NCBI GenBank assembly: GCA_963716365.1
Contig: OY970307.1
Coordinates: 2,320,349 to 2,384,348 of the forward strand
Length of the DNA: 64,000 bases
Direction: 5' to 3'
Origin: Candidatus Dormiibacterota bacterium
GTDB lineage: Bacteria; Chloroflexota; Dormibacteria; Aeolococcales; Aeolococcaceae
The first letter of the stretch is position 1; each line of letters starts with the position of its first letter. This document shows positions 1 through 64,000 of this stretch, in pieces. The translations under genes were made by a program, and so were the position numbers. Under the pieces are notes generated by a model. That model saw nothing but the letters and a program-made list of their open reading frames with translations, had not been told where the DNA came from and made no database searches.

Positions 1-515
1 CGACGACCGTCAGATCCTCCACGCGACGGTCCTCCGCACGTGCGATGCGCTTGAGGTTCTGGGCAACGCTGGCGGTGATGTCGATGACCTTTGCGGCCGC
101 GGGCCCGACGATGAGCTTCTCCATGTAGTGGAGGTGGCTGTGGAACATGGACCCGCGCTCCGCGAGCGCCACGGTGGCGATCCCGCCCGGGATGCCGCGG
201 GCGACGAGGCGGGTGCCGTCGATCGGGTCGACGGCGACGTCTACTTGCGGAGGGTTGCCGTTGCCGACCTGCTCACCGATGTAGAGCATCGGCGCCTCGT
301 CCTTCTCGCCCTCGCCGATGACCACGACACCGTCCATGTCGACGAATCCAAGGCTGCGCCGCATGGAGTCGACGGCGGCCTGGTCGGCCGTTTCCTTCTG
401 GTTGCGCCCCATGTGGCGCGCGGCTGACATGGCAGCGCCCTCGGTGACCCGCACGAGCTCGAGCGCGAGGTTGCGGTCGATCGGAGTCCCAAGATCACGC
501 GGCCTCTGTGCCATT
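1..515 (-). CDS. glpX: Fructose-1,6-bisphosphatase class II (GlpX); partial, C-terminus lies beyond the window start
   Basis: I translated the minus strand from the ATG at 515 myself. It reads MAQRPRDLGTPIDRNLALELVRVTEGAAMSAARHMGRNQKETADQAAVDSMRR...VVIGEGEKDEAPMLYIGEQVG...DPIDGT, which matches the GlpX family motifs. The frame is not in the ORF track because it runs off the window edge. Confidence 0.8.
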
Positions 516-523
516 CGCCGCGA

Positions 524-1382
524 TCATACGGTGCCGGTCCCGGCGAGCCCTGCGGTGCCGAAGGCAACGATCGCCTCGGCTGCCCGTGCGAGCCCTTCCG
601 CGAGCGCGACGCTGAAGATCGCGTCGTCGGAGCGCATCGCCTCGGCGATATGCCCCAGAAAGCCGCCGGCCAGCGCGTCACCGGCGCCGGTGGGATCCAC
701 CACGGCCGGGACAGCCACGGCGGGCATCGCCACGAGCGTGTCAGCCGTGACGCATGCGGCTCCTTCCGGACCGTGCTTGACCACGACCGCCCGCAGACGG
801 CCTGCGCCGCAGAGCTGCGCGGCGGAGTTCCGCCAGTCGTCGCTGCCTGTCAGCGTGTTCAGCTCGGCGCCGGTGAGGAACAGGATGTCGATCTGCCGGA
901 TGACGGCGTTGACCTCCGCCCGCTGGTGCTCGATGAATTCGGTCATCGAATCGAGACCGATGACCCCCGCGCTCGACTGATCGATGACCGCGGCCTGCAG
1001 CGCCGGGGCCATGCTGCCGACGAAGAGCACGTCAGCGCGGCGGGATTGCTCAGACAGTGCCGGCTCCCAGAGCGGGTCGCACCCCGGCTCCGACGAACTC
1101 GTGCGACGTGACCCAGCGGTCGAAGTCGTGGACGGCGTGCCAGCGGAAGGTCGGCGACTCACTGACCACCATCCCGTCGAGGTGGATCGACGGGCGGGCG
1201 AGTATCCGGCGGTATTCGGCCACGGTGTCCGCGCCGACGATGCCGTTGACGTGGACCGGCGCGTAGCGCGACGCCGCGAGCGAGAAGTACACGGCCGAGC
1301 CTCCGAGCGCGTCGCGCCGACCGGCGGGTGTCGTCAGGTCGTCGCTGTGGAACGTCCCCGCGACGGCGACGTCCCAGGTCAC
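524..1382 (-). pseudogene. PfkB/ribokinase-family sugar kinase, disrupted by an apparent +1 frameshift near 1082-1100
   Basis: The N-terminal ORF 1050..1382 (GGSAVYFSLAAS...) and the C-terminal ORF 524..1162 (ADVLFVG...DPTGAGDALAGGFL, the PfkB signature) lie in different frames and overlap at 1050-1162. Their combined length of about 285 aa is typical for PfkB. Confidence 0.6.
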
Positions 1383-1395
1383 CTGTGGAGAGCGA

Positions 1396-1764
1396 TCAAC
1401 CCGCCGCGGCGGTCCGGTCGCGGGGGCCGAACAGCGGAATGATCGGCGCGAGCCTCGGTCGCCGGGACTCGAGCGAACGCAGCAGGAGCACTTCCTGGGC
1501 CTCGAAGAGGATGTCGGCGACGTGGTCCGGCTCGCGGTCGATGCCGAGCCGGTCGCGAAGGTCCGAATCCACCGCGCCGACGGCTCGAACCACGGCGCTC
1601 CAGAGCACCGGCGGGATGAGCCGGAACGAGCGCATGCGGCATTCCTCGATCAGGTCGATGAGCACGTCAGCTTCGCGGACGCGGAGCCGGGTGCGGGAGA
1701 TGCGCTCGCGACGGAAGGCCGCCTCGCGTTCGATACGGGCAATCTCCAGGCACGTGCGTTCCAT
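1396..1764 (-). CDS. Hypothetical protein; start inferred at internal MERTCLEIARIEREAAF
   Basis: The ORF-track frame 1396..2010 has a protein-like C-terminal 122 aa. The upstream part of that frame is Arg-rich out-of-frame junk overlapping the next gene. Confidence 0.3.
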   Translation of the reverse strand: MERTCLEIARIEREAAFRRERISRTRLRVREADVLIDLIEECRMRSFRLIPPVLWSAVVRAVGAVDSDLRDRLGIDREPDHVADILFEAQEVLLLRSLESRRPRLAPIIPLFGPRDRTAAAG

Positions 1765-1853
1765 CGGGCCCGGTTGCGCATGCGTGGCGGCGGATTGCAC
1801 GAGTTGGGATTGTCCCACGGTCGGCTCGGGGTGCGAACGTCGGGTAAGTGCTG

Positions 1854-2489
1854 TTACACGGGGTAGCAGATCGATCGCCAGCGTCCGCCGCCCGGAACGA
1901 GGTGTACGACGCGACGAAGCCGCGCGACAGGCTCCGGATCGCCGACCTCGTACTCGACGTCCAGCTCGGCCACGTCGCGGTACGTGGTGCCGCGGGACGA
2001 ATCGGTCCACTCCGGCAGGTAGCGCACCTCTTTGACGCTGACACCGTGCAGCCTGCGCATCGTCGATGCACCCTGGGCCTCGGCGAAGGCCTCCGGTGAC
2101 CCCCAGCTCAGCTGACAGTCCTCGCTCAGCAACGTGAACGCGCGCCGGTACTGACTTGCGCGCATCAATTCCACGAACAGCGCTTCACTGAACGCGGGAT
2201 TGCCGGGTGGACGGCCGCCCGCGGGACTGCGGCCGCGTTCGTGGGCATCCACCAAAGCCGCGGCACGCCTCGACGTGATCGCTGCCGTCTCACTGCCTGC
2301 CCAGAAGGCGCGCGTCTCCGCGTCGACCTGTGTCGCGACCGGTTTGGCAGGCTCGGTCGCGGTGGGCCGGCCGTCGATGCTGACTCCGTTGCGTGACGGT
2401 CGGTGCAGCCAGCGCGTGAACCGATTGCCGTCGGAGGACCCGCGCCGGGCCTTCTCAGTGCCGAGCAGAACGTGAGGTGGGAGCGGCAT
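1854..2489 (-). CDS. Hypothetical protein
   Basis: ORF of 211 aa with plausible composition and no recognisable motif. Confidence 0.3.
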   Translation of the reverse strand: MPLPPHVLLGTEKARRGSSDGNRFTRWLHRPSRNGVSIDGRPTATEPAKPVATQVDAETRAFWAGSETAAITSRRAAALVDAHERGRSPAGGRPPGNPAFSEALFVELMRASQYRRAFTLLSEDCQLSWGSPEAFAEAQGASTMRRLHGVSVKEVRYLPEWTDSSRGTTYRDVAELDVEYEVGDPEPVARLRRVVHLVPGGGRWRSICYPV

Positions 2490-2573
2490 CGACGGCGCCA
2501 GTGTACGCAGCCGCTCGCCTTCGCCGAAAGGGGCCGGGCACGACGATGCGCCGGAACCCTAGGATGCGCGCTC

Positions 2574-2951
2574 ATGCCGCCAGTCCGCGCTCGCATCCTG
2601 GTCGCTGAGGACGAGGCCGCCGTCGCCCAGCAGGTGATCAACCGCTTCACCCTCATGGGACATGACGTGCACTGGGCGAAAGCGGTGCGCGAGGTCCGCG
2701 CGGAGCTCAAATCCTTCGAGCCGGACGTCCTCATCCTCGACGCCACGCTCGACACCGACGGCCTCGAGTTGTTTCAGGCGATTCGTTTCGCGCCCGAGCA
2801 TCCGCGCGCCGGAGTGGTGATCCTCACCGCCGCCGGCGATGTCCAGGCTCGGGAGCGAGCCCAGCAGCTCGGCGCTGCCGCGGTGATGATGAAGCCGGTG
2901 CGCAACGACGAGCTCGCCGACATCGTCGAGGACCTCCTGACGTATCTCTAG
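2574..2951 (+). CDS. Stand-alone response-regulator receiver (CheY-like) protein
   Basis: Starting from the internal ATG at 2574 the protein reads MPPVRARILVAEDEAAVAQQVINRF...VLILDATLDTDGLELFQAIR...VVILTAAGDVQARERAQQLGAAAVMMKP, a receiver-domain pattern with acidic pocket residues and the conserved T and K positions. Confidence 0.6.
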   Translation: MPPVRARILVAEDEAAVAQQVINRFTLMGHDVHWAKAVREVRAELKSFEPDVLILDATLDTDGLELFQAIRFAPEHPRAGVVILTAAGDVQARERAQQLGAAAVMMKPVRNDELADIVEDLLTYL

Positions 2952-2986
2952 ATCTGCTGTCAGAGGCCGTCTGAACGGTCGCGGCG

Positions 2987-3520
2987 CTAGTGATAGACCG
3001 CGTCGAGGACGATGTTGAGGCCGCTGCCGCCGACCCAGAGCACGAGCACCGCCCACGCGTAGACCGGGATCGCCGCGCGCTGGTCGTACCAGGTGACGAC
3101 TCGGCGGTCGGTCATGATCAGGATGGCGAGGCCGTCGAGCAGCATGAACAGCAGCGTCCCCAGGAGCCCGGGCACCCCCGCGCTGTTGCCGGAGATCGCC
3201 AGCACCACTTCCGAGATGATCGCGAGCGCGATATGGGTCACGAGCGTGCCGATCTGCACGATGCGCACCCAGGCGTGCCGCCGGGTCAGCAACGCGGCCA
3301 GGATGATCAGGGTCGCCGCGAACGCGGCCGATGACACCGCCTCGATCACCTGCGCGTAGAAGGGCAGGGGCTGCACACCGGCGCTGCTCTGCACGGCGCC
3401 GGCAAACGGGGCCAGCGTCACGAGCAGCGCCAGGATCACGAGGATCAGGTCCCACGTGTAGACGTACAGGACCGCGCCCGGGCGGTGTTCCTGCTCCTGC
3501 TCCTCGTCTCGCGCGGTCAT
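2987..3520 (-). CDS. Small integral membrane protein of unknown function
   Basis: The internal start MTARDEEQEQEH is followed by four or five hydrophobic helices. The upstream part of ORF 2987..3970 is low-complexity junk. Confidence 0.45.
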   Translation of the reverse strand: MTARDEEQEQEHRPGAVLYVYTWDLILVILALLVTLAPFAGAVQSSAGVQPLPFYAQVIEAVSSAAFAATLIILAALLTRRHAWVRIVQIGTLVTHIALAIISEVVLAISGNSAGVPGLLGTLLFMLLDGLAILIMTDRRVVTWYDQRAAIPVYAWAVLVLWVGGSGLNIVLDAVYH

Positions 3521-3554
3521 CGAGTTCGGCACGCGGCGATGATCGCATCGCGGC

Positions 3555-4685
3555 ATGGTCAGGCAGCGAGCGACCAGCCCTCGGCGCGCTGCGACGTACC
3601 CTTTCGGCGTGACAACCATCGTCGTCCTTCGCGGCGACCAGACCGGACAGGAGCTCCTCGACGAGGCACTGCGCGTCGTCGCACCCGAGGTGATCGGCGT
3701 CGAGCTGGAACTGCAGACCTTCGACCTCTCGCTGGAGCGTCGCCGCGAGACGAAGAACGCCGTTGTCGGTGAGGCAGCGGAAGCCATGCGCGCCGCCGGA
3801 TTCGGCCTCAAAGCCGCCACCGTGACGCCGACGGACCGCAGCGACGTCGGCAGTCCCAATGCCCTGCTTCGCGAACGCGTCGGAGGTCGCGTCATCCTCC
3901 GCACCGGGCAGCGCATCCCGGGCGTTGCCGGCATCGCCGGCGTGAGCGCGCCGATCAGCATCGTCCGCATGGCGATCGACGACGCCTACAACGCCAAGGA
4001 GTGGCGCGAGGACTCCGGCGGTGACGAGATCGCATACCGCACCGAGCACATCTCGCGATCCACCTGCCGTGCAGTGGCCGAGTTCGCCTTCGTGCACGCC
4101 GCGCGGACGCACGCCAAGGTGTTCGGCGGTCCCAAGTTCACCGTCTCGCGCATTTACGAGGGCATGTTCAAGGAGGAGCTGGACGCCGCCGCCGCGCGCC
4201 ATCCGGACGTCGAGTACGAGCCACAGCTCATCGACGCGACGTACGCGCTGCTGTTCAGCAGGGCGGGCGACGCACTCGTCATCCCCGCACTCAACCGCGA
4301 TGGTGATTGCCTGAGCGACCTCGTGCTTCCGCTCTTCGGCAGCATCGCCGGAGCCGAGTCCCTGCTGCTGGGGTTCAGTGACGACTCGCTCGTCCCCAGC
4401 GTGGTGATGGCTGAAGCACCGCATGGGACGGCCCCGAGCCTCGAGGGCAAGAACGTCGCCAACCCGATGGCGATGATCCTTGCGGCCGCGGCGTTGCTCG
4501 GATTCGCCGACGACGACCGCTGCAGGGCCGCGTCGACGCGCATCCGCGACGCCGTCTTCGAGGCGCTGCGCGCCGGCATCGCGACGGCGGACCTCGGCGG
4601 CGATGCGTCGACGACGGCATTCACCGATTCGGTGATCGCTCGTGTGCGCGGCGTCGGGAACGAGCCGCGGCGTGTTCCCGCATGA
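3555..4685 (+). CDS. Isocitrate/isopropylmalate dehydrogenase-family enzyme, probably NADP-dependent isocitrate dehydrogenase; the true start may be a GTG near 3612
   Basis: TTIVVLRGDQTGQELLDEAL at the N-terminus and the C-terminal APHGTAPSLEGKNVANPMAMILAAAALL nucleotide-binding signature match the beta-decarboxylating dehydrogenase family. Confidence 0.75.
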   Translation: MVRQRATSPRRAATYPFGVTTIVVLRGDQTGQELLDEALRVVAPEVIGVELELQTFDLSLERRRETKNAVVGEAAEAMRAAGFGLKAATVTPTDRSDVGSPNALLRERVGGRVILRTGQRIPGVAGIAGVSAPISIVRMAIDDAYNAKEWREDSGGDEIAYRTEHISRSTCRAVAEFAFVHAARTHAKVFGGPKFTVSRIYEGMFKEELDAAAARHPDVEYEPQLIDATYALLFSRAGDALVIPALNRDGDCLSDLVLPLFGSIAGAESLLLGFSDDSLVPSVVMAEAPHGTAPSLEGKNVANPMAMILAAAALLGFADDDRCRAASTRIRDAVFEALRAGIATADLGGDASTTAFTDSVIARVRGVGNEPRRVPA

Positions 4686-5866
4686 ACCGCCTGTACCTCG
4701 ACCACGCCGCCACCACCCCGCTCGCGGCCGAGGTACTCGACGAAATGTTGCCGTACTTGACGACAACACAGGGGAATCCCTCGTCGGTGCATGCGACAGG
4801 ACGCGCGGCGCGGGCTGCGGTCGATGCCGCCCGCGACCGCCTTGCAGCGGTGCTGCGGAGCGCTCAGCGGGAGATCGTCTTCACCGGTTCGGGCACGGAG
4901 TCCGACAACCTCGCGATTCGGGGCGTCCTCGAGCGCTGGGGTGCGGAACGCGGCCGGCATCTTGTCGTGACCGCGATCGAGCACGACGGAGTGCTCGAGA
5001 CGGCGCGGCGCCTGGAGGAGACCGGCGCAGCCACGCTCACGATCGCCGGATCCGAGCGTGACGGTCGCGTGGATCCGGACACCGTCGCCGCAGCCGTGAC
5101 GCCGGAGACCGTGCTTGTTTCAGTCATGCTCGTCAATAACGAGACGGGTGCGGTGCAGGACGTCGCAGCCGTCGCCGCCGCCGTCCACCGGCGCAATCCG
5201 CGAACCCTCGTCCACACCGACGCGGTCCAGTCGCTCGGGCGGATAGCCGTCGACCCCACGGCGCTCGGCGTCGACCTGCTCACGCTCTCGGCGCACAAGC
5301 TCTACGGACCCAAGGGTGTCGGGGCGCTGTGGGTGCGCAACGGCGTGACCATCGCCGCGCAGACGACTGGCGGGGGGCAGGAGCGCAACCGGCGGAGCGC
5401 AACCGAGAACGTCGCGGGCATCGTCGGCATGGCCGCCGCCGCGGACCTGGCGGAGCAGCGGCGGCCTCTGGAGAGCGACCGTCAATCGATGCTCTGCCGG
5501 CGCCTCGTCGCGGCGGTCGCCGCGGACGTCCCGGGTGTGATCAACACCGGCGCCGGCGAGCACACAGCACCCGGATTCGCGACGTTTGCGTTCTCCGGCG
5601 TCCGCAGCGACGTGATGCTGGCCGCGCTCGACATGGCCGGGGTCGACGCCTCGGCCGGATCCGCTTGCGCCAGCGGCGCTCCGCTGCCGTCGCATGTCCT
5701 GCGGGCGATGGGCTACCCCGACGACCTGGCCGCAGGAGCGCTGCGCTGCACCACCGGGCGGACGACGACCGTCGAGGACGTCGACCGAGCCGCAGCGCTC
5801 ATCACCGCCGCCGTCGCGCAGATCCGGAGCAGCGCCGGCGCCGTGGCCGGCGCACCAGCTTCCTGA
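4682..5866 (+). CDS. Cysteine desulfurase, class I (NifS/IscS-like)
   Basis: MNRLYLDHAATTPL at the N-terminus, SAHKLYGPKGVGALWV around the PLP lysine, and a C-terminal catalytic-Cys region (SAGSACASG). Length 394 aa. Confidence 0.85.
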   Translation: MNRLYLDHAATTPLAAEVLDEMLPYLTTTQGNPSSVHATGRAARAAVDAARDRLAAVLRSAQREIVFTGSGTESDNLAIRGVLERWGAERGRHLVVTAIEHDGVLETARRLEETGAATLTIAGSERDGRVDPDTVAAAVTPETVLVSVMLVNNETGAVQDVAAVAAAVHRRNPRTLVHTDAVQSLGRIAVDPTALGVDLLTLSAHKLYGPKGVGALWVRNGVTIAAQTTGGGQERNRRSATENVAGIVGMAAAADLAEQRRPLESDRQSMLCRRLVAAVAADVPGVINTGAGEHTAPGFATFAFSGVRSDVMLAALDMAGVDASAGSACASGAPLPSHVLRAMGYPDDLAAGALRCTTGRTTTVEDVDRAAALITAAVAQIRSSAGAVAGAPAS

Positions 5867-5871
5867 TCGGG

Positions 5872-6375
5872 TCAGGCCGGAGCGGGCAGCCCGATATCCG
5901 CGCGCAGGGTCGTCGCGGCTGTGACCGCCGTGGCGAGGAGCGGGATGATCTGCGACTGGACGCTCGCGATCGTCGCCAGGCTGGGCGCTGTCGCGGCCTG
6001 CTCGAGGAGTGATTCGATCGCCGCGTCGTCGCTGAGCAGATGGCTCGCGTCGATTGCCGCGTCCCCACTGAACCTGGTCGCCCGGAGCGCGTCGTCGTAG
6101 GCGATCGTCGCCTGGCGCTGATTGCTGAGGGCGGTCTGGCACACGGTGAGGGACGCCGTCGGGCTGCCCACGTCGCAGGCCGCGTTCTCGGTGACCGAGA
6201 CCTGGGCCTCGTAGGCGTTGTACGCGTTCGCCGCGGCGCTGTACCTCGACTGGATCTGGGCCGTCGAGAGCGGCGACGGGGTCGGCGACGTCTGGCTGCT
6301 CGATCCGCCACACCCCGTCACGAGGACGCCCGCGAAGGATCCGGCGAGCAGAAGGCAGGTGCGTGGACGTGGCAT
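5872..6375 (-). CDS. Lipoprotein of unknown function
   Basis: Internal start MPRPRTCLLLAGSFAGVLVTGCGGSSSQ gives a signal peptide with an LVTGC lipobox. Confidence 0.5.
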   Translation of the reverse strand: MPRPRTCLLLAGSFAGVLVTGCGGSSSQTSPTPSPLSTAQIQSRYSAAANAYNAYEAQVSVTENAACDVGSPTASLTVCQTALSNQRQATIAYDDALRATRFSGDAAIDASHLLSDDAAIESLLEQAATAPSLATIASVQSQIIPLLATAVTAATTLRADIGLPAPA

Positions 6376-6419
6376 GAGGGAGTGCCGAGAATATCTCAGC
6401 CGGGCCGTCAATCCCCTCG

Positions 6420-6444
6420 TTGGCCCGGTGCCACGATGTATAAT
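6420..6444 (+). promoter_or_regulatory. Putative promoter of the Rrf2-suf operon (-10 TATAAT at 6439-6444, weak -35 TTGGCC at 6420-6425)
   Basis: A consensus TATAAT hexamer lies about 100 nt upstream of the Rrf2 start in an otherwise 70% GC context. Confidence 0.3.
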
Positions 6445-6541
6445 CCTGACCATGACAGTCGGAATTCTCCAGAGCTCCGGGCGGCGCACCGCTCACCGGC
6501 ATACCTCGGACCCGGGCGCCCCACCCGCTGCTTCGTTTTCG

Positions 6542-7000
6542 ATGCGGGTGAGCTCCAAAGCCCACTACGGCCTGCGCATGATGACTGAGTTCGCCAAGGC
6601 ATATGGTTCGGGCCCCCTGAGCATCGCCGAGGTGGCTCGTGTCGAGCACCTGCCGCTTGCCTACCTCGAACAGCTCGCATCGCAGCTTCGGCGCGGCGGG
6701 CTCGTCGAAAGCACGCGCGGAGTCCACGGCGGTTACGCGCTCACCCGCCCCGCCGAGCAGATCAGCGTCCTCGACGTCGTCACTGTCATCGAGGGCGAGG
6801 TTGCACCGGTCGAATGTGTTGCACACGGCTACGTGACCGGAGCCTGTCAGCGCGAGGGCGAGTGCGCGTCGCGCGCGCTGTGGATGCGCCTCAAGGAGAG
6901 CATCGACGCCGTCCTCAGCCAGACCACGCTCGCAGAGCTGGTCGCGGATCAGTCGCTCATCGATGCCATGGCACCCGCGTCCAGCGAGGCCGGCCTGTGA
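6542..7000 (+). CDS. Rrf2-family transcriptional regulator (IscR/RsrR-like), probable regulator of the suf operon
   Basis: MRVSSKAHYGLRMMTEFA gives the N-terminal wHTH. Three-Cys cluster ligands (CVAHGYVTGACQREGEC) follow. The stop overlaps the sufC start. Confidence 0.8.
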   Translation: MRVSSKAHYGLRMMTEFAKAYGSGPLSIAEVARVEHLPLAYLEQLASQLRRGGLVESTRGVHGGYALTRPAEQISVLDVVTVIEGEVAPVECVAHGYVTGACQREGECASRALWMRLKESIDAVLSQTTLAELVADQSLIDAMAPASSEAGL

Positions 7001-7755
7001 CCGCGGCTGTGCTCTCCGTCAAGGGCCTGCACGCCACCGTCGAGGGCAAGGAGATCCTCAAGGGGGTCGACCTCGAGATCCCGCAGGGCGAGGTGCACGC
7101 GCTGATGGGTCCGAACGGCTCGGGCAAGAGCACGCTCGCGTACACGTTGATGGGACATCCGAAATACGTCGTCAACGGTGGTTCGGCGACGTTCGGCGGC
7201 GAGGACCTATTGCCGCTCACCGCCGACGCGCGTGCGCGTCTCGGCCTGTTCCTCTGTTTTCAGTACCCCACCGCGATCCCCGGCGTCACCACGGTGAACT
7301 TCCTGCGCGCGGCGCTGCGTGCGCAGGGCAAGGAGATGCCTGCACGCGAATTCCTGAACCGTCTCAGCGCCGAGATGCAGGAGCTCAAGATCGACGAGAG
7401 CTTCCGCTCGCGCTACATCAACGACGGCTTTTCCGGCGGCGAGAAGAAGCGCATGGAGATCCTGCAACTCGCGATGCTGCGACCCAAGCTCGCGATTCTC
7501 GACGAAACCGACTCGGGGCTCGACGTCGACGCGCTGCGCACCGTCGCTGACGGCGTGATGCGTCTCTGCGGGCCGGACATGGGTGTCCTCGTGATCACCC
7601 ACTACCCGCGCATCCTCGAACATCTTCACCCGGACCGCGTGCACGTCCTTCATGACGGCCGCGTGGTCACCTCCGGCGGGCCGGACCTTGCGCGACAGAT
7701 CGAGCGCGAGGGTTACGAACCAATTCTGGGGACGGCCGTGGCCGCCACCGCGTAG
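6997..7755 (+). CDS. sufC: Fe-S cluster assembly ATPase SufC
   Basis: The GTG start at 6997 overlaps the Rrf2 stop. The protein shows Walker [10 protein letters not shown], the ABC signature FSGGEKKR and Walker B LAILDE. Length 253 aa. Confidence 0.9.
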
Positions 7756-7766
7756 GAGCATTCGCG

Positions 7767-9163
<1,397 letters not shown>

Positions 9164-9167
<4 letters not shown>

Positions 9168-10508
9168 CGACCCCGCTGACCGCGGAGCCCACAGCGGTGC
9201 TGGGGCCAGGGGTCGCGGCAGCCCGGGAGGTCGCATCCCCTGCGTGGCTCGCGGCGCGCCGGCGCATCGCCTGGGACGCATACGAAGCGCTCCCGATGCC
9301 GTCGTCGCACAGCGATGAGGACTGGCGGCGCACCGACATCTCCGCACTCCATCTCGAGCGGTTCACGCCGCTGGAGACGGTGGATGCGGCCGTGCTCGAC
9401 GCGATGCGCGCGCAGCGCGACAGCGCCGCGCCGAACGCAGCGCTGATCTTCGACGGTCCCATCGAGACGATCATCGAGGGCGCTGACACGCTGCTCGCGC
9501 AGGGGATCATCGTGACCACGCTCGAGGAGGCCGCAACGGTCCATCCCGAGCTCGTGCAGCGCGCGCTCGCGGCGGTCCGTGTCGACGAGACCAAATTCAT
9601 CGCACTCTGGAACGCGCTGTGGCGCGGCGGCGCTTTCGTCTACGTCCCGCAGGGCGTCGAGGCGCTCGTCCCGGTGTGGATCGCGCACGCCGCATCCGGT
9701 AGCGACGTCGCGGTGTTTCCGACGACGGCAGTCCTCCTCGAAGAGGGTGCATCGCTCACGGTGATCGATGCCTACGCATCGCCTGCCGGCACCGATGCTG
9801 TGCTCAGCAACGCGGTGGTCGTGCTCTCCGCCGGGCGCGACGCCCGCCTCGACTACAACACGGTGCAGGAGTGGGGAGCCGGGGTGTGGCACATCGCGAT
9901 GCAGCGCACCTCGCTCGACGCCAACGCCAAGCTTCGCTTCACCGGGATCACGCTCGGCGCCCGCCTGCAGAAGGCGTGGTGGGAGGTGATGCTCAACGGG
10001 ATCGGCAGCGAGGCCGACATTTTCGGGATCTGCTTCGGCGACGGCACGCAGCACATCGACCACCAGTCGCTGCAGGCGCACGTCGGCGCCGAGACGCGCA
10101 GCAACCTCCTCCTCAAGGTGGCCGTTCGCGACCAGGCCCGCTCGGTCTACGGCGGGATGATCGACGTCGCGCCGACTGCGGTGCATGCCGACGGCTACGT
10201 CGCCAACCGCAACCTGCTGCTGAGCCAGGGCGCGAAAGCCGAACTCGATCCCGCGCCTCGAGATCCGCGCCAACGACGTGAAGTGCGGGCACGGCGCAAC
10301 CGCCGGCCACATCGATTCGGAGCAGCGCTTCTACCTGATGGCCCGCGGTGTTCCCCCGGACGAGGCGAGCTCGCTGATCGTGCGCGGGTTCATGGACGAC
10401 GTCCTCGACCGTGTGCCGCACCGCGGATTCGCGGAGCTCGCCGGCGCATTGCTGGACGCGGAGATCGCCGGCGCCTCTGTGGCCGGGGTCGCCGCAGCAG
10501 AGGCATGA
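9164..10508 (+). pseudogene. sufD: Fe-S cluster assembly protein SufD carrying an apparent +1 frameshift at 10241-10246; very likely a sequence error rather than a real pseudogene
   Basis: Frame A (9164 onward) reads ...NRNLLLSQGAKA. Frame B, ending at 10508, reads NSIPRLEIRANDVKCGHGATAGHIDSEQRFYLMARG, the SufD C-terminal motif. Removing one A from GCCGAACTCG restores AKADSIPRLEI. The start overlaps the sufB stop. Confidence 0.85.
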
Positions 10509-10846
10509 GCGACGGCTGGACCGACGTGGCCCGCGCGGGCGACATCCCACCTGGATGCGCTGCGCGTGTGGAGATCGACGACGTCCCGGTCGCCATCTTC
10601 AACGTCGGTGGGACCTTCTACGCACTGGACGACACCTGCAGCCACGCCGAGGCGTCGTTGAGCGAAGGCGACCTCGACATCGACCGCTGTGTCATCGAAT
10701 GCCCGCTCCATGGATCGAGCTTCGATCTCCGAACCGGCGACCCGCTGACGCTGCCGGCCGTCGAGCCGGTGCGCGTGCACCGCGTCGAGATCAATGCGGA
10801 CGGCGTGTTGCGAGTGGCGCTCGCCGATGAGGTCCCCGCGTCGTGA
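10505..10846 (+). CDS. Rieske [2Fe-2S] ferredoxin-like protein embedded in the suf operon
   Basis: MSDGWTDVARAGDIPPGCAARVEI...CSHAEASLSEGDL...IECPLHGSSFDLRTG carries the CxH...CxxH Rieske motifs. Its ATG overlaps the sufD stop (ATGA) and its stop overlaps the sufS GTG. Confidence 0.8.
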   Translation: MSDGWTDVARAGDIPPGCAARVEIDDVPVAIFNVGGTFYALDDTCSHAEASLSEGDLDIDRCVIECPLHGSSFDLRTGDPLTLPAVEPVRVHRVEINADGVLRVALADEVPAS

Positions 10847-12093
10847 CCACCCACGTCGCCGCACCGAGCGCACTCGACGTCGCGCGGATCCGCGCTGACT
10901 TCCCCATTCTCGACCGGCAGATCGGCACGCATCCGCTCGTCTACCTCGATTCGGCGGCGACGTCGCAGAAGCCGCGTGTGGTGGTGGAAGCGGTCGACGC
11001 CTACTACGCGACGAGCAACGCCAACGTCCACCGTGGCGTGCACACGCTGGGCAACGACGCCACCGATGCCTTCGAGCGAGCGCGGGTTCGGGTCGCCGAA
11101 TTCATCGACGCTCCATCTGAAGGCCTCGTCTTCGTGCGCAACACCACCGAGGCGATCAACCTGGTGGCGTACTCGTACGCGACCCAGATGCTCGAGCCCG
11201 GGGACCGCATCCTCGTCACCGTCATGGAGCACCACAGCAACCTCGTGCCGTGGCAGCTCGCGGCGGAGCGACGCGGCCTGCAACTGGTCGCGCTCGGCGT
11301 CGACGCGGACGGCCGTCTCGACCTGAGCAACCTCGACGAGCTCCTGGCGCCGCCGACGCGCCTCGTCGCCATCGGCCATCAGTCGAATGTCCTGGGCACC
11401 GTGAATGACATCCGCACGATCACGAGCCGCGCCCACGCAGCGGGCGCCCTCGTCTGCCTGGATGCAGCCCAGTCGGTCCCGCACATGCCTTTCTCGACAC
11501 GGGACCTCGACTGCGACTTCATCGCGTTCAGCGGTCACAAGATGCTCGCGCCGATGGGAATCGGCGTGCTCTGGGCGCGTCCCGACCTGCTCGAGCGCAT
11601 GCCGCCGTTCCTCGGAGGCGGCAGCATGATCAGCCGCGTGACCCTCGAGCACAGCACGTGGAACGAGGTGCCGCACAAGTTCGAGGCGGGCACCCCCGAC
11701 GTGGCCGGCGCGGTCGGCCTGGCGGCAGCGTGCGACTACATCGACGGGATCGGCCGTGACCGCATCCACGCACACGAACTCGCGCTGACGCGTCACCTCC
11801 TCGATGTTCTGGACGAAGTTGGCGATATCACGATATTCGGACCCCGCGACCTGGAATCACGTGGCGGCGTGGTGAGCTTCAACCTCGCCGACGTGCACGC
11901 CCACGATGTGGGCACGATCCTCGACCGCCGCGGCATCGCCGTGCGCGCCGGACATCACTGCGCGCAACCGCTGATGGCCCGCTACGACGTTCCCTCGATG
12001 GCGCGCGCGTCGGTGTATCTCTACACGACGCACGAGGAGATCGACGCTCTGGGTGAAGGGCTGGGCGAGGTGCGCCGGGTCTTTCGCGTCTGA
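10843..12093 (+). CDS. sufS: Cysteine desulfurase SufS (class II)
   Basis: 416 aa: LVYLDSAATSQKP, SGHKMLAPMGIGVLW around the PLP lysine, and the C-terminal RAGHHCAQPLM catalytic Cys loop. Confidence 0.9.
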   Translation: MTTHVAAPSALDVARIRADFPILDRQIGTHPLVYLDSAATSQKPRVVVEAVDAYYATSNANVHRGVHTLGNDATDAFERARVRVAEFIDAPSEGLVFVRNTTEAINLVAYSYATQMLEPGDRILVTVMEHHSNLVPWQLAAERRGLQLVALGVDADGRLDLSNLDELLAPPTRLVAIGHQSNVLGTVNDIRTITSRAHAAGALVCLDAAQSVPHMPFSTRDLDCDFIAFSGHKMLAPMGIGVLWARPDLLERMPPFLGGGSMISRVTLEHSTWNEVPHKFEAGTPDVAGAVGLAAACDYIDGIGRDRIHAHELALTRHLLDVLDEVGDITIFGPRDLESRGGVVSFNLADVHAHDVGTILDRRGIAVRAGHHCAQPLMARYDVPSMARASVYLYTTHEEIDALGEGLGEVRRVFRV

Positions 12094-12224
12094 AGCGCCG
12101 TTTTCGGTTTCCGTTGGTGCGCAAGCGAACCGACGCGGGCCCGGTTTGCAACATACATGGGCGCGTGCGGTGACGGATGACACCGTTGCCGTGGGCCGGC
12201 GGGAATTCGGCACAGGGTGAGCGC

Positions 12225-13061
12225 ATGTTCAAGCGCTCGAGCATGGTTCCGCTCGTTCTCGGTGCCACCGTGATGTTCGCGGCGGCCTGGCCGATGTCCG
12301 CGTATGCGGCAACGTCGCCACGCCTCGGGACCGCCCTCAACTTCACGGTGCTCGGTGGATCCACCATCACCAACACCGGCCCCACGGTCGTGACCGGTGA
12401 GCTTGGCCTCCGCCCCGGTACAGCGCTCACCGGGTTTCCGCCCGGCGTCGTGACCGGTGTGAAGCACCTCACCGATGCGGTCGCGCTGCAGGCGAAGAAC
12501 GACCTCGTCACCGCATACAACGACGCGGCAAACTCGCCGACAACGTCGGACCTCACCGGCAAGAATCTCGGCGGCAAGAACCTCGTCCCAGGCGTCTACA
12601 AATTCAGCTCCTCAGCGCAGCTGACGGGCTCGCTGACCCTCAGTGGGCGCGGCGTCTTCATCTTCAAGATCGGCAGCACGCTGACGACCGCGAGCAGCTC
12701 TGTCGTTCGCCTCACCAACGGCGCTCAGGCATGTCAGGTCTTCTGGCAGGTCGGATCGTCGGCGACGCTCGGTACGGCGACAAGGTTCCAGGGGAATCTC
12801 ATGGCGCTGACGAGCATCACGCTGACGACGGGCGCGAACGTCACGGCCGGCCGCGTGCTCGCCCGCAATGGCGCCGTGACATTGCACACCAACGACATCA
12901 GCCGCCCCGCCGGCGCATGTCTCGCGGCATCCGTGAACACACCCGAGACGGGCGCCGTGACCTCGATCCTTCCAGGTCTCGGGCTCGCGATGGTCTTCGG
13001 CGGCATTGCGTCGGTCGCCATCGGCGTGCGCCGTTCGCGCCCGCGACGCGCTCTCCGCTAA
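12225..13061 (+). CDS. Secreted DUF3494 (ice-binding-like, IBP) protein with a C-terminal TPETG motif, hydrophobic anchor and RRSRPRR tail; the ORF track also allows a start at 12177
   Basis: Signal peptide MFKRSSMVPLVLGATVMFAAAWPMSAYA. The repeats LGTALNFTVLGGSTITNTGPTVVTGELGLRPGTALTGFPPGVVTG...GNLMALTSITLTTGANVTAG fit the right-handed beta-solenoid repeats of the DUF3494 ice-binding-like family. Confidence 0.7.
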   Translation: MFKRSSMVPLVLGATVMFAAAWPMSAYAATSPRLGTALNFTVLGGSTITNTGPTVVTGELGLRPGTALTGFPPGVVTGVKHLTDAVALQAKNDLVTAYNDAANSPTTSDLTGKNLGGKNLVPGVYKFSSSAQLTGSLTLSGRGVFIFKIGSTLTTASSSVVRLTNGAQACQVFWQVGSSATLGTATRFQGNLMALTSITLTTGANVTAGRVLARNGAVTLHTNDISRPAGACLAASVNTPETGAVTSILPGLGLAMVFGGIASVAIGVRRSRPRRALR

Positions 13062-13581
13062 CCCAGGAACGCGGCGATTCGCGCGGCCGCATCCTCGCGG
13101 ACGCTGAGCAATCCGTGGCCGATGCCGGGGTAGACGACCAGTTCCGCATTGCTGAATCTGCCGACCTCACGGCGGAGCAGGTCGATCTTCGCAAAGGGAT
13201 CGCGGTCACCCGACAGGAAGAGCATCGGACACGTGATTCGCGACCAGTGAGCGATTCGCAACTCCTCGGGGTGGCCGGGTCGATGCAAGGGATAGCTCAG
13301 CAGTACCAAGGCGGCGACGCGCTGTTCCGCAGCGAGCATGCTCGCCATCCGGCCACCGTACGAATGCCCGCCCACGGCCGCATCGGGATTCGCCGTCAGC
13401 GCGTCGCGGAACACTCCGACCGCGCGCTCGGCACTCGACTTCGGCAGGTCGAGCGCCCGCGCGACAACGCCGTGCACCGCAAGCGCGACGACCCACGGGC
13501 GCATCGACGCTGCGGTGCCGGATGCACCGTGACCAAGGAACAGGTCCTGCGGCGCAGGCCGCGCGGGCTCAGCCCTGCTCA
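13058..13581 (-). CDS. Alpha/beta-hydrolase fold protein (KANL3/Tex30-like small hydrolase)
   Basis: From the GTG at 13581 the protein reads VSRAEPARPAPQDLFLGHGASG...GGHSYGGRMASMLAAE...LLSYPLHRPG...LFLSGDRDPF, giving the nucleophile elbow GHSYGG. Confidence 0.6.
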
Positions 13582-14813
13582 CGTTCGAGGACCGGGAATG
13601 CTGTCGGTTGGACGACGTGCGATGCCGGCGCAGGACGGCCGGGGAGCCACGCCGCGCACACGAGCGCGCCGCACAGAAGGATGCCGCTGCCGCACCAGAA
13701 GGGGAGACCGCCGTTGACTCCGTACAACGAGCCGAGCACCGCGGCGCCGAACGCCATCCCCGAGAACTGATACAGGCCGCCGATTCCCATGGCCCGCCCA
13801 CGCAACGTCTCCGGCGTGCTGTCGCCGATCACCGCGAAGAGGCTCGGCTCGAGGATCACGGTGGCGACTGCTTCGATGGCACCGACAACCAGGATCACCG
13901 CGAGAATGCGGAGAAACGGATAGGTCGATGCGCAGAGCGCGACGACGAGCATGCCCGCCGTCACGAGCTTGCGCCGGTCGACACGGTCGGCAAGACGCCC
14001 GCCGGCGCGTGCAAGCAGCAGGATCGGGAGCGCGAAGAGGCTCACGGAGAGCCCGATGATGAGCGGGCTGTTGCCGCGCGCCGCAAGGTATTGCGGCCAG
14101 ACAACGTCGTACATCGACCAGATGGTGCCGACCGCGAACAGCGCGGCGATGGGCACGACGATGCCGCGAAGCCGCCACCAGCGGAACCGCTCCTTGTGGA
14201 TGGCGCTCGTGCCCGGCGCGGCGCGCGTCTCGGGAACGCGAAGCATCGGCCCGATGCCGATGAACATCGCAAGCCCGGTGACGCCGAACACCGCCGAGTC
14301 CTGCCAGAGCGCTGCAGCACCACCGATGAGCGGCCCGACAAGGAGTCCGACCATCTCGTACGCCTGGAGTTGCGAGAACCGTTGCGCGCGTTGGTCAGGA
14401 TCGCTCAGGTCGGTGAGCGCGGCGCGAAGCGCAGGCACGTACGCTCCGGCGCACGCTCCCATCAGGATCCGCAGAGCGGTAAGCACCGGCAACGTGCCGA
14501 TGTTGAAGAAGAGGAAGAACGAGAGCACCGCGTACACGAGGCGCGGGCCGACGAGGAAGGGCTTGCGACCCCAGCGATCGCAGAGACGTCCTGCCGGCAC
14601 CTGCACGAGCGTGTTGGACACGAGCGGGCCGGCGATGAAGATCGCGACGGCTATCGAGTTCCCGCCGCGATGCGCGACGTAGAGCGGCGCGATCGGGAAG
14701 ACCGCCGCAACGCCCGTGAACATGATGAGCTGGCCGATCAGCAGCCAGAACGCGGGGTCACGCTGGCGCTTGCCGGGGCGCGCGAGGACGTCAGTGCGAA
14801 CCATGGGCGTCAT
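13569..14813 (-). CDS. MFS transporter
   Basis: 414 aa with twelve predicted TM helices and the loop motif GRLCDRWGRKP between TM2 and TM3. Confidence 0.8.
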   Translation of the reverse strand: MTPMVRTDVLARPGKRQRDPAFWLLIGQLIMFTGVAAVFPIAPLYVAHRGGNSIAVAIFIAGPLVSNTLVQVPAGRLCDRWGRKPFLVGPRLVYAVLSFFLFFNIGTLPVLTALRILMGACAGAYVPALRAALTDLSDPDQRAQRFSQLQAYEMVGLLVGPLIGGAAALWQDSAVFGVTGLAMFIGIGPMLRVPETRAAPGTSAIHKERFRWWRLRGIVVPIAALFAVGTIWSMYDVVWPQYLAARGNSPLIIGLSVSLFALPILLLARAGGRLADRVDRRKLVTAGMLVVALCASTYPFLRILAVILVVGAIEAVATVILEPSLFAVIGDSTPETLRGRAMGIGGLYQFSGMAFGAAVLGSLYGVNGGLPFWCGSGILLCGALVCAAWLPGRPAPASHVVQPTAFPVLEREQG

Positions 14814-14867
14814 TCTCGGGGTGGGTCCTCAGGTTTTGCTCCTGGACTGTTGGACTACGATGGATCC

Positions 14868-15326
14868 ATGGCAGTCGGGTATACGCCGGTCGATGACGAT
14901 CTCTATCGCGAGATCATCCTCGACCACTACCGCAACCCTCGTCACCACGAGACAGTCGATCCGGCGGACCGCGTCATCGAGGCGAACAATCCGCTCTGCG
15001 GCGACGAGATCGACCTCAGCTACCGGCTCGCGGACGGGACCGTCGCCGCGATCGGTTTCACGGGGCGCGGATGCTCGATCAGCCAAGCGTCGGCAAGCAT
15101 GCTCTGCGAAGCCGTAACCGGCATGAGCGTCGACGGTGCGGCCCAGCTCGCGGAAACATTCCGCGCCATGCTCACCGGCAGCGGCGACATCGGCACGGCC
15201 GACATCGGTGATCTCGAGGCGCTGCGCGGCGTGCGCGCGTATCCGGTGCGTGTGAAGTGCGCGACACTGGTCTGGAACGCTTTGCTTGAAGGCCTCACCG
15301 AAACCGAGACGAGGACAGGGACATGA
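14868..15326 (+). CDS. sufU: Fe-S cluster assembly scaffold SufU (NifU/IscU-like)
   Basis: MAVGYTPVDDDLYREIILDHYRNPRHH...NPLCGDEI...GRGCSISQASASML...VRVKCATLVWNAL occupies the C-terminal 152 codons of the long spurious ORF 13608..15326. Confidence 0.85.
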   Translation: MAVGYTPVDDDLYREIILDHYRNPRHHETVDPADRVIEANNPLCGDEIDLSYRLADGTVAAIGFTGRGCSISQASASMLCEAVTGMSVDGAAQLAETFRAMLTGSGDIGTADIGDLEALRGVRAYPVRVKCATLVWNALLEGLTETETRTGT

Positions 15327-15664
15327 CGACCACGGAATCCACGACGCAGCCCGAGGCCAAGGCGTCCGACGAGCTCATCCGGGCAGCACTTGGCGAGGTC
15401 TACGACCCGGAGATCGGCATCGACATCGTGTCGCTCGGCCTGATCTACGCCACCAATATCGACGATGACGGGCTGCTCACGATCGATATGACCCTGACGA
15501 CCCCGTACTGCCCGATGGGTCCGATCATCGAGACCCAGGCTCACGCGGTCTGCGCGCCGTTGCCGGGCGTTCGCGACGTGCACATCAACCTGGTGTGGTC
15601 GCCGCCGTGGGACCCGCGGACGATGGCCTCGGACGAGGCCCAACTCGAGCTCGGCATCTACTAG
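15323..15664 (+). CDS. sufT: Fe-S assembly protein SufT (DUF59/MIP18 family)
   Basis: ELIRAALGEVYDPEIGIDIVSLGLIY...TPYCPMG. Its start overlaps the sufU stop. Confidence 0.8.
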   Translation: MTTTESTTQPEAKASDELIRAALGEVYDPEIGIDIVSLGLIYATNIDDDGLLTIDMTLTTPYCPMGPIIETQAHAVCAPLPGVRDVHINLVWSPPWDPRTMASDEAQLELGIY

Positions 15665-15701
15665 CCCGGCACTCGACGCCGGCCCGGTCGGTCTGGCATC
15701 G

Positions 15702-16079
15702 TTGCCGCACATGGAACGGGTGTTCACGCACGCGGAGGCAACCGCGTTGCTCCCACAGCTCACCGAGTTGCTCACCGCGCTTCGCCTCGCGCATCGCAAG
15801 TCCGCCGGGCGCAGCGCCGAGAGTGCGGCGCACGCCGTCTCCACGAATGGCTCCGCTGCGGCCGCTCTGACCGCGTCTGGGCCGTTCCACGACGCGCAAC
15901 GTCTCACTGGTCAGATCGAGGATCTCGGCGTCATCCTGCGCGATCCAGCGACCGGTCTCGTCGACTTCGCCGCCGTCCGCGACGGTGGTCCGGTCTATCT
16001 CTGCTGGCGGCTCGGTGAGGACCGGATCGGGTTCTGGCATCCTCGCGACACCGGATTCATGGGCCGGCTGCCGCTCTGA
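15702..16079 (+). CDS. DUF2203-family protein
   Basis: MERVFTHAEATALLPQLTELL and PATGLVDFAAVRDGGPVYLCWRLGEDRIGFWH match the DUF2203 pattern. Confidence 0.55.
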   Translation: MPHMERVFTHAEATALLPQLTELLTALRLAHRKSAGRSAESAAHAVSTNGSAAAALTASGPFHDAQRLTGQIEDLGVILRDPATGLVDFAAVRDGGPVYLCWRLGEDRIGFWHPRDTGFMGRLPL

Positions 16080-16093
16080 GCGCCGCACGGCCG

Positions 16094-16771
16094 TCAGGCC
16101 GGGGCTTCGAACTCAGCCAGCTTCAGGACGTCCTCGCGGGTCATGCGCAGGAACAGGGCCAGATCATCGCTGCGATCGAGGAAGCGCACCTGCACGACCA
16201 CGTCGTGCTTGAAGAAGCCGACCGGCCGGACCACGATGCCGACGAGTTCCCCCTCGTCGAACAGGACGTCCTGCACCGTTCCGAGCTTGTCGCCCTCGTG
16301 TCCGATCATCACGTTCTCGCCGTGGCGGATCTCGATATCGCCTGCGGCCTTGTCGGCAGTCTCATCGAGGCGCGGGAAGAAGGGACCGCCACCGAGGGGG
16401 GCGCCGACCATCGCTGCGGCGTAGCGCCACTGGTCGCCCGGCTGCAGCGGCTGGTACTGGTAGCTGAGATAGGGCGGCAACCCGCGAGTTGCCCGCTTGT
16501 CGAGCTTGAGGCGCACATCGCCCTGCGTGATGCTGTCGACGGCGTCGAGCGGGACGATCACCTCGGCGACCATCATCCCTGCGCCGGGCGCCAGCACCCG
16601 TCCGGAGAACCACTCCGTCTCGCGCACGATCAGCGCATGGGGATCCCACGACTCGCCGTCGACCACGACGCGCTCCAGCGTCCCGGCGTGGTGACCGTCG
16701 GAGGTGTGCACCGACGCGCCGAGATGGAAGGCGTCGAGCCGGTGCCCGGACGTCTCAGGCCCAGTGCTCAC
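16094..16771 (-). CDS. PRC-barrel domain protein (two PRC-barrel repeats)
   Basis: Tandem repeats (HLGASVHTSDGHHAGTLERVVVD and VMIGHEGDKLGTVQDVLFDE) with a GTG start and a GGAGG ribosome-binding site 6 nt upstream. Confidence 0.6.
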   Translation of the reverse strand: MSTGPETSGHRLDAFHLGASVHTSDGHHAGTLERVVVDGESWDPHALIVRETEWFSGRVLAPGAGMMVAEVIVPLDAVDSITQGDVRLKLDKRATRGLPPYLSYQYQPLQPGDQWRYAAAMVGAPLGGGPFFPRLDETADKAAGDIEIRHGENVMIGHEGDKLGTVQDVLFDEGELVGIVVRPVGFFKHDVVVQVRFLDRSDDLALFLRMTREDVLKLAEFEAPA

Positions 16772-17066
16772 GACAAACCTCCGAACTTGGATACACTTTC
16801 AGTGCGTCTCTCGGCCCGGACCCGTCCCGCCTCAAACACGACGCAATGCGGAAGCGGTGCCGTGGCACTCAGGCAAAAGGAGGACCATCGCCAATGAACG
16901 ATTGTTCGAGTACGACTTCCTTCCCGACCAGCGCTTGGGTGGAGAACTGACCGCAGGGAGCCAGGTCACCACTCGGAGAGAGGCGCAAACCGTCGCACTC
17001 GGCGGTCTCTCCACTCACTCGCGCTAACCGCGGCGTAGCCGCGGCTCGAGCCAATCACCGGCTTCA

Positions 17067-17714
17067 TCAGGTGAAACGCGCCGTCTCGGTCTGCGCCGCG
17101 CGGGTCGAGACGGACGGCGACGGGACGATCTGATCGGTTTCGACCCATCCCTCGTCCGCGTCGGCGACGCGTACCTTCACGAACTGTCCTTCGCGCTCCG
17201 CGAGCGCCACAACCTCGGTCGCGGTGAAGATCTCGCGGCCTCGTGCGGCGTCGTGGCGCGGCTCGGTGAACAGTCGGTATGGCATGCCTGCCCACGATGC
17301 GACCAGCGTCACCGGACCGGGTGGGATACGCCGATCGCGATACACAGTCCGCGAGTTGGTTGCACCGACCGTCAGGAGCCGGACCACCTGGAGCGCCCGG
17401 CTGGTCGGGCCACCGTCGGCTTTGCCCATTGCCTTGGCGATGAGACCGCCGCCCGAGCTCGCCTCGACTTCCACGGCCGTGCCCTCGGTGACCTCCACGG
17501 CGCGGACACGCACCCAGCGGATGCGTACTTTTGGCTTCGCCCAGTTGCCGAACAGCCCGCGGCGGCGATGCTCGACGATGCGCGCCTCACTGTCGCCGAC
17601 GATCTCGTAGCGGTACGGGGGGCTGCCGATCATCTGCTCCATCACCGCGAAAACCTCGCGCGGTGGCGCGGCGGCGATGAGCCGCCAAGTGTGAGCGGAG
17701 GGAGCCAGCATCGT
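17067..17714 (-). CDS. Hypothetical protein with a C-terminal SH3-like region
   Basis: Internal start MLAPSAHTW; the upstream part of ORF 17067..18155 is low-complexity junk. Confidence 0.35.
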   Translation of the reverse strand, partial: TMLAPSAHTWRLIAAAPPREVFAVMEQMIGSPPYRYEIVGDSEARIVEHRRRGLFGNWAKPKVRIRWVRVRAVEVTEGTAVEVEASSGGGLIAKAMGKADGGPTSRALQVVRLLTVGATNSRTVYRDRRIPPGPVTLVASWAGMPYRLFTEPRHDAARGREIFTATEVVALAEREGQFVKVRVADADEGWVETDQIVPSPSVSTRAAQTETARFT

Positions 17715-17736
17715 CCCGGATTGTAGCGGGGCGTGC

Positions 17737-18327
17737 TCACGCGCCCGACGGCGCGCTCGGGTCCTCTCCGGGACTGCGATCGATGCGATAGCGCTCACAC
17801 ATGCTGTCGAAGCGAGCCGCGGTATAGGCATCCAGCAGGCCACGATGGCGCTCGACGAGCGGAACGATCTCGTCGCGCAGGTATCGGCCCCGAGCCGACC
17901 ACTGGTAGTAGGAACGTCCGCCGTGGTGATACGGGCCGTAGAGCCGGCTTCCAGGATAGGTCCGCCGGAGCCACTCGAAGGTCTGTTCGTGACGGACGTG
18001 CATGCGGAGCGTGACCTGGGGTTGGCGGCCGTCGCCTCCGAAATGGCCCTCGCCGACGAGCAGGCCCACGAGAAATCCCGTCGCAAGGTCATCCGGTGGG
18101 CTCGCTGCCGGTTCGTCCACACCCTCACGGTATTGGAAGGGTGTTTCACCGTCAAGTTCAGCGTGGAACAGTCCCGCGAGGCCTATGTGCGGCGCTCTTG
18201 AGTTTTCCACAGGAGGCGGCACTTTTCGACAGGCCTCCAACTCGGAGACGCGCGACGCCACGCTGAAAGGCCTGGGGAAACTCGGGATAACTCGAGGTCC
18301 GGGTGATCGCCACGGCGATCCGCCCAT
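17737..18327 (-). CDS. Free-standing LAGLIDADG-type homing-endonuclease-like protein; the start is uncertain and the protein may begin internally
   Basis: Two LAGLIDADG-like motifs (HIGLAGLFHAELDG and GFLVGLLVGEGHFGG), followed by YYQWSARGRYLRDEIVPLVERH, which resembles the conserved C-terminal block of the family. Confidence 0.5.
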   Translation of the reverse strand: MGGSPWRSPGPRVIPSFPRPFSVASRVSELEACRKVPPPVENSRAPHIGLAGLFHAELDGETPFQYREGVDEPAASPPDDLATGFLVGLLVGEGHFGGDGRQPQVTLRMHVRHEQTFEWLRRTYPGSRLYGPYHHGGRSYYQWSARGRYLRDEIVPLVERHRGLLDAYTAARFDSMCERYRIDRSPGEDPSAPSGA

Positions 18328-18342
18328 AATCAGCCGCTAACC

Positions 18343-19152
18343 GTGCCACCCACCATCCTCGCCGTCGCAAATCAGAAGGGCGGTGTCGGCAAGACCACCA
18401 CAGCCGTCAGCGTTGGTGCCGCCCTGGCCGAGATGGGCCGAAAGGTGCTCCTGATCGACATCGACCCCCAGGCCAACGCCACCTCGGGCGTCGGTATCGA
18501 TCGCAGCCGCGTCGAAACCAGCATCTACGACGTGGTGGTCCTCGGCCGATCCCTGTCGGACGCGAGGCTCCATACAGCCGTCGAGGGCCTGGACATCGTC
18601 CCCTCTGACATCGCGTTGGCCGGCTCGGAGATCGAGCTCGTCGATCTCGCGCGCCGTGAACGCCGGCTGCAATACGCGCTCGAATCGCTCGAGTCCAACG
18701 ACGACTATGTCCTCATCGACGCGCCGCCGAGCCTCGGGCTCCTCACGGTCAATGCGGTGGTGGCCGCCGAGGCGCTGCTCATCCCGATCCAGTGCGAGTT
18801 CTACGCGCTGGAGGGACTGGGGCTGCTCATGCACACGCTGGCCCTGCTCCGGCGCGAGCTCAATCCAACCCTCGGGGTCGCCGGGATCGTCATGACGCTC
18901 TTCGATGCCCGCCTCGCCCTGGCGCACCAGGTGGTGGACGAAGTCCGCGCCCGCTTCGGCGATCAGCTGCTCACGCCGCTCATTCCCCGCAACGTCCGGC
19001 TCAGCGAGGCACCGAGTCACGGCATGCCCATCACCCTGTACGACCCGACGTGTCGCGGCGCGATCGCGTATCGCGAGCTCAGCGCCAATCTCGACGCTCG
19101 CGTCCAGGCCAAGAAAACCCTTATGGGAGCAGAGGTTTCGAGCCCGGTATGA
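18343..19152 (+). CDS. parA: Chromosome partitioning ATPase ParA (Soj)
   Basis: Deviant Walker A KGGVGKTTTAV. Length 269 aa, GTG start. Confidence 0.9.
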   Translation: MPPTILAVANQKGGVGKTTTAVSVGAALAEMGRKVLLIDIDPQANATSGVGIDRSRVETSIYDVVVLGRSLSDARLHTAVEGLDIVPSDIALAGSEIELVDLARRERRLQYALESLESNDDYVLIDAPPSLGLLTVNAVVAAEALLIPIQCEFYALEGLGLLMHTLALLRRELNPTLGVAGIVMTLFDARLALAHQVVDEVRARFGDQLLTPLIPRNVRLSEAPSHGMPITLYDPTCRGAIAYRELSANLDARVQAKKTLMGAEVSSPV

Positions 19153-20063
19153 GCGAGGACACGGCAGCGCCGCGCGCGTTCCGGCGACGCGGCCTCGGGC
19201 GCGGGCTTGAGGCGCTCCTCAGCAACGAATCCGAGGTGGCGGCCGAAGGCCCGCCGCTGGTTAACGTCGACCCACGTTCGGTCGCCCCCAACCCCGAGCA
19301 GCCGCGCCGCGCTTTCGACCCCGAGTCGCTCCATGCGCTCGGGGATTCGATCCGCCTTCACGGACTGCTCCATCCGATCGTGGTGCAGCGCGACGGCGAC
19401 GCCTATCGCCTGGTCGCGGGCGAGCGCCGTCTCCGCGCGGCGCAACTCGCCGGCGTCTCCAGCATCCCTGCGATCGTCCGGCCCGCCGCCGAATCGGGAC
19501 GCCAGTCGCTCGAGGTCGCGCTCACCGAGAACCTCGTCCGCAGCGATCTCAACCCGATGGAGGAGGCCGCCGCCTACGCCCGCCTCTCGGACGCGTTTGG
19601 GCTGACCCACGAGGCGATCGCGCTCAGGCTCGGTCGTACTCGATCCGGCGTCTCCAACGCGATCCGCCTGCTCAACCTCCCCGCCCCGGTGCAGGAAGCC
19701 GTGGCTGAATCGCGGCTCACCGCAGGTCACGCCCGCGCGCTGCTCGTCCTGCCGAACGCATCCGATCAGGAGGCGCTCGCGGCGGTGGTCATCGCCGACG
19801 GGCTCAGCGTGCGAGAGACCGAGCAAGCCGTCCGCGAGCGGCTCGAACGAGAGACAGCACCTGCACGACCTCGCCCGGCCACGCCCGAGCCGGCTCCGCT
19901 CACACCGGATGACGCCGCGTTGCGGCGCGGCCTCGAGCAGGCGCTCGGCGTCTCGGTCCGCTTGCAGCGCCGCAAAGGTGGCGGCGGCAGGCTCGTCATC
20001 GACTGGGCCGAGGACGCGGACCTGGATGCCCTTTACGAGAGGTTGGGCGGCCCGCCGCTCTGA
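19149..20063 (+). CDS. parB: Chromosome partitioning protein ParB (Spo0J)
   Basis: MSEDTAAPRAFRRRGLGRGLEALL and the ParB box GERRLRAA, with an HTH. The ATGA overlaps the parA stop. Confidence 0.9.
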   Translation: MSEDTAAPRAFRRRGLGRGLEALLSNESEVAAEGPPLVNVDPRSVAPNPEQPRRAFDPESLHALGDSIRLHGLLHPIVVQRDGDAYRLVAGERRLRAAQLAGVSSIPAIVRPAAESGRQSLEVALTENLVRSDLNPMEEAAAYARLSDAFGLTHEAIALRLGRTRSGVSNAIRLLNLPAPVQEAVAESRLTAGHARALLVLPNASDQEALAAVVIADGLSVRETEQAVRERLERETAPARPRPATPEPAPLTPDDAALRRGLEQALGVSVRLQRRKGGGGRLVIDWAEDADLDALYERLGGPPL

Positions 20064-20076
20064 CGGGACCCCGGGG

Positions 20077-20703
20077 TCAGCCGACGGGTCGGTCCGCGGC
20101 TCCGGTGAAGCGTGCCTCGGCAGCGTCGGCGTCGAAGTTGGCGAGGAACGCCTCGATGTACTTCGGACGATCCGCCGGCTTGTAGTCGAGCAGGAACGCG
20201 TGTTCCCAGACATCCATCACGACGATGGGCTTGAAGCCGGCGATGTTGCCGTCCTCATGCAAGGTGATCCAGTGATTGCTCAACCGGCCGGTTGCGGTGT
20301 CGAGGTACGTGACGGCCCAGCCCACGCCGCGCATGCCACCGATCGCGGTGAAATCCTTGCGCCACGTGTCGATGTCACCGAACGACTCGCCGAGCGCGCG
20401 ACCGAGTGGCGATGACGACGAGATGCCACCGCCGGTGGCCTTCGTGAGGTTTCCGAAATACCACTCGTGCAGGACCATTCCGTTGTACTCAAAGCCGAGT
20501 CTGCGTGTGAGCTCGGCATACGCAGGGTTCGACGACTGGCCCGCCGACTGCATCGTCACGAGCTGCTCGTTGAGCAGGTTCACGTTTTTGACATAACCGC
20601 CATAAAGTCCGAAATGCACTTCGAGCGTGTTGTCGGAGATGCCGGTCAGCCCGGACAGGTCGAAGGTCCGTGCCTTGTAGGGGGTCTGGGTCAGCAGGGC
20701 CAT
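20077..20703 (-). CDS. sodA: Superoxide dismutase (Fe/Mn family)
   Basis: Metal ligands and signature DVWEHAF; length 208 aa. Confidence 0.9.
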   Translation of the reverse strand: MALLTQTPYKARTFDLSGLTGISDNTLEVHFGLYGGYVKNVNLLNEQLVTMQSAGQSSNPAYAELTRRLGFEYNGMVLHEWYFGNLTKATGGGISSSSPLGRALGESFGDIDTWRKDFTAIGGMRGVGWAVTYLDTATGRLSNHWITLHEDGNIAGFKPIVVMDVWEHAFLLDYKPADRPKYIEAFLANFDADAAEARFTGAADRPVG

Positions 20704-20785
20704 CTCTCGCCTCGTGTGTTGCGCCGAATCCCTTGCGGGAGTTTTCGTTCGCCACCATTTTGGCAGTGCAGTACGGCTCTTCGCA

Positions 20786-22834
20786 TCAACTCGGCGGTGC
20801 GACGATCGGGACCGCTTGGTTGTAGCTCGTGTACGTGTCCGTCATGAAGTGCCCGGCCTCTTCCATCTCCACCTGGCGAACCCGCCCGGTGGCGTCGACC
20901 CAGAACGTGAACCAGGTTGGCGTTGAGAACTTGTTCCCGAAACTGGCGACGACCGTTGTCGGAACGCCCCCGACAGCCCCCTGACCAAGGATGTGCGCGT
21001 TGGTCAGCGGCTCGAAGAAATCCCAGGCGAATGACGGCACGATCAACTGCGTGAGGCCGGGCTCGGCATGCCATGGGCCCCCCGGACTGAGCTGCGTGTA
21101 CTGCGTGTTGCCGATGAAGATCGTCTTGCTGCTCCCCACCGACCAGGTGGACTTGTTTGGTGCGACGGACGAGTAGTCAGCGTCGATCGGCCCCGGATTC
21201 AGCACCTCGCTGTACTGGTACGCGGACAGCTCGTGCATGGCGGCCTGGAGCTGCGCAAGCAGGTGCGTCCCTGATGGCGCCGGCAGCGACGGGATCGTGA
21301 ACGACGCCTCGCCGCCCCCGGGGTTCAAGACGTCCACAGCAACGGTGTCGCCTGCCTTGATGGTGATGGTCGCCGTCCGGCACGTGTCCCCGCAGGAGAC
21401 GAGCTCCTTGTAGGCATTGTTCACCGCGATGTTGGCGAGAATCGATTTAGCGCCCGCAGTGCCGCCGATGGGCAGCACGTAGACGGTCGCCCTGTTCGGG
21501 CCCGGCAGGCCCGGCGAGAGGCTGAGACCGATCAGCACGCTTCCGGCCGGCCCGGCCATGGTCAACTCCCCCGCAGCCGGCAGCCCTGCTGTCGGCGACA
21601 GTGCCGCGGCATCCGCCGCCTGTTCCTCCGCGGCGGTGGGCGGCGCCGGGAATGACGCGAGCAGGGCGGCCGCACCGATGACGCATGCGGCGATCCCTGC
21701 TTCCACGCGCACGTGCGGCCGTCGGAGCCGCCACGCCATGACCGACAGCGGGAGCATGCACGCAACGAGGGCCATCTTTGCCAGGAGCACACGGCCGTAG
21801 TCGGTGCCGAACAGTGACTGCAGCGACCCGAGCTGCTCGATCGCCTCGAGACCACCCGCGACGACGGTGACCGCGAACGCCACGAGCGCGACCGGGGTGA
21901 AGCGCGTGATCAGCGTGCGCGCATCGGCCGATCGCCATCCGCCGGGCGGCCGCAGCGCTGCGAGCGCGCCGATCCCGCCCGCCCAGACACCGGCGGCAAG
22001 CAGGTGGACGGCGTCGAGCCCGACACCGAGCCACGCGGGCTGCACCCCCGCTGCATGGCCCGCGGCAGCCAGGAGCACGAGCGTCCCGGCCAGCAGCACC
22101 GGGAGCGCCCGCCAGCCACGCACGACCGCGATGAGCATCACCGCCTCGAGGACGAGGCGGGCGATGAGTACGGCACCCGACCATCCCGCCTCGAAGTAGG
22201 CCAGGTAGTTCGAGAGGCTGTGTCCGCCTGACGCCACGGTGGCCCCGGCCCAGACGACGACCAGCCCTGCTGACAGCGCGATGCTGGAAGCCCGAAACCC
22301 CGGCTTCACCCACGCGAGCGATGGTTGGCGGCGCGCGAGCCGGCTCATCAGGACCTGCCCGGTCAGGAAGAGCAGCGCCAGCGCTTCGACCCACTTGACG
22401 AGGCCGATGGCGATATCCGATGTCTGCGGGCCTGGAACCTGATTCGCCGCGTCGGCCGGCGACACCCCGGCCACACCGACATCGAACGTGAACGTCCCTG
22501 TGATGCGGTGGCCGTCGACCTCACTCACGGACACCCAGGTGACCGTGTAGACCCCGGGGACGTTGGTCTCGAGCGGCACCCGGATCTCCTCACCACTGTC
22601 GACCTCGCCCTTCCAGCTGCGGCCGCTCGGATCAACCACGGCCGCGGACGAGAGTTGGGGATTGAGGCTCTGGGTGAACTCCAGGACCACGATGCCCGGT
22701 GTCGTGCCCAGATGCGCGCCCGCCGCTGGAGAGGACGACCCGAGCAACGCGTGCGCCGACGCCGCGATCGGTATGGCCAATGCCGCGAGCACGGCGATCA
22801 GGAGCGCGATGAAGCGGCGGACTCCCCGTGTCAC
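20786..22834 (-). CDS. Copper-resistance CopC-CopD fusion protein (YcnJ-like) with a large C-terminal extracytoplasmic domain
   Basis: Signal peptide, then the CopC motif HALLGSSSPAAGAHLGTTPGIVVLEFTQSL, eight TM helices typical of CopD, and roughly 280 aa of extracytoplasmic extension. Confidence 0.7.
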   Translation of the reverse strand: MTRGVRRFIALLIAVLAALAIPIAASAHALLGSSSPAAGAHLGTTPGIVVLEFTQSLNPQLSSAAVVDPSGRSWKGEVDSGEEIRVPLETNVPGVYTVTWVSVSEVDGHRITGTFTFDVGVAGVSPADAANQVPGPQTSDIAIGLVKWVEALALLFLTGQVLMSRLARRQPSLAWVKPGFRASSIALSAGLVVVWAGATVASGGHSLSNYLAYFEAGWSGAVLIARLVLEAVMLIAVVRGWRALPVLLAGTLVLLAAAGHAAGVQPAWLGVGLDAVHLLAAGVWAGGIGALAALRPPGGWRSADARTLITRFTPVALVAFAVTVVAGGLEAIEQLGSLQSLFGTDYGRVLLAKMALVACMLPLSVMAWRLRRPHVRVEAGIAACVIGAAALLASFPAPPTAAEEQAADAAALSPTAGLPAAGELTMAGPAGSVLIGLSLSPGLPGPNRATVYVLPIGGTAGAKSILANIAVNNAYKELVSCGDTCRTATITIKAGDTVAVDVLNPGGGEASFTIPSLPAPSGTHLLAQLQAAMHELSAYQYSEVLNPGPIDADYSSVAPNKSTWSVGSSKTIFIGNTQYTQLSPGGPWHAEPGLTQLIVPSFAWDFFEPLTNAHILGQGAVGGVPTTVVASFGNKFSTPTWFTFWVDATGRVRQVEMEEAGHFMTDTYTSYNQAVPIVAPPS

Positions 22835-22907
22835 GTTCCCATGATGGAGCAGCGCGTCCCGGCCACAGACGTGGTGCTTGCGACCGTTCGCCTCATAATC
22901 GGGCCGA

Positions 22908-23675
22908 GTGACCCAGGTAGAGTCGCCTCCGGAAGGATCGATCGCGCCCCACCCGTGGTGGCGCGGAGCATGGCTCAGAGACACCATCGAGGTGCTCCTG
23001 ATTGCCGTCGTCCTCTATATCGCAATCGCCTTTGCGCTGCAGACGGTTCGCGTCGACGGCGAGAGCATGGTGGGCACGCTGCAGAACCAGGACCTGCTGC
23101 TCGCCAGCAAGATCTCGTACGACTTCGGACAGAACCCGCAGCGTGGCGACATCGTCATCCTCATCCCCCCGACCGACCCATCGCAGGACTTCATCAAGCG
23201 CGTCATCGGCCTGCCGGGCGACGTCATCGAGATCAACGGCGACCACACGCCGACGCAGGTGCTCATCAAGCCCGACGGCAAGGGTCCGTTCGAGGTGCTC
23301 AACGAGCCGTATCTGCCGGAGGCATGGACGACGCTCAAGGATTGCTGCATGACCAATGGTCAAGCGTCATCGACGCCGCAGGCGATCACGATCCCGGCGA
23401 ACGAGTATTTCGTCATGGGCGACAACCGCAACTTCTCGAGCGACTCGCGCGTGTTCGGGCTCGTCCCGCGTAAGAACATCCTCGCCAAGGCAATCCTGCG
23501 CATCTGGCCGCTGGATCACTTCGGTGGCCTTGGTGCCGGGCCGACGTTCGAGCCGGCGTCGACGACGGAACTTGCGTTGCCGGCGCTCGGTATTGCTGCC
23601 TTCGAATCCTGGCGCTGGCGGCGCCGGCGCATGCGCAGACGGGCTGCCGCACGCACGGCGCCCATCAACGACTGA
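22908..23675 (+). CDS. lepB: Signal peptidase I
   Basis: TM anchor, the GESMVGTL serine box, the K box and GDNRNFSSDSR. Confidence 0.8.
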   Translation: MTQVESPPEGSIAPHPWWRGAWLRDTIEVLLIAVVLYIAIAFALQTVRVDGESMVGTLQNQDLLLASKISYDFGQNPQRGDIVILIPPTDPSQDFIKRVIGLPGDVIEINGDHTPTQVLIKPDGKGPFEVLNEPYLPEAWTTLKDCCMTNGQASSTPQAITIPANEYFVMGDNRNFSSDSRVFGLVPRKNILAKAILRIWPLDHFGGLGAGPTFEPASTTELALPALGIAAFESWRWRRRRMRRRAAARTAPIND

Positions 23676-23684
23676 CGGGACGCC

Positions 23685-24140
23685 TCAGCCGCTGACCCAC
23701 GTGCTGTCGGCGGCGCTCCATTCGATGAGCTCATCGGGTGTGAAGAACAGCGCCACCTCGACGGCGCCGCGCTCCGGGGCATCGCTGCCGTGCACCACGT
23801 TGTTGCCAATGTTGACCGCAAGATCGCCGCGGATGCTGCCGGGTGCGGCGGCTGACGGATTCGTCGCTCCCATCATGGCGCGAACCTGCGCGACCGCATC
23901 GTCGCCTTCCCAGACCATCGCGACCACCGGTGCGGATGTGATGAACGCGACGAGGCCGTCGAAGAACGGCTTGCCGCGGTGCTCCGCGTAATGGCGTTCC
24001 GCGAGCACCTGGTCGATGCGCATCAGCTTCATCGCAACGAGGTGCAGGCCGCGACGCTCGAAGCGCCCGATCACCTCGCCGACGAGGTGACGCTGGACGC
24101 CGTCGGGCTTGACGAGGACGAGGGTGCGTTCGCTGCTCAC
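23685..24140 (-). CDS. ndk: Nucleoside diphosphate kinase
   Basis: From the GTG at 24140: [28 protein letters not shown]...NVVHGSD, which includes the active-site His. Confidence 0.85.
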
Positions 24141-25438
24141 GGCGCGCAAGTCTGACACGCGCGTATCACGCGATCGCCTTCTCGAACTTGGTCTCGCTGC
24201 GAAACGGCCCGACCACGGCGGCACGCAGGCCTGAGGAGAGCAGCCTTCCGGCAAGCGCGCTCACCTGGGCCGCGTCGACCGAACTCGAGGCGGCGGACGA
24301 GTTCCTCGGGCTCGAGGATGTGTCCCTGGAGGAGCAGCTGCTGCCCCGTGTACTCGCAGAGCGCCGACGTGCTCTCGAGTCCGAGGAGGAGCCGGCCCTT
24401 GGTGTACTCGATGGCCTTGGTCAGTTCGGCGGCGCTCACCGGCTCCTCCGCGAGCTTGCGGAGCTCGGCGATCGCGGCCTCGAGCGCGGTCGCCGCCCGG
24501 CGCGGCTCGCATGCGAGGCCGATACCGAGCACCCCGGAGTCCGACAGCCTCGTCATGAACGAGTGCACGTCGTAGACGAGGCCGCGATGCTCGCGCAGCT
24601 CGAGGAAGAGCCGGCTCGACATGCCCTCGCCGAGGATGACGTTGAGGATGTCGGCAACATGGCGGTCGGGGTCGTTGTACGACGGAGCCCGGACGCCGAC
24701 CAGGATGTTCGCCTGCTCCGCGCTGCGCCTGATCACGCGAAGCCGCGGCCCTGTCGGCGCGGTGGCAGGGATCGCCGCCTCCGGCGTCGCTCGCGCGGCC
24801 GTCGACCACGGCCCGATCGCCTCGTTGATCATCGCCACGGCGTGCGCCGTCTCGAACCCGCCGGCGACGCTGATCACGAGAGTCGAGGGGAGGAGGTGCT
24901 GCTCGAGATGGACCCTGCAGTCCTCCCCGGTGAACCCGGAGACGGTCTCCTCGCGGCCGGCGACATCCCACCCGAGTGGGTGGTCGGGCCACATCACCTC
25001 GTCGAAGAGGATCTGCACGTAGTCCTGAGGATTGTCCTGGTACATCCGCAGCTCTTCGATGACGACCTGACGCTCCTTGACCACCTCGTCCGGGTCCAGC
25101 GCGGGGCTCAGGAGCATGTCGCCGAGCACCGACACGGCGATGCCGAGCTTGTCAGCGGGCACCCGCGTCCAGAACACGGTGGCCTCACGATCGGTCGCGG
25201 CGTTGAGCACGCCGCCGACACCCTCGATGGCCTCGCTGACGTCCCGCGCGGTCGGGTAACGCGCGCCGCCCTTGAAGACCATGTGCTCGACGAAGTGGCT
25301 GATCCCACTGTTGGACAGATGCTCGTTCCGTGACCCCACGCCGACCATGAACGCGACCGCGACCGAGGCACGGCCTGGGAGCGGGACAGCGGTGAGCCTC
25401 GTCCCTCCCGCGAGGGACTCGACGGCGAATCCGGTCAG
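24137..25438 (-). CDS. M16-family (insulinase-like) zinc peptidase; the homologous N-terminus extends upstream of the first ATG to a CTG at 25438 that abuts the jag stop
   Basis: [10 protein letters not shown] is the HxxEH zinc motif. The upstream in-frame peptide [27 protein letters not shown] matches the conserved M16 N-terminal strand, and no ATG, GTG or TTG is available in that frame. Confidence 0.6.
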
Positions 25439-26193
25439 TAGGACCGCCCGGCTGAGCGGCCCTGGCGGGCTCCTTCGAATCGCTCCGGGGGGCCGCCCTG
25501 TGCCGGGCCCGTGGGATTGATGACCACACGCCGCGCCGGTTCCGCGCCGGAGCTTTCGGTGGTCACATCCGGGTCCTCGGCCAGAGTCATGTGGATGACT
25601 CGCCGCTCGTAGGCGTGCATCGGATCCAGCGTGTACGCCTCGCCGGTGCGCTTCACACGCAGTGCGAGCCGCTCGGCGAGCTCACGCACCTGGTCCTCGC
25701 GGCGGGCGCGATACCGCTCCACGTCGAGGATGACGCGCCGGCTCTCGACCCCTTCCTCGCCGATCATGAGGTTGAGGGCGGTCTGCAAGGATCGAAGGGT
25801 TTCGCCGCGCCAGCCGATCAACAGCCCGAGGTCGTCTCCTGCGATGTCGAGGATGACCGGGCCTCCCGCTGACGATGTTGCCGTGCCGGTGCCACGCCGC
25901 ACGCTCACGCGGCAGGGGACCTCCATGCGGGTGAGCAACTCCTCCAGGAGCGCTCGCGCGTTCGCTGCGTGCTCGTCGATGCGGTAGACGCGCACACGCC
26001 GCTCACCGGTCGACAGGCGCTCGCCGGGGAGCGCTCTGCTCTCAGCGGAGAGGACCTGTACCTCCACCTGCTCGCGGTTTGCGCCGAGCTGTGCGAGCGC
26101 GTTGCTCACCGCCTCCTCGATCGTCGCCCCTCGCGCCTCGACCCCGTCTTCGGACTCCACTGCCGTCTCCGGAAACCTTCTCTCACTCACCAC
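25435..26193 (-). CDS. jag: Jag/KhpB RNA-binding protein (KH + R3H domains)
   Basis: The R3H motif YTLDPMHAYERRVIHMTLAEDPDVTTES, in the position downstream of yidC. Confidence 0.8.
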   Translation of the reverse strand: MVSERRFPETAVESEDGVEARGATIEEAVSNALAQLGANREQVEVQVLSAESRALPGERLSTGERRVRVYRIDEHAANARALLEELLTRMEVPCRVSVRRGTGTATSSAGGPVILDIAGDDLGLLIGWRGETLRSLQTALNLMIGEEGVESRRVILDVERYRARREDQVRELAERLALRVKRTGEAYTLDPMHAYERRVIHMTLAEDPDVTTESSGAEPARRVVINPTGPAQGGPPERFEGARQGRSAGRSY

Positions 26194-26213
26194 TAACTCT
26201 CCCAGCGCCGCGG

Positions 26214-27371
26214 TCAGCGACGCCGCCTCCGTCTATTGGGCCGGTTGGGTCGGGCCAGCGAGCGCGCCTGGGCGCTCGGCGACCGTCCTGTGTCGTCTGC
26301 GTCCTCGGCCTGTGCGGCGTCCGAGGCATCGGCGGCAGGGGTGCCGTTCTTGGCCCCGCTTTTCGTGCCGTTTCTGGTGCCGTTCTTGGCAGCCGGCCCC
26401 GCGATGTTCTTCGTGGCACTCGTGCCGTTCTTGCCGTTCTTTCCATTGGTATCGACGACGATCGCCGCCTTCTTGGCGCCCGCCGCGCCTTTGTACGGCG
26501 TCACGGGTCCTCGTGGAATCGTCAGCGCCGTGACGCGCCCAGCACCGGGGAACCAGGCGGGAACCTTGAGCCCGTTCCAGCCGAGCAGGTGGTACTGCTG
26601 CGCGACCATGAACATCGTGCCGGTCACCCAGTAGATCGCGAGCCCCTCCGGGAAGAGGAAGCTGAACGCGAAGATCATCACCGGGAAGATCAGCGACATC
26701 TGCTTGGTGACGCCCTGCATCGAGCGCTCCTGGTCAGACATGTCGGGCCGGGACGGCGGCATCATCATTCGCGACTGCGCGAATGTGAACGCGCCCGCAA
26801 GGATGGGCAGGATGAGGAGCTGCGGCTGGCCGAGGAGCCCGGCGAGCCCGTGGGGCGCGGCGCAGCACGCGTCCTGTGCCGACAGCGTGACGTTATGGAT
26901 CCAGAGGAATCCGCTGTTGCCCGGCGGGATCACGCCGTGCCCCGCTGTGGTGGTGTTGGTGAAGGCGCGGATCGACTGGTAGAGCCCGATCAGCACCGGC
27001 ATCTGGACGAGCGCCGGGATGCATCCGGTGAGGCTCGAGAACGGGCTGATGCCGTGCTCCTTGTAGAGCGCGTTCATCTCCTGGCTCAGCCGCTGCGGCT
27101 CTTTCTTGTACTTCTTGCGCAACTCCTGGAGTTGCGGCGCGACCAGCCGCTGCTCGGCCTGGATCCTGCGTGAGGTGCGCAGCTGCCACTGGAAGACCGG
27201 GAAGAGCACCGCGCGGATGCCGATGGTCAGGACCATGACGCTGAGCCCAAAGGCTCCGATTGCATGCAGGGGTCCGACCGTCGCGAAGAAGTTCACGAGC
27301 TGCTGGAGGACCCACTGAAAAGGCGCTTCGAGAATCGTGAAGATCGAGAGTGGGTTGAAGTCCGCGACCAT
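26214..27371 (-). CDS. yidC: Membrane protein insertase YidC
   Basis: Conserved YidC/Oxa1 core (LYKEHGISPF, GFLWI, PEGLAIYWVTGTMF). The start ATG overlaps the yidD stop. The C-terminal tail has a Lys/Asn-rich NGT repeat. Confidence 0.9.
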   Translation of the reverse strand: MVADFNPLSIFTILEAPFQWVLQQLVNFFATVGPLHAIGAFGLSVMVLTIGIRAVLFPVFQWQLRTSRRIQAEQRLVAPQLQELRKKYKKEPQRLSQEMNALYKEHGISPFSSLTGCIPALVQMPVLIGLYQSIRAFTNTTTAGHGVIPPGNSGFLWIHNVTLSAQDACCAAPHGLAGLLGQPQLLILPILAGAFTFAQSRMMMPPSRPDMSDQERSMQGVTKQMSLIFPVMIFAFSFLFPEGLAIYWVTGTMFMVAQQYHLLGWNGLKVPAWFPGAGRVTALTIPRGPVTPYKGAAGAKKAAIVVDTNGKNGKNGTSATKNIAGPAAKNGTRNGTKSGAKNGTPAADASDAAQAEDADDTGRSPSAQARSLARPNRPNRRRRRR

Positions 27372-27655
27372 CACGCCGCCCTCCCGGCCTGCGTCGTCTC
27401 GTGATGGTGGCGTCGCGCAGCACGCCAGCTCACGTACGTCTCCGGCACCGGGTCGAATCCGCCCTCGTGGAACGGATGGCAGCGCGAGATGCGCCTGATC
27501 GCCAGCCACCAGCCCCGGCGGGTGCCGAATCGCTGGATCGCCTCATAGCCGTAGTGCGAGCACGTCGGCTCGTAGCGGCAGCTGCTCATCATCCCGAAGA
27601 GGGGGCCGATGGTCACCTGGTACGCCCGAATGAAGATCAGGCTGACCCGTCTCAC
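27371..27655 (-). CDS. yidD: Membrane protein insertion efficiency factor YidD
   Basis: The YidD motif [19 protein letters not shown]. Confidence 0.8.
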
Positions 27656-28000
27656 GTCTGTGCCCTACGCGCCAGGTGGACCGAAGCAGTCCCGAGCGCG
27701 GATGCAAGCGCCGCTCGCAGCTCGGCAAACGGCATCTCGCTAGCGGTGCCCGGCAGATTCACGACAAGGTCGAAGTCTGGGCCACTCCAGGAGAAGTGGG
27801 GCGATCGCGGCGCGAAGCCGGCGCTTTGCCCGGTTGCGACGGACCGCTCCGCCGGCGTTCGGGACGGCGAACGCCACACGTGACGCTTCGTCGCTGCCTT
27901 CGATCGCTCGGAGGCGGATCACTCCTGAACGGCCCTCACTGCCAGCTTCTCGCACCACGGCAATCCGGCGTCGCCCGGAAAGGCGATGCCGCCGGTTCAT
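27652..28000 (-). pseudogene. rnpA: RNase P protein component RnpA with an apparent +1 frameshift at 27772-27777; likely a sequence error
   Basis: The N-terminal frame (ATG 28000) reads [12 protein letters not shown]...VRRNRAKRRLRAAIAPLLLEW and then stops early. The conserved C-terminus (DLVVNLPGTASEMPFAELRAALASAL) continues in the +1 frame, ORF 27652..27879. The ATG overlaps the rpmH stop. Confidence 0.75.
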
Positions 28001-28143
28001 CGCGTCGGAGCCGGCGTCAGGCGCTTGCGGCCCTTGCGGCGACGTGCTTTCAGCACCTGGCGCCCCCCGGGCGTCGACATGCGGATACGAAACCCGTGCG
28101 TCTTGCGCCGGTATTTCTTCTTGGGTTGGTACGTCCGCTTGAT
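27997..28143 (-). CDS. rpmH: 50S ribosomal protein L34, apparently initiating at a non-canonical ATC codon
   Basis: My own translation gives (I)[47 protein letters not shown], the L34 consensus. The only codon where Met is expected is ATC, with a GGGGAG ribosome-binding site 6 nt upstream. No in-frame ATG, GTG or TTG lies between the upstream stop and KRTYQP. Confidence 0.7.
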
Positions 28144-28371
28144 GGCCGTCTCCCCGAGACATTGATCGCGTCGGGGGCGCTCAAGGCGCCGCTGAGCCCG
28201 ACGGGGTTGCCCGGCGAGTATATCAAGGCGGCAGGCCCCGACCCCTCAGACGTGACGCGCTCGCGCCGCTTGTGAGTGGAGCCGCGCATTGTTAAACTCC
28301 GCAGGCTGCAGCGGGAGCGGGAGTTCTTCCATTCGTCTCACCAAGCCCCCCGGCCACCAGCGGCCATGCAT

Positions 28372-28403
28372 TTATCCACTTCTGTGCACAAGTTGTGGAC
28401 AAC
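28372..28403 (+). promoter_or_regulatory. DnaA-box cluster upstream of dnaA (TTATCCACT, TTGTGCACA, TTGTCCACA)
   Basis: Three DnaA-box matches or near-matches within 32 nt in the rpmH-dnaA spacer. Confidence 0.55.
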
Positions 28404-28521
28404 TGCGCTGTGTCGGAATGGCGAACCCGAGGAACGAGTGGATCGAACAGTGGCCGGAGTCGTTGGTGACCCGATGGCGCGGCTGGAACCCGTTACAGAC
28501 GGTGTGAGCTCGACGGCGAGC

Positions 28522-29874
28522 ATGGACCCGCAGCAGCTGTGGCAGGTCGCCCAGGAGGAGCTGCGCTTCCAGGTGGTCAAACCCGGCTACGAAGCGTGGC
28601 TTGCCAACGCGGTCCTCGTGGATTCCGACGGGCATACCTTCACCGTCGGCGTGCCGACCATTTTCGCCAGGGACTGGGTGAGCGAGCGCTACGTGCCGAT
28701 CATCCGCGAGACGCTGTCCGGAGTCCTCGGCCGCGACTGCGAGGTCGTGATCACCGTCGATCCCGAAGCGTCGCCGCCACCGGAGGCGCCGCCGCATCTT
28801 CCCGACCCGACATACGCGCACGTCAGCGAGCCGGAGGATGGCGCCAACAACTCGCGGCTCAATCCCAACTTCACCTTCAGCACATTCGTCGTCGGCAACT
28901 CGTCGCGTTTCGCGCATGCGGCGTGTCGCGCCGTCGCCGAAGCGCCGGGGAAGGCCTACAACCCGCTGTTCCTGTACGGCGGTGTCGGTCTCGGCAAGAC
29001 CCATCTCATGCACGCGATCGGACACGCGGTGCGCGAGACGCATCGCAACGCGAAGGTCGCGTATGTCACGTCCGAGAAATTCATGAACGAGATGGTCGCG
29101 TCGATCGTCGAGAACCGGCCCGCGGAATTTCGGATGCGGTATCGCGGTGTCGATGTCCTGCTTATCGACGACATCCAGTTCCTCGCCGGCAAGGACCACA
29201 CCCGCGAGGAGTTCTTTCACACCTTCAACGCGCTGCAGGAATTCCAGAAGCAGATCGTGGTGAGCAGCGACCGGCCACCCAAGGACATTCCAACGCTCGA
29301 GGACCGTCTGCGGAGCCGCTTCGAAGGCGGGTTGATGGCGGACATCCAGCCGCCCGATTTCGAAACCAGGCTTGCGATTCTCAACACCAAGCTCGGGCCG
29401 TACAGCAAGCTCGTCCCGGACGAGGTCTGCTCGTTCATCGCGCACCGCATTCAGAAAAACATCCGCGAGCTCGAGGGCGCGCTCATCCGCGTGCTCGCGC
29501 ACGCGTCGATCAACGGCCAGCAGATCACGCTCGAGGCGGCGCAACAAATCCTCAAGGACGTCATCCCCGTCCACGACTCCGCGCCGCTCAGCATCGAGAC
29601 CATTCAGAACTCGGTCGCGGCGCACTACGGCATCTCGGTCGAGGAGATGAAGGGAAAGCGTCGCGACAAGAACATCGTGTTCCCGCGTCAGGTCGCGATG
29701 TACCTGATCCGCGAGGAAACCAAGTCGTCGTTGCCGGTGATCGGCACAGCGTTCGGTGGGCGCGACCACACCACAGCCTTGCACGCCATCGAGAAGATCA
29801 CCGAGCTCATGCGCGAGGACGTGCGTCTTCAGGGTGAGGTGCGCGCCATCCGCGAGCACCTCCACAGCCGTTGA
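28522..29874 (+). CDS. dnaA: Chromosomal replication initiator DnaA
   Basis: MDPQQLWQVAQEELRFQ at the N-terminus, Walker A GGVGLGKTHL, box VII, and a C-terminal DNA-binding domain. An upstream start at 28474 is possible. Confidence 0.9.
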   Translation: MDPQQLWQVAQEELRFQVVKPGYEAWLANAVLVDSDGHTFTVGVPTIFARDWVSERYVPIIRETLSGVLGRDCEVVITVDPEASPPPEAPPHLPDPTYAHVSEPEDGANNSRLNPNFTFSTFVVGNSSRFAHAACRAVAEAPGKAYNPLFLYGGVGLGKTHLMHAIGHAVRETHRNAKVAYVTSEKFMNEMVASIVENRPAEFRMRYRGVDVLLIDDIQFLAGKDHTREEFFHTFNALQEFQKQIVVSSDRPPKDIPTLEDRLRSRFEGGLMADIQPPDFETRLAILNTKLGPYSKLVPDEVCSFIAHRIQKNIRELEGALIRVLAHASINGQQITLEAAQQILKDVIPVHDSAPLSIETIQNSVAAHYGISVEEMKGKRRDKNIVFPRQVAMYLIREETKSSLPVIGTAFGGRDHTTALHAIEKITELMREDVRLQGEVRAIREHLHSR

Positions 29875-30131
29875 CAACCCTGTGTGCGCGCAGCGCGCAT
29901 GGATGTGGACAATGTGCACGACCGGTGACGCGGTGCACAACCGGTGGACAACAACTGCCACTTCCGCACAGGCCATACATGCCTTCGAGGCCGATGTGAG
30001 ATCGACCGCGCGGTTGTCCCCCATGTCCCCACTACTACATCGTCTACTGATCTCTAAACTCTGGAAGTCATACTCATTGAGTCTGGGTGAAACCCGATGA
30101 CAACGCACCACCGTCCGGAGAGGAGCCGTCC
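29875..30131 (+). promoter_or_regulatory. Probable oriC in the dnaA-dnaN spacer: DnaA boxes at 29905-29913, 29943-29951 and 30013-30021, plus an AT-rich DNA-unwinding element at about 30030-30085
   Basis: TTGTCCACA (reverse complement of TGTGGACAA) and TTGTCCACC, followed by a locally AT-rich stretch ctactacatcgtctactgatctctaaactctggaagtcatactcattgag in a 70% GC genome. Confidence 0.6.
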
Positions 30132-31248
30132 ATGAAAGCAACCGTCTCGTCCTCCACGCTGAGTGGTGCCCTTGGACTCGTCTCCAGGGCCGTCTCCCCC
30201 AGGTCGACGCTGCCGGTCCTCAGCAACGTGCTGCTGGAGACAGCAGCCGAGGGTCTTCGCGTCACCGCGACCAACCTCGATCTCACGATCACCGTCGTCG
30301 TGCCGGCCACCGTGCTCGAGGAAGGCCGGACGACGGTTCCGGCGCGACTCCTCGGGGAGTTCGTCTCGTCACTTGGTGACGCTCCGTGCTCCATGGAACT
30401 GGATCCCTCGACGCAGGTGCTCAAGCTCACGGGCGGCGTGCACCGAGCGAACCTCCACGGCATCGACGCGGTGGAGTTCCCGCCGCTGCCTGCGAGGGAC
30501 ACGGACACCGTCATCGAGGTCGACGCTCCAACCCTGCAGGGCGCGATCGCACAGACGGTGATGGCCGCCAGCTCGGACGAGGCTTCGCCGGTGCTCACCG
30601 GTGTGCTCCTGCAGATCGAGGGCAACCGGCTGACCATGGCGGCGACAGACCGGCATCGCCTGGCGGTGAAGACGATCGACGTCACAGTGCACGGCACTCC
30701 GCCGGTCACGTCGGTCATCGTCCCGTCGCGGCATCTCACCGAAGTCGCACGTGCGGTGAACCCGAACCGTCCCACCGTCGGTATCGCCTTCGCGCACGCA
30801 CGCAACCAGGTCTTCTTCACGCTCAAGGACGTCGAGATCTCCTCGCGCTTGATCGAGGGCACGTATCCCAACTACTCGCAGGTGATTCCCGGAGAGTCGA
30901 CGACCACCGTCAGCCTCTCGACGGCATCATTGCTCCGCGAGGCGAAAACCGCGGCAGTGCTTGCGCGCGACGCGGCGAACCCGGTGCGTCTTCGTATCGG
31001 CGACGGCACGCTGACACTGCTCGCCCAGACAGCCGAGGTCGGCGACGATGAGGCACCACTCACCGCGACGGTGAAAGGCGACGACGTGCAGATCGCGTTC
31101 AACGCGCGATACATGCTGGACGCGCTGTCGGCGCTCGAACTCCGACGAGGTGATCCTGTCGTTCAACGGCTCACTGCAACCGGGAGTCATACGGCCGGTC
31201 GGCAGCGACGACTACCTCTGCATCATCATGCCGGTGCGCGTCGCATAG
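30132..31248 (+). pseudogene. dnaN: DNA polymerase III beta sliding clamp DnaN with an apparent +1 frameshift at 31137-31142; likely a sequence error
   Basis: Frame 1 reads ...FNARYMLDALSALELRRGDPVV and then runs into junk. The +1 frame from 31141 reads SDEVILSFNGSLQPGVIRPVGSDDYLCIIMPVRVA*, the canonical DnaN C-terminus. Removing one A from CTCGAACTCC restores ALDSDEVILSF. Confidence 0.85.
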
Positions 31249-31294
31249 ACGGAAGCCGCGCGGACTTCGGGATGCAGGAGTGGGCGCACGTCGC

Positions 31295-31582
31295 TCACAT
31301 TGCCGAGAAGCGGATGCGACGCACCAGGTCCTGGCCGACAACTCGGTTCAGCGCATCGATGACACGGGGCGCGTCCATCTGCAGCTGGTGCGCGAGCGCG
31401 GTGTTCGCACAGGCGATGAGCAGCACTCCCCGGTCGAGACGCTCCGCGCGGCAGAGCGACGCGAGACTGTCGCCGACGACTTCTGCAAGCGCCAGGCGCA
31501 GTCGTTCCTCGCGGACCTGACCGCGCACACCGAGCCCGCGCAACGCCGGGTCGATGAGGTCGGAGAGGCGTTCCTCGGTCAT
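31295..31582 (-). CDS. DUF721-family protein (the recF-downstream RNA-binding-like protein)
   Basis: 95 aa in the conserved position after recF; its start overlaps the recF stop. Confidence 0.6.
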   Translation of the reverse strand: MTEERLSDLIDPALRGLGVRGQVREERLRLALAEVVGDSLASLCRAERLDRGVLLIACANTALAHQLQMDAPRVIDALNRVVGQDLVRRIRFSAM

Positions 31583-32739
31583 GCGCGCTCGTCCTGCGTG
31601 ACGACGCCCGCGCGGACGGTGTGATACAGGACCTCGGCAAAATCGGCCACGCCGGAGAACGGCTCGGCGGTGGTCACGAACACCTGGTTGTTGCCGCCGG
31701 CGGCAAGGAGCGTGAGCAGTTGCGCGCGGCGTCCGGGGTCGAGCTCGCTGAGCACATCGTCAAGCAGGATGACCGGAGCGACGCCGGCCGTGTCCTGGAG
31801 GTAGCGCACCTCGGCAAGCTTGCATGCAAGCACGATGCTGCGTTGCTGTCCCTGCGACGCTGAACCACGCGCGGCGCGATCATCGAGGTCGATCGCGACG
31901 TCGTCGCGGTGCGGGCCCGCAAGCGTGATGCCACGCGCGATCTCCTCGGCGGCGCGCAGGCGCAGCGTGTCGAGCAGCGCCTGCTCCGCGGCTGCGAGGT
32001 CATCAGGGATCGCGTCGCTGTGCGCGGGCGCGTAGCGCAAGGCGATGTGCTCGCGCCGGCCGCTCAGGTCGTGGAGCGCAGCGGCCGCCAGCGGAGCGAG
32101 CGCGACGACCAACCGCGTGCGCGCTCGCGCCAACCATGCGCCGTGACGAGCAAGCTCGCTCGTGAAACCGTTGAGCGCGTCGCGACCACTGCCACCAGCG
32201 CGCAACTGATGCAGCAATGCGTTGCGCTGCTCGAGCACGCGACGGTACCGGGACATGTGCTCGGCGGATTGCGGATCCGTCTGCGCAAGGATGACGTCGA
32301 GAAATCTGCGCCGGCCCTCGGGGCCGCCGCGCACGAGCGCAAGGTCCTCAGGCCAGAAGAGCACGACGGGACACACCCCGAGGACGGAGCGCGCAGCGCG
32401 CGGTTTCCCATCGATGATCGCCGTACGAGTCACCCTGCCCGACACGGGGTCACGCTGAAACCGCGCTGCGAGCGTGACGTTCGCCGGTGGCCGCTCGATG
32501 TCGGCCTCAGCCAGCCCCTCGTCGCGGCCCCACAGCAGCAGATCGCCGGTCGTCGTCGCTCGCGGGGACCGCGTCAGCGCAAGCGTCGCGATGGCCTCCA
32601 GCAGGTTCGTCTTTCCCTGCGCGTTCAGACCGTGGATGATGTTGAGGCCCGGACCGAAGCGCACCGTCGCTTCCGCGTAGTTGCGAAACGCATGGACGCG
32701 CAGACGCGTGATCGTGCACCTGGGGACCGACGCGCTCAC
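31579..32739 (-). CDS. recF: DNA replication and repair protein RecF
   Basis: Walker A GLNAQGKTNLLEAI, the ABC signature and Walker B ILLDDVLSELD. Length 386 aa. Confidence 0.9.
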   Translation of the reverse strand: MSASVPRCTITRLRVHAFRNYAEATVRFGPGLNIIHGLNAQGKTNLLEAIATLALTRSPRATTTGDLLLWGRDEGLAEADIERPPANVTLAARFQRDPVSGRVTRTAIIDGKPRAARSVLGVCPVVLFWPEDLALVRGGPEGRRRFLDVILAQTDPQSAEHMSRYRRVLEQRNALLHQLRAGGSGRDALNGFTSELARHGAWLARARTRLVVALAPLAAAALHDLSGRREHIALRYAPAHSDAIPDDLAAAEQALLDTLRLRAAEEIARGITLAGPHRDDVAIDLDDRAARGSASQGQQRSIVLACKLAEVRYLQDTAGVAPVILLDDVLSELDPGRRAQLLTLLAAGGNNQVFVTTAEPFSGVADFAEVLYHTVRAGVVTQDERA

Positions 32740-32793
32740 GCGCGAGCGCCGTTTGCCATCGATGCGATCAGCTCGGCGATACGACGTGTCGCG

Positions 32794-33885
32794 TCAGGGC
32801 GTGCGGCAGCCCGAACCGCCTCGCGCATCGCGGCGAGAGTTCGCCGAGCCCGGGACAGCCAACTCGGTCACGGCATCGATGAGCTGCTCCACGTGCGGCA
32901 CGTAGCGGCCGGCGCCGATGTCGACCACCCACTCGACGTTGCCGCGCTCCTGGCCCGGCAGGTACCAGACGAGCAGGAGCGGAAGTCCGCAGCAGAGTGC
33001 TTCGGCGATGGTTCCCGGTCCGGCTTTGGACACGACGACATCGCTGGCGCGCATCCACTGCGGCATGTCGGTGACGTAGCCGAGCACGCGCACCTCGCGC
33101 CCGGCCGCCGTGCGCAGCCCGGCGAGCGCGGAATGTGCGCGCTCGTTGCGGCCGCAGATGACCACGAGGTCAAGATCGATGCTGGTGGCCGCGATTGCCT
33201 GCGCGTTGCGCACGAGGCCGCCCGATCCGTCGGCGCCCCCGCAGACGAGAGCGACGAAGCTGTCAGGGCGCAATCCGAGCCGGCTGCGGAGCGCGGCGAT
33301 GCCGGCGGGATCGCTGGGGAGATCGGTGAACCGCCGGTCCACCGCGAGCCCGAGGTCGTAGCAGCGCGAGGCCGGGATGCCCGCGCGCCGGCAGCGTTCG
33401 AACCCGCCGGGCGACGGCACCACCACCGCGTCGACGTCGGGGCATGCCCACGAGGCATGGATGTCGACGAGGTCGGTGATGACCGTGATGACTGGAATCC
33501 GCCGCTCCTGGCCCTGCACGGCCCGCACGCTGATGTGGTTGAGGAGCGGGTGGAACGACACCACACAATCGGGTCGGAGCCGGCGGATGGCGTCGTCGAC
33601 CGCATTGGTCACCGAGCGCAGCACGGTGCGCTCGAGCGCGCGCACCGCGGGCCGGCTGTTGGTGGCGTGGTACAGGCCGCCCCAGAGCCATCGGGCATGT
33701 CGCGTGATCGGTCCGTAAAGGCCGGCGGTCCCGCCGATGATCCGCTGCGGCGCCGCCGCGAACGGGTCGAGGATGGTGATCTCGAAGTCGCCGGGCGCGG
33801 TGTCGGCCATCTGGCGCTCCACCGCCGTGGCCGCGGCTCGGTGGCCACCGCCGGTGTCGGCGATGAGAAAGAGCAGGCGCCTCAT
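32794..33885 (-). CDS. GT28-family glycosyltransferase (MGDG-synthase/UgtP-like diacylglycerol glycosyltransferase)
   Basis: MRRLLFLIADTGGGHRAAATAV at the N-terminus and the C-terminal GT-B nucleotide-sugar region ...VSKAGPGTIAEALCCGLPLLL. Confidence 0.7.
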   Translation of the reverse strand: MRRLLFLIADTGGGHRAAATAVERQMADTAPGDFEITILDPFAAAPQRIIGGTAGLYGPITRHARWLWGGLYHATNSRPAVRALERTVLRSVTNAVDDAIRRLRPDCVVSFHPLLNHISVRAVQGQERRIPVITVITDLVDIHASWACPDVDAVVVPSPGGFERCRRAGIPASRCYDLGLAVDRRFTDLPSDPAGIAALRSRLGLRPDSFVALVCGGADGSGGLVRNAQAIAATSIDLDLVVICGRNERAHSALAGLRTAAGREVRVLGYVTDMPQWMRASDVVVSKAGPGTIAEALCCGLPLLLVWYLPGQERGNVEWVVDIGAGRYVPHVEQLIDAVTELAVPGSANSRRDARGGSGCRTP

Positions 33886-35708
33886 CCGCTGACCGTCACA
33901 GCAGCGGCGACCAGCGTTCGGGTCGCGAAGTCGGTGATCGGCAGGGCGTGGCTGCCGTCGGCGTTCTCGACGTACGCCTGGACGGTGTCGTCGGCGTCGG
34001 GGGAGAGGTAGACGAGCTGGCGGCCGGAGGGAGCAACCACCGCGGTGTTCAGGTAGCCGTTGGCCGGGCCGGAGGCGATGGGGATCTGTTCATCTCCGGC
34101 AACACTGACGAGCACGAGGCTCGGTGCGCCGATCGGGGGATTGCTGATCCCCACGAGCGTGCCAGGAGCGGTGAACCCGATGGGATCGAGCGTCGGGTCG
34201 AGCACGCGTGGTGCGCTCGATGTGGGTCCCAGCCCCGCGAGCCAGGTGCCGAGCGTCGGCGGCGTGGAGCGCAGGAACGCAACCTGCGCTCCGTCGGGAG
34301 AGACGACGGGACCGCTCGTCTCACCAACGACTCCGGGCAATGCGTAGCGAGCAAGGACGACCGAATCCGCGAGCTCGAGATGCTCGAGATCGTTGGGGCC
34401 CGCCACGTCGAGGACCAGTTGCTCGCCGAGAGGGCTCCAGAGTGCCGGGGCGACGAGCGGGTCTCCGGCGGGGAGGCTCGTCACCCTCCCGGTCCCGGTG
34501 GCGAAGAAGGACACCACCCCGGAGCGCGAGAAGGCGAGCATCGAACCGTCCGGCGACCAGGATGGCAGCGAGGAGTGCGCGAAGCTCGCGAGCACGAAGC
34601 CCGTCGCCGGGTTGAGCACGACGAGCACCGGCTCGGGCGCTGCGATCGTGGCGTCGAGCTCGACCACGGCGAGCCAGCGGCCTCCCGGCGAAAGGGTCGC
34701 GGCGATGTACGTGTAGAGGGGAGCGCCCATGACGGCCTCACCGCATCCCGAAGGGTTCTGGCATCGAGGGGCGACGAGCACCGCCTCGCTCGCGATCGGC
34801 TCGCCGGCCTGCGCGGGCGCGAGCGGGGAGAACAACACCGTCGTCGCGCCGTCCTCACCCACGGCGCGCGCGAGCACGACAGCGTGCGGGCCTGGCGACA
34901 GGCCCCCGGTGGTGAAGCGCACCGACTCGCCGGCGAGGAGCGGTTGCTGGTGGGAGTCGGCGGCTGTCGCCGCGATACTGAGCGTGTACGTCACCCCCGA
35001 TTCGAGCATGCCGCCCGGGAGTACGACGAAACGGCTCGGATCGACGCTGTTGCGGACCACGCGTGTACCGGGCACCGTCGGCGTCAGCTGGATGGCGGCC
35101 GCGGTCGCCACCGCCGCCATGCCGGTTGAGAAGCTCACCGAGATGGGCGTGTCGACCGGGACATCGGTGGCGCCGTTGGGCGGCTCGATGCTCCGGATCA
35201 CCGGCGCCTGCCCGGTGGTGATGGACCAGTGATGGTCGACGGAGTTGACGACGCCGCTGGGATCGCTGATCCCGCCCGCGAGCGTGAACGTGTACGTGGT
35301 GCTCGGGGCGAGGATCGCCCGAGGATGCAGGAGGGTGAACTCGGTGTCGCCGTTCAGCCAGACGATCCGGCAGGGCGCGAGCGGTCCCGCGCTAAACGCG
35401 GCGTCGAGGTCGCAGGACGGGATCGGGCGGTTCACCGAGAATCGGCCGGCCACCGACGCCGTATTGACGGGCCGGTCGAACTCGACGGTGATCGGGGCAT
35501 CGGCGGAGACGCCGACCGAGCCGCGGTTCGGGATGAGCTCGATGATCTGCGGCGGGCTCGCGAAACATCCGGACAGGGAGGCGACGATCAGCCCCGCTGC
35601 AGCCCAGAGAGCCGTGCGCCGGGCGCCGGCTGGGAGACGACCTCGCGCAGCGGCGCTAGTAGGCGCGGTTGAGGGCTGCGTCGACGTCGATGGCAGCGAT
35701 GGTTCCAT
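33882..35708 (-). CDS. Lipoprotein with Ig-like (SbsA-type) domains and a TolB-like beta-propeller
   Basis: Internal start MEPSL..., lipobox LIVASLSGC, repeated Ig-like modules (GSVGVSADAPITVEFDRPV and NGATDVPVDTPISVSF), then WD40/TolB-like repeats. The start overlaps the upstream gene by about 50 nt. Confidence 0.5.
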   Translation of the reverse strand: MEPSLPSTSTQPSTAPTSAAARGRLPAGARRTALWAAAGLIVASLSGCFASPPQIIELIPNRGSVGVSADAPITVEFDRPVNTASVAGRFSVNRPIPSCDLDAAFSAGPLAPCRIVWLNGDTEFTLLHPRAILAPSTTYTFTLAGGISDPSGVVNSVDHHWSITTGQAPVIRSIEPPNGATDVPVDTPISVSFSTGMAAVATAAAIQLTPTVPGTRVVRNSVDPSRFVVLPGGMLESGVTYTLSIAATAADSHQQPLLAGESVRFTTGGLSPGPHAVVLARAVGEDGATTVLFSPLAPAQAGEPIASEAVLVAPRCQNPSGCGEAVMGAPLYTYIAATLSPGGRWLAVVELDATIAAPEPVLVVLNPATGFVLASFAHSSLPSWSPDGSMLAFSRSGVVSFFATGTGRVTSLPAGDPLVAPALWSPLGEQLVLDVAGPNDLEHLELADSVVLARYALPGVVGETSGPVVSPDGAQVAFLRSTPPTLGTWLAGLGPTSSAPRVLDPTLDPIGFTAPGTLVGISNPPIGAPSLVLVSVAGDEQIPIASGPANGYLNTAVVAPSGRQLVYLSPDADDTVQAYVENADGSHALPITDFATRTLVAAAVTVSG

Positions 35709-36987
35709 CGCCGCCCTTGACCTCGATGCTCGACTGACGATCCTTGGCAAGAGTTGCAACCGCGGTGGTCGCCTTGTCCAAGGATCGCTGGGTTTCGGTG
35801 TATGTCCCGAGGATGTCGCCATCGCGAAGCAGGATGATCCCTGCCTCGTTGGGGGTCTGCACAACCACCGAGCCACTCACGTGCTCCTCGGAGAGGTACT
35901 CCAGCAGCGCGTCGAGGTTGACGAACCGGCCGAGCAGACCGTTGTAGAGATACGGCGACGTGAAGAGTTGCGCCAGCGCGGTGACCGTCTCCCCGTCGAG
36001 CTCGATGACATCGATGACGCCATCTCCCGCATCCATGTGGCGGCGGATCTGCAGGAACGCCGACTCGCCCTGAACAGCGGTGCCGTTGCTGCACAGCGCC
36101 TGCAGCGCCTGACCGTCGTTCAGGAGGATGACGCCGGAATACCCGGTGCCGCTGAGGTTCACATAACCGGTGTGTCGATCCGACCGCAGCGTCCGCAGCA
36201 GACGTGGGAAATCGACGAACGCGCTCTTCAGTCCCTCGTAATGGGCCCGGCCCGAGGGGAGTGGGTACACCCGCACCGGCTGAACAGTAGACGATGCCGC
36301 ACCCGCAGATGTGGTTACCGGGCGGTCCGGAGACGCTGCCGGAGCCGGCGCGGACGGTGCCGGGGTCGCGGTCGGGGCCGGCGAATACGAAATCGGCTCC
36401 GGAGCGGGGATCACCGCCGGTGCCGGCTGGTACGCCGCCGCCGCTGGTGCCGGCTCTGGCTCGGGCTCTGGTTCCGGCTCGGGTTCGGGTTCCGGCTCCG
36501 GCTCCGGCTCGGGCTCCGAGTGGGCGGCCGCGGCGGGAGCATCCGAATCAGCGGCCGGTGTGGACATCGCATAAGCGGGCTCTTCGATCGGCGCGGGAAG
36601 GCTCGCCGCCGGGGCCGTGTAGGCGTCGGAGGTCGAGTACGCGGGTGTCGTGTCCGGCCAGGACGAGGCGCCGGTGGATGCCGAGGCTGCTGGGGCGTGA
36701 CGGCTCTCTGCCGCTGCGATCAACTCCGCAGGCGAGGCCTTGATCGTCTCCTCGGCAGGCAGCTTGGCACGCGGGTCGAACTGGTACGACCCGTCGTCCC
36801 AGCCCAGGGCGTCGATGACCACCTCCTCGCCTTGTCCACTCGGTCCGCTGGCGTGGAACAGGTGCCCGAAGAGGAAGTACAGCGAGCAACTGTCGCCGCC
36901 GTTGTCGATGGTCAGCGTGCCGGTGGCCCGTTCCGCCTGCATCGATTGCAGCAGCGTCGCGAGTCCGCCGTCACGAAGAGAACCCTG
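35656..36987 (-). CDS. DUF4388-domain protein with a Pro/Ala-rich linker containing a perfect (EP)11 repeat and a C-terminal pair of DUF4388-like modules
   Basis: GTG start at 36987 with GGAG upstream. N-terminal DUF4388 (LRDGGLATLLQSMQAERATGTLTIDNGGDSCSLYFLFGHLFHASGPSGQGEEVVIDALGWDDGSYQF). The upstream 5-prime part of ORF 35656..37632 would read through the divergent response-regulator gene and is rejected. Confidence 0.5.
   Translation of the reverse strand, partial: QGSLRDGGLATLLQSMQAERATGTLTIDNGGDSCSLYFLFGHLFHASGPSGQGEEVVIDALGWDDGSYQFDPRAKLPAEETIKASPAELIAAAESRHAPAASASTGASSWPDTTPAYSTSDAYTAPAASLPAPIEEPAYAMSTPAADSDAPAAAAHSEPEPEPEPEPEPEPEPEPEPEPAPAAAAYQPAPAVIPAPEPISYSPAPTATPAPSAPAPAASPDRPVTTSAGAASSTVQPVRVYPLPSGRAHYEGLKSAFVDFPRLLRTLRSDRHTGYVNLSGTGYSGVILLNDGQALQALCSNGTAVQGESAFLQIRRHMDAGDGVIDVIELDGETVTALAQLFTSPYLYNGLLGRFVNLDALLEYLSEEHVSGSVVVQTPNEAGIILLRDGDILGTYTETQRSLDKATTAVATLAKDRQSSIEVKGGDGTIAAIDVDAALNRAY
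36455..36520. repeat. Hexanucleotide microsatellite (GGCTC[CG])n encoding (EP)11 inside the DUF4388 gene
   Basis: ggctcgggctctggttccggctcgggttcgggttccggctccggctccggctcgggctccgag. Confidence 0.7.
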
Positions 36988-37143
36988 GGTCTGCACGGTG
37001 GCGGGTCTCCAGTTTTTGTGAATGGAGACCGTCCCTGAGGGGGCGGTCCGAATTGGAGTCGGCCCGTATAGTACCAACCCTTCGCCGTTCCGAACGAGGA
37101 TTGGAATAGTCAGAATGGCGCGGGGGTACTTCGAGGAATAGGC

Positions 37144-37857
37144 GTGGATGGACAGCAGGTGCGGGTGCTCGTCGTCGACGACGACGCGCTCGTCCGTCGG
37201 GCCGTGCGCCTGACGTGTGAAAGCGAGGGATATACCGTCCAGGAAGCGGAGCGGGCGACGGAGGCCCTCGCACGTCTCGAGACCTTCCATCCGGACGTCG
37301 TGATCCTCGATCTCGTCCTCCCGGATCTCTCCGGCTTCGACGTGTGCAGAGAGCTCCGGCGAGCCGGTCATCGCATGCCCGTGATCATCCTGAGCGCCAA
37401 GCACGACGAGATCGATGTGGTGCTCGGCCTCGAGATCGGCGCCGACGATTACATCGCCAAGCCATTCCGCCCCCGCGAGCTGCTGGCGCGCATCGGCGCC
37501 CACCTCCGCAAAGCCAAGGAGCTGCGTGGCGAGGACAAGCCGGCGGACGGACGCCTCGTCTTTCGCGACCTCGTGATCGATACCGCCGAGCGGCGCGTCA
37601 CGCGCGCGGACCGTGACATCGTCCTGACCCATACCGAGTTCGACCTCCTCTCCTACCTAGCGTCGAACGCCGGCAAGGTGCTCTCCCGCGAGCGGATCCT
37701 CAGCGCGGTCTGGGGCTACGAGCACCCGATCGAGACTCGGGTCATCGACGTCCACGTCCGCAATCTCCGGCGCAAGATCGAGCCCGAACCGGGCCGGCCC
37801 CGCCACATCCTCGCCGTACCCGGGATCGGCTACCGATTCGCCGGGCTCAGACGCTGA
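37144..37857 (+). CDS. OmpR/PhoB-family response regulator (orphan; no histidine kinase adjacent)
   Basis: Receiver domain (VLVVDDD...ILDLVLPDLSG...IILSAK) plus a winged-helix C-terminus (VLTHTEFDLLSYLASNAGKVLSRERIL...VIDVHVRNLRRKIE). Confidence 0.85.
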   Translation: MDGQQVRVLVVDDDALVRRAVRLTCESEGYTVQEAERATEALARLETFHPDVVILDLVLPDLSGFDVCRELRRAGHRMPVIILSAKHDEIDVVLGLEIGADDYIAKPFRPRELLARIGAHLRKAKELRGEDKPADGRLVFRDLVIDTAERRVTRADRDIVLTHTEFDLLSYLASNAGKVLSRERILSAVWGYEHPIETRVIDVHVRNLRRKIEPEPGRPRHILAVPGIGYRFAGLRR

Positions 37858-37871
37858 AGCCGGTCGCTGAG

Positions 37872-38159
37872 ATGGGGGGCACGCAAAGTACACTCGGCAT
37901 CGTGCGTACACCCCCGATGCTCGATTCCCGCGGGCCTGCCTTCGAACGCAGACGCCCCGATCCGGTCCTGTCGATCACGGTCGGCGCGCTGTCCGTGATC
38001 GCCGTTGCGCTGTTCGCCGCCGCAGTGCTGGCGACGTACACCTACTCGACCCCCGATGTCGAATTGCCGCTCGTCATCGCGATCGCGCTCTTCTTCGTGG
38101 TCGTCGTCGGCGCCAATCTCGTGCGGATCGCGGTTCGCCACTTCCGCCCGGGCGCCTGA
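37872..38159 (+). CDS. Small membrane protein (two TM helices)
   Basis: 95 aa with two hydrophobic helices (LSITVGALSVIAVALFAAAVLA and LPLVIAIALFFVVVVGANLV). Confidence 0.35.
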   Translation: MGGTQSTLGIVRTPPMLDSRGPAFERRRPDPVLSITVGALSVIAVALFAAAVLATYTYSTPDVELPLVIAIALFFVVVVGANLVRIAVRHFRPGA

Positions 38160-38163
38160 GCTC

Positions 38164-38823
38164 ATGGCGGAACATCCCGGCGCCGGCCAGGCCGGGTCGG
38201 AGCAGCAGCCGGCCGACCGACCCACATTCCCCTCGTATGAGGAGTTCGCGTCCGATCTGCTCGAAGCCGTTGACGGCGTCGGGCTGAGCATCGAGGACGT
38301 CCGTCACCACCTCGAGCCCGGCCTCGGCGAGCGCCGCTTCGAGTGCACCGTGCGGCTCACCGGCGACCCGCCGCCGCGCTATCACGTGCACGTCAGCTAC
38401 ACGTGGGACGCGCTCCTGACGTTCATCTCCGCATACGGACCAGGTGCGGACTGCGAGCTCTACCACGACGACGATGAGGCGCAGGACTGCCCGCATCAGC
38501 AGATCACCCCGCAGGCATTCGTCGACGTCGAGGCGGAGTTCGTGCTCGGCGACGGCGGCTACGAGCTGCACGATCTCGACGAGGTCGGCGGCTGGGTCGA
38601 GATCGTCCAGACGTTGCTGGGCAAGGCGTTCTCCGACGACGACAAACCGAGCGTCCACGTCGGGATCGCGGTGCTCGGTACGACGACACTCGTCGAGAAG
38701 TTCACCGCCGAGCATTCGTGGTTCCTCGATTTCGAGAAGCAGCCGGACCTCGCCGCGCTCGCCAAGCAGATCGACACCGCGCTGAAGCTGGTGCCGCAAC
38801 TGGCGGATCGTCTGCCGATTTAA
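38164..38823 (+). CDS. Acidic hypothetical protein
   Basis: Internal ATG at 38164; 219 aa rich in Asp and Glu, with no recognisable motif. Confidence 0.4.
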   Translation: MAEHPGAGQAGSEQQPADRPTFPSYEEFASDLLEAVDGVGLSIEDVRHHLEPGLGERRFECTVRLTGDPPPRYHVHVSYTWDALLTFISAYGPGADCELYHDDDEAQDCPHQQITPQAFVDVEAEFVLGDGGYELHDLDEVGGWVEIVQTLLGKAFSDDDKPSVHVGIAVLGTTTLVEKFTAEHSWFLDFEKQPDLAALAKQIDTALKLVPQLADRLPI

Positions 38824-38841
38824 GGCGACTCCCGCGCTGCG

Positions 38842-39285
38842 TCAGCGCGGCTTGAAACCGGCTGCCTCGAGAAGTTGCTGCTCGAACGGGCGGTGCCCGA
38901 GCTCCGGATGCGGGACGGTCAGATCTGGTTCGTGCGCCTCGATATCGCCGTCGGTACCGAGCAGGAGGATGTCGGCGTCGGCGATGCGCGGTCCCCAGTG
39001 ATACGTCGTGCGCCGGCCGGCTGCACGCTCCGCGCGGACGCAGTGTTCGAGCCAGCGCCGCGGCGTCCACGGCTCCGCACTCTGCAAGCGGACGACCTGG
39101 TTGTGAAAGTCGCCTTGCGCGGTCACGCCGACAGGGAGGGTGAGGATCTCCGGCGACGCCGCGACGATCGACACGCCGCCATCCGTGAGCGCGTCGCGGA
39201 GCCGGGCGAGATTCCTGCCGCGATATCCGACATTGCTCCCCAGTGACACCCAGGCGGTGTCGGTGGAGACCGCATCGGAGCTCAT
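38842..39285 (-). CDS. folK: 2-amino-4-hydroxy-6-hydroxymethyldihydropteridine pyrophosphokinase (HPPK)
   Basis: AWVSLGSNVG...WGPRIADADILLLG...LTVPHPELGHRPF. Confidence 0.85.
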   Translation of the reverse strand: MSSDAVSTDTAWVSLGSNVGYRGRNLARLRDALTDGGVSIVAASPEILTLPVGVTAQGDFHNQVVRLQSAEPWTPRRWLEHCVRAERAAGRRTTYHWGPRIADADILLLGTDGDIEAHEPDLTVPHPELGHRPFEQQLLEAAGFKPR

Positions 39286-40526
39286 CCCGTCGGGCCGGGG
39301 ATCGGCGCCGCTCGGAGCAACTCCGGCGTTCCGCGTACGACGGCGTCGGCGACGCGGAGCGCACGCAACGTTGCGGCGACATCGTGCACGCGAACCATGT
39401 GCGCCCCTGCCTGCACCGCGAGCGTCGCGAAGGCGAGGCTTCCCTCGAGCCGCCTGCTCTGATCCGCGCCGTCGGTGAGCAAGCCGATCGTCGATTTGCG
39501 TGAGGGGCCGACCAGTACGGGGCGGCCGAATCCGCGTAGCTCCCCGAGGCGGCGGATCAATTCGAGGTTGTGTGCCGGCGTCTTCGCGAAACCGAACCCC
39601 GGGTCGATGATCACGTGCTCGATCGGGATTCCCGCGTGCTCCGCGACGGCGACACTCTCGCGGAGCCCGAGGCAGACGTCCTCGAGGAGATCGCCGTATT
39701 CGGTGCCGTGCTGGTTGTGCATGACGACGAGCCCCGTGCCGGGATGCGCAGCCACGACGCGAGCCATGTCGGGATCGCCGCGCAAGCCCCAGACGTCGTT
39801 GACGATGACCGCGCCTGCTGCGAGCGCGGCATCCGCAACTGCTGCTTTGCGCGTGTCGATGCTGATCGGGACCGTCACCCGCCCCGCGAGCTCGCGGATC
39901 ACCGGGATCACGCGCGCCAGCTCGTCATCGACGGACACGGGCTCGCGAGTCTTCGAAGGACGCGTGCTCTCGCCGCCGATGTCGATGATGTCGGCGCCGT
40001 CTTCGGCGAGCAGGAGCGCGCGTCGCACTGCAGCGCCGACGTCGTCACCGACGCCGTCTCCGGAGAAGGAATCCGGGGTGACATTGAGGATGCCCATCAC
40101 CAACGTCCGGGCGCCGAAGTCGAGACGGTGTCCGGAGACCTCGAGTGGAGGTGGCGGCGTGAAGCGCGCCATGAGCACGGTGCGGATCGCAGCGCCGACT
40201 TCACCGGTCCGCTCGCTCCACGCGGCGAGCTCGTCGGGCAGCGTGCCTGCGGTCAGCAGCGGCATGAGCACGACCGCGCGGTCACCGTCGGTGTTGGTGA
40301 GCATCTCCCCACCGCCCTGCCCGACCAGCCGTTCCATGACTCGCGTCTGATCCTGGGTCAGCCCCTGCAGCGCGAGCGCTTCGACGGCGCCGCGCTGCGC
40401 CAGCACGATGAGCTTCTCCGGCGGGACCCCGAGGCGCAGCACAGCGTCGCGCAGCGCATCGTCGGGACCGGGCAGCAGCGGGCGAACGCTGTACCGAGCG
40501 GCGACTCGCGCGCTCGCCGCGTCCAC
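39282..40526 (-). CDS. folP: Dihydropteroate synthase with an N-terminal extension of about 125 aa of unknown function
   Basis: DHPS core RTLVMGILNVTPDSFSGDG...IIDIGGESTRP...VNDVWG. The extension MDAASARVAARYSVRPLL... shares the frame with no intervening stop. Confidence 0.8.
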   Translation of the reverse strand: MDAASARVAARYSVRPLLPGPDDALRDAVLRLGVPPEKLIVLAQRGAVEALALQGLTQDQTRVMERLVGQGGGEMLTNTDGDRAVVLMPLLTAGTLPDELAAWSERTGEVGAAIRTVLMARFTPPPPLEVSGHRLDFGARTLVMGILNVTPDSFSGDGVGDDVGAAVRRALLLAEDGADIIDIGGESTRPSKTREPVSVDDELARVIPVIRELAGRVTVPISIDTRKAAVADAALAAGAVIVNDVWGLRGDPDMARVVAAHPGTGLVVMHNQHGTEYGDLLEDVCLGLRESVAVAEHAGIPIEHVIIDPGFGFAKTPAHNLELIRRLGELRGFGRPVLVGPSRKSTIGLLTDGADQSRRLEGSLAFATLAVQAGAHMVRVHDVAATLRALRVADAVVRGTPELLRAAPIPGPTG

Positions 40527-40527
40527 G

Positions 40528-41022
40528 TCAGCCTTCGCCGGCTGGGATGTCCGGCGGTTGCAGCTCGCCCGCCTCGCGCTTGGGCACCATCACTCGCCGC
40601 CTGAAGATGCAGACGCGCTCGCCGCGCTGGTTGAATGCGCGCGTCTCGACGGTGACGATCCCGCGGTCGGGCTTGGTCGACGACTCGCGCTTCTCGAGCA
40701 CCGTGCTCTCCGCGTAGATGGTGTCGCCATGGAACGTCGGGTGCTCGTGCTTGAGCGATTCCACCTCGAGGTTGGCGATCGCCTTGCCGCTGACGTCCGC
40801 GACGCTCATCCCGATGGCGAGGCTGTACACGAGGTTTCCGACCACGACGTTGCGCCCGAACTCGGTCTTCGTCTCCGCGTAGTGCGCGTCGGTGTGCAAC
40901 GGGTGGTGGTTCATCGTGAGCAGGCAGAAGAGATGGTCGTCCGCCTCGGTGATCGTCTTGCCGGGCCAGTGCCGGTACGTCGCGCCGACGTCGAACTCCT
41001 CGAAGTAGCGGCCGAATTGCAT
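40528..41022 (-). CDS. MaoC-like (hot-dog fold) dehydratase
   Basis: MQFGRYFEEFDVGATYRHWPGKTITEADDHLFCLLTMNHHPLHTDAHYA. Confidence 0.7.
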   Translation of the reverse strand: MQFGRYFEEFDVGATYRHWPGKTITEADDHLFCLLTMNHHPLHTDAHYAETKTEFGRNVVVGNLVYSLAIGMSVADVSGKAIANLEVESLKHEHPTFHGDTIYAESTVLEKRESSTKPDRGIVTVETRAFNQRGERVCIFRRRVMVPKREAGELQPPDIPAGEG

Positions 41023-41026
41023 GGGT

Positions 41027-41572
41027 TCAGGCCGCGGCGGACGTCGCCGCTGACCGCAGCGCCGCCAGGACGCGGTCCGTCGGCGCGTGATCGCCTGCGG
41101 TGCCGCTGACATGCCGGTAGAGGACCTTGTTGCCCGGCGCGATCACCAGGACGCCGCCCTGCTGGAACGGGTGGCCCTTGGTTGCGGTCTGGCGCGCGCC
41201 GGTGCGAAAGGCGCGGAGCCCAGCCCCCCATGCCTGCGGCCCGAGTGTCGACATGAGCCCCGAGTGCGCCCCGATCGCCTTGTAGGTCACGAGCTCCGGG
41301 TCCGTGAGGACGGTGGAGTCCGGCGCGAACTTCTTCTGGAACCACGCGGCGGCCCGCGGCGTGCCGTTGCCCACGAACACGATCCCGCCGTCGAGCTTCT
41401 CGATGTCGGGACGTGCGGCGCGCACCTCGGCGACATGCTCCCGGCAGAAGACGCAGCCGAAGTGACGCAGCCACACCACGACGGCCGGATGGTCGCGCCA
41501 CGCATCGGCGAGACGGATGGGCTCACCGTCGGCGCCCTGAATCGTGGCTGCAGCGAGCGCGCGTGTGTCCAT
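41027..41572 (-). CDS. Thioredoxin-fold peroxiredoxin-like protein (AhpC/TSA-like)
   Basis: VVVWLRHFGCVFCREHVAEV carries a CxxC motif in a thioredoxin-like context. Confidence 0.55.
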   Translation of the reverse strand: MDTRALAAATIQGADGEPIRLADAWRDHPAVVVWLRHFGCVFCREHVAEVRAARPDIEKLDGGIVFVGNGTPRAAAWFQKKFAPDSTVLTDPELVTYKAIGAHSGLMSTLGPQAWGAGLRAFRTGARQTATKGHPFQQGGVLVIAPGNKVLYRHVSGTAGDHAPTDRVLAALRSAATSAAA

Positions 41573-41640
41573 GCTTCACCCTACTGTACGTGCCCGCGAC
41601 GCGATCCCGCCCCGACGAATCAGGTGCCGCCGCCACGGTC

Positions 41641-42462
41641 GTGCACGGCGAGGCGCTCGAAGTCCTCGGCACGCTGCCCGACGGGTGCGCCGGCCTCGTC
41701 TACGTCGATCCGCCGTTCAACACCGGCGGCCCGCGCCGGGGGTCGCGCACCACGACCACGCTGGATGCGGAGTCGACACGTCTCGGGTTCGCGGGGCGCC
41801 ATTACCGGACGGAGCGGAAGGATGGCGCGCGTTTCGACGATCGTTTCGACGATTACCTGGCATGGCTGCGGCCGCGACTCATCGAAACGCGGCGCATCCT
41901 CGCGGCCCACGGCAGCCTCTATTTCCACATCGACCCGCGCGAGTCGCACTACTGCAAAGTGCTGCTCGACGAGATCTTCGGGCGCGAGTGCTTCCTCAAC
42001 GAGGTGGTGTGGGCGTATGACTACGGCGCGCGCACGAAACGGCGCTGGCCCGCGAAGCACGATGTCATCCTCGTGTACGTGCGTGACCCGGGGCGCTATC
42101 ACTTCGACGCGAGCGACGTCACACGCGAGCCGTACATGGCGCCGCGTCTGCAGACACCCGAGCGCGCGGCGCGCGGCAAGTTGCCCACCGACGTCTGGTG
42201 GCACACGATCGTGCCGACGACGTCGCGCGAGCGCACGGGCTATCCGACGCAGAAACCGCTCGGCATCCTGCGCCGAATCGTCGTCGCGTCATCGCAACCC
42301 GGCGACCTGGTGGTCGACTGGTGTGCCGGCAGCGGGACCACCGGTGTCGCGGCGGCCGAGCTGGGAAGGCGGTTCCTGCTCGTGGACAATCAGGCGGACG
42401 CGATCGCGGTGATGCGCACCCAACTCGCCGGCGTGCCCGGCCTGAAGGTCGTCACTCGCTGA
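41641..42462 (+). CDS. Beta-class DNA methyltransferase (N6-adenine or N4-cytosine; M.HinfI/CcrM-type domain order), orphan
   Basis: GTG start. Motif IV VYVDPPFN is N-terminal, YPTQKP sits mid-protein and motif I DWCAGSGTTGVAA is C-terminal. No restriction endonuclease is adjacent. Confidence 0.75.
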   Translation: MHGEALEVLGTLPDGCAGLVYVDPPFNTGGPRRGSRTTTTLDAESTRLGFAGRHYRTERKDGARFDDRFDDYLAWLRPRLIETRRILAAHGSLYFHIDPRESHYCKVLLDEIFGRECFLNEVVWAYDYGARTKRRWPAKHDVILVYVRDPGRYHFDASDVTREPYMAPRLQTPERAARGKLPTDVWWHTIVPTTSRERTGYPTQKPLGILRRIVVASSQPGDLVVDWCAGSGTTGVAAAELGRRFLLVDNQADAIAVMRTQLAGVPGLKVVTR

Positions 42463-43615
42463 TGCGGTAGCGCTCCAGCAACCCTTTGGCGATGATGACG
42501 CGCTGGATCTCGTTGGTCCCCTCGCCGATGATCAGCAGCGGCGCGTCGCGATAGAGGCGCTCGACCTCGTACTCCTTCGAGAACCCATATCCACCGTGCA
42601 CGCGCATGGCCTCGCTGACGACCTCGAAGCACGTCTCGGTTGCGAAGAGCTTGGCCATGCCGCACTCGATGTCGGCGCGCTCGCCGGCATCCTTCTTGCG
42701 CGCCGCAAAGTTGGTGAGGAGTCGCGCCGCCTGGATCTTCGTCGCCATGTCGGCGAGCTTGAACTGGATGGCCTGGTGCTCGGCGATCGGCACGCCGAAC
42801 GCGTGACGCTGCTGCGCGTACGCGATGGACAGCTCGAAGGCACGCTGGGCGACGCCGACGCCGCGCGCGGCCACGTTGACCCGGCCGAGCTCGATCGCCG
42901 CCATCATCTGTTTGAAGCCCTGTCCCTCGACGCCACCGAGCAGATTGGCGACGGGCTGGCGGTTGTTGTCGAAGACGAGCTCCGTCGTCTCAACACCGCG
43001 ATAGCCGAGCTTCTCGATATGGCGTGAGGCCGTGAACCCGGCGTAATGCTTCTCGGCGAGGATGCACGACATCCCGCGGTGCGGCGGCTTTGCATCCGGG
43101 TCGGTCTTGACGAGTGTCGCGACCACGGTGGAGTGAGCCCCGTTGGTGGCCCACATCTTCGTGCCGTTGATGACGTACTCGCCGTTGTCGAGCACGGCTC
43201 GGGTCTGAATCGCCTGCACATCGGAGCCGCAGTTGGGCTCGCTCATCGAGAAGCCGCCGTGGAACTCCCCGGTCGCCATGCGCGGCAGGAAGCGCTGCCG
43301 CTGCTCGTCTGTCCCGAATTTCTCGATGAGGAAGCTGACGATGAAGTGCGTGTTGATGATCCCCGTAATCGACATCCAACCGCGGGCGATCTCCTCGCAG
43401 ACCATCGCGTAGGTCGCGTAGTCGAGCCCGGCGCCGCCGTACTCCTCGGGGACGGCGAACCCGAAGAAACCGAGCTGCTTCATCTGCGCGACGATCCTCT
43501 CGGGGTAGGTGTCGTCGTGCTCCAGGTCGTGCGCGACCGGGATGATCTCCCGCTCGACGAAATCCCGGACCATGCCGACGATCTCGCGTTGCTCGGTCGT
43601 CAAATCGATGGACAC
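42452..43615 (-). CDS. Acyl-CoA dehydrogenase
   Basis: 387 aa with the ACAD family signatures (GGFSMSEPNCGSDV and the C-terminal YGGYGFSKEYEVERLYRD). Confidence 0.9.
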   Translation of the reverse strand: MSIDLTTEQREIVGMVRDFVEREIIPVAHDLEHDDTYPERIVAQMKQLGFFGFAVPEEYGGAGLDYATYAMVCEEIARGWMSITGIINTHFIVSFLIEKFGTDEQRQRFLPRMATGEFHGGFSMSEPNCGSDVQAIQTRAVLDNGEYVINGTKMWATNGAHSTVVATLVKTDPDAKPPHRGMSCILAEKHYAGFTASRHIEKLGYRGVETTELVFDNNRQPVANLLGGVEGQGFKQMMAAIELGRVNVAARGVGVAQRAFELSIAYAQQRHAFGVPIAEHQAIQFKLADMATKIQAARLLTNFAARKKDAGERADIECGMAKLFATETCFEVVSEAMRVHGGYGFSKEYEVERLYRDAPLLIIGEGTNEIQRVIIAKGLLERYRISE

Positions 43616-43631
43616 ACCCCGAGTTTAGCCG

Positions 43632-44357
43632 TCAGGCCAGTGCGTCCCCGAGGATGTGCACGCGCGCTCCCTCCAGCGCCGGCGTCGCGAGGATTCGCTC
43701 GATGCCGAACGAGGTTTCGAGGAGCGCGCGGTTGAACGCGATGTAGGACGGATCGCCGTTGTACATCAGGCGTGTCCTGTGGAAGCCCGCGGCGTTCAGC
43801 AGCCGGTGCAGCCGGGCGCTGCTGTTGGCGCGATAGCGAACCGGGTAGGCGTCGCCTTCACCGCGACCGTACAGGCGGTGCGTCAGCGTGGCGTGCCAGC
43901 GATGGGGGACTGCCCGGATCATCCACGCGTTGTAGTTCCACGCGTTGGGAGTGACGAAGACGAAGCGTCCGCCGTTGACGAGGACGCGGCGCACCTCGGA
44001 GAACACAAGACCGGGATGGTCGAGATGCTCGAGCACCCAGGCCGACGCGACGACGTCGAAGGAGCCGGCAGCAAACGGCAGGTCCTCGCCGGATCCGACG
44101 ACTGGATGTGAGACCACGGTGTTGTCGGCAAGCGCGTCTCGATCCGGGTCGACACCGACGACGTTGGTTTCGGGAGCACAGGAGAGGTCGTCGCCGTGCA
44201 GTCCGTTGCGCCCGCAGCCGAGGTCGAGAATCCGGGCGCCGGGCTGCGCGACGCTGCCGATCAAGGTGCGGTAGCGGGTCACGCTGTCCACCCACGACGG
44301 ATTGCGACGGCGGTACTCGTCTCGCGCGCGGACCTGTCTCTCGAAGCCTCCCGCCAT
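43632..44357 (-). CDS. Class I SAM-dependent methyltransferase (small-molecule type)
   Basis: Motif I ILDLGCGRNG, followed by FDVVASAWVLEHLDHP and LVNGGRFVF. Confidence 0.6.
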   Translation of the reverse strand: MAGGFERQVRARDEYRRRNPSWVDSVTRYRTLIGSVAQPGARILDLGCGRNGLHGDDLSCAPETNVVGVDPDRDALADNTVVSHPVVGSGEDLPFAAGSFDVVASAWVLEHLDHPGLVFSEVRRVLVNGGRFVFVTPNAWNYNAWMIRAVPHRWHATLTHRLYGRGEGDAYPVRYRANSSARLHRLLNAAGFHRTRLMYNGDPSYIAFNRALLETSFGIERILATPALEGARVHILGDALA

Positions 44358-44404
44358 TCGGGTCGCAGTGTAGAGCGAGCTTGCACTGCTAGAGTTGCGG
44401 AGAT

Positions 44405-45187
44405 GTGCGAACGGCCGTTCGTGAGATGATCGCCCGCCCGCTTGACGGTGCCGCGGCGTCCTCCAACGCTGCACTCGGACGTTTCGACATTCGCACGCAG
44501 GACTGCATCGCGTTCCTTCGCGATCAGCCGGACGAGTCCGTCGACGTCATCGTCACCGACCCTGCCTACTCAGGGATGAATCAGCACATGCGGTTCGGAC
44601 ACGGGCGCATCGTCGGCAGCTACGGCAAGCCCGACAACGAGCGCTGGTTCCACGAGTTCTCCGACGATCCGGACACGTATCGGGTGTTTCTCGCGGAGTG
44701 CGCGCGCGTGCTCCGCCAGGACCGGCACGTCTACATCATGTTCGACAGTTTCTCGATGCTCTCGCTCGGCGCACTGGTACGCGAATGCTTCGATGTGAAA
44801 GGCGTGATCGTGTGGGACAAGATGCACCTCGGGATGGGGCACTACTTCCGCCGCCGCCACGAGCAGATCGTGTTCGCGAGCAAGGGCCGGCGCAAGGTCT
44901 CGCGCCGCGACATGCCTGATGTGTGGGCGGTCCCGCGTATCCATCGCGCCGCGTATCCGACGCAGAAACCGGTGCGCCTCTTCGAGATGATGCTCGAGGC
45001 GAGCGCCGAGCCCGGGTTCACAGTGTGCGACCCGTTCTGCGGCAGCGGCTCATCGGCCGTGGCGGCAGTGCGTTTCGGGTGCGACTTCATCGGCGCGGAC
45101 ATCGATCCCCGCGCGGTCGAGATCTCGACGGATCGCCTCGTCGCGCTGACGAGCTCCGGGCGCGACCCGTTGGAGCTGAAAGTCTAG
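44405..45187 (+). CDS. Beta-class DNA methyltransferase, paralogous to 41641..42462, orphan
   Basis: VIVTDPAYSG is a DPPY variant, with AAYPTQKP mid-protein and the C-terminal FCGSGSSAVAAVRFG. Confidence 0.8.
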   Translation: MRTAVREMIARPLDGAAASSNAALGRFDIRTQDCIAFLRDQPDESVDVIVTDPAYSGMNQHMRFGHGRIVGSYGKPDNERWFHEFSDDPDTYRVFLAECARVLRQDRHVYIMFDSFSMLSLGALVRECFDVKGVIVWDKMHLGMGHYFRRRHEQIVFASKGRRKVSRRDMPDVWAVPRIHRAAYPTQKPVRLFEMMLEASAEPGFTVCDPFCGSGSSAVAAVRFGCDFIGADIDPRAVEISTDRLVALTSSGRDPLELKV

Positions 45188-46107
45188 GCCGACGGAGTCA
45201 GACCGGCTGCCACGCCGCGCGCGTAGAACCCCATCGCGATCTTTCGCGACGCCTCGTCGATCATCTCGTCGCCGAGCATCACCGCTCCCCTGCGATCCAC
45301 CTCGGTCGCACGCCGGTACGCCTCGAGGATCTGCGAAGCCTTGTCGAAATCGGCCTGGGCGGGCGTGAACGCCTCGTTGGCCGGCTCGATCTGCGCCGGA
45401 TGCAGCGCCCATTTCCCGTCGTAGCCGAGCGCCGCCGCCCGTGCCGCGGACGCGCGATATCCCTCGACGTCGTGGATGGCGAGGTACGGGCCGTCGATCA
45501 CCTGAATACCCGCAGCGCGCGCAGCGACGGCGAGCTTGAAGAGCACGTAGTGGAAGATGTCGCCGGGGTATGTCTCGTTGTTGCGCACCGTCAGCGACGG
45601 CAGCTGCATCGACGCGGAGAAGTCCGCCGGCCCAAACGTCAGCGTCTCCAGCCGAGCGCTCGAGAACGCGATCTCGTCCGCGCGCATGAGGCCTTCCGCA
45701 TCCTCGATCTGCGCCTCGATGCCGATGCGGCCGGCGGGGTATCCCAGGGATTGCTCGAGCTGCTGCAGCGCGCGGTCGACGAAGGCGACGTCGCCCGCGT
45801 TGCGAACCTTCGGGACCATGATGCAGTCGAGGACGTCGCCGGCTCCGGTGATCACCTCGCGTAGGTCTTCGAACGCGAACTCGCTGGTCACCTGGTTGAT
45901 GCGCACGACGCGTGTCTTGCCGTGCCAGTCGTGGGAGCGCAGTGCCTCGACGATCTTGCCGCGAGCCTCGGGCTTCTCGAGCGGCGCGCAGGCGTCCTCG
46001 AGGTCGAGGAAGACCTCGTCAGCGGCACTCGCCGCCGCCTTCTCCATCATCCGCGGGTTACTGCCGGGAACGGCGAGAACTGAGCGGCGGAGGCGGGCGG
46101 TGGGCAC
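45184..46107 (-). CDS. HpcH/HpaI aldolase / citrate lyase beta (CitE)-like CoA-ester lyase
   Basis: RSVLAVPGSNPRMMEKA...FLDLEDA...CIMVPKV. Confidence 0.75.
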   Translation of the reverse strand: MPTARLRRSVLAVPGSNPRMMEKAAASAADEVFLDLEDACAPLEKPEARGKIVEALRSHDWHGKTRVVRINQVTSEFAFEDLREVITGAGDVLDCIMVPKVRNAGDVAFVDRALQQLEQSLGYPAGRIGIEAQIEDAEGLMRADEIAFSSARLETLTFGPADFSASMQLPSLTVRNNETYPGDIFHYVLFKLAVAARAAGIQVIDGPYLAIHDVEGYRASAARAAALGYDGKWALHPAQIEPANEAFTPAQADFDKASQILEAYRRATEVDRRGAVMLGDEMIDEASRKIAMGFYARGVAAGLTPSA

Positions 46108-46113
46108 GCTCGG

Positions 46114-46620
46114 CTAGTCCTTCGAAGGAGCGGGCCGGTCGTCCGGTGGCGTGTCGCGATCGTCGAACGGCGTCTCGTCGCGCGGCTTGGAGTCCTTTGG
46201 TGGCGAGGGACGATCGTCGGGCGGCACATTGGTGTCGGGAGTGAGACCCTCCATCCCCGGCATGCCACCGAACAGGCTGCCGAGCATCTGCTGGAACTGC
46301 TCGGGACCGCCCAGGTCGTCCTGGACGCGCTCGAACATCCGGGCCATCATGTCCTGGAGCTGCGGGTCCTCGGAGAGCTTCTCCTGGAGGCCGCCGAGCT
46401 GCGACATCAGCTGTTCCATCTGCACTTCCTGTGCGACCTGCATGAGCACCGGCTGGGAAGCCGCCGCGACGACCACCTGCACCTGCTGGCGGATCACCTC
46501 GAACCCTTTGCAGGCCATGCACGTGCCCTGGTGCTGGCAGCGGCAGAGCTGCGACTTGAGCTTGTCGAGCTCGTGGTGGATCCCGCTGAGATCGACGCCG
46601 GGGGACGGGTTGTCGGCCAT
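46114..46620 (-). CDS. Hypothetical CxC...CxxC protein with a Gln/Met-rich region and an acidic Pro-rich tail
   Basis: Internal start MADNPSPGVDLSG...CRCQHQGTCMACKG. Confidence 0.4.
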   Translation of the reverse strand: MADNPSPGVDLSGIHHELDKLKSQLCRCQHQGTCMACKGFEVIRQQVQVVVAAASQPVLMQVAQEVQMEQLMSQLGGLQEKLSEDPQLQDMMARMFERVQDDLGGPEQFQQMLGSLFGGMPGMEGLTPDTNVPPDDRPSPPKDSKPRDETPFDDRDTPPDDRPAPSKD

Positions 46621-46800
46621 GTGCTGATCGTAGTTGAGACAACCCTTCACAGCGATGACGTTGCACCGTTGCTCGGATCGGGTATAGTCATTTGCAGACG
46701 GGAGCCCTCGGGCGTCCCCGCGGTTGACGTCGATCGAATCGTCGCCCCGCGTGCAAAAAGCACCGCCCGAAGCCGTCCCGAAGTCCATTCATTTGCGCCG

Positions 46801-49440
46801 GTGGACAGGGCCACCGCCGCGTCCGAGGTTGACAGTCCGCTGATAGCCCCAGACCTCGCGCTCGATCGTCTGCACCTGATCGTGCCCGACGGCAGCGATG
46901 CCATGGTCGTCCTGGAAGCATGGGCGAATGGCGCGCAACCCGGCGCCGATCCGCGAACCGTCTTTGCCGACCGCATCGGTGAGGTCGGACACGTCTCCGT
47001 CTCATTCGGTGACGAGGATCCGCCGCAGTTGCGCCTCGACCTTCCCGACCTGGTGCTGCAATGCGTTGCCCAGCCGGGACCGGACGGCACCCGCGAGCAT
47101 CTCGGCCTGCGAGTCATCTCCATCCGGCCGACGGGAGGTCAGCCCGAGGGCGCAAAACTCCTGACGATCACCACCCGCGAACCGGTGGTCACCGAGGCAA
47201 ACGGCGTCGTCAGCGACACATTCCGGCTCCTGGACTGGCGCATCTCGACGCAGCACGCCGCCCGTTCCGAGCAGCTCTACGCCACCCTCAAGCTCGTCGA
47301 CAGCCTCGAGCGCGCGGAGAAGCAGCGCGCGCAGTCGCAGCGAACCCGCTTCAACGGCGCTCGCGAGTACTGGCGGTGCAAAGCGTGCCGCGCGCTCTGG
47401 CGTCCCGAAAGCCACGAGCGCTGCCCGTCCTGCGGCCGCGAGTTCACCGATGCCGATCGCAAATCACCCGAGGTCGGTAAGGTCGAGTTCCAGATCCCGA
47501 TCGGGGAGCCGATCAACCTGACACCCGATGCGGCGGTCCTCATCGAGCCCGACGACGAGACGAACTTCGTCGGCCGTGTCGCCCGCATCGACCACCAGCG
47601 TCACGTCGTCGAGATCGTGACGCGGACCTTCGAGCATTCCGGCAGCGAGGGCTACATCGCCCCATCGTTCAACAAGGCGCTCTACCAGGCGAAGCGCTCC
47701 GTGCTCGCCGCGATCGCCACCAAGGACTTCGGCGTGGGGCTGCTCGCGCAACTTCTCGTCAGCCCGGAAACCATCATTGCCCCCAAGGACGAATCGGACG
47801 CCGAGTCGTCGTGGCTCACGAGCGGCATGCGTCCGAACAAACCCCAGAACCGCGCGGTCGGTCTGCTCAGCAGGCTGAGCGCCGGTCAGGCGGTGTTCAT
47901 CCAGGGACCGCCGGGGACCGGCAAGACGACCGTCATCGTCGAGGCCGTCAAACGCCGCCTTGCCGCCAACCCCGACGAGCGCATCCTCGTGACGTCGCAC
48001 AGCAACCTGGCGGTCGACAACGCCCTCGAGCGCCTCGCCGGCACGCCCGGGATGCGCGCGGTTCGCGTTGCGCGCGCAGAGCGTGTGCATCCGGCGGTCG
48101 ACAAGTTCCGCTGCGACGACGAGGACGACCCGCGCCTGCTCGAGGCCAACTGCTACTTCGCCACGTGCGCCACGGCGGCCACGTCGGGCATCACTGACAT
48201 GAACTTCGACATCGTCATCCTCGACGAGGCCAACAAGGCGCGCGCCGATGAGGCGCTGCCGGCGCTGCGGCTCGGCCGCAGCCTCGCGCTCGTCGGTGAC
48301 CACAAGCAACTCCCACCAGTAGAAGACGACGCGCTTTACGGCATCGTCGAGATCGACCCGGCGCTCGAGGATCTCGTCAACCGCAGCCTTTTCGAGCAGT
48401 GCTGGGACGGCGGGCTGCCGGCCGAGGCACAATGCCTCCTCACCATCCAGCACCGCATGCACCCGGACATCGCCGCGTACGTCTCAGCGGCGTCGTACGA
48501 CAACCAGCTCGAGAACGCACCCGAGGTGGAGGCGTACGACTACATCACGCGCAAGCCGTTCCCCGTTGCGCTGCACTTCGTCGACACCGAGGGAATGCGC
48601 GGCGGCCGTGAGCGCCGCGGTCCCGGCGGCGCGCTGCGCAACGAGGCAGAGGTTCGCGTTGCTGCGCAGGTCGTCCGCCTGCTCGATGAGCGCGCGCCGC
48701 GCGAGCTGAGCATGGCAGTCATCGCGATGTACGCCGAGCAGGTCGAGCGCCTTCGGCAGGCACTCGGCCGCCGCAAGTTCAAGCGCACCGTCAAGATCGA
48801 CACCGTCAACTCGTTCGAAGGCCGCGAGGAGGACATCGTCGTCATCTCCCTGGTGCGCTCCAACGAACGTGGGCGCATCGGTTTCCTGCGCGTCCCGAAC
48901 CGTCTCAACGTCGCCATCTCGCGCGCCAAGCGCCTCGTGGCGTGCATCGGCGACAGCGCAACGCTGCGCAGCGGCGATGAGTTGATGTACGGCGCCCTGG
49001 TCGAGGCGTCGCGGTCGACAGGTGGCTGGCTCAGCGCGCTCGAGCTCGTCTCGCAGCCCAAGCCGAACCGCGGTCAACCCCGTCAGCAGCAGGACGGCGG
49101 CGCCACCGTCGAGTCAGGCGATGGCACCGATCCGGAGCGGGCTGCAAAGCGCCGTCGCCGCCGCCGTCGTGGACGCAGAGGCGCAGCGCAGCCGGTGGTC
49201 GCATCGGCCGATGGCAGCACGCCGGCAGTCGCCGCGCCAACCTCTGGCGAGGCGCAGCCGCAGGACGCAACGCAACGCAAACGCCGTCGCCGGCGTCGCC
49301 GTGGACGCGGGCGTGGTGCGGGCGCCGGACAGCCCACCGCGGAAGGTTCGCCGAACGGTCCGGACGGGCAGGCAGCCCCTCCCGGCGAGTCGCAGCCGTA
49401 CGTGGCACCGGCCACCGCCGGTGACGTACCGGAGGCCTGA
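46801..49440 (+). CDS. Superfamily I (Upf1/DNA2-like, AAA_11/AAA_12) helicase with an N-terminal Zn-ribbon domain and an Arg-rich C-terminal tail; the start is uncertain (GTG 46801, or ATG 46903)
   Basis: Zn ribbon WRCKACRALW...CPSCGREF, Walker A GPPGTGKTT, motifs LDEANKA and VGDHKQLPPV, and the C-terminal FEGREEDIVVISLVRSN...RLNVAISRAKRL. The first roughly 90 codons of the ORF-track frame overlap the divergent gene and are rejected. Confidence 0.7.
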   Translation: MDRATAASEVDSPLIAPDLALDRLHLIVPDGSDAMVVLEAWANGAQPGADPRTVFADRIGEVGHVSVSFGDEDPPQLRLDLPDLVLQCVAQPGPDGTREHLGLRVISIRPTGGQPEGAKLLTITTREPVVTEANGVVSDTFRLLDWRISTQHAARSEQLYATLKLVDSLERAEKQRAQSQRTRFNGAREYWRCKACRALWRPESHERCPSCGREFTDADRKSPEVGKVEFQIPIGEPINLTPDAAVLIEPDDETNFVGRVARIDHQRHVVEIVTRTFEHSGSEGYIAPSFNKALYQAKRSVLAAIATKDFGVGLLAQLLVSPETIIAPKDESDAESSWLTSGMRPNKPQNRAVGLLSRLSAGQAVFIQGPPGTGKTTVIVEAVKRRLAANPDERILVTSHSNLAVDNALERLAGTPGMRAVRVARAERVHPAVDKFRCDDEDDPRLLEANCYFATCATAATSGITDMNFDIVILDEANKARADEALPALRLGRSLALVGDHKQLPPVEDDALYGIVEIDPALEDLVNRSLFEQCWDGGLPAEAQCLLTIQHRMHPDIAAYVSAASYDNQLENAPEVEAYDYITRKPFPVALHFVDTEGMRGGRERRGPGGALRNEAEVRVAAQVVRLLDERAPRELSMAVIAMYAEQVERLRQALGRRKFKRTVKIDTVNSFEGREEDIVVISLVRSNERGRIGFLRVPNRLNVAISRAKRLVACIGDSATLRSGDELMYGALVEASRSTGGWLSALELVSQPKPNRGQPRQQQDGGATVESGDGTDPERAAKRRRRRRRGRRGAAQPVVASADGSTPAVAAPTSGEAQPQDATQRKRRRRRRRGRGRGAGAGQPTAEGSPNGPDGQAAPPGESQPYVAPATAGDVPEA

Positions 49441-49445
49441 ACCGC

Positions 49446-50042
49446 GTGAGCGACGCAGTTACCGTCTTCTTCCGTCCCGGCGATCCCGCGTCGGAGGCGA
49501 CGCTCCGCTACCTCGATCAGCGCGGCATCGCGTACACCAAACGCGACGTGCTCAGCGACCCGTCTGCAACAGCCATCCTGTTCGGTCGCCTGGGCAAGGT
49601 GGTGGTGCCGGTCGTCCAGGTGGGCGATCGTCTGCTCGTCGGCCACGACCCCGTGCAGCTGGCGCGCTTCCTGCCGCGCCCCGAGTCCGAGGAGCAGCAC
49701 GTCGCCTTTGGAGCATCGGTCAGGACCGTCACCGCCGAGATCGCGTTGGAGAAGGGCCTCCCGTCCACGTACGGCGTCGAGGTCGGGCAGGTCAAGCCGG
49801 GCTCTCCGGCCGAAGCGGCGACCATCCACCCGGGCGACGTGATCACCGGGATCGGTCCGTACACGGTCAACGGCGGCGCCGATCAGTTCCGCCGCGCTGT
49901 GTCACTCCGTCAGCCGGGCGACACCATGATGCTCACCATCTGGCGCTCCGGCGAGGCCTTCGAGGTGGCGGTCGCGTTCCCGAACGAGGTACCCGCGGAG
50001 ATCGCAACCGAAGGCGCCCCCAAGGACGAGCCGCCAGTCTGA
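49446..50042 (+). CDS. Glutaredoxin/NrdH-like domain fused to a PDZ domain
   Basis: The N-terminal Grx-like fold (VTVFFRPGDPASEATLRYLDQRGIAYTKRDV) lacks a CxxC active site. The PDZ-like C-terminus reads GVEVGQVKPGSPAEAATIHPGDVITGIG. Confidence 0.5.
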   Translation: MSDAVTVFFRPGDPASEATLRYLDQRGIAYTKRDVLSDPSATAILFGRLGKVVVPVVQVGDRLLVGHDPVQLARFLPRPESEEQHVAFGASVRTVTAEIALEKGLPSTYGVEVGQVKPGSPAEAATIHPGDVITGIGPYTVNGGADQFRRAVSLRQPGDTMMLTIWRSGEAFEVAVAFPNEVPAEIATEGAPKDEPPV

Positions 50043-50089
50043 TCCGGACAGCGGCTCACACACGCGCAGCAGCGCGCGTTTGATATGCA

Positions 50090-50572
50090 GTGAGCACGGT
50101 GAGACCGACCCAACTCCCCCCGTTCCAGCATGTCTTTGACGACCACTCCGGCGCCGTCCTCTCGTTCCTCCGGGGAGCCATCGGGCCGTCCGAGGCGGAG
50201 GACTGCTTCCAGGAGACGATGCTCAGCGCGCTTCGCGCCTATCCCCGTCTCGGCGACGCCTCGAACCTGCGCGGCTGGCTGTTCACGATCGCTCGCCGCA
50301 AGGTGATCGACGCCCGGCGCGCGATGGCCCGGAGGCCGACACCGATTGCCGACCCCGACCCGGGGGCGGCACCCATCGCGGAATCCGACATCGACGAAGG
50401 ACTCTGGGACGACGTGCGCCGATTGCCGGGAAAGCAGCGCCGCGCCGTGGTCCTCCGGTTCGCCGGCGATCGCAGCTATCCGGAGATCGCGGAGGCGATG
50501 TCGACCACCCAGGACTCGGCGCGTCAGAGCGTCCACGAGGGCCTGAAGAAGCTCAGGAGGGATCGCACATGA
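50090..50572 (+). CDS. ECF-type sigma-70 family factor
   Basis: Region 2 (FQETMLSALRAYPRLGDASNLRGWLFTIARRKVIDARR) and region 4 (RRAVVLRFAGDRSYPEIAEAM). GTG start. Confidence 0.7.
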   Translation: MSTVRPTQLPPFQHVFDDHSGAVLSFLRGAIGPSEAEDCFQETMLSALRAYPRLGDASNLRGWLFTIARRKVIDARRAMARRPTPIADPDPGAAPIAESDIDEGLWDDVRRLPGKQRRAVVLRFAGDRSYPEIAEAMSTTQDSARQSVHEGLKKLRRDRT

Positions 50573-51141
50573 CCGTCAACGAAGCGACTGTCGACCAGGC
50601 ACTGGCATCCCGATTCGTCGATCGCGCGGAAGCGAGTGGGCTCATCGACGTGGCAGTCACGACCATGGACAGCCCGATTGGGACGCTGCTGCTGATGGCC
50701 ACCCGCCGCGGTCTTGTCCGGGTCGCGTTCGAGAGCGAGAACCGTGACGAGGTCCTCGGAGAAGTTGCCACCAACCTCTCGCCGCGGATCCTCGAGGCGC
50801 CACGCCGCCTCGATAAGGTGCGGCGTGAGCTCGACAGCTACTTCAGCGGTCGCCTCCACGACTTCGACCTCGACCTCGATTGGTCGCTGGTGGGGCCGTT
50901 CGCCCAGCGTGTGCTTCGCCGGACAGCCCGCATCCCGTACGGGTCGGTGGCCAGCTACGGTGACGTCGCGCACGAGATCGGCTCGCCGCGCGCGGCGAGA
51001 GCCGTCGGCAATGCGCTCGGCTCGAACCCGATTCCCGTCGTCGTGCCGTGCCACCGCGTGGTGCGCACCGGCGGCAACATCGGAGGCTACGGCGGCGGAC
51101 TCCCGCGCAAGCGCTGGTTGCTGGACCTCGAGACGAGCTGA
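50569..51141 (+). CDS. ogt: Methylated-DNA-protein-cysteine methyltransferase (Ogt/MGMT), overlapping the sigma-factor stop
   Basis: IPYGSVASYGDVAHEIGSPRAARAVGNALGSNPIPVVVPCHRVV includes the PCHRV active site. Confidence 0.8.
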   Translation: MTVNEATVDQALASRFVDRAEASGLIDVAVTTMDSPIGTLLLMATRRGLVRVAFESENRDEVLGEVATNLSPRILEAPRRLDKVRRELDSYFSGRLHDFDLDLDWSLVGPFAQRVLRRTARIPYGSVASYGDVAHEIGSPRAARAVGNALGSNPIPVVVPCHRVVRTGGNIGGYGGGLPRKRWLLDLETS

Positions 51142-51151
51142 AGTCGGCCGG

Positions 51152-51403
51152 CTACCAGCCGGGCGGCGGCTCACTCCGGTTGAGCAGGCGAACGAAATCC
51201 TCGGCACGCGCAACCGCCTCCCATCGCCGCGAGAAGAAGTCCTGCGTGATCATCCGGTTGTCGGCGATCGAGGTCACCGTGACCGCCCATTGATTGAGGG
51301 CTCGAGAGACCTCAACCTCGTGGGTGCCGCCTTCATTGCGCATGACCACACCGCTTGCGGCCGGCCGGCGTCCACGGTCGTTGCGTCGAGAGGACGCCAT
51401 AGC
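51152..51403 (-). CDS. Small hypothetical protein
   Basis: The internal start MAMASSRR... gives an 84-aa product. Confidence 0.25.
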   Translation of the reverse strand, partial: AMASSRRNDRGRRPAASGVVMRNEGGTHEVEVSRALNQWAVTVTSIADNRMITQDFFSRRWEAVARAEDFVRLLNRSEPPPGW

Positions 51404-51478
51404 CATCGTGAACACCTCCAATACAAATCCGCCCGGCAGAGCCGGTTCGCCCCGACCATTGTCCCCCAAACGGGTGCC

Positions 51479-52474
51479 TCAAAGCGAGAGGGTGAGCTGG
51501 CTCCCGCCGTCCTTCTTTTCCCCTCCCCCGACGGTCGCCGGGGGAGGAGTCGGAATTGGTGTCGACGTCTCCACCCACTCGGGAACAGCTCCGTCCCGCT
51601 CACGGAGCGTCTCGATCACGGGCTGAGGTGGGCGCGGCAGTCCGACCCCGAGCATCGCCCCGAAGTCGAACGCGTTGACGACTGCGTAGTTGCTCTTGTT
51701 GTTGTTCAGCAGGACGTGGACGGGCACTCCGTCGTCGCTGGCGGCGCGGATTGCCGGGATCCACTCTGCAAGCTCCGCGGGGGTGTACAGGTAGTTGAAG
51801 CGATCTCCGCTCGTCGGGCCGCCCGAATACCACGTCTGGCGATTGCGCCCGTGGAACCGCGTGATGCAGAGGCGGCGCGACGTGATCGCAAGCAGCGGCG
51901 GCGCCGTTGCGCTCCCGATCTGCGGGGCGTCAACGCCGACGTAGACGCAGTCGAGCTCGCGCAGCAGGTCCTCGGTTGCCGGCCAAGCGTCGCCGTCGAA
52001 CCAGGATCGATGCCGGAACTCGATGGCGAGGAGGTCGTCGGGATGGCGGTCGCGCGCAGCCAGCAGCCAGTCGCGCGCCTCGGGACGGTTGGTGAACCAG
52101 GGCGGGAACTGGTAATGGACGGCGACGAGCTTGCCACTGGCGCGGAGCGGCGCCAGCGCGGCCATGAAGTCGCGCTCCTCATCCTGCGTCGGCTGCCGGG
52201 GACGCCCATCCTCGCGTTCGTGCCCGGTGAGGCTGCGGTACGCCTTGATGTTGAAGCGGAACTGCTCCGGGGTTCGCTCGACCCAGGCCTCGACAATAGG
52301 CGGACGCGGGATCCCGTAGAACGTCGTGTCGACCTCGACGATCGGGAAGTACTGCGCGTAGAAGGACAGCTTCTCTCGTTGCCGTCGCCCACGCTCCAGC
52401 TCCGGTGGATAGAAGTCGGTGTGGTCGGCCCAGTTGCAGGTGCCGACAGCGATGGGCGCGCCCAATTTGAACAA
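51479..52474 (-). CDS. DUF72-family protein (YecE-like)
   Basis: GTCNWADHTDFYPPEL, YAQYFPIVEVDTTFYG and LVAVHYQFPPWF. Confidence 0.75.
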   Translation of the reverse strand: MFKLGAPIAVGTCNWADHTDFYPPELERGRRQREKLSFYAQYFPIVEVDTTFYGIPRPPIVEAWVERTPEQFRFNIKAYRSLTGHEREDGRPRQPTQDEERDFMAALAPLRASGKLVAVHYQFPPWFTNRPEARDWLLAARDRHPDDLLAIEFRHRSWFDGDAWPATEDLLRELDCVYVGVDAPQIGSATAPPLLAITSRRLCITRFHGRNRQTWYSGGPTSGDRFNYLYTPAELAEWIPAIRAASDDGVPVHVLLNNNKSNYAVVNAFDFGAMLGVGLPRPPQPVIETLRERDGAVPEWVETSTPIPTPPPATVGGGEKKDGGSQLTLSL

Positions 52475-52505
52475 ACAGTAACGAAGCCGTCACCGAAGCT
52501 GGCGA

Positions 52506-55181
52506 TTGCATCGGATCAACTCGCCATACGATCGCGGCGGTGCAGATCAAGGCGGAGATTTCAACGACGCGATGACGCCACTGGTGCATCGCCTTCGGGC
52601 TGCGTTCAGCCGGCGGACACGTGTCGATCCGCGATTGTGGATTTTTGGCGCGCTGATGCTCGCTGCCGGCACAGCGCTGTGGATCGGCTATGACGCCGGT
52701 CTCCACGTGTTCCAGTCGCCAGGTCTGCCCTGGTGGGCATACGCGGTGGCCTTCTTCCTCGCCGCCCGCCTGGCCGCGATGGATAGCCCGAGGCGCGGCA
52801 CGCAGGCGATCACGATGGCAGCCGCGCCCTTTGTCGTCGGGCTCTTCCATGCAACCCCGTCCGATCTCCTGCTCGGCTACGTGGTCGGAACGGGCCTTTC
52901 GTCAGCGATGCGGAGGCCGTTCGGTCTCTGGCAGACCGCCTTCGATCTCGTCCGATTCGTCGTGTTCGCCTCGATCGGGATCTGGGTCTTCCGGCTGGTT
53001 GCGGGAAGCCCGAGCCTCCCCGTCTGGCACAGCGCGCTCGCCGCCATCGCGGCGACGTTCATCACAGTGCTGCGGCGCGGCATCTCCGATGCGATTCTGC
53101 TTCGCCCCCGCGATCGCCACTCATGGGTTGCGGTCGGTTACCACCTCGGCTCGGCGTACGTCGCCGCCGTCACCTCGATGTGCATCGAACTCATCGCCGT
53201 CCGGCTCATCCCTGTCGACCGCCCGGCACTCGTTCCGCTGACGGTCGTGACCATCGCGGTGCTCATGACCCACCGGGCGTGGGTGCGCGAGCGCTACGAC
53301 CACGAGGCGGCCGAGTTCCTCATCGGAGCCGTCGACGCCCTGGCCGGACGCGACCTGGAGCCGTCGATCGTGCTGTTGCTCAACCGCGCCCGGGCGATCT
53401 TTCATGCAGAGATCGCGCAGCTCACCGTCTTCCCCTCGCAACCCAACGAAAAGGCGTTTCGCACCACGGTGCGCAGGGGATTCCCGGACGAGGTGATGGT
53501 GCCACTCGGGCTTGGTGAGCTCGACGATGTGCTCGAAGCCGAGACCGCCGGCGTGATCGTTCGCGTCGGAGCGGCCGACGATCCGAGCGCACAGATGCTC
53601 GAGCGACGGGGCGTTCGCGAGGCGATGGTCGCGTTGCTCCGCGGCGAGTCGCGAATGATCGGCAGCCTCATGGTCGGCGGCCACCTCGACGCACGCGACT
53701 ACGACCAGCGCGACCTCAAGCTGTTCCGGACGCTCGCGACGCGCACCACGGTGATCCTCGAGAACAGCCGCATGGAGCGCTCGATCGCCCGGCTGACGGA
53801 GCTGCAGGAGCAGCTCACGCACCAGGCGTATCACGACTCGCTCACCGACCTCGCGAACCGGACGCTGTTCGGACAGCACATCGACCTGGCCTTGACGCGC
53901 AGCGCAGAGGGCAGCTCGAGCGTCGCGGTCATCTTCCTCGACATCGACGACTTCAAGGGCATCAACGACACACTCGGGCACGCCGCAGGCGATGCGCTGC
54001 TCGTCGAGGTCGCCGCGCGAATCCGCTCCTGCCTGCGCCGGCCCGACACAGCCGCGCGCCTCGGTGGCGACGAGTTCGCCGTCCTGATCGAGGGCGTCGA
54101 CAGCGTCGTCGAAGCAGAGCATGTCGCGCGCCGCGTGCTCGAGACGTTGCGCCGTCCGTTCGTGGTGATCGGCAACACGATCAGCGTCCGCGCTTCCCTC
54201 GGCATCGCTGTTGCGGACAATGTTGCCGATAACGCGACCAGTCTCATGCGCCATGCCGACGTTGCGATGTATGCCGCAAAGGGTTCGGGACGCGACCGCT
54301 ACGTCCTCTTCGCGCCGGGCATGGAGAGCGACGTCGTGCATCGGCGGCAGCTGCGTGGCGAGCTCGAGCGTGCGATGGAGGAGGAGCAGTTCATCCTCCA
54401 CTACCAGCCTGTTGTCAACCTCATCACCGGCGAGATCTCCGCAGTGGAGGCGCTCGTACGCTGGCGTCATCCCACGCGCGGCATCGTTGCTCCGGGCGAG
54501 TTCATCCACGTCGCCGAGGAGAGCCGTCTCATCCTGCCGCTCGGCGCCTTCGTGCTGCGCACGGCCTGCGCGACCGCACTCCGGCTGCAGCGGGAATGCC
54601 CGCAGGAGCCGCCGCTGTCTGTGTGCGTGAACGTGTCGGTGATCCAGCTCAACAGCACGACGTTCGTCCAGGACGTGCTGCGCACCGTCACGGAGGTCGG
54701 GCTGCCCCCCGAGACGCTCATCCTGGAGCTCACCGAGTCGATGCTGCTCGAGGACACCGCGATGGTCTCGGCGAAGCTCGAGGCGCTGCGTCGCAAGGGC
54801 ATTCGCATCGCGATCGATGACTTCGGCACCGGGTACTCGTCATTGAGCTACCTGCGACGTCTGCCCGTCGACATCCTGAAGATCGCCAAGCCGTTCGTCG
54901 ACGATCTCGGCAGCGGCGCCGACGAGGATTTCACCCGAGCCATCGTGAGCCTCGCCGAGGCGCTGCAGGTGCAGGTCGTCGCGGAAGGCATCGAGGCGGC
55001 GTCGCAGGTGACGCGGTTGCTGCAGCTGGGCTGCCTCTCGGGTCAGGGATTTCATCTCTGCCACCCGCTCCCGGAAGGCGAGATCGAGCAGCTCCTTCGC
55101 CATGGCGGTGTCGACCGCAGGCGACTCAAAGCCGAGTCGGTCTCCGCTGACAACGTCGTTCCGCTCCGGTTGAGCCGCTGA
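52506..55181 (+). CDS. Membrane sensor protein: polytopic N-terminal domain, GAF, GGDEF and EAL
   Basis: About seven TM helices, a GAF region, the GGDEF motif with RxxD, and an EAL domain (EALVRW, DDFGTGYSSL). Confidence 0.85.
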   Translation: MHRINSPYDRGGADQGGDFNDAMTPLVHRLRAAFSRRTRVDPRLWIFGALMLAAGTALWIGYDAGLHVFQSPGLPWWAYAVAFFLAARLAAMDSPRRGTQAITMAAAPFVVGLFHATPSDLLLGYVVGTGLSSAMRRPFGLWQTAFDLVRFVVFASIGIWVFRLVAGSPSLPVWHSALAAIAATFITVLRRGISDAILLRPRDRHSWVAVGYHLGSAYVAAVTSMCIELIAVRLIPVDRPALVPLTVVTIAVLMTHRAWVRERYDHEAAEFLIGAVDALAGRDLEPSIVLLLNRARAIFHAEIAQLTVFPSQPNEKAFRTTVRRGFPDEVMVPLGLGELDDVLEAETAGVIVRVGAADDPSAQMLERRGVREAMVALLRGESRMIGSLMVGGHLDARDYDQRDLKLFRTLATRTTVILENSRMERSIARLTELQEQLTHQAYHDSLTDLANRTLFGQHIDLALTRSAEGSSSVAVIFLDIDDFKGINDTLGHAAGDALLVEVAARIRSCLRRPDTAARLGGDEFAVLIEGVDSVVEAEHVARRVLETLRRPFVVIGNTISVRASLGIAVADNVADNATSLMRHADVAMYAAKGSGRDRYVLFAPGMESDVVHRRQLRGELERAMEEEQFILHYQPVVNLITGEISAVEALVRWRHPTRGIVAPGEFIHVAEESRLILPLGAFVLRTACATALRLQRECPQEPPLSVCVNVSVIQLNSTTFVQDVLRTVTEVGLPPETLILELTESMLLEDTAMVSAKLEALRRKGIRIAIDDFGTGYSSLSYLRRLPVDILKIAKPFVDDLGSGADEDFTRAIVSLAEALQVQVVAEGIEAASQVTRLLQLGCLSGQGFHLCHPLPEGEIEQLLRHGGVDRRRLKAESVSADNVVPLRLSR

Positions 55182-55191
55182 TGGGCAACTG

Positions 55192-57210
55192 ATGGGAACG
55201 ACGTTGCTCGTCCTGCTCGTTATCGCGGTCATCGCAGCCGGCGCCGCCGGCATCGCATGGGCAGCCGTGCACCGCGATGGGACAAGCCTCGGCTTCGTTC
55301 ACGGCGCGGGTGTCGCGCTGCTGGAAGCGCGTGACCTCGACGGCGCATCCGTCGACCTGCTCCGTCGAGCGGCCGCCAAGTTCAACGCGGAATGCGCCGA
55401 GCTCACGCTCATCCCGGAGGCGGGCAACCCCGCGGCCTTCAGGACGAGCCTGCGTGGCTCGGAGCCGGTGGATGTGATGCGCCCCGTTGACCTCGAGGAC
55501 GACGGGACCGCCGCCCTGGCGCCGCCCATCTTCGGAGTCGTCCACCTTGCTGCGGCGGCCACGGATCCATGGGTTTCGCGGCTGACAACACGCCTCAACA
55601 TCACCGGTGGCCTGGCGGTCTCGCTTCGCGTCGACGGTCGCACCATCGGCTATCTCGCGCTCGGTATCAGCCGGCTCGACAGCCCGACGGCCCGTGCGGA
55701 CGACGAGACCCTCCAGGAGCTGGCCAACCTCGCCGCGCTGACGTTGGAGCGAAGCCGCCTGCACGACGCGCTGCTGCGTCTCACGGCGCTGCAGAACGAG
55801 CTCGCCGACAGAGCCTTCCACGACCCGCTCACCCACCTCGCCAATCCCGCGCTGTTCGTCGACCGCATGGAGCGCGCGCTCCTCGAACGCGACCCGGAGC
55901 GACACGTCGTCAGCGTCATCTACGTCGACCTCGCGGATTTCCGCAGGATCAATGCCAAGCTCGGGCACACCGCCGGCGATGCCGTACTGATCGAGGTCGG
56001 CCGCCGTCTGCGCGAGTGTCTGCGGCGCACCGATACCGCCGCGCGGCTGGGAGGCGACGAGTTCGCGCTGCTCCTGCCAGAGGTCCTGCACCCCCGCGAG
56101 GCGGAGCTGATCGCGCAGCGTGTCGTCGAGACGCTCGCGCTCCCCGTCGACGTTGACGGCGGTCACGTATCGGTCGTGGCGTCCGTCGGGCTCGCGTCAG
56201 CGAACAGCGCGGACATCTCCGCGGCGCTCCTGCTGCGCAACGCCACTGAGGCCGCCACCGAAGCGCGCGATGCGGGTGCAACCGGCTTCCGCGTCCACGG
56301 CGGCGTCGCCGCCGGGCCTGTGGATTCCGGACTCCCCCAGGAGTTGCAGACCGCGCTCGACACCGGCGAGTTCGTCGTCCACTACCAGCCGATCGTGGAG
56401 CTCAAGACCGGCCGGATCCTCGGCGCGGAGGCACTGGTGCGCTGGCAGCACCCGGTCCGCGGGTTGCTCGCCCCGATCGATTTTCTCTCCGTCGCGATTG
56501 AGTGCGGCCTGGCCGAGAAGATCGAGGAGTTCGTGCTGCGCAGAGCGTGCCAGCAACTCCGCCGCTGGCAGAACGCGTATCCCGCCACCCCGGAGCTGGC
56601 GATCTCGGTCAACGTCTCCGCCGGCGCGCTCGGCAAGCGCGAGCTCGTCCAGCGCGTCAGCAAGTGCCTCGAGGAGGTGCAGGTGGATCCGGCGTGCCTG
56701 ATCCTCGAGGTGACCGAGAACGTGGTGCTGCAGGATCTGCACGGCACCATCGCGGCGTTCGACGCGCTGCAGCGTGCCGGCGTGCATGTCGCCATCGACA
56801 ACGTCGGCACGGGCTACACCTCCCTCGCGTATCTGCGCCGCCTCCCTATCGACATCCTCAAGATCGCGCGCCCGCTCGTCGCCGAGCTCGGAGATCCGAC
56901 CTCGAGCGGAGAGCTCGCGGCAACCGTCGTTCGCCACGGCGAGGCGCTGCGCCTCGCGCTGGTGGCGGAAGGTGTCGAGACGCCACTCCAGGTCGAGCGC
57001 CTCAACGCGCTCGGCTGCGGCATGGCGCAGGGATTCCACCTCGCTCGCCCCTGCGACGTCGAGGCCATGGAGACGTTGCTCGCCCGCGGCGGCCTCGATC
57101 CCGCGCAGTTCATGCGCACGGCGCCGCTCGCTCGCTCGGTTCCAAAGAAGAAGGTAACTCGACCGCGGCGCGTACCCTCATCGCGTGCAGCAGCGCGAAA
57201 CCCTGCGTGA
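55192..57210 (+). CDS. GAF-GGDEF-EAL protein with a single N-terminal TM helix; tandem paralog of the upstream gene
   Basis: One TM helix, GAF, GGDEF (RLGGDEFALL), and EAL (EALVRW, DNVGTGYTSL). Confidence 0.85.
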   Translation: MGTTLLVLLVIAVIAAGAAGIAWAAVHRDGTSLGFVHGAGVALLEARDLDGASVDLLRRAAAKFNAECAELTLIPEAGNPAAFRTSLRGSEPVDVMRPVDLEDDGTAALAPPIFGVVHLAAAATDPWVSRLTTRLNITGGLAVSLRVDGRTIGYLALGISRLDSPTARADDETLQELANLAALTLERSRLHDALLRLTALQNELADRAFHDPLTHLANPALFVDRMERALLERDPERHVVSVIYVDLADFRRINAKLGHTAGDAVLIEVGRRLRECLRRTDTAARLGGDEFALLLPEVLHPREAELIAQRVVETLALPVDVDGGHVSVVASVGLASANSADISAALLLRNATEAATEARDAGATGFRVHGGVAAGPVDSGLPQELQTALDTGEFVVHYQPIVELKTGRILGAEALVRWQHPVRGLLAPIDFLSVAIECGLAEKIEEFVLRRACQQLRRWQNAYPATPELAISVNVSAGALGKRELVQRVSKCLEEVQVDPACLILEVTENVVLQDLHGTIAAFDALQRAGVHVAIDNVGTGYTSLAYLRRLPIDILKIARPLVAELGDPTSSGELAATVVRHGEALRLALVAEGVETPLQVERLNALGCGMAQGFHLARPCDVEAMETLLARGGLDPAQFMRTAPLARSVPKKKVTRPRRVPSSRAAARNPA

Positions 57211-57964
57211 GCTTGCCGTCGCCGCGGCTGACTCAGCATCTGCCCACGTCGTTCGCGCCCACGCCGGCTCGGGCCCGCTGACCGCGGAGGTCAAGAGCCC
57301 GGGGGACTACGTCACCGAGGTCGACCGCGCGGCCGAGCAGGCAGCCATCGACGTGCTCCGATCCGGTGCGCCTGATATCCCCATCCTTGCTGAAGAGGCC
57401 GGTGGGGTCCGTGCCGAGCGCATGTGGGTCGTTGACCCGATCGACGGCACCACCAACTTCCTGCGCGGTTTCCCGGTGGTGGGGGTCAGTGTTGCTCTGG
57501 TCGAGGCGGGGCGACCCGTCGTCGGCGCGGTCAACGCGCCGCTGCTCGGTGCTTCCTGGAGCGCCGCGGAGGGGCTCGGGGCAACCGACAACCGCGGGCG
57601 GCGCCTCTCGGTGTCGAGCCACCCCGGAGCCGGCATCGTCGCGACGGGATTCCCGTTCCGCCGCAAGGACCGCCTGCCACGGTACTTCCCTGTTTTCGAG
57701 CAGGCGTTGACCCGGTTCGAGGACCTGCGTCGCGCGGGGGCCGCGAGCCTTGATCTCGCGTATGTCGGCGCCGGCGTCTTCGACGGGTTCTTCGAGCTCG
57801 GTCTGGGGATCTGGGACATCGCTGCCGGGGCCCTGCTCGTCCGCGAAGCCGGCGGCGTGGTGACCGACTGGGCCGGGGATGCGGATGCCGTGTTCGTCAG
57901 CGGCGACATCCTCGCCGGTACCCCGGCGTGGCATGCAGCGATGCTCGAGATCGTTGCTGCGTAA
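57185..57964 (+). CDS. Inositol monophosphatase family (SuhB/ImpA/CysQ-like) phosphatase
   Basis: VVDPIDGTTNF and WDIAAGALLVREAGG. Confidence 0.8.
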   Translation: MQQRETLRELAVAAADSASAHVVRAHAGSGPLTAEVKSPGDYVTEVDRAAEQAAIDVLRSGAPDIPILAEEAGGVRAERMWVVDPIDGTTNFLRGFPVVGVSVALVEAGRPVVGAVNAPLLGASWSAAEGLGATDNRGRRLSVSSHPGAGIVATGFPFRRKDRLPRYFPVFEQALTRFEDLRRAGAASLDLAYVGAGVFDGFFELGLGIWDIAAGALLVREAGGVVTDWAGDADAVFVSGDILAGTPAWHAAMLEIVAA

Positions 57965-58003
57965 CTGCGCCGACCCTCCCCGGACTTATAAGGTACGTCG
58001 CTT

Positions 58004-58831
58004 GTGAGTAGCCCAGAGACCAACCCCACCACCAACCTGCTGCGCGGGAAACGCATCCTCGTCACCGGGGTGCTCACCCCGAAGAGCATCGCGTTCGCCA
58101 TCGCTGCCGCGTGCCAGCAAGCGGGTGCCGAGGTGGTGCTGACGTCGTTCGGCAGGGCGATGAGCCTGACGAAGCGGAGCGCCAACAGGCTCGACCCGGT
58201 GCCCGAAGTCCTCGAGCTCGACGTCACCGACGTCGCCCAGGCGCAGGCAGTCGCCGACCATGTCCGAGGCAGCCTCGGTGGTCTGGACGGCGTCGTCCAT
58301 GCCATCGGCTTCGCTCCCGAGGACTGCCTCGGCGGCGGCTTTCTCGACGCTCCGTGGAGCTCGGTGGCGACAGCCTTCCACGTCAGCAGCTACTCGCTGC
58401 GCACGCTGGCCGCCGCGTTCACGCCATTGATGCCGGAAACAGGCGGCGCGCTGGTCGCGCTCACCTTCGACGCGCGCATCGCGTGGCCGCTCTACGACTG
58501 GATGGGGCCGGCCAAAGCCGCACTCGAGTCGATCGCGCGCTATCTGGCGCGCGAGCTCGGTCCGCGAAAGATCCGCGTCAACACCATCTCCGCCGGTCCG
58601 CTCGAGACGATCGCCGCGCGGTCGATCCCGGGGTTCGAGGTGTTGAAGTCCTCGTGGGGCAAGCAGGCACCGCTCGGATGGGACAGCGCCGACAGCGGCC
58701 CCGTCGCCGATGTCACAGCGTTCCTGCTCAGTGACCTCGCGCGAGCAATCACCGGCGAGATGATCCATGTCGACGGCGGCTATCACTCGCAGGGCGCGCA
58801 GCTGATTCCGCAGGGGGAGGTGCAGGCATGA
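58004..58831 (+). CDS. fabI: Enoyl-[acyl-carrier-protein] reductase (NADH), FabI/InhA-like
   Basis: GKRILVTGVLTPKSIAF, the catalytic Y...K region (MGPAKAALES) and RVNTISAGP. Confidence 0.9.
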   Translation: MSSPETNPTTNLLRGKRILVTGVLTPKSIAFAIAAACQQAGAEVVLTSFGRAMSLTKRSANRLDPVPEVLELDVTDVAQAQAVADHVRGSLGGLDGVVHAIGFAPEDCLGGGFLDAPWSSVATAFHVSSYSLRTLAAAFTPLMPETGGALVALTFDARIAWPLYDWMGPAKAALESIARYLARELGPRKIRVNTISAGPLETIAARSIPGFEVLKSSWGKQAPLGWDSADSGPVADVTAFLLSDLARAITGEMIHVDGGYHSQGAQLIPQGEVQA

Positions 58832-60099
58832 GCGGCAGCAACGGAAACGGCAACGGCGGGAGTCCTCGCGTCGCGATCACCGGCATCGGCGCCGTGACGC
58901 CGCTCGGGCTCGACGCGGAATCGACGTGGCAGTCGTGCCGCCGTGGTCAGGGTGGCATCGGTCCGATCACGGCATTCGACGCCTCGCATCTCACCACGCA
59001 GATCGCGGGACAGGTCAAAGGGTTTGATCCCGAGGTGGTCATCGGCAAGAAGGAAGCGCGCCGGATGAGCCGCTGCACGCAGCTCGCCGTCTTCGCTGCG
59101 CGTCAGGCGATCGAGGACTCAGGCCTGGACATCAGGTCGATGCCCGAGGACGTCGGCGTGCTCGTCGCATCGGGTGTCGGCGGTATCGAGGTGATCGAAC
59201 GCAACGTCCTCGCGCTGTACAACCAGGGACCACGCCGCGTCTCGCCGTTCACGGTGCCATCGATGATCATCGACATGCCGGCGGGCGCGATTGCGATCGA
59301 GTGCGGGGCGAAAGGCGTGAACTACGCCATCGTCAGCGCTTGCGCGTCATCCGGGCACGCCATCGGCGAGGCGGCTGAGTGGATTCGTCGTGGCGAGGCG
59401 ACGGCGATCATCACCGGCGGCACCGAGGCATCGATCACCAATATCAGCGTCGCGGCTTTCGACGCGATGCAGGCGCTGTCGACGCGCAACGACGAACCCG
59501 AGCGCGCGTCGCGGCCGTTCGACAAGGATCGCGACGGCTTCGTCATGGGCGAGGGAGCGGGCATGTTCGTGCTCGAGGACTGGGGCCACGCCGTCGCGCG
59601 TGGCGCGCACATCTACGGCGAGGTCGCCGGCTACGGCGCCACTGCGGACGCGTACCACATCACGCAGCCGGACGAGCAGGGCGACGGCGCGCGTCGCTGC
59701 ATCCTGCGCTCGCTCAAGCGCGCAGGGCGCGGGCCGGACGAGGTCGACTACATCAACGCTCACGGCACATCGACGCAGATGAACGACGCCGCCGAGACCA
59801 AGGCGGTCAAGGCCGCGCTGGGCGAGCTCGCCGGAACGATACCGATGTCGTCGACGAAGTCGATGCACGGGCATCTCCTCGGCGCCGCTGGTGCGGTGGA
59901 GGCGGTCATCACAGTTCTGGCCATTCGTGACCAGTTCGTGCCGCCGACGATCAATCTGGACGAGCCCGATCCCGAGTGCGACCTCGACTACGTCCCCAAC
60001 CAGGGTCGCGACGCCCGCATCGACTTCGCGCTCAGCACCTCGTATGGGTTCGGCGGCCACAACGTGTGCCTGGCGCTGGCCCGCGCCGATGGAGCCTGA
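58828..60099 (+). CDS. fabF: 3-oxoacyl-ACP synthase II (FabF/KasA-like)
   Basis: Active-site Cys (SACASSGHAIG), His-His region (NAHGTST...HLLGAAG), and the C-terminal GFGGHN. Confidence 0.9.
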   Translation: MSGSNGNGNGGSPRVAITGIGAVTPLGLDAESTWQSCRRGQGGIGPITAFDASHLTTQIAGQVKGFDPEVVIGKKEARRMSRCTQLAVFAARQAIEDSGLDIRSMPEDVGVLVASGVGGIEVIERNVLALYNQGPRRVSPFTVPSMIIDMPAGAIAIECGAKGVNYAIVSACASSGHAIGEAAEWIRRGEATAIITGGTEASITNISVAAFDAMQALSTRNDEPERASRPFDKDRDGFVMGEGAGMFVLEDWGHAVARGAHIYGEVAGYGATADAYHITQPDEQGDGARRCILRSLKRAGRGPDEVDYINAHGTSTQMNDAAETKAVKAALGELAGTIPMSSTKSMHGHLLGAAGAVEAVITVLAIRDQFVPPTINLDEPDPECDLDYVPNQGRDARIDFALSTSYGFGGHNVCLALARADGA

Positions 60100-60628
60100 C
60101 CGGCTCGTTCGCGACGCAGGGCAGGGGCGCATCGCCCTTCGGCGCGCCGACATCACCACGCTGGCTGTCGACGCGATCGTCAACGCCGCGAACAGCCGTC
60201 TGGCCGGCGGTGGCGGCGTTGACGGGGCGATCCACCGGGCCGCCGGTGCTGACCTGATGCATGAGCTGCGGGAGCGGTACTCGGGATGTCCGGCCGGCTC
60301 GGCGGTCATCACGAGTGCTGCCCGTCTCAATGCTCGCTACGTCATCCACGCCGTCGGCCCGCGCTGGCGCGACGGCCGCCACGACGAGCCGGCGCTGCTG
60401 GCATCGGCATATCGATCGGCGTTCGCACTCGCCGCCGAGCACGGCTGCGAGACCGTTGCCGCGCCGTCGATCAGCACGGGGATCTACGGCTTCCCGATCG
60501 ACCAGGCCGCGCCGATCGCGATCGAGGCGGCGAACGCAGCGTTGTGCGCGGACGCCACGTCCCTGCGCGAGATCACCTTCGCACTCTTCTCCGACGTTGA
60601 TCTCGAGATCTTCGCGAGGGCCCTGTGA
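60089..60628 (+). CDS. Macro-domain protein (ADP-ribose / O-acetyl-ADP-ribose binding, YmdB-like)
   Basis: The internal ATG overlaps the fabF stop. RADITTLAVDAIVNAANSRLAGGGGVDGAIHRAAG and YGFP match the macro-domain signatures. Confidence 0.75.
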   Translation: MEPDRLVRDAGQGRIALRRADITTLAVDAIVNAANSRLAGGGGVDGAIHRAAGADLMHELRERYSGCPAGSAVITSAARLNARYVIHAVGPRWRDGRHDEPALLASAYRSAFALAAEHGCETVAAPSISTGIYGFPIDQAAPIAIEAANAALCADATSLREITFALFSDVDLEIFARAL

Positions 60629-60646
60629 CGCCACCTTGACGGTGGC

Positions 60647-61933
60647 GTGGGCGATCTGGCCATAGAGTGGGCAGCGCCAGTGCCTGCGCGCCCGCGGTGG
60701 TTCGCCGCCGCCTTCATCACCGTCGCTTCGATCGTCCTCGCGCACTATGCGCAGGTCTGGGCCGTCGTGCCCTCCTCGCTGGCCCCGACGAGCGACTTTG
60801 CGGGCACTTACGTCGCCGCGACGCTCATCCGGACCGGTCACGCGGAGCAGATCTACGACCCGGCGGTTGAGCGGCAGGCGCTCGTGCAGAGCGGCGCCCC
60901 TGCCGGACACGACGACATCCCGTTCGAGAATCCCCCTGGAGCCGCGGTCGTCGCGCTGCCGTTCAGTCTTTTGAGCGCCGGGGCCGCATGGCGGGCATGG
61001 TCGATCCTGCAGCTGCTGTTCGTGGCGCTCTCACTCTGGATGGTGGCTCGAACCGCTCCCTGGCCCGCAGCGCTGTCGCGGGTTCAGCGGGCGGCGATCG
61101 GGCTCATTGCACTTGCGGGCTTCGGGACAGGGTTGGTCCTGCTCGAAGGCCAGTGGGACGGCGTGTCCGTCGTGGGCCTGGCGATCGCCTATGTGGCCTG
61201 GCGGAAGGGCAGACCCGGGCTGGCGGGCTTCGCCCTGGGTTTCACCGCGGCGATCGCCAAGCCGCAGTTGGTGATCGGGATCGCCGCGTACATGCTGGGC
61301 AGGCGGGACTGGCGCGGGATTGCCGGTGCCATCGCCGGCGCGGCGGTCACGGTGCTGATCGGACTGCTCGCCGGTGGTCCACACGGACTGTCGTCGTTCG
61401 TCTCGGCGGTGGCGACCCCGCACAACTCGCCGACGGCGGAGATGCAGGGCAGTAGCGGGCTCTTCGGGTCACTCCTGGGCCAGGCGCCGGGCGTGTACTA
61501 CCTCTCGATCGCGGCCGGCCTGGCCGCGGCCGCCGTGGCTGGGTGGCTCGGTGCGATCACGCGCCATCGCGTCGACCTTTTCGAGCCCTCGCTGTGTGCC
61601 GCCGTCGCCCTCTCGCTGTTCGCCTCGCCGCATCTCCTCGGACACGATCTGACCCTGCTCGCGCCCGCCCTGATCGGCGGGCTCGCATGGTTGGCTGGCC
61701 GGCCAACCGAGGCGGCCTGGCCAGGACCGGGCACGCTTGTCGTCATTGCGGGATGGGCACTGCTGTCGGTCGCGACGATGGCCGATCTCGGCCAGAACAC
61801 CGTCGGCCCTCCCGGCCGTGCGACCCCCTGGGCGCTGTTGCTGGTCGCCGTGACCTGGTGCGCGCTGACCGTCGGCGCGCAGCGCGCCGGCGATGCCCGG
61901 CCTGCACTTGAACGTCGATCCGCCGTAGCGTAG
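60647..61933 (+). CDS. Polytopic membrane protein, GT-C/DUF2029-like (GT87 mannosyltransferase-like)
   Basis: Ten or more hydrophobic helices with a Gly/Ala-rich composition; the start is uncertain. Confidence 0.45.
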   Translation: MGDLAIEWAAPVPARPRWFAAAFITVASIVLAHYAQVWAVVPSSLAPTSDFAGTYVAATLIRTGHAEQIYDPAVERQALVQSGAPAGHDDIPFENPPGAAVVALPFSLLSAGAAWRAWSILQLLFVALSLWMVARTAPWPAALSRVQRAAIGLIALAGFGTGLVLLEGQWDGVSVVGLAIAYVAWRKGRPGLAGFALGFTAAIAKPQLVIGIAAYMLGRRDWRGIAGAIAGAAVTVLIGLLAGGPHGLSSFVSAVATPHNSPTAEMQGSSGLFGSLLGQAPGVYYLSIAAGLAAAAVAGWLGAITRHRVDLFEPSLCAAVALSLFASPHLLGHDLTLLAPALIGGLAWLAGRPTEAAWPGPGTLVVIAGWALLSVATMADLGQNTVGPPGRATPWALLLVAVTWCALTVGAQRAGDARPALERRSAVA

Positions 61934-62005
61934 GAGTTGATCTGACGACTTCATGGGTACGTTCACGAGCATGAAAGGCATGGCCGCCATCATTCGAGCA
62001 GCACG

Positions 62006-63160
62006 ATGAACCGCAGCACGAGCAAGGAAGTCCCACTCGGGCGGATTGCCGGGATCAGGATCACGGCCGACTGGAGCGTGCTCGTCATCGGCGCCCTCCT
62101 CGCGTGGGGTGTCGCCGGCGCCGCTGTCCCGGGCGAGGCGCCGGGCACGTCGGTATGGATGGCGTGGATGGTCGGCGCCATCGTCGCGCTGCTGCTGCTC
62201 GCCTCGCTCACCGCCCACGAGCTTGGCCACGCACTGCTGGCCCGCCGGCGCGGCATCGCGGTCGAGGGCATCCGCCTCTGGCTCTTCGGCGGCGTCGCAC
62301 AGATGAGCGGCGACTGGATGACCGGCAAGACGGAGATGCTCGTCGCCGCGATCGGACCGGCGATCACGCTCGTGATCACTGCGCTGTTCACCGCCGCCAC
62401 CTGGCTGTTCGTCACCGTGAGCGCGCCGCCGCTGGTCGTGGTCGTCGCCGAATGGGTCGCCGCGGTCAACCTGCTGCTCCTGCTCTTCAACCTGATCCCC
62501 GCGTTCCCACTCGACGGCGGGCGGATCCTGCGTGGGTTCATCTGGACGCGGACCAAGAACCGCATGTCCGCGACGGTCGCCGCGGCCCGCGTCGGTCGCG
62601 TCTTCGCCATCGCACTGGTCGGCATCGGCCTGCTGGACGCCTTCTTCTACGACCCTGTCGGCGGCGTCTGGCTGATGTTGATCGGCTGGTTCCTCGACAA
62701 CACCGCCCGCGGCGAGGCGCAGAGCGAGCAGGCTCGCCAGGTGCTCGAGGGCCTGCTCGTCGGCGACGTGATGTCCAAGGACCCGGTAGTCGTGCCGTCA
62801 TGGATCACCGTCGACCTGCTCGTCAACCAGTACGTCGCCGGCCACCACGACACGTCGTTCCCGACCCACAGCATCGACGGACGCGTGGACGGGCTGGTGA
62901 CGATGCGCGGGATCAAGAAACTGCCGGCGCAGCAGCGCGGCCTGCGTCGTGCCATCGACATCGCCATCCCGGCCGCGAGCGTGCCGATCGCTCGCCGCGA
63001 CGAGAAGCTCACCGACCTGCTCAAGCGCCTCGGGCCGGCGTCGGATGGCCGCGCGATGGTCTACGACTCGGACCGCCTCGTCGGCATCGTCTCGCCGAGC
63101 GACATCTACCGCCTGCTCCACGGCGGCACGCCGCGTCCGCCCGCTCCTGCCGCCGCGTAG
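62006..63160 (+). CDS. Site-2 protease (M50 family) with a C-terminal CBS pair
   Basis: HELGHAL zinc motif, the LDGG second motif, then CBS domains. Confidence 0.8.
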   Translation: MNRSTSKEVPLGRIAGIRITADWSVLVIGALLAWGVAGAAVPGEAPGTSVWMAWMVGAIVALLLLASLTAHELGHALLARRRGIAVEGIRLWLFGGVAQMSGDWMTGKTEMLVAAIGPAITLVITALFTAATWLFVTVSAPPLVVVVAEWVAAVNLLLLLFNLIPAFPLDGGRILRGFIWTRTKNRMSATVAAARVGRVFAIALVGIGLLDAFFYDPVGGVWLMLIGWFLDNTARGEAQSEQARQVLEGLLVGDVMSKDPVVVPSWITVDLLVNQYVAGHHDTSFPTHSIDGRVDGLVTMRGIKKLPAQQRGLRRAIDIAIPAASVPIARRDEKLTDLLKRLGPASDGRAMVYDSDRLVGIVSPSDIYRLLHGGTPRPPAPAAA

Positions 63161-63167
63161 ATCAGCG

Positions 63168-64000
63168 CTACGCGTGGTCCTCGACGCCGAGGATCAGCTT
63201 CCCGAAGTTCTCGCCGCGAAAGAGCCGCAGGAGGGTGTCCGGGAATGATTCGAGCCCGGTGATGATGTCCTCGAGGGAACGCAGCCGGCCCTCGGCGATC
63301 CATCCCGCCATCTCGGCTCCAGCCTCCTGGTAGCGCGCGGCGAAGTCGAAGACGAGAAACCCCTCCATACGCGCCCGGTCCACGAGCAGCGCCATGTAGT
63401 TCGCCGGTCCCCGGGCGGGGCCCTCGTTGTTGTACTGCGAGACCGAGCCACAGATGACGATACGGGCGTGGCGCGCAAGTCGCGTCAGTGCGGCGTCGAG
63501 CACGTCACCCCCGACGTTGTCGAAATACACGTTGATGCGGTCCGGGCACTGCTCGCGCAGCGCGATCCGGACGTCCTCGCTCTTGTAATCGATCGCCGCA
63601 TCGAAACCGAGCTCATCGACGATGAACCGGCACTTCTCCGGGCCGCCGGCGATGCCGATCACGCGGCAGCCTTTGATCTTCGCGATCTGTCCGACCGCCA
63701 TGCCCACCGCGCCCGCAGCGCCGGACACGACGACGGTGTCTCCTGCCACGGGTTTGCCGATGTCGAGCAGGCCGAAATATGCCGTCATGCCCGTCATTCC
63801 GAGCACGCTGAGATACGTCGTTAGCGGCGCCAGGTCGGTGGAGACACGAGTTCACCCCGGATCCGTCACTGAGCGCGTACGCCTGGACGCCGAAGCTGCC
63901 GGTCACGTGGTCACCGGCGGAGAAGCCCGGGTGCCGCAACTCGACCACCTCCCCGGCGCCGAGCGCCCGCATGACCTCGCCGATCCCGACGGGCGGGATG
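63168..64000 (-). pseudogene. NADP-dependent medium-chain dehydrogenase/reductase (YncB/CurA-like), partial; apparent +1 frameshift at 63848-63853
   Basis: The C-terminal frame (from 63806) reads LSVLGMTGMTAYFGLLDIGKP...VSGAAGAVG. The N-terminal frame (ORF 63613..63972) reads VVELRHPGFSAGDHVTGSFGVQAYALSDGSGVNS. Removing one A from GTGAACTCG restores ...DGSGVTRVSTDLAPLTTYLSVLGMTG. Confidence 0.7.

Follow-up and report, generated by a model that had tools for sequence, protein, structure and literature searches.

Dam- and Dcm-site errors on R9.4.1 are an earlier analogue of the artefact described here. For R10.4.1, a methylation error has been documented in which G and A become ambiguous at a purine that directly precedes an A ("RA/TY"); the authors blame it on methylation and counter it by PCR-based sequencing or masking (Lohde et al. 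2024, PMC11610573; Liu et al. 2026, bioRxiv 10.64898/2026.01.14.699587). The errors in the 64,000-nt stretch of Candidatus Dormiibacterota DNA analysed here (the window, to which all coordinates refer) resemble the R10.4.1 cases in that they keep to one short motif specific to a strain or lineage, spare some of its copies, display the typical G/A ambiguity and leave assemblies of the same strain in disagreement. They differ in that the cited papers describe substitutions, whereas 8 of the 23 errors in the window are one-base insertions of a kind that frameshifts genes, and in their setting, which is uncultured soil MAGs. The kind of artefact is already known, and its interest is practical rather than biological.

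HinfI and CcrM methylate the adenine at position 2 of GANTC. Like them, two methyltransferases encoded in the window are beta-class enzymes (PF01555), and the HinfI/CcrM target includes the affected pentamers, GAGTC and GACTC (together GASTC); unlike the HinfI/CcrM case, GAATC and GATTC (together GAWTC) are unaffected here. The window enzymes are 253–273 aa long, against 350 positions in the CcrM model and 366 residues in the solved CcrM chain. The Type IIS GAGTC systems PleI, MlyI and N.BstNBI recognise asymmetric GAGTC/GACTC and need both strands methylated, sometimes by two enzymes. The window likewise holds two methyltransferases, but no restriction endonuclease gene was found adjoining either, and what these systems offer is a candidate specificity only. 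For SAR11 and Rhizobiales, sub-specificities within GANTC, namely GAWTC and GADTC, have been described (Hiraoka et al. 2022, PMC8919816), a precedent for a lineage that modifies only part of the GANTC set. In the systems of that study methylation falls on the W subset and spares GASTC, whereas here the modified subset appears to be the complementary S one.

One-base insertions in the window

Reading frames were followed on both strands, and the window was compared with two independent assemblies of the same population that are near-identical to it but distinct from it, ENA contig_18829 and contig_12266 (99.91–99.97% identical to the window; 1.3–1.9 Mb, with Flye-style names). A preliminary description of this DNA had explained five frameshifts by one extra A at a GANTC site. 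The five hexamers are present (GAACTC at three sites, GAAGTC and GAGTTC at one each), and frame tracing confirmed a change of reading frame at each. To call these all the frameshifts was an undercount: a tblastn frameshift scan (80 related loci, filtered query set) and the assembly comparisons brought the one-base insertions to eight, seven within genes and one just beyond a stop codon, and the three additional insertions fit the same extra-base pattern. A motif-blind Viterbi analysis of codon usage switched frame at 1077/8, 10247/8, 31141/2 and 63844/5. A 736-aa open reading frame at 2559–4769 (minus strand) was rejected as a shadow ORF rather than a gene, and the Viterbi model was trained iteratively.

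Removal of one A restores the protein at each of the first five sites. SufD, DnaN, RnpA and the MDR oxidoreductase then give full-length Pfam matches that span the junction; the junction in PfkB lies outside the Pfam match, and its repair position is fixed exactly by the 99.96%-identical contig_12266. The insertion GA[A]CTC at 1095–1100 (minus strand; extra base in brackets) frameshifts a pfkB-family kinase gene (approximately 524–1382, minus strand), where contig_12266 has GACTC and an intact PfkB of 285 aa, and contig_18829 has GACTTC in place of the GAACTC of the window. In sufD (9164–10508), GA[A]CTC at 10241–10246 (plus strand) fuses the gene with the downstream Rieske gene to give a 560-aa open reading frame; contig_12266 has GACTC at this site, with an intact SufD of 447 aa and a separate Rieske protein of 113 aa. 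The rnpA frameshift is caused by GA[A]GTC at 27772–27777 (minus-strand gene; coding-strand reading GACT[T]C). Both near-identical assemblies and 5/5 short-read relatives have GAGTC there, and the repaired RnpA matches Ribonuclease_P over residues 1–107 of 109. In dnaN (approximately 30132–31248), GA[A]CTC lies at 31137–31142 (plus strand), an extra base that among the aligned related loci is shared only by L030, a Nanopore MAG; contig_12266 has GACTC at this position, yet shows a GAGT[T]C insertion of its own at 30897. On the minus strand, the gene for the MDR oxidoreductase (from 63168 to past 64000) is frameshifted by GAGT[T]C at 63848–63853 (coding-strand reading GA[A]CTC), where contig_18829 lacks the extra base, reads AAGTC (a substitution error) and encodes an intact product of 340 aa.

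Among the additional insertions, GA[A]CTC at 24281–24286 (minus strand) throws the C-terminus encoded by a peptidase M16 gene (approximately 24167–25348, minus strand) out of frame, a frameshift supported by 13 query loci in the tblastn scan; both near-identical assemblies have GACTC and encode an M16 protein of 393 aa, and the extra base is absent from short-read relatives. In an MGDG-synthase-like glycosyltransferase gene (approximately 32736–33885, minus strand), GAGT[T]C at 32837–32842 (minus strand) shifts the 3' end out of frame; both near-identical assemblies have GAGTC there and encode a product of 382 aa. The true sequence at this site is uncertain, as two Logan contigs read GAGTTG, in frame, and some relatives encode Asn there. 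The insertion GA[A]GTC at 51140–51145 (plus strand), where both near-identical assemblies have GAGTC, directly follows the stop of an ogt-like gene (50569–51141) and has no coding effect.

All eight insertions lie on GASTC, whose approximately 107 sites make up 0.8% of the window, and chance is excluded as the cause (approximately 2e-17). Each is missing from at least one of the two near-identical assemblies, which have insertions of their own at other GASTC sites, at 369 (glpX) and 30897 (dnaN); the window insertions at 10242 and 31138 are also found in contig_18829. The subset of sites in error differs from assembly to assembly. Suspected frameshifts at 17680–18349, 23605–23687, 36971–37138 and 51137–51596 were refuted by gene calls on the near-identical contigs.

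Substitutions and confinement to GASTC

The preliminary description did not mention a second class of error, G-to-A substitution at GASTC (giving AASTC, or GASTT on the other strand), of which the window contains at least 15: at 1805, 8920, 17357, 28295, 28849, 29722, 30057, 31340, 35755, 39319, 42422, 43625, 48983, 53188 and 62028. At each of these positions another near-identical assembly has the canonical GASTC, and short-read relatives have G at 28295, 28849, 29722, 30057, 31340 and 35755. All 15 (15/15) are G-to-A at motif position 1, a purine-for-purine change that agrees with the RA/TY signature. The overall error rate in the window is approximately 1 per 3 kb. Discordant sites among the near-identical assemblies fell on GASTC pentamers in 41 of 50 cases, although these pentamers account for 0.8% of the sequence (binomial p ~1e-76), and off the motif in the other 9. 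The earlier suggestion of a base-calling or consensus error rather than true pseudogenes is borne out, both by these assemblies, which differ almost only at the motif, and by short-read relatives, which lack the extra base. Penetrance is partial, again as suggested: only about one fifth of motif sites are wrong per assembly, and the GAACTCG heptamers cited as intact are present at 11776, 4079 and approximately 45877.

Related Dormibacterota loci were compared by sequencing platform. In loci from Microflora Danica Nanopore MAGs (0.42 Mb), 27 of 48 +1 junctions carried GAASTC; in short-read MAG loci (1.03 Mb) GAASTC was found at none of the 7 +1 junctions, the total over all junction types being 13. 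Where short-read loci gave "frameshift" junctions with low support, these were set aside as noise from gene boundaries or shadow ORFs, NN scaffold gaps (L006, L017 and L019) or a conserved intergenic block. The same dnaA site was affected in each of five loci (L016, L021, L027, L030 and L061). At GASTC sites conserved in short-read genomes, error-type changes were seen at 113/377 sites in Nanopore loci versus 11/351 in short-read loci (p = 2e-24), and the GASTC error signature was 13-fold enriched. At GAWTC there was no excess of error-type changes (Nanopore 15/224 versus short-read 13/182, p = 1). The motif is thus GASTC and not GANTC, since GAATC and GATTC sites are unaffected, and the assignment to GANTC and HinfI/CcrM-type methylation is too broad, the GAWTC half of the set being at background. 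With the error signature as a proxy for modification, which a modification that causes no errors could escape, not all four GANTC pentamers are targeted. Raw observed/expected counts of GASTC versus GAWTC in the 64 kb were distrusted as methylation evidence, as a codon-aware null is lacking. The MFD MAGs are Nanopore-only Flye assemblies with one round of polishing by Medaka 1.8.0 (PMC12313526), and several of those affected are species representatives.

Explanations for the error pattern

The broken essential genes are supported as long-read consensus errors at GASTC and not as real lesions; this reading follows from the disagreement between assemblies, the absence of the errors from short-read genomes and their recurrence in Nanopore genomes. 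As a whole, the best explanation, to which we assign a probability of roughly 0.8, is that Nanopore consensus errors are caused by modification of GASTC and that the affected genes are intact in the cell. The window would come from a long-read metagenome assembly, most likely an Oxford Nanopore one of the Flye plus Medaka type. The pentamer would bear a base modification on both strands, plausibly on the adenine and most likely N6-methyladenine, and the modified base would distort the signal at the G-A step, so that the base-caller and polisher would take GA for AA (G-to-A) or for GAA (extra A). The outcome at each site would be set by local context, read depth and strand mix, which would account both for the one fifth of sites that are wrong in a given assembly and for the different sites affected in different assemblies.

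The base-caller or polisher might also fail at GASTC through sequence context alone, independently of modification. The error signature is present in 19 of 20 Nanopore loci, as such a failure would allow, and the loci compared were all from Dormibacterota. Against it, the one remaining locus, L062, is free of errors, L055 has its frameshifts at a different motif, GGGCCC, and consensus miscalls at about 20% of the copies of one pentamer are not a known property of R10.4.1 on unmodified DNA. In published cases, errors linked to a motif are specific to particular strains and are put down to methylation, the proposed remedy being PCR-based sequencing (PMC11610573; PMC11649196), and we regard a pure context error as unlikely. 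The same artefact could arise if the cytosine at position 5 of GAGTC/GACTC were modified (m4C or m5C) and taken as T, or with TC taken as TTC. Every error can be written two ways (GACTC to AACTC is GAGTC to GAGTT, and GAACTC is GAGTTC), so that a G-to-A change at GASTC equals C-to-T on the opposite strand and each error reads equally well as C-to-T or as an extra T; moreover, PF01555 includes N4-cytosine methyltransferases, and N4C enzymes are among the PDB matches of the window enzymes, with weak E-values. Their catalytic motifs, however, are D-P-P-F and D-P-A-Y, not the S-P-P-Y/F typical of N4C enzymes, and known GANTC-family enzymes write m6A. The minimal published error signature, furthermore, is R before A (PMC11610573), and a cytosine mark appears likewise unlikely.

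The two remaining explanations place the frameshifts in the cell. Taken alone, the window does contain them, and those at 10242 and 31138 are common to it and contig_18829, as real mutations (pseudogenes, strain heterogeneity or mutagenesis at the motif) would be. Yet dnaN and rnpA are essential genes, every shift is lacking in some >99.9%-identical assembly with subsets that differ, the same positions are hit independently across species in Nanopore genomes only, and short-read relatives are always intact, which makes real mutation very improbable. Programmed ribosomal frameshifting or transcriptional slippage that rescues the proteins is scarcely credible: it has the recurrence of one hexamer in its favour and nothing more, whereas the insertions sit in a two-A run without slippery heptamer, homopolymer tract or downstream structure, one of them is extragenic, and the proteins are single-frame in relatives.

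In core genes that include dnaA, dnaN, rnpA, sufB/D and glpX, MAGs of this clade built from long reads alone contain frameshifts and changed amino acids linked to the motif. Such errors raise the apparent numbers of pseudogenes and CDSs and break proteins apart or join them, as in the 560-aa SufD-Rieske "fusion"; false sequences enter protein databases, and SNP-level comparisons of samples are distorted. Because the motif is known, the errors can be corrected by methylation-aware re-polishing or motif-aware repair. Exact-protein look-ups gave no match for SufB or for the products of 39282–40526, 42452–43615 and 44405–45187, probably because start codons were chosen differently or because amino acids differ in ways linked to the motif. 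Neither the Rfam scan nor the tRNA scan of the window gave a hit.

Candidate methyltransferases

The error pattern points to a modification of GASTC that looks conserved in Dormibacterota, and its candidate writer may be among the methyltransferases of the window. The first (41641–42462, plus strand; 273 aa) has DPPF near its N-terminus and AGSGTTG near its C-terminus, and is syntenic in relatives: in 10 related loci its N-terminus appears at the syntenic end. The second (44405–45187, plus strand; 253–260 aa) has DPAY and CGSGSS, and among the fetched loci only L054 has a homologue. Both match PF01555 (E-values 1.6e-38 and 8.6e-28) and have the beta-class order, with the catalytic motif before the AdoMet motif (DPPF...AGSG and DPAY...CGSG). 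The preliminary description had assigned them the HinfI/CcrM domain order; the beta class and adenine-type DPPF/DPAY motifs stand, but the CcrM equivalog scores of 67 and 80 bits are far below the cut-off of 830, and no link to the motif was found. The CcrM alignment covers only ~70 residues around the AdoMet motif and the C-terminal extension of CcrM is missing, so that, judged by these profiles, neither enzyme is a CcrM orthologue. Among enzymes of solved structure, M.RsrI and 8URK-type enzymes are the best relatives, and PDB and NCBIfam matches were too distant for a motif to be assigned by similarity.

We tentatively consider, as a doubtful but possible extension, that the error signature serves as an unintended readout of the methylome, that GASTC adenine methylation is conserved across a family-level Dormibacterota clade and that its writer is the orphan beta-class methyltransferase found ~10 kb from dnaA-dnaN at a conserved position. 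If true, GASTC methylation would complement the GAWTC methylation of SAR11 and would constitute a CcrM-like, lineage-wide epigenetic system outside Alphaproteobacteria. Between the two methyltransferase genes of the window lie genes for an acyl-CoA dehydrogenase and a small-molecule methyltransferase.

Frameshifts in the window and their repair

The preliminary description had reported five one-A insertions at GANTC, in sufD, dnaN, rnpA and the genes for an MDR oxidoreductase and a PfkB-like kinase, and had read them as a sequencing artefact. All five hexamers were present where it had placed them, with a frame shift at each. Deletion of one A restored four of the proteins, and unbroken Pfam matches span the junctions: SUFBD_core covers residues 178–409 of SufD, all three beta-clamp domains are matched in DnaN (the C-terminal one at positions 2–121 of 121), Ribonuclease_P is matched at positions 1–107 of 109 in RnpA, and ADH_N_2 reaches its final position and is followed by ADH_zinc_N in the oxidoreductase. 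Trained on the window and blind to the motif, a codon-usage Viterbi analysis changed frame on the same strand at 1077/8, 10247/8, 31141/2 and 63844/5.

Exact-protein look-ups led to two ENA metagenome contigs 99.91–99.97% identical to the window: contig_18829 (ERZ25039518; 1.88 Mb), which spans all of it, and contig_12266 (ERZ25039482; 1.29 Mb), which spans positions 1–14686 and 21577–56788. The Pfam match of repaired PfkB does not cover the junction, and this repair was settled by contig_12266, whose gene calls comprise an intact PfkB (285 aa), SufD (447 aa) and a separate Rieske protein (113 aa); the PfkB and SufD lengths are exactly those of the repaired window sequences.

The frameshifted sufD of the window runs on into the downstream Rieske ferredoxin gene (9164–10846), and the gene calls of contig_18829 include a 560-aa "SufD-Rieske fusion", a false domain architecture now within public protein collections. 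A DciA-family gene (95 aa; 31295–31582, minus strand) directly follows recF and faces dnaN convergently. Where an assembly has the frameshift, the dnaN ORF extends too far and overlaps this gene, which is then missing from the gene calls (compare homologous loci L086 and L087).

Errors at GASTC in the window and its relatives

The window and the two contigs are discordant at 50 sites, of which 41 fall on GAGTC or GACTC (GASTC), pentamers making up 0.8% of the window (binomial p ~1e-76). The original observation holds, well beyond what chance would give. Rather than five insertions, the window carries eight, seven genic and one intergenic (1096, 10242, 24283, 27774, 31139, 32841, 51141 and 63851), each missing from at least one contig. 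The contigs have insertions of their own, at 369 in contig_18829, cutting GlpX to 286 aa, and at 30897 in contig_12266, cutting DnaN to 306 aa; where the window reads GAACTC in pfkB, contig_18829 has GACTTC. All other motif-site differences are G-to-A changes at the first base of the motif (AASTC, or GASTT on the opposite strand), substitution errors that amend the preliminary account. The window holds at least 15 of these, and short-read relatives carry G at all six sites checked where they could be aligned. Together with the eight insertions, about 23 of the ~107 GASTC sites in the window are thus wrong. The errors are strand-asymmetric: six of the eight insertions and 13 of the 15 substitutions read as GACTC changed to GAACTC or AACTC.

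With repaired DnaN as query against species-representative genomes, we retrieved 80 loci, nearly all from Candidatus Dormibacterota MAGs. The closest is a short-read MAG (~93% nucleotide identity), and many of the remainder are "MFD...bin" MAGs of the Microflora Danica long-read project, which are Flye assemblies of Nanopore reads only with one Medaka 1.8.0 polishing round (PMC12313526). The dnaN site reads CTCGACTC in every short-read relative, and the window's CTCGAACTC recurs only in L030, a Nanopore MAG. A tblastn scan, with ORFs of 17 short-read loci as queries and the window plus all loci as targets, sought adjacent alignments in differing frames. In the window it recovered the rnpA and dnaN frameshifts and added two missed earlier: GAACTC at 24281–24286 in a peptidase M16 gene and GAGTTC at 32837–32842 in an MGDG-synthase-like glycosyltransferase gene. 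In the Nanopore MAG loci (0.42 Mb), 27 of 48 +1 junctions carried GAACTC, GAGTTC, GAAGTC or GACTTC, many backed by 10–17 query loci, and one shared dnaA site was frameshifted in five loci (L016, L021, L027, L030 and L061). In the short-read loci (1.03 Mb) the scan gave just 13 junctions, all weakly supported and lacking the motif; they coincide with gene boundaries, NN gaps or a conserved intergenic block.

Base states were then scored per target genome at those GANTC sites that two or more short-read genomes conserve. Error-type changes at GASTC numbered 113/377 in Nanopore loci and 11/351 in short-read loci (Fisher p 2e-24, odds ratio 13), against 15/224 and 13/182 at GAATC/GATTC (Fisher p 1). 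The error-sensitive motif is GASTC, not the whole GANTC set originally proposed.

Several side observations were made. The intergenic block (36975–37140, ~165 nt), which triggers scan junctions, combines a GGTCTCC...GGAGACC hairpin with a G/C-rich stem and is kept in most related loci; it had no Rfam match and a fold z-score of only about −1.7 on either strand. At 32837–32842, Logan contigs of ERR11561019 and ERR12036781 (L088, L089) read GAGTTG, in frame, and some short-read relatives encode Asn; the true sequence may be GAGTC or GAGTT. Some non-GASTC discordances or frameshifts adjoin CGGTC or GGTCC (window 27270, gcagGggtcc versus gcagCggtcc in both other assemblies; L004:20043; L021:847 and 1431; L059:2732), which may be a second error-prone context. 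A 1.4-kb Logan contig of SRR28061248 (L082) is 100% identical to window 58798–60191, so the same population occurs in one or more additional public runs.

Origin of the errors

Real pseudogenes are excluded, because the assemblies disagree on the frameshifts, dnaN and rnpA are essential genes, and the short-read relatives are intact; assembly disagreement and intact relatives likewise bear out the artefact interpretation. No feature speaks for programmed frameshifting, and one of the eight insertions is intergenic. An error of sequence context at GASTC, independent of modification, is unlikely for the Dormibacterota Nanopore loci, since it is at odds with published R10.4.1 behaviour, the signature is absent from homologous locus L062, and the more distant L055 (MFD10064.bin.2.98, a Dormibacterota Nanopore MAG) has several +1 frameshifts at another motif, GGGCCC (12919–13451, 2955 and 10989), which suggests that another motif is modified in that lineage.

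Sequencing artefacts of this class are already known, and the biological interest of the phenomenon is therefore low. "RA/TY", a G/A ambiguity at the purine directly 5' of an A, has been reported as the minimal common signature of methylation-induced R10.4.1 errors, for which masking or PCR-based sequencing has been put forward (PMC11610573). Matched native and amplified data show that the excess of G-to-A and A-to-G changes clusters at methylation motifs (bioRxiv 10.64898/2026.01.14.699587), and native-DNA assemblies of a high-GC bacterium contained hundreds of strain-dependent substitutions and insertions that inflated CDS counts (PMC11649196). The window errors show the RA/TY signature together with an insertion variant in which GA is called as GAA. 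The window would itself be Nanopore-derived, with DNA modification, presumably of the adenine of GASTC, as the cause. The same changes can be written on the opposite strand as C-to-T or an extra T next to a modified cytosine. Public long-read MAGs of Dormibacterota, several of them species representatives, carry motif-linked, correctable errors in core genes.

Candidate methyltransferases

The responsible enzyme might be sought among the two methyltransferases that the preliminary description assigned to the HinfI/CcrM domain order (41641–42462 and 44405–45187, both plus strand). Both are PF01555 enzymes of beta-class order with adenine-type catalytic motifs (DPPF then AGSGTTG in the first, DPAY then CGSGSS in the second), and M.RsrI and 8URK/9C3U-type enzymes are their best solved relatives. 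CcrM aligns to both over only ~70 residues around the AdoMet motif, and against the CcrM equivalog model they reach 67 and 80 bits, where the cut-off is 830; neither is a CcrM orthologue. The genes are separated by acyl-CoA dehydrogenase and small-molecule methyltransferase genes, and no endonuclease gene adjoins either. Ten related loci (L003, L004, L005, L007, L008, L016, L023, L026, L027 and L059), short-read MAGs among them, show the N-terminus of the first enzyme at their syntenic ends, and its position ~10 kb from dnaN is kept across related species. The first methyltransferase appears to behave like a conserved orphan enzyme, not a mobile restriction-modification gene. Its syntenic conservation fits both such a candidate and the clade-wide error signature, and Dormibacterota may possess a conserved GASTC-specific adenine methylation system.

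Follow-up and report, generated by a model that had tools for sequence, protein, structure and literature searches.

The 64-kb stretch of DNA analysed here (referred to as the window, with a G+C content of 68%) contains a SUF locus in which the sufD gene is divided over two reading frames, and this raises the question of whether sufD is broken in the organism itself or only in its assembled sequence. In our reading, to which we give a probability of about 95%, the split arose as a consensus or base-calling error at GACTC/GAGTC in an assembly made from long reads only, and the gene itself is intact.

The sufD reading frames and the SUF locus

A preliminary description of this DNA had placed a +1 shift in sufD just before the C-terminal LEIxxxDVKCxHGAT motif, and both the translations and the Pfam pieces agree with this. 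The zero frame opens at GTG 9164 and reads through ...NRNLLLSQGAKA up to the Ala codon GCC at 10238-10240, past which it continues as ELDPAPRDPRQRREVRARRN..., which is Arg/Pro-rich junk. The +1 frame has a TGA at 10221-10223, then reads ARARKPNSIPRLEIRANDVKCGHGATAGHIDSEQRFYLMARG... (after the junction also noted as NSIPRLEIRANDVKCGHGATAGHIDSEQRFYLMARG...) and runs to the TGA at 10506-10508, which overlaps the ATG of the Rieske gene at 10505-10507, again as described before. The PF01458 SUFBD_core profile was matched over positions 4-182 in the frame-0 piece, ending at the penultimate residue (Ala 10238-10240), and over positions 183-232 in the +1 piece, starting from AAC 10242-10244. The two pieces abut with no loss of profile, and thus there is exactly one surplus nucleotide in the GAACTC at 10241-10246. 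The parts of the split gene are as follows:

9164-10240, + strand: N-terminal part of sufD, 359 codons in frame 0, with SufBD_N and SUFBD_core 4-182; its GTG overlaps the sufB stop codon
10241-10246, + strand: GAACTC hexamer, with the surplus A at 10242 or 10243; the near-identical assembly L064, the relatives L002-L006 and others have GA-CTC
10242-10508, + strand: C-terminal part of sufD, 88 codons in the +1 frame, with SUFBD_core 183-232

Frame 0 of sufD meets no stop codon after the shift, and since it is also the frame of the Rieske gene, the ORF list contains a 560-aa SufD-junk-Rieske fusion ORF (9164-10846). After correction by one base, SufD has 447 aa, the same length as in relatives, with complete SufBD_N and SUFBD_core domains in one polypeptide. 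An alignment of the two-frame translation to SufD homologues had been suggested as a check, and the joined protein indeed corresponds to a full 447-aa SufD with 95-97% identity to relatives, as does the N-terminal part to the intact 447-aa SufD of these relatives; the Asn originally given for the junction residue has to be replaced by Asp (GAC), which is what relatives have at this position. The corrected SufD, with Asp, was found verbatim in a public protein collection by exact-sequence look-up (P0123), and is 95% identical to a protein annotated as SufD by its source (P0001). Judged from the sequence, sufD is in reality an unbroken gene for 447 aa (…LLLSQGAKADSIPRLEIRANDVKCGHGAT…), with predicted translational coupling to both sufB and the Rieske gene.

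The remainder of the SUF locus has the following layout:

about 6540-6998: Rrf2-type regulator, by homology to the near-identical assemblies L064 and L068
about 6998-7755: sufC (ABC ATPase), by homology to the same two assemblies
7767-9167: sufB, from ORFs and Pfam
10505-10846, + strand: Rieske [2Fe-2S] ferredoxin (PF00355, E = 5.7e-20)
10843-12093: sufS, from ORFs and Pfam
between sufS and sufU: three unrelated genes
ending at 15326: sufU-like NifU_N gene, from ORFs and Pfam
15323-15664: sufT, from ORFs and Pfam

The corrected gene matches the SufD of the SufBC2D system in its domains (PF01458 and PF19295 SufBD_N), its length and the gene order sufC-sufB-sufD, with sufS, sufU and sufT also present, and there is no difference from this system beyond the artefact. 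The Rieske ferredoxin gene is located between sufD and sufS in all Dormibacterota relatives with inspected gene calls. The SUF set had been regarded as intact and translationally coupled throughout, which holds for the coupling of sufB, sufD and the Rieske gene, but sufU and sufT are separated from sufS by three genes; similarly, the locus is complete, but sufB contains a probable miscalled codon at 8920. A second sufD copy, which the preliminary description had named as evidence against an artefact, was not found in the 64-kb window, where sufB was the sole paralogue match in tblastn.

Two other features of the locus were observed. The gene at 12177-13061 (+ strand), located between sufS and sufU, has homologues in related loci that carry PF11999 (ice-binding-like), and its neighbours are genes for a hydrolase and an MFS transporter, an arrangement which is kept in related loci. 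Exact-protein look-ups gave no match for the SufB and the ice-binding-like protein of the window, and did give matches for SufT and the Rieske protein. The sufC-sufB intergenic region at 7754-7764 (the Shine-Dalgarno region) shows 1-base length variation in long-read and short-read MAGs alike, with GGAGCATTC in the window versus GGAG-ATTC in L002, adjoining a GATTC, and this could reflect either true variation between the two genes or one more error at the motif.

Near-identical assemblies and the GASTC motif

A contig from L064 (ENA ERZ25039482 contig_12266) is 99.96% identical to window positions 503-20846 (20.3 kb), with 6 mismatches and 2 gaps, and represents the same organism, assembled independently. 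Both gaps are GA[A]CTC, with the extra A of the window located at 10242 (sufD) and 1096 (pfkB); both extra bases are missing from L064, in which the gene products are a 447-aa SufD and a 285-aa PfkB. A second assembly, L068 (ERZ25039518 contig_18829), is 99.97% identical and does have the sufD insertion, with the fusion ORF being called. The pfkB gene is also interrupted in L068 (168 + 110 aa), with an insertion that reads GAC[T]TC, as against GA[A]CTC in the window, and the difference in the inserted base indicates independent events and not an inherited one. Furthermore, L068 has extra bases of its own at window positions 369 (GAG[T]TC, FBPase) and 8110 (sufB).

Seven of the eight differences between the window and L064 are located in GASTC (binomial P about 3e-15), a motif that accounts for 0.6% of the sequence, and the discordant sites amount to 7/25 for GASTC versus 0/37 for GAWTC. 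When the three near-identical assemblies (window, L064 and L068) were compared, 10 of the 11 mismatches were in GAGTC/GACTC, either as GAGTC to GAGTT or as GACTC to AACTC. The window has GAGTT at 1805, 8920 and 17357, where L064 and short-read relatives have GAGTC (L068 shares the GAGTT at 1805), and at 3098 and 20384 it is L064 and/or L068 that deviate, again by a substitution within GASTC. The short-read outgroups L002, L004 and L006 keep GASTC or GAATC at every discordant site with a homologous motif. The GAGTT at 8920 changes a Ser codon (TCG) of sufB into Leu (TTG) and is probably a miscalled codon, which was detected in 8/21 long-read versus 0/16 short-read assemblies (Fisher P = 0.006).

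The sufC-sufS region was aligned for 37 assemblies, with platforms assigned by record title and by the naming of contigs, and for the MFD bins according to PMC12313526. Rare non-3n indels were absent from the coding DNA of the 16 short-read MAGs in this region. The long-read MAGs had nine such indels once L040, L048 and L058 were set aside (their coding indels are almost all off motif), and all nine consisted of GASTC with one added base (GA[A]CTC, GAG[T]TC or GAC[T]TC). Two sites were struck in more than one MAG, these being 10242 (four assemblies) and 9589 (L038 and L039). When 5-mers that all Illumina loci share were compared with the long-read loci, a single GASTC site qualified, which is too few for statistics. 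Among the MAGs set aside, L040 has one G-run insertion. Some of the long-read MAGs are markedly noisier than the rest, with three C insertions in sufC of L048, 23 scattered indels over 5 kb of sufC-sufS in L058 (MFD01716.bin.2.17), and a compensated double frameshift within SufD in P0112.

Three Logan contigs have in-frame variants at 10241-10246, with AACTC (Asn) in L065 and L066 and GAGTC (Glu) in L067 (runs ERR11561019, ERR10755945 and ERR11523669, respectively, which may be long-read or short-read runs), and over 1-2 kb they have no mismatch to the window, or none besides this codon allele. The ends of the Logan contigs, which were compared with GANTC sites to infer read-level bubbles, showed no pattern of coincidence with these sites. 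The Asn and Glu variants count as a point against the proposed artefact, and would be compatible with a mixture of strains, in which co-assembled GAC, AAC and GAG alleles were merged by Flye/Medaka into GAAC. However, such alleles are confined to GASTC, and AACTC and GAGTT occur at other GASTC sites in long-read assemblies only, so that the alleles themselves look like miscalls, and we consider a merger of strains improbable. Whether it originates from a strain mixture or from a base modification, the frameshift is not real in either case.

Relatives of sufD and other broken genes in the window

A search with the joined protein yielded hundreds of SufD sequences, with Candidatus Dormibacteraeota/Dormibacteria as the commonest among the few names given by the source. 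The closest relatives are 447 aa in length, as is the reconstruction, and read ...GAKADSIPRLEI..., with Asp as the junction residue in true relatives. One of the matches (P0060) has the same frameshift, and is encoded on contig L001 (ENA ERZ25039475 contig_64160), which has only 86% DNA identity to the window, yet contains the same GCCGAACTCGATCC. The 58 loci from GTDB species representatives all have GA-CTC or GAT-TC at this position, with the exception of L035 (GAACTC) and L058 (GAGCTC); both are long-read MFD (Microflora Danica) MAGs of species with no more than 65-80% identity, and the shift is missing from the relatives closer to them. In about 50 loci of relatives, including all short-read MAGs, the site is GA-CTC or GAT-TC with Asp in frame, and the extra base is found only in the window, L001, L035, L058 and L068, all of which have Flye-style 'contig_N' names. 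A scan of metagenome DNA with the exact flanks of the window gave no match, and a degenerate flank pattern recovered 10 JGI metagenome contigs, all 10 with GAC or GAT in frame. The sporadic distribution across the phylogeny and the restriction to one sequencing platform argue that the shift is not inherited biology. As read from these assemblies, the true sequence at the 10241 site is GACTC, with the codons GCC GAC TCG specifying Ala-Asp-Ser. It had been argued beforehand that a dead sufD would be implausible in an otherwise intact and coupled SUF locus, and this is borne out by L064 and the short-read relatives, none of which has the extra A.

A different lesion was noted in P0079, a JGI contig of 1886 bp with an 81%-identical sufD, which reads ...SQGADSRSAPTT* at the equivalent of window positions 10232-10275 (approximately). 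This fits the loss of Lys-Ala codons together with a 13-nt deletion between CTCGA direct repeats, and is a candidate for a real change or an assembly error.

Frame switches were subsequently mapped over the whole 64-kb window using a GC3 phase scan. ORF length was dropped as a detector of frameshifts, as the shift in sufD gives a longer ORF; it is uninformative because out-of-frame ORFs stay open at 68% GC. The scan gave 17 same-strand switch intervals, all of which are gene boundaries with a stop and a start except for those at 1095, 10241 and 63848, and a targeted phase test of 482 GANNTC sites added only 24281. All four switches that are not gene boundaries are located on GAACTC/GAGTTC, a hexamer with 42 occurrences in the 64 kb. 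Besides the one in sufD, these are:

1095-1100, - strand: GAACTC, longer by one A, within a pfkB-like sugar kinase gene spanning about 524-1382, with the GC3 switch at 1031-1104; L001, L002, L003, L004, L006 and L064 have GACTC
24281-24286, - strand: GAACTC (GAG[T]TC on the gene strand) close to the 3' end in a gene resembling M16 peptidases, from GC3 phase and three-frame translation only
63848-63853, - strand: GAGTTC (GA[A]CTC on the gene strand) in an MDR-type oxidoreductase gene, from a phase switch at 63812-63850 and translations

The reading ...EELVRRLE of the M16-peptidase-like gene shifts at the 24281 site, in the C-terminal part. In the oxidoreductase gene, which runs off the end of the window, the break falls between ADH_N_2 and ADH_zinc_N, and after removal of one base the ADH_N_2 match in Pfam reaches position 108/108 across the junction. 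The mRNA at the four shifts reads GCC GAA CUC in sufD, GAG UUC in pfkB, GAG UUC in the M16 peptidase gene and G UGA ACU CGU in the oxidoreductase gene. They differ in mRNA context, coding strand and phase, which indicates that there is no common mRNA signal and that the DNA hexamer is the common factor.

These data also bear on the possibility that the frameshift is genuine, with sufD being a recent pseudogene or a SufD-Rieske fusion that is tolerated because SufB or another scaffold compensates. The insertion is present in two of the three near-identical assemblies (window and L068) and might in principle represent a real allele common to both, and the frame-0 ORF is open for 560 aa, but the 99.96%-identical L064 is intact, the inserted pfkB base differs between the window and L068, and the extra base occurs in 0/16 short-read MAGs and 0/10 JGI contigs. 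The fused part is Arg/Pro-rich junk, in which the conserved C-terminal core is lost, and yet this core is perfectly conserved in the +1 frame. Distant species whose close relatives are intact have the same insertion at this very position, three more housekeeping-type genes of the window are broken at the same hexamer, and L068 has additional breaks in FBPase and sufB. A genuine frameshift is also contradicted by the breakage of four to six housekeeping-type genes for every 20-64 kb of otherwise near-clonal genomes, and we regard it as very improbable. Least likely of all is restoration of SufD by programmed +1 ribosomal frameshifting or transcriptional slippage, as in prfB (RF2), with which sufD shares the need for a +1 shift to read a conserved downstream frame (here perfectly conserved and ending in an ATGA overlap with the Rieske gene) and which the recurrence of the shift at the same site in several MAGs might suggest, but the context GCC GAA CUC GAU has no zero-frame stop, rare-codon pause or slippery run, orthologues are unshifted in about 50 genomes and 10 JGI contigs, the other three shifts of the window share the DNA hexamer, regardless of coding strand and codon phase, and not an mRNA signal, and the occurrence follows the sequencing platform and not the phylogeny. 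It is only under these two explanations that sufD would not be intact.

Returning to an artefact of the long-read consensus, comparison of the assemblies shows this systematic error to be motif-specific and platform-specific, missing from an assembly of the same organism, and recurring independently.

Possible trigger and consequences of the error

We propose that in a Nanopore-type assembly of native DNA with Flye-style contigs, some of the GACTC/GAGTC pentamers would acquire an inserted base beside the A (GACTC to GAACTC), or alternatively a miscalled flanking base (GACTC to AACTC, equal to GAGTC to GAGTT on the other strand), and that one such insertion would have landed in sufD codon Asp-360. 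We infer that the window stems from the Nanopore-only Microflora Danica long-read data set, for which native DNA was run on R10.4.1 flow cells, base-called with Guppy 6.x SUP, assembled with Flye and passed once through Medaka 1.8 (PMC12313526). In Brucella and Agrobacterium, errors in Nanopore assemblies have been associated with methylated GANTC, and they become fewer with methylation-aware models (PMC12392509, PMC12710330). The methylation-linked errors of Nanopore sequencing show an A/G substitution bias (bioRxiv 10.64898/2026.01.14.699587), and those published are mainly substitutions and not insertions.

The errors in the window resemble the published errors at methylation motifs (GANTC in Brucella and Agrobacterium, GATC in Enterobacteria) in being clustered in a short GANTC-type motif, in striking only some of the motif occurrences, in including G-to-A-type substitutions beside the adenine, and in not appearing when the same DNA, or DNA related to it, is assembled from short reads; the suspected source data set was likewise produced with older base-callers and with a Medaka that is not methylation-aware. 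They differ in that the gene-breaking events of the window are mostly single-base insertions and affect only the GASTC subset (7/25 versus 0/37 for GAWTC), and in the host, which belongs to an uncultured lineage of Dormibacterota in which methylation is a suspected cause only. The most plausible trigger would be N6-methyladenine at GANTC/GASTC in these Dormibacterota. Alternatively, since GASTC is affected but GAWTC is not, and insertions are not the usual type of methylation-linked error, the trigger could be a k-mer-specific error of the base-calling model instead of methylation. The Nanomotif preprint makes no mention of GANTC or Dormibacterota.

The window itself encodes a candidate source of the suspected base modification:

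41605-42462, + strand: beta-class N6/N4 DNA methyltransferase, orphan-looking (PF01555 N6_N4_Mtase, E = 8.5e-39)

This protein has the motifs DPPF ... DWCAGSGTT, and its best PDB matches were M.RsrI (1e-23) and CcrM (3e-16, for the C-terminal motif only), with the NCBIfam matches (YhdJ-like models) falling below cutoffs. The neighbouring genes, as judged by eye from the translations, encode a peroxiredoxin-like protein and an acyl-CoA dehydrogenase, and there is no adjoining restriction enzyme gene. It may be responsible for the suspected modification. We consider it an even bet that the error signature is an indirect read-out of genome-wide adenine methylation of GASTC (GANTC-type, CcrM-like) in many Dormibacterota lineages, perhaps set by this methyltransferase, and if so, an epigenetic system of the CcrM kind would exist beyond the Alphaproteobacteria. 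The suggestion that these Dormibacterota may have GANTC-type adenine methylation is thus offered as a lead, and the signature could give an inexpensive first hint of candidate methylation motifs.

For the biology of the organism the finding has little consequence, with sufD intact and an ordinary SUF locus. For data quality, about 1 in 20 of the GASTC sites in the window has a gene-breaking insertion (sufD, pfkB, M16 peptidase and oxidoreductase), further GASTC sites have substitutions such as that changing Ser to Leu in sufB, and the same signature is present in FBPase, sufB and sufS of sister long-read MAGs. A motif-dependent bias is therefore to be expected in pseudogene counts, gene-fusion calls, metabolic reconstructions and SNP-based strain comparisons that are derived from such MAGs. 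An example of a spurious fusion is the 560-aa 'SufD-Rieske' protein, which has already entered the public protein collection as P0122 and is located on two NCBI/ENA contigs, one of 3.23 Mb and the other of 1.88 Mb.

Follow-up and report, generated by a model that had tools for sequence, protein, structure and literature searches.

The frameshift that interrupts dnaN in the deposited sequence is, in our view, very likely an assembly artefact caused by a motif-linked Nanopore consensus error at GA(C/G)TC (referred to as GASTC), with the real gene encoding an ordinary beta clamp of 371 aa. The gene was studied in a stretch of DNA of 64,000 nucleotides (referred to as the window). Comparison with related genomes revealed that the error is specific to both the motif and the sequencing technology, and that it is stochastic per site and lineage-dependent.

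A single extra adenine interrupts the dnaN reading frame

The open reading frame covering dnaN extends from 30087 to 31520 on the plus strand and encodes either 477 aa from the GTG at 30087, which was the choice of the ORF lister, or 462 aa from the likelier start codon, the ATG at 30132. Residues 1–336 are encoded in the original frame (30132..31139, plus strand), with Pfam matches to DNA_pol3_beta, DNA_pol3_beta_2 and the first 88 positions of DNA_pol3_beta_3. The deposited frame reads ...FNARYMLDALSALELRRGDPVVQRLTATGSHTAGRQRR and is then Arg/Ser-rich up to 31520; more specifically, past ...FNARYMLDALSALE it yields LRRGDPVVQRLTATGSHTAGRQRR and about 120 more Arg/Ser-rich residues. The first-pass annotation had described this run as part of a false 477-aa ORF, and re-reading of the frames led to the same result. 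The false read-through part (31140..31520, plus strand) overlaps the opposite-strand dciA gene, and beyond residue 336 the ATG-started protein gave zero Pfam matches.

The remainder of the clamp was found in the +1 frame (31141..31248, plus strand), where the annotation had also placed it. In this frame, residues 337–371 read SDEVILSFNGSLQPGVIRPVGSDDYLCIIMPVRVA (SDEV...MPVRVA*) and are followed by a TAG stop at 31246–31248. Joining of the two frames extended the DNA_pol3_beta_3 match from positions 2–88 of 121 (70 bits in the deposited ORF) to positions 2–121 of 121 (97 bits), and the repaired 371-aa clamp displayed all three domains of the family (PF00712, 1–120/120; PF02767, 2–116/116; PF02768, 2–121/121). 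In a tblastn comparison of the repaired clamp with the window, residues 1–336 matched at 100 %. Its best protein match, P0001, is equally 371 aa long (99 % identity over 100 % of P0001) and reads ...ALSALDSDEVILSFNG..., and the closest proteins in a large protein collection were Candidatus Dormibacterota clamps. The repaired protein thus has the same length as its closest relatives, and it has the conserved C-terminal ...MPVRVA. With one base removed, the gene has the domains, the length and the position after dnaA of a DnaN family member, and its true product is almost certainly a beta clamp of the ordinary type, 371 aa long and with ...ALSALDSDEVILSFNG...MPVRVA at its end. The loss had initially been put at 36 residues; the tail itself comprises 35, and a count of 36 is reached only with the altered junction residue included (D336 read as E).

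Alignment to relatives pinned the shift, which had been suspected near 31137–31142, to one extra A within dnaN codon 336. At 31138..31139 (plus strand) the window has AA where relatives have a single A, turning GACTC into GAACTC (hexamer 31137–31142). Six contigs encoding P0001 read GCGCTCG-ACTCC at this position in the DNA alignment versus GCGCTCGAACTCC in the window, and all short-read-type relatives carried GCGCTCGACTCC. The extra A was missing from loci L001–L006, L009, L010 and L036 as well as from L007 and L090, while L089 carries it, as does L038 at the orthologous site. No further lesions were found in dnaN, and no second dnaN was found in the 64-kb window. Read in the +1 frame, the 105-nt tail showed 6–13 synonymous and 0 non-synonymous differences from nine relatives, and these same differences were all non-synonymous when read in frame 0.

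Genomic neighbourhood of dnaN

The dnaA gene (28276–29874) lies directly upstream of dnaN. On the other side, dciA (PF05258; 31295–31582, minus strand) is followed by recF (31579–32739, minus strand), and both genes (31295..32739) converge on dnaN. Across 28276–33885, in the region of the origin, dnaA-dnaN on the plus strand therefore faces dciA-recF-glycosyltransferase on the minus strand, an order kept in related Dormibacterota loci, so that recF converges on dnaN instead of trailing it.

In L001 (1691–2302), L003 and L004 (ca. 88 % identity), a minus-strand gene for a 203-aa DUF6198 membrane protein stands between dnaN and dciA. This gene is missing from the window (31249–31294), L007, L089 and L090 by a deletion of ca. 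570 bp that left short remnants of both ends. Further away, a short imperfect repeat of CCGGCTC / GGGTTC units (36436–36505) is located inside a large minus-strand ORF; it differs from L009 by several indels, with 18 extra bases corresponding to six codons, and probably encodes a variable Pro/Glu-rich linker.

Assemblies of the same strain disagree at GASTC

An exact-protein look-up with the window RecF retrieved two ENA contigs, L089 (ERZ25039518 contig_18829, 1.9 Mb) and L090 (ERZ25039482 contig_12266, 1.3 Mb, from another sample), each of which is 99.9 % identical to window positions 21577–42740 (ca. 21 kb). In L089, which carries the extra A, the clamp is called as 462 aa. L090 is devoid of the extra A, but has a GA[A]CTC insertion of its own at window position 30896/7, and the call for its clamp is 306 aa long. 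Among the window, L089 and L090, differences occur at 24 positions, about 21 of which fall in GASTC, a motif that makes up 1 % of the alignment columns. These GASTC differences consisted either of an A in place of the first G (GACTC/AACTC or, on the other strand, GAGTC/GAGTT) or of a duplication of the A, and roughly a fifth to a quarter of the GASTC sites were hit per assembly in this 21-kb three-way comparison. No differences among the three assemblies occurred at GAATC or GATTC, which ruled out GANTC as the affected motif.

The extra A is also missing from a Logan contig with 99.5 % identity to the window (L007), which shows 10 differences from it, 9 of them in GASTC. This contig is error-prone too, because a homopolymer-type deletion at its positions 896–899 (GGG versus GGGG at window positions 30354–30357) cuts its own dnaN call to 284 aa. 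Near-identical Logan contigs originate from the runs ERR11561019 and ERR12036781. We infer that the window sequence derives from Nanopore-only metagenome assemblies of a Candidatus Dormibacterota bacterium or is almost identical to them, the sequencing platforms of the window and of the Logan runs both being presumed.

G-to-A type changes at the first G of GA(C/G)TC were private to the window at 28295, 29722, 30057, 35755 and 39319, and shared by the window and L089 at 28849, 31340 and 42422. The change at 29722 turns a GAG codon (E) of DnaA into AAG (K). Such G-to-A changes are probably false SNPs with the same origin as the A-duplication.

The same duplication damages other genes in the window

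Six further genes in the window are broken or altered by the same error, although for the last of them this attribution is only probable. On the minus strand, a PfkB-family kinase gene carries GAACTC at 1095..1100 (site 1096), and removal of one A merges pieces of 199 and 269 codons into a 374-codon frame. On the plus strand, sufD carries GAACTC at 10241..10246 (site 10242), resulting in its false fusion to the downstream Rieske gene; removal of one A extended the SUFBD_core match from 4–186/232 (150 bits) to 4–232/232 (242 bits). The false sufD plus Rieske [2Fe-2S] fusion is represented by a 613-aa ORF (9005–10846), within which the Rieske start lies near 10505.

The other four sites are all on the minus strand. 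Removal of one base at 24282 (GAACTC, 24281..24286) restores the C-terminus of an M16 peptidase. In rnpA the lesion (27772..27777, site 27773) has the rarer form GAGTC to GAAGTC, and the repaired RnpA matches Ribonuclease_P over 1–107/109; the extra A of both genes is missing from L009, L089 and L090. A GAGTTC at 32837..32842 (site 32840) affects the C-terminus of an MGDG_synth-type glycosyltransferase (32794–33885). Its extra base is missing from L089 and L090, and the repaired frame runs on until it overlaps the start of recF, as it does in L001 and L089 (382 aa). Finally, a GAGTTC at 63848..63853 (site 63851) interrupts a Zn-dehydrogenase-like oxidoreductase, and its repair gives a frame of at least 276 codons instead of 227, with a gain of positions 57–108/108 of ADH_N_2. 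This break is probably the same artefact.

Relative to L009, which is the nearest match in the species-representative collection as well as the nearest short-read relative (93 % identical), the isolated one-base insertions of the window were located at 24282, 27773, 31138 and 32840, all of them in the GASTC motif. With other short-read loci as reference, one more isolated insertion was noted at a gene boundary, where the window has an additional G (26212). A GC3 phase scan for frameshifts found the lesions at 1095, 10241 and 24281, while this approach misses shifts close to gene ends (27773, 31138, 32840). The hexamers at 825, 6587, 11776, 51662 and 58205, which were also flagged by the scan, are natural, and 'repairing' them would disrupt intact ORFs.

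The window shows no global depletion of GACTC, with 84 GASTC sites left in it. The ratio of TCGAACTC to TCGACTC amounted to 1.0 in the window, 0.78 in long-read loci and 0.33 in short-read loci, which is a weak shift, and such simple motif counts are not decisive because only a fraction of the sites is hit.

The insertion recurs in long-read assemblies only

The recurrence of the lesion was examined across 80 dnaN loci from species-representative genomes. Twenty of these were 'MFD....bin' MAGs with Flye-style contig names, and the 60 others were short-read-style assemblies (k141, k127 and NODE names), including Illumina MAGs of the same project. The MFD MAGs are Nanopore-only assemblies made with Flye and one Medaka round using the r1041 sup g615 model (PMC12313526). 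A one-base dnaN insertion was present in 7 of the 20 Microflora Danica long-read MAGs versus none of the 60 others. Six of these seven frameshifted genes showed GACTC turned into GAACTC (or, read on the opposite strand, GAGTC turned into GAGTTC), at four different sites: the duplication in L038 coincides exactly with the window site, and five other MFD MAGs are hit at other GACTC sites.

When dnaN and its flanks were compared between long-read and short-read loci, 26 of 116 isolated one-base insertions fell at GA(C/G)TC versus 0 of 47 deletions. In a control comparison of the short-read loci with one another, neither insertions (0 of 72) nor deletions (0 of 95) fell at this motif. In terms of sequence examined, these counts correspond to 26 GASTC insertions in 247 kb of long-read loci versus none in 462 kb of short-read loci. 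The same orthologous sites were hit in different species, as illustrated by GCCGGAG[T]TCAGGCG in five MAGs. Rates varied with lineage, with 3–4 GASTC insertions per 13 kb in L038, L065, L069 and the window, and none in the long-read loci L015, L022, L031, L034, L063 and L070.

Two long-read loci, L008 (ERZ25039468 contig_49154) and L063, contained 32 and 15 one-base insertions, respectively, in ca. 13 kb outside GASTC (e.g. GTGCA[T]GCTG), and L008 has a frameshift in its dnaN gene, four codons downstream from the window site. These non-GASTC insertions suggest low coverage or other error-prone motifs.

Possible origin of the miscalls

The error very likely arises from systematic miscalling of GA(C/G)TC in two ways, with either the first G being called as A (GACTC to AACTC) or the A being duplicated (GACTC to GAACTC). 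In dnaN, the duplication at 31138 leaves the final 35 codons in the +1 frame, while frame 0 stays open as far as 31520. We infer that GASTC is modified in the organism, most likely as N6-methyladenine (6mA) on both strands, and that this modification is not modelled by the basecaller and polisher. The altered signal might then be decoded as AACTC or GAACTC, with the consensus keeping the extra base at some sites. The miscalls are thus probably caused by base modification at GASTC, m6A being the likeliest type, and this origin is favoured because the error is both organism-specific and motif-specific, as modification would give. Methylated motifs, GANTC included, have been described as places of clustering for Nanopore assembly errors, which become fewer with methylation-aware models (PMC12710330; PMC12392509). 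Our literature search for GAGTC-specific Nanopore errors returned nothing specific, and among the published methylation-linked errors, which are mostly substitutions, we did not find a report of A-duplication at GASTC.

The same artefact could also arise from unmodified DNA if the basecaller or polisher mishandled the k-mer context around GACTC, and the confinement of the error to a short sequence and to long-read assemblies is indeed in line with this. However, the rates differ strongly among lineages of the same project (0 versus 3–4 per 13 kb), and the long-read contigs L008 and L063 have insertions in quite different contexts. Moreover, the G-to-A spectrum agrees with published methylation-linked errors in R10 data, for which G-to-A is the dominant motif-linked substitution (bioRxiv 10.64898/2026.01.14.699587). 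An error of context alone fits the lineage specificity less well than modification does, and we regard it as unlikely.

Whether GA(C/G)TC is a genome-wide modified motif (probably m6A) in this and several other Dormibacterota lineages seems to us an evenly balanced question; its writer could then be a stand-alone methyltransferase, as part of a CcrM-like or orphan epigenetic system. Genome-wide modification of GA(C/G)TC would leave the artefactual nature of the frameshift unchanged. Judging from its sequence, a beta-class N6/N4 DNA methyltransferase with a DPPF motif (41641..42462, plus strand; PF01555, E = 7e-39), encoded ca. 10 kb from dnaN, could be a candidate writer of the GASTC modification. 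Among enzymes of solved structure, the best matches were M.RsrI (1e-23) and, for the C-terminal part only, CcrM (3e-15), with residues 200–266 alone aligning to CcrM (6pbd). An assignment of this enzyme to the CcrM type was not supported, the NCBIfam CcrM equivalog scoring 68 bits versus a cut-off of 830. The methyltransferase gene is flanked by genes for a peroxiredoxin-like protein and an acyl-CoA dehydrogenase, and no nuclease gene adjoins it.

Genuine insertion and recoding

Alternatively, the extra A could be real and reflect a recent frameshift, a pseudogene or a population variant, leaving the organism with an altered clamp C-terminus or with no clamp. The insertion is shared by the window and a second long-read assembly (L089), which speaks against the artefact reading and, taken alone, would be compatible with a real variant. 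However, the beta clamp is an essential protein and this dnaN is the sole copy within the window, the divergence of the tail is purely synonymous, and the insertion is missing from the same-strain assembly L090 and from L007. In addition, the identical A-duplication would also 'inactivate' further genes of the 64-kb window, including rnpA and sufD, and it is not credible that one real genome would lose dnaN, rnpA and sufD together by an identical A-duplication in one pentamer. Other Nanopore MAGs, furthermore, are hit at different GACTC sites of dnaN, and short-read MAGs never. A pseudogene specifically was rejected, with no relaxed constraint past the lesion (0 non-synonymous versus 6–13 synonymous differences), no other lesion and no second copy in the window. 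We consider a real insertion of this kind highly improbable.

A real insertion from which a full-length clamp is still made, by programmed +1 ribosomal frameshifting or transcriptional slippage, would accord with the perfect conservation of the downstream frame and with the use of recoding by replisome genes such as dnaX, but it is effectively refuted because the shift is not conserved, being missing from all 60 short-read relatives, L090 and L007 and lying at different dnaN positions, always following GACTC, in other long-read MAGs; moreover, CTC GAA CTC CGA permits no +1 re-pairing and constitutes no slippery or hungry-codon site, there is neither an in-frame stop nor an upstream Shine-Dalgarno-like stimulator (GCG CTC GAA CTC CGA CGA), and a run of two A residues would not suffice for transcriptional slippage.

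Significance of the error

The frameshift itself carries no biological weight, and the beta clamp of the organism is almost certainly normal. The same miscall nevertheless disrupts or changes many genes across Dormibacterota MAGs built from Nanopore reads only, and some of these MAGs are now in use as species representatives. In the window, the damage extends to at least seven genes in 64 kb, the essential dnaN and rnpA among them, in addition to false G-to-A "SNPs". Errors of this kind lead to inflated pseudogene counts, false fusions (such as sufD-Rieske), false amino-acid changes and mimicked strain variation. The pattern of GACTC to GAACTC or AACTC is simple enough for screening and correction, and it hints indirectly at a modified DNA motif in the uncultured phylum Dormibacterota.

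Comparison with known systems

The repaired gene is indistinguishable from DnaN (PF00712, PF02767, PF02768), whereas the deposited version has its third domain cut at 88 of 121 positions. Programmed frameshifts are known from prfB (+1 at CUU UGA C) and dnaX (–1 at A AAA AAG), and the picture shared with them, that of an essential gene with its conserved end in another frame, is superficial. In contrast to those cases, the position of the shift tracks a DNA motif and a sequencing technology here, and it comes with no slippery sequence, stimulator or conservation.

Among DNA methyltransferases, the beta-class adenine enzymes of the CcrM / M.HinfI type recognize GANTC, and the type IIS systems PleI and MlyI are GAGTC-specific. 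GASTC is a subset of the former motif and equals the latter read on both strands. The enzyme encoded in the window likewise belongs to the beta class (PF01555), with a DPPF motif and no adjacent nuclease, as in the CcrM/M.HinfI type; it differs from CcrM in that its similarity is confined to the C-terminal 67 residues.

The closest parallel lies in the methylation-associated Nanopore errors reported for GATC, GANTC, CCWGG and restriction-modification motifs. Like here, those errors are tied to one short motif and to long-read-only assemblies, they hit a fraction of the motif copies with a G-to-A spectrum, and they make assemblies of the same strain disagree, with false SNPs and broken genes as a result. 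They differ in that the motif here is GA(C/G)TC, with no errors seen at GAATC or GATTC, and in that the modification is presumed here. Moreover, the frameshifting A-duplication is prominent here, whereas the papers stress substitutions. The dnaN 'feature' thus belongs to a known class of modification-linked Nanopore errors in which its motif (GASTC) and its outcome (A-duplication) are unusual, and what is new here is its cause, a recurrent and technology-specific duplication of the A in GACTC/GAGTC.
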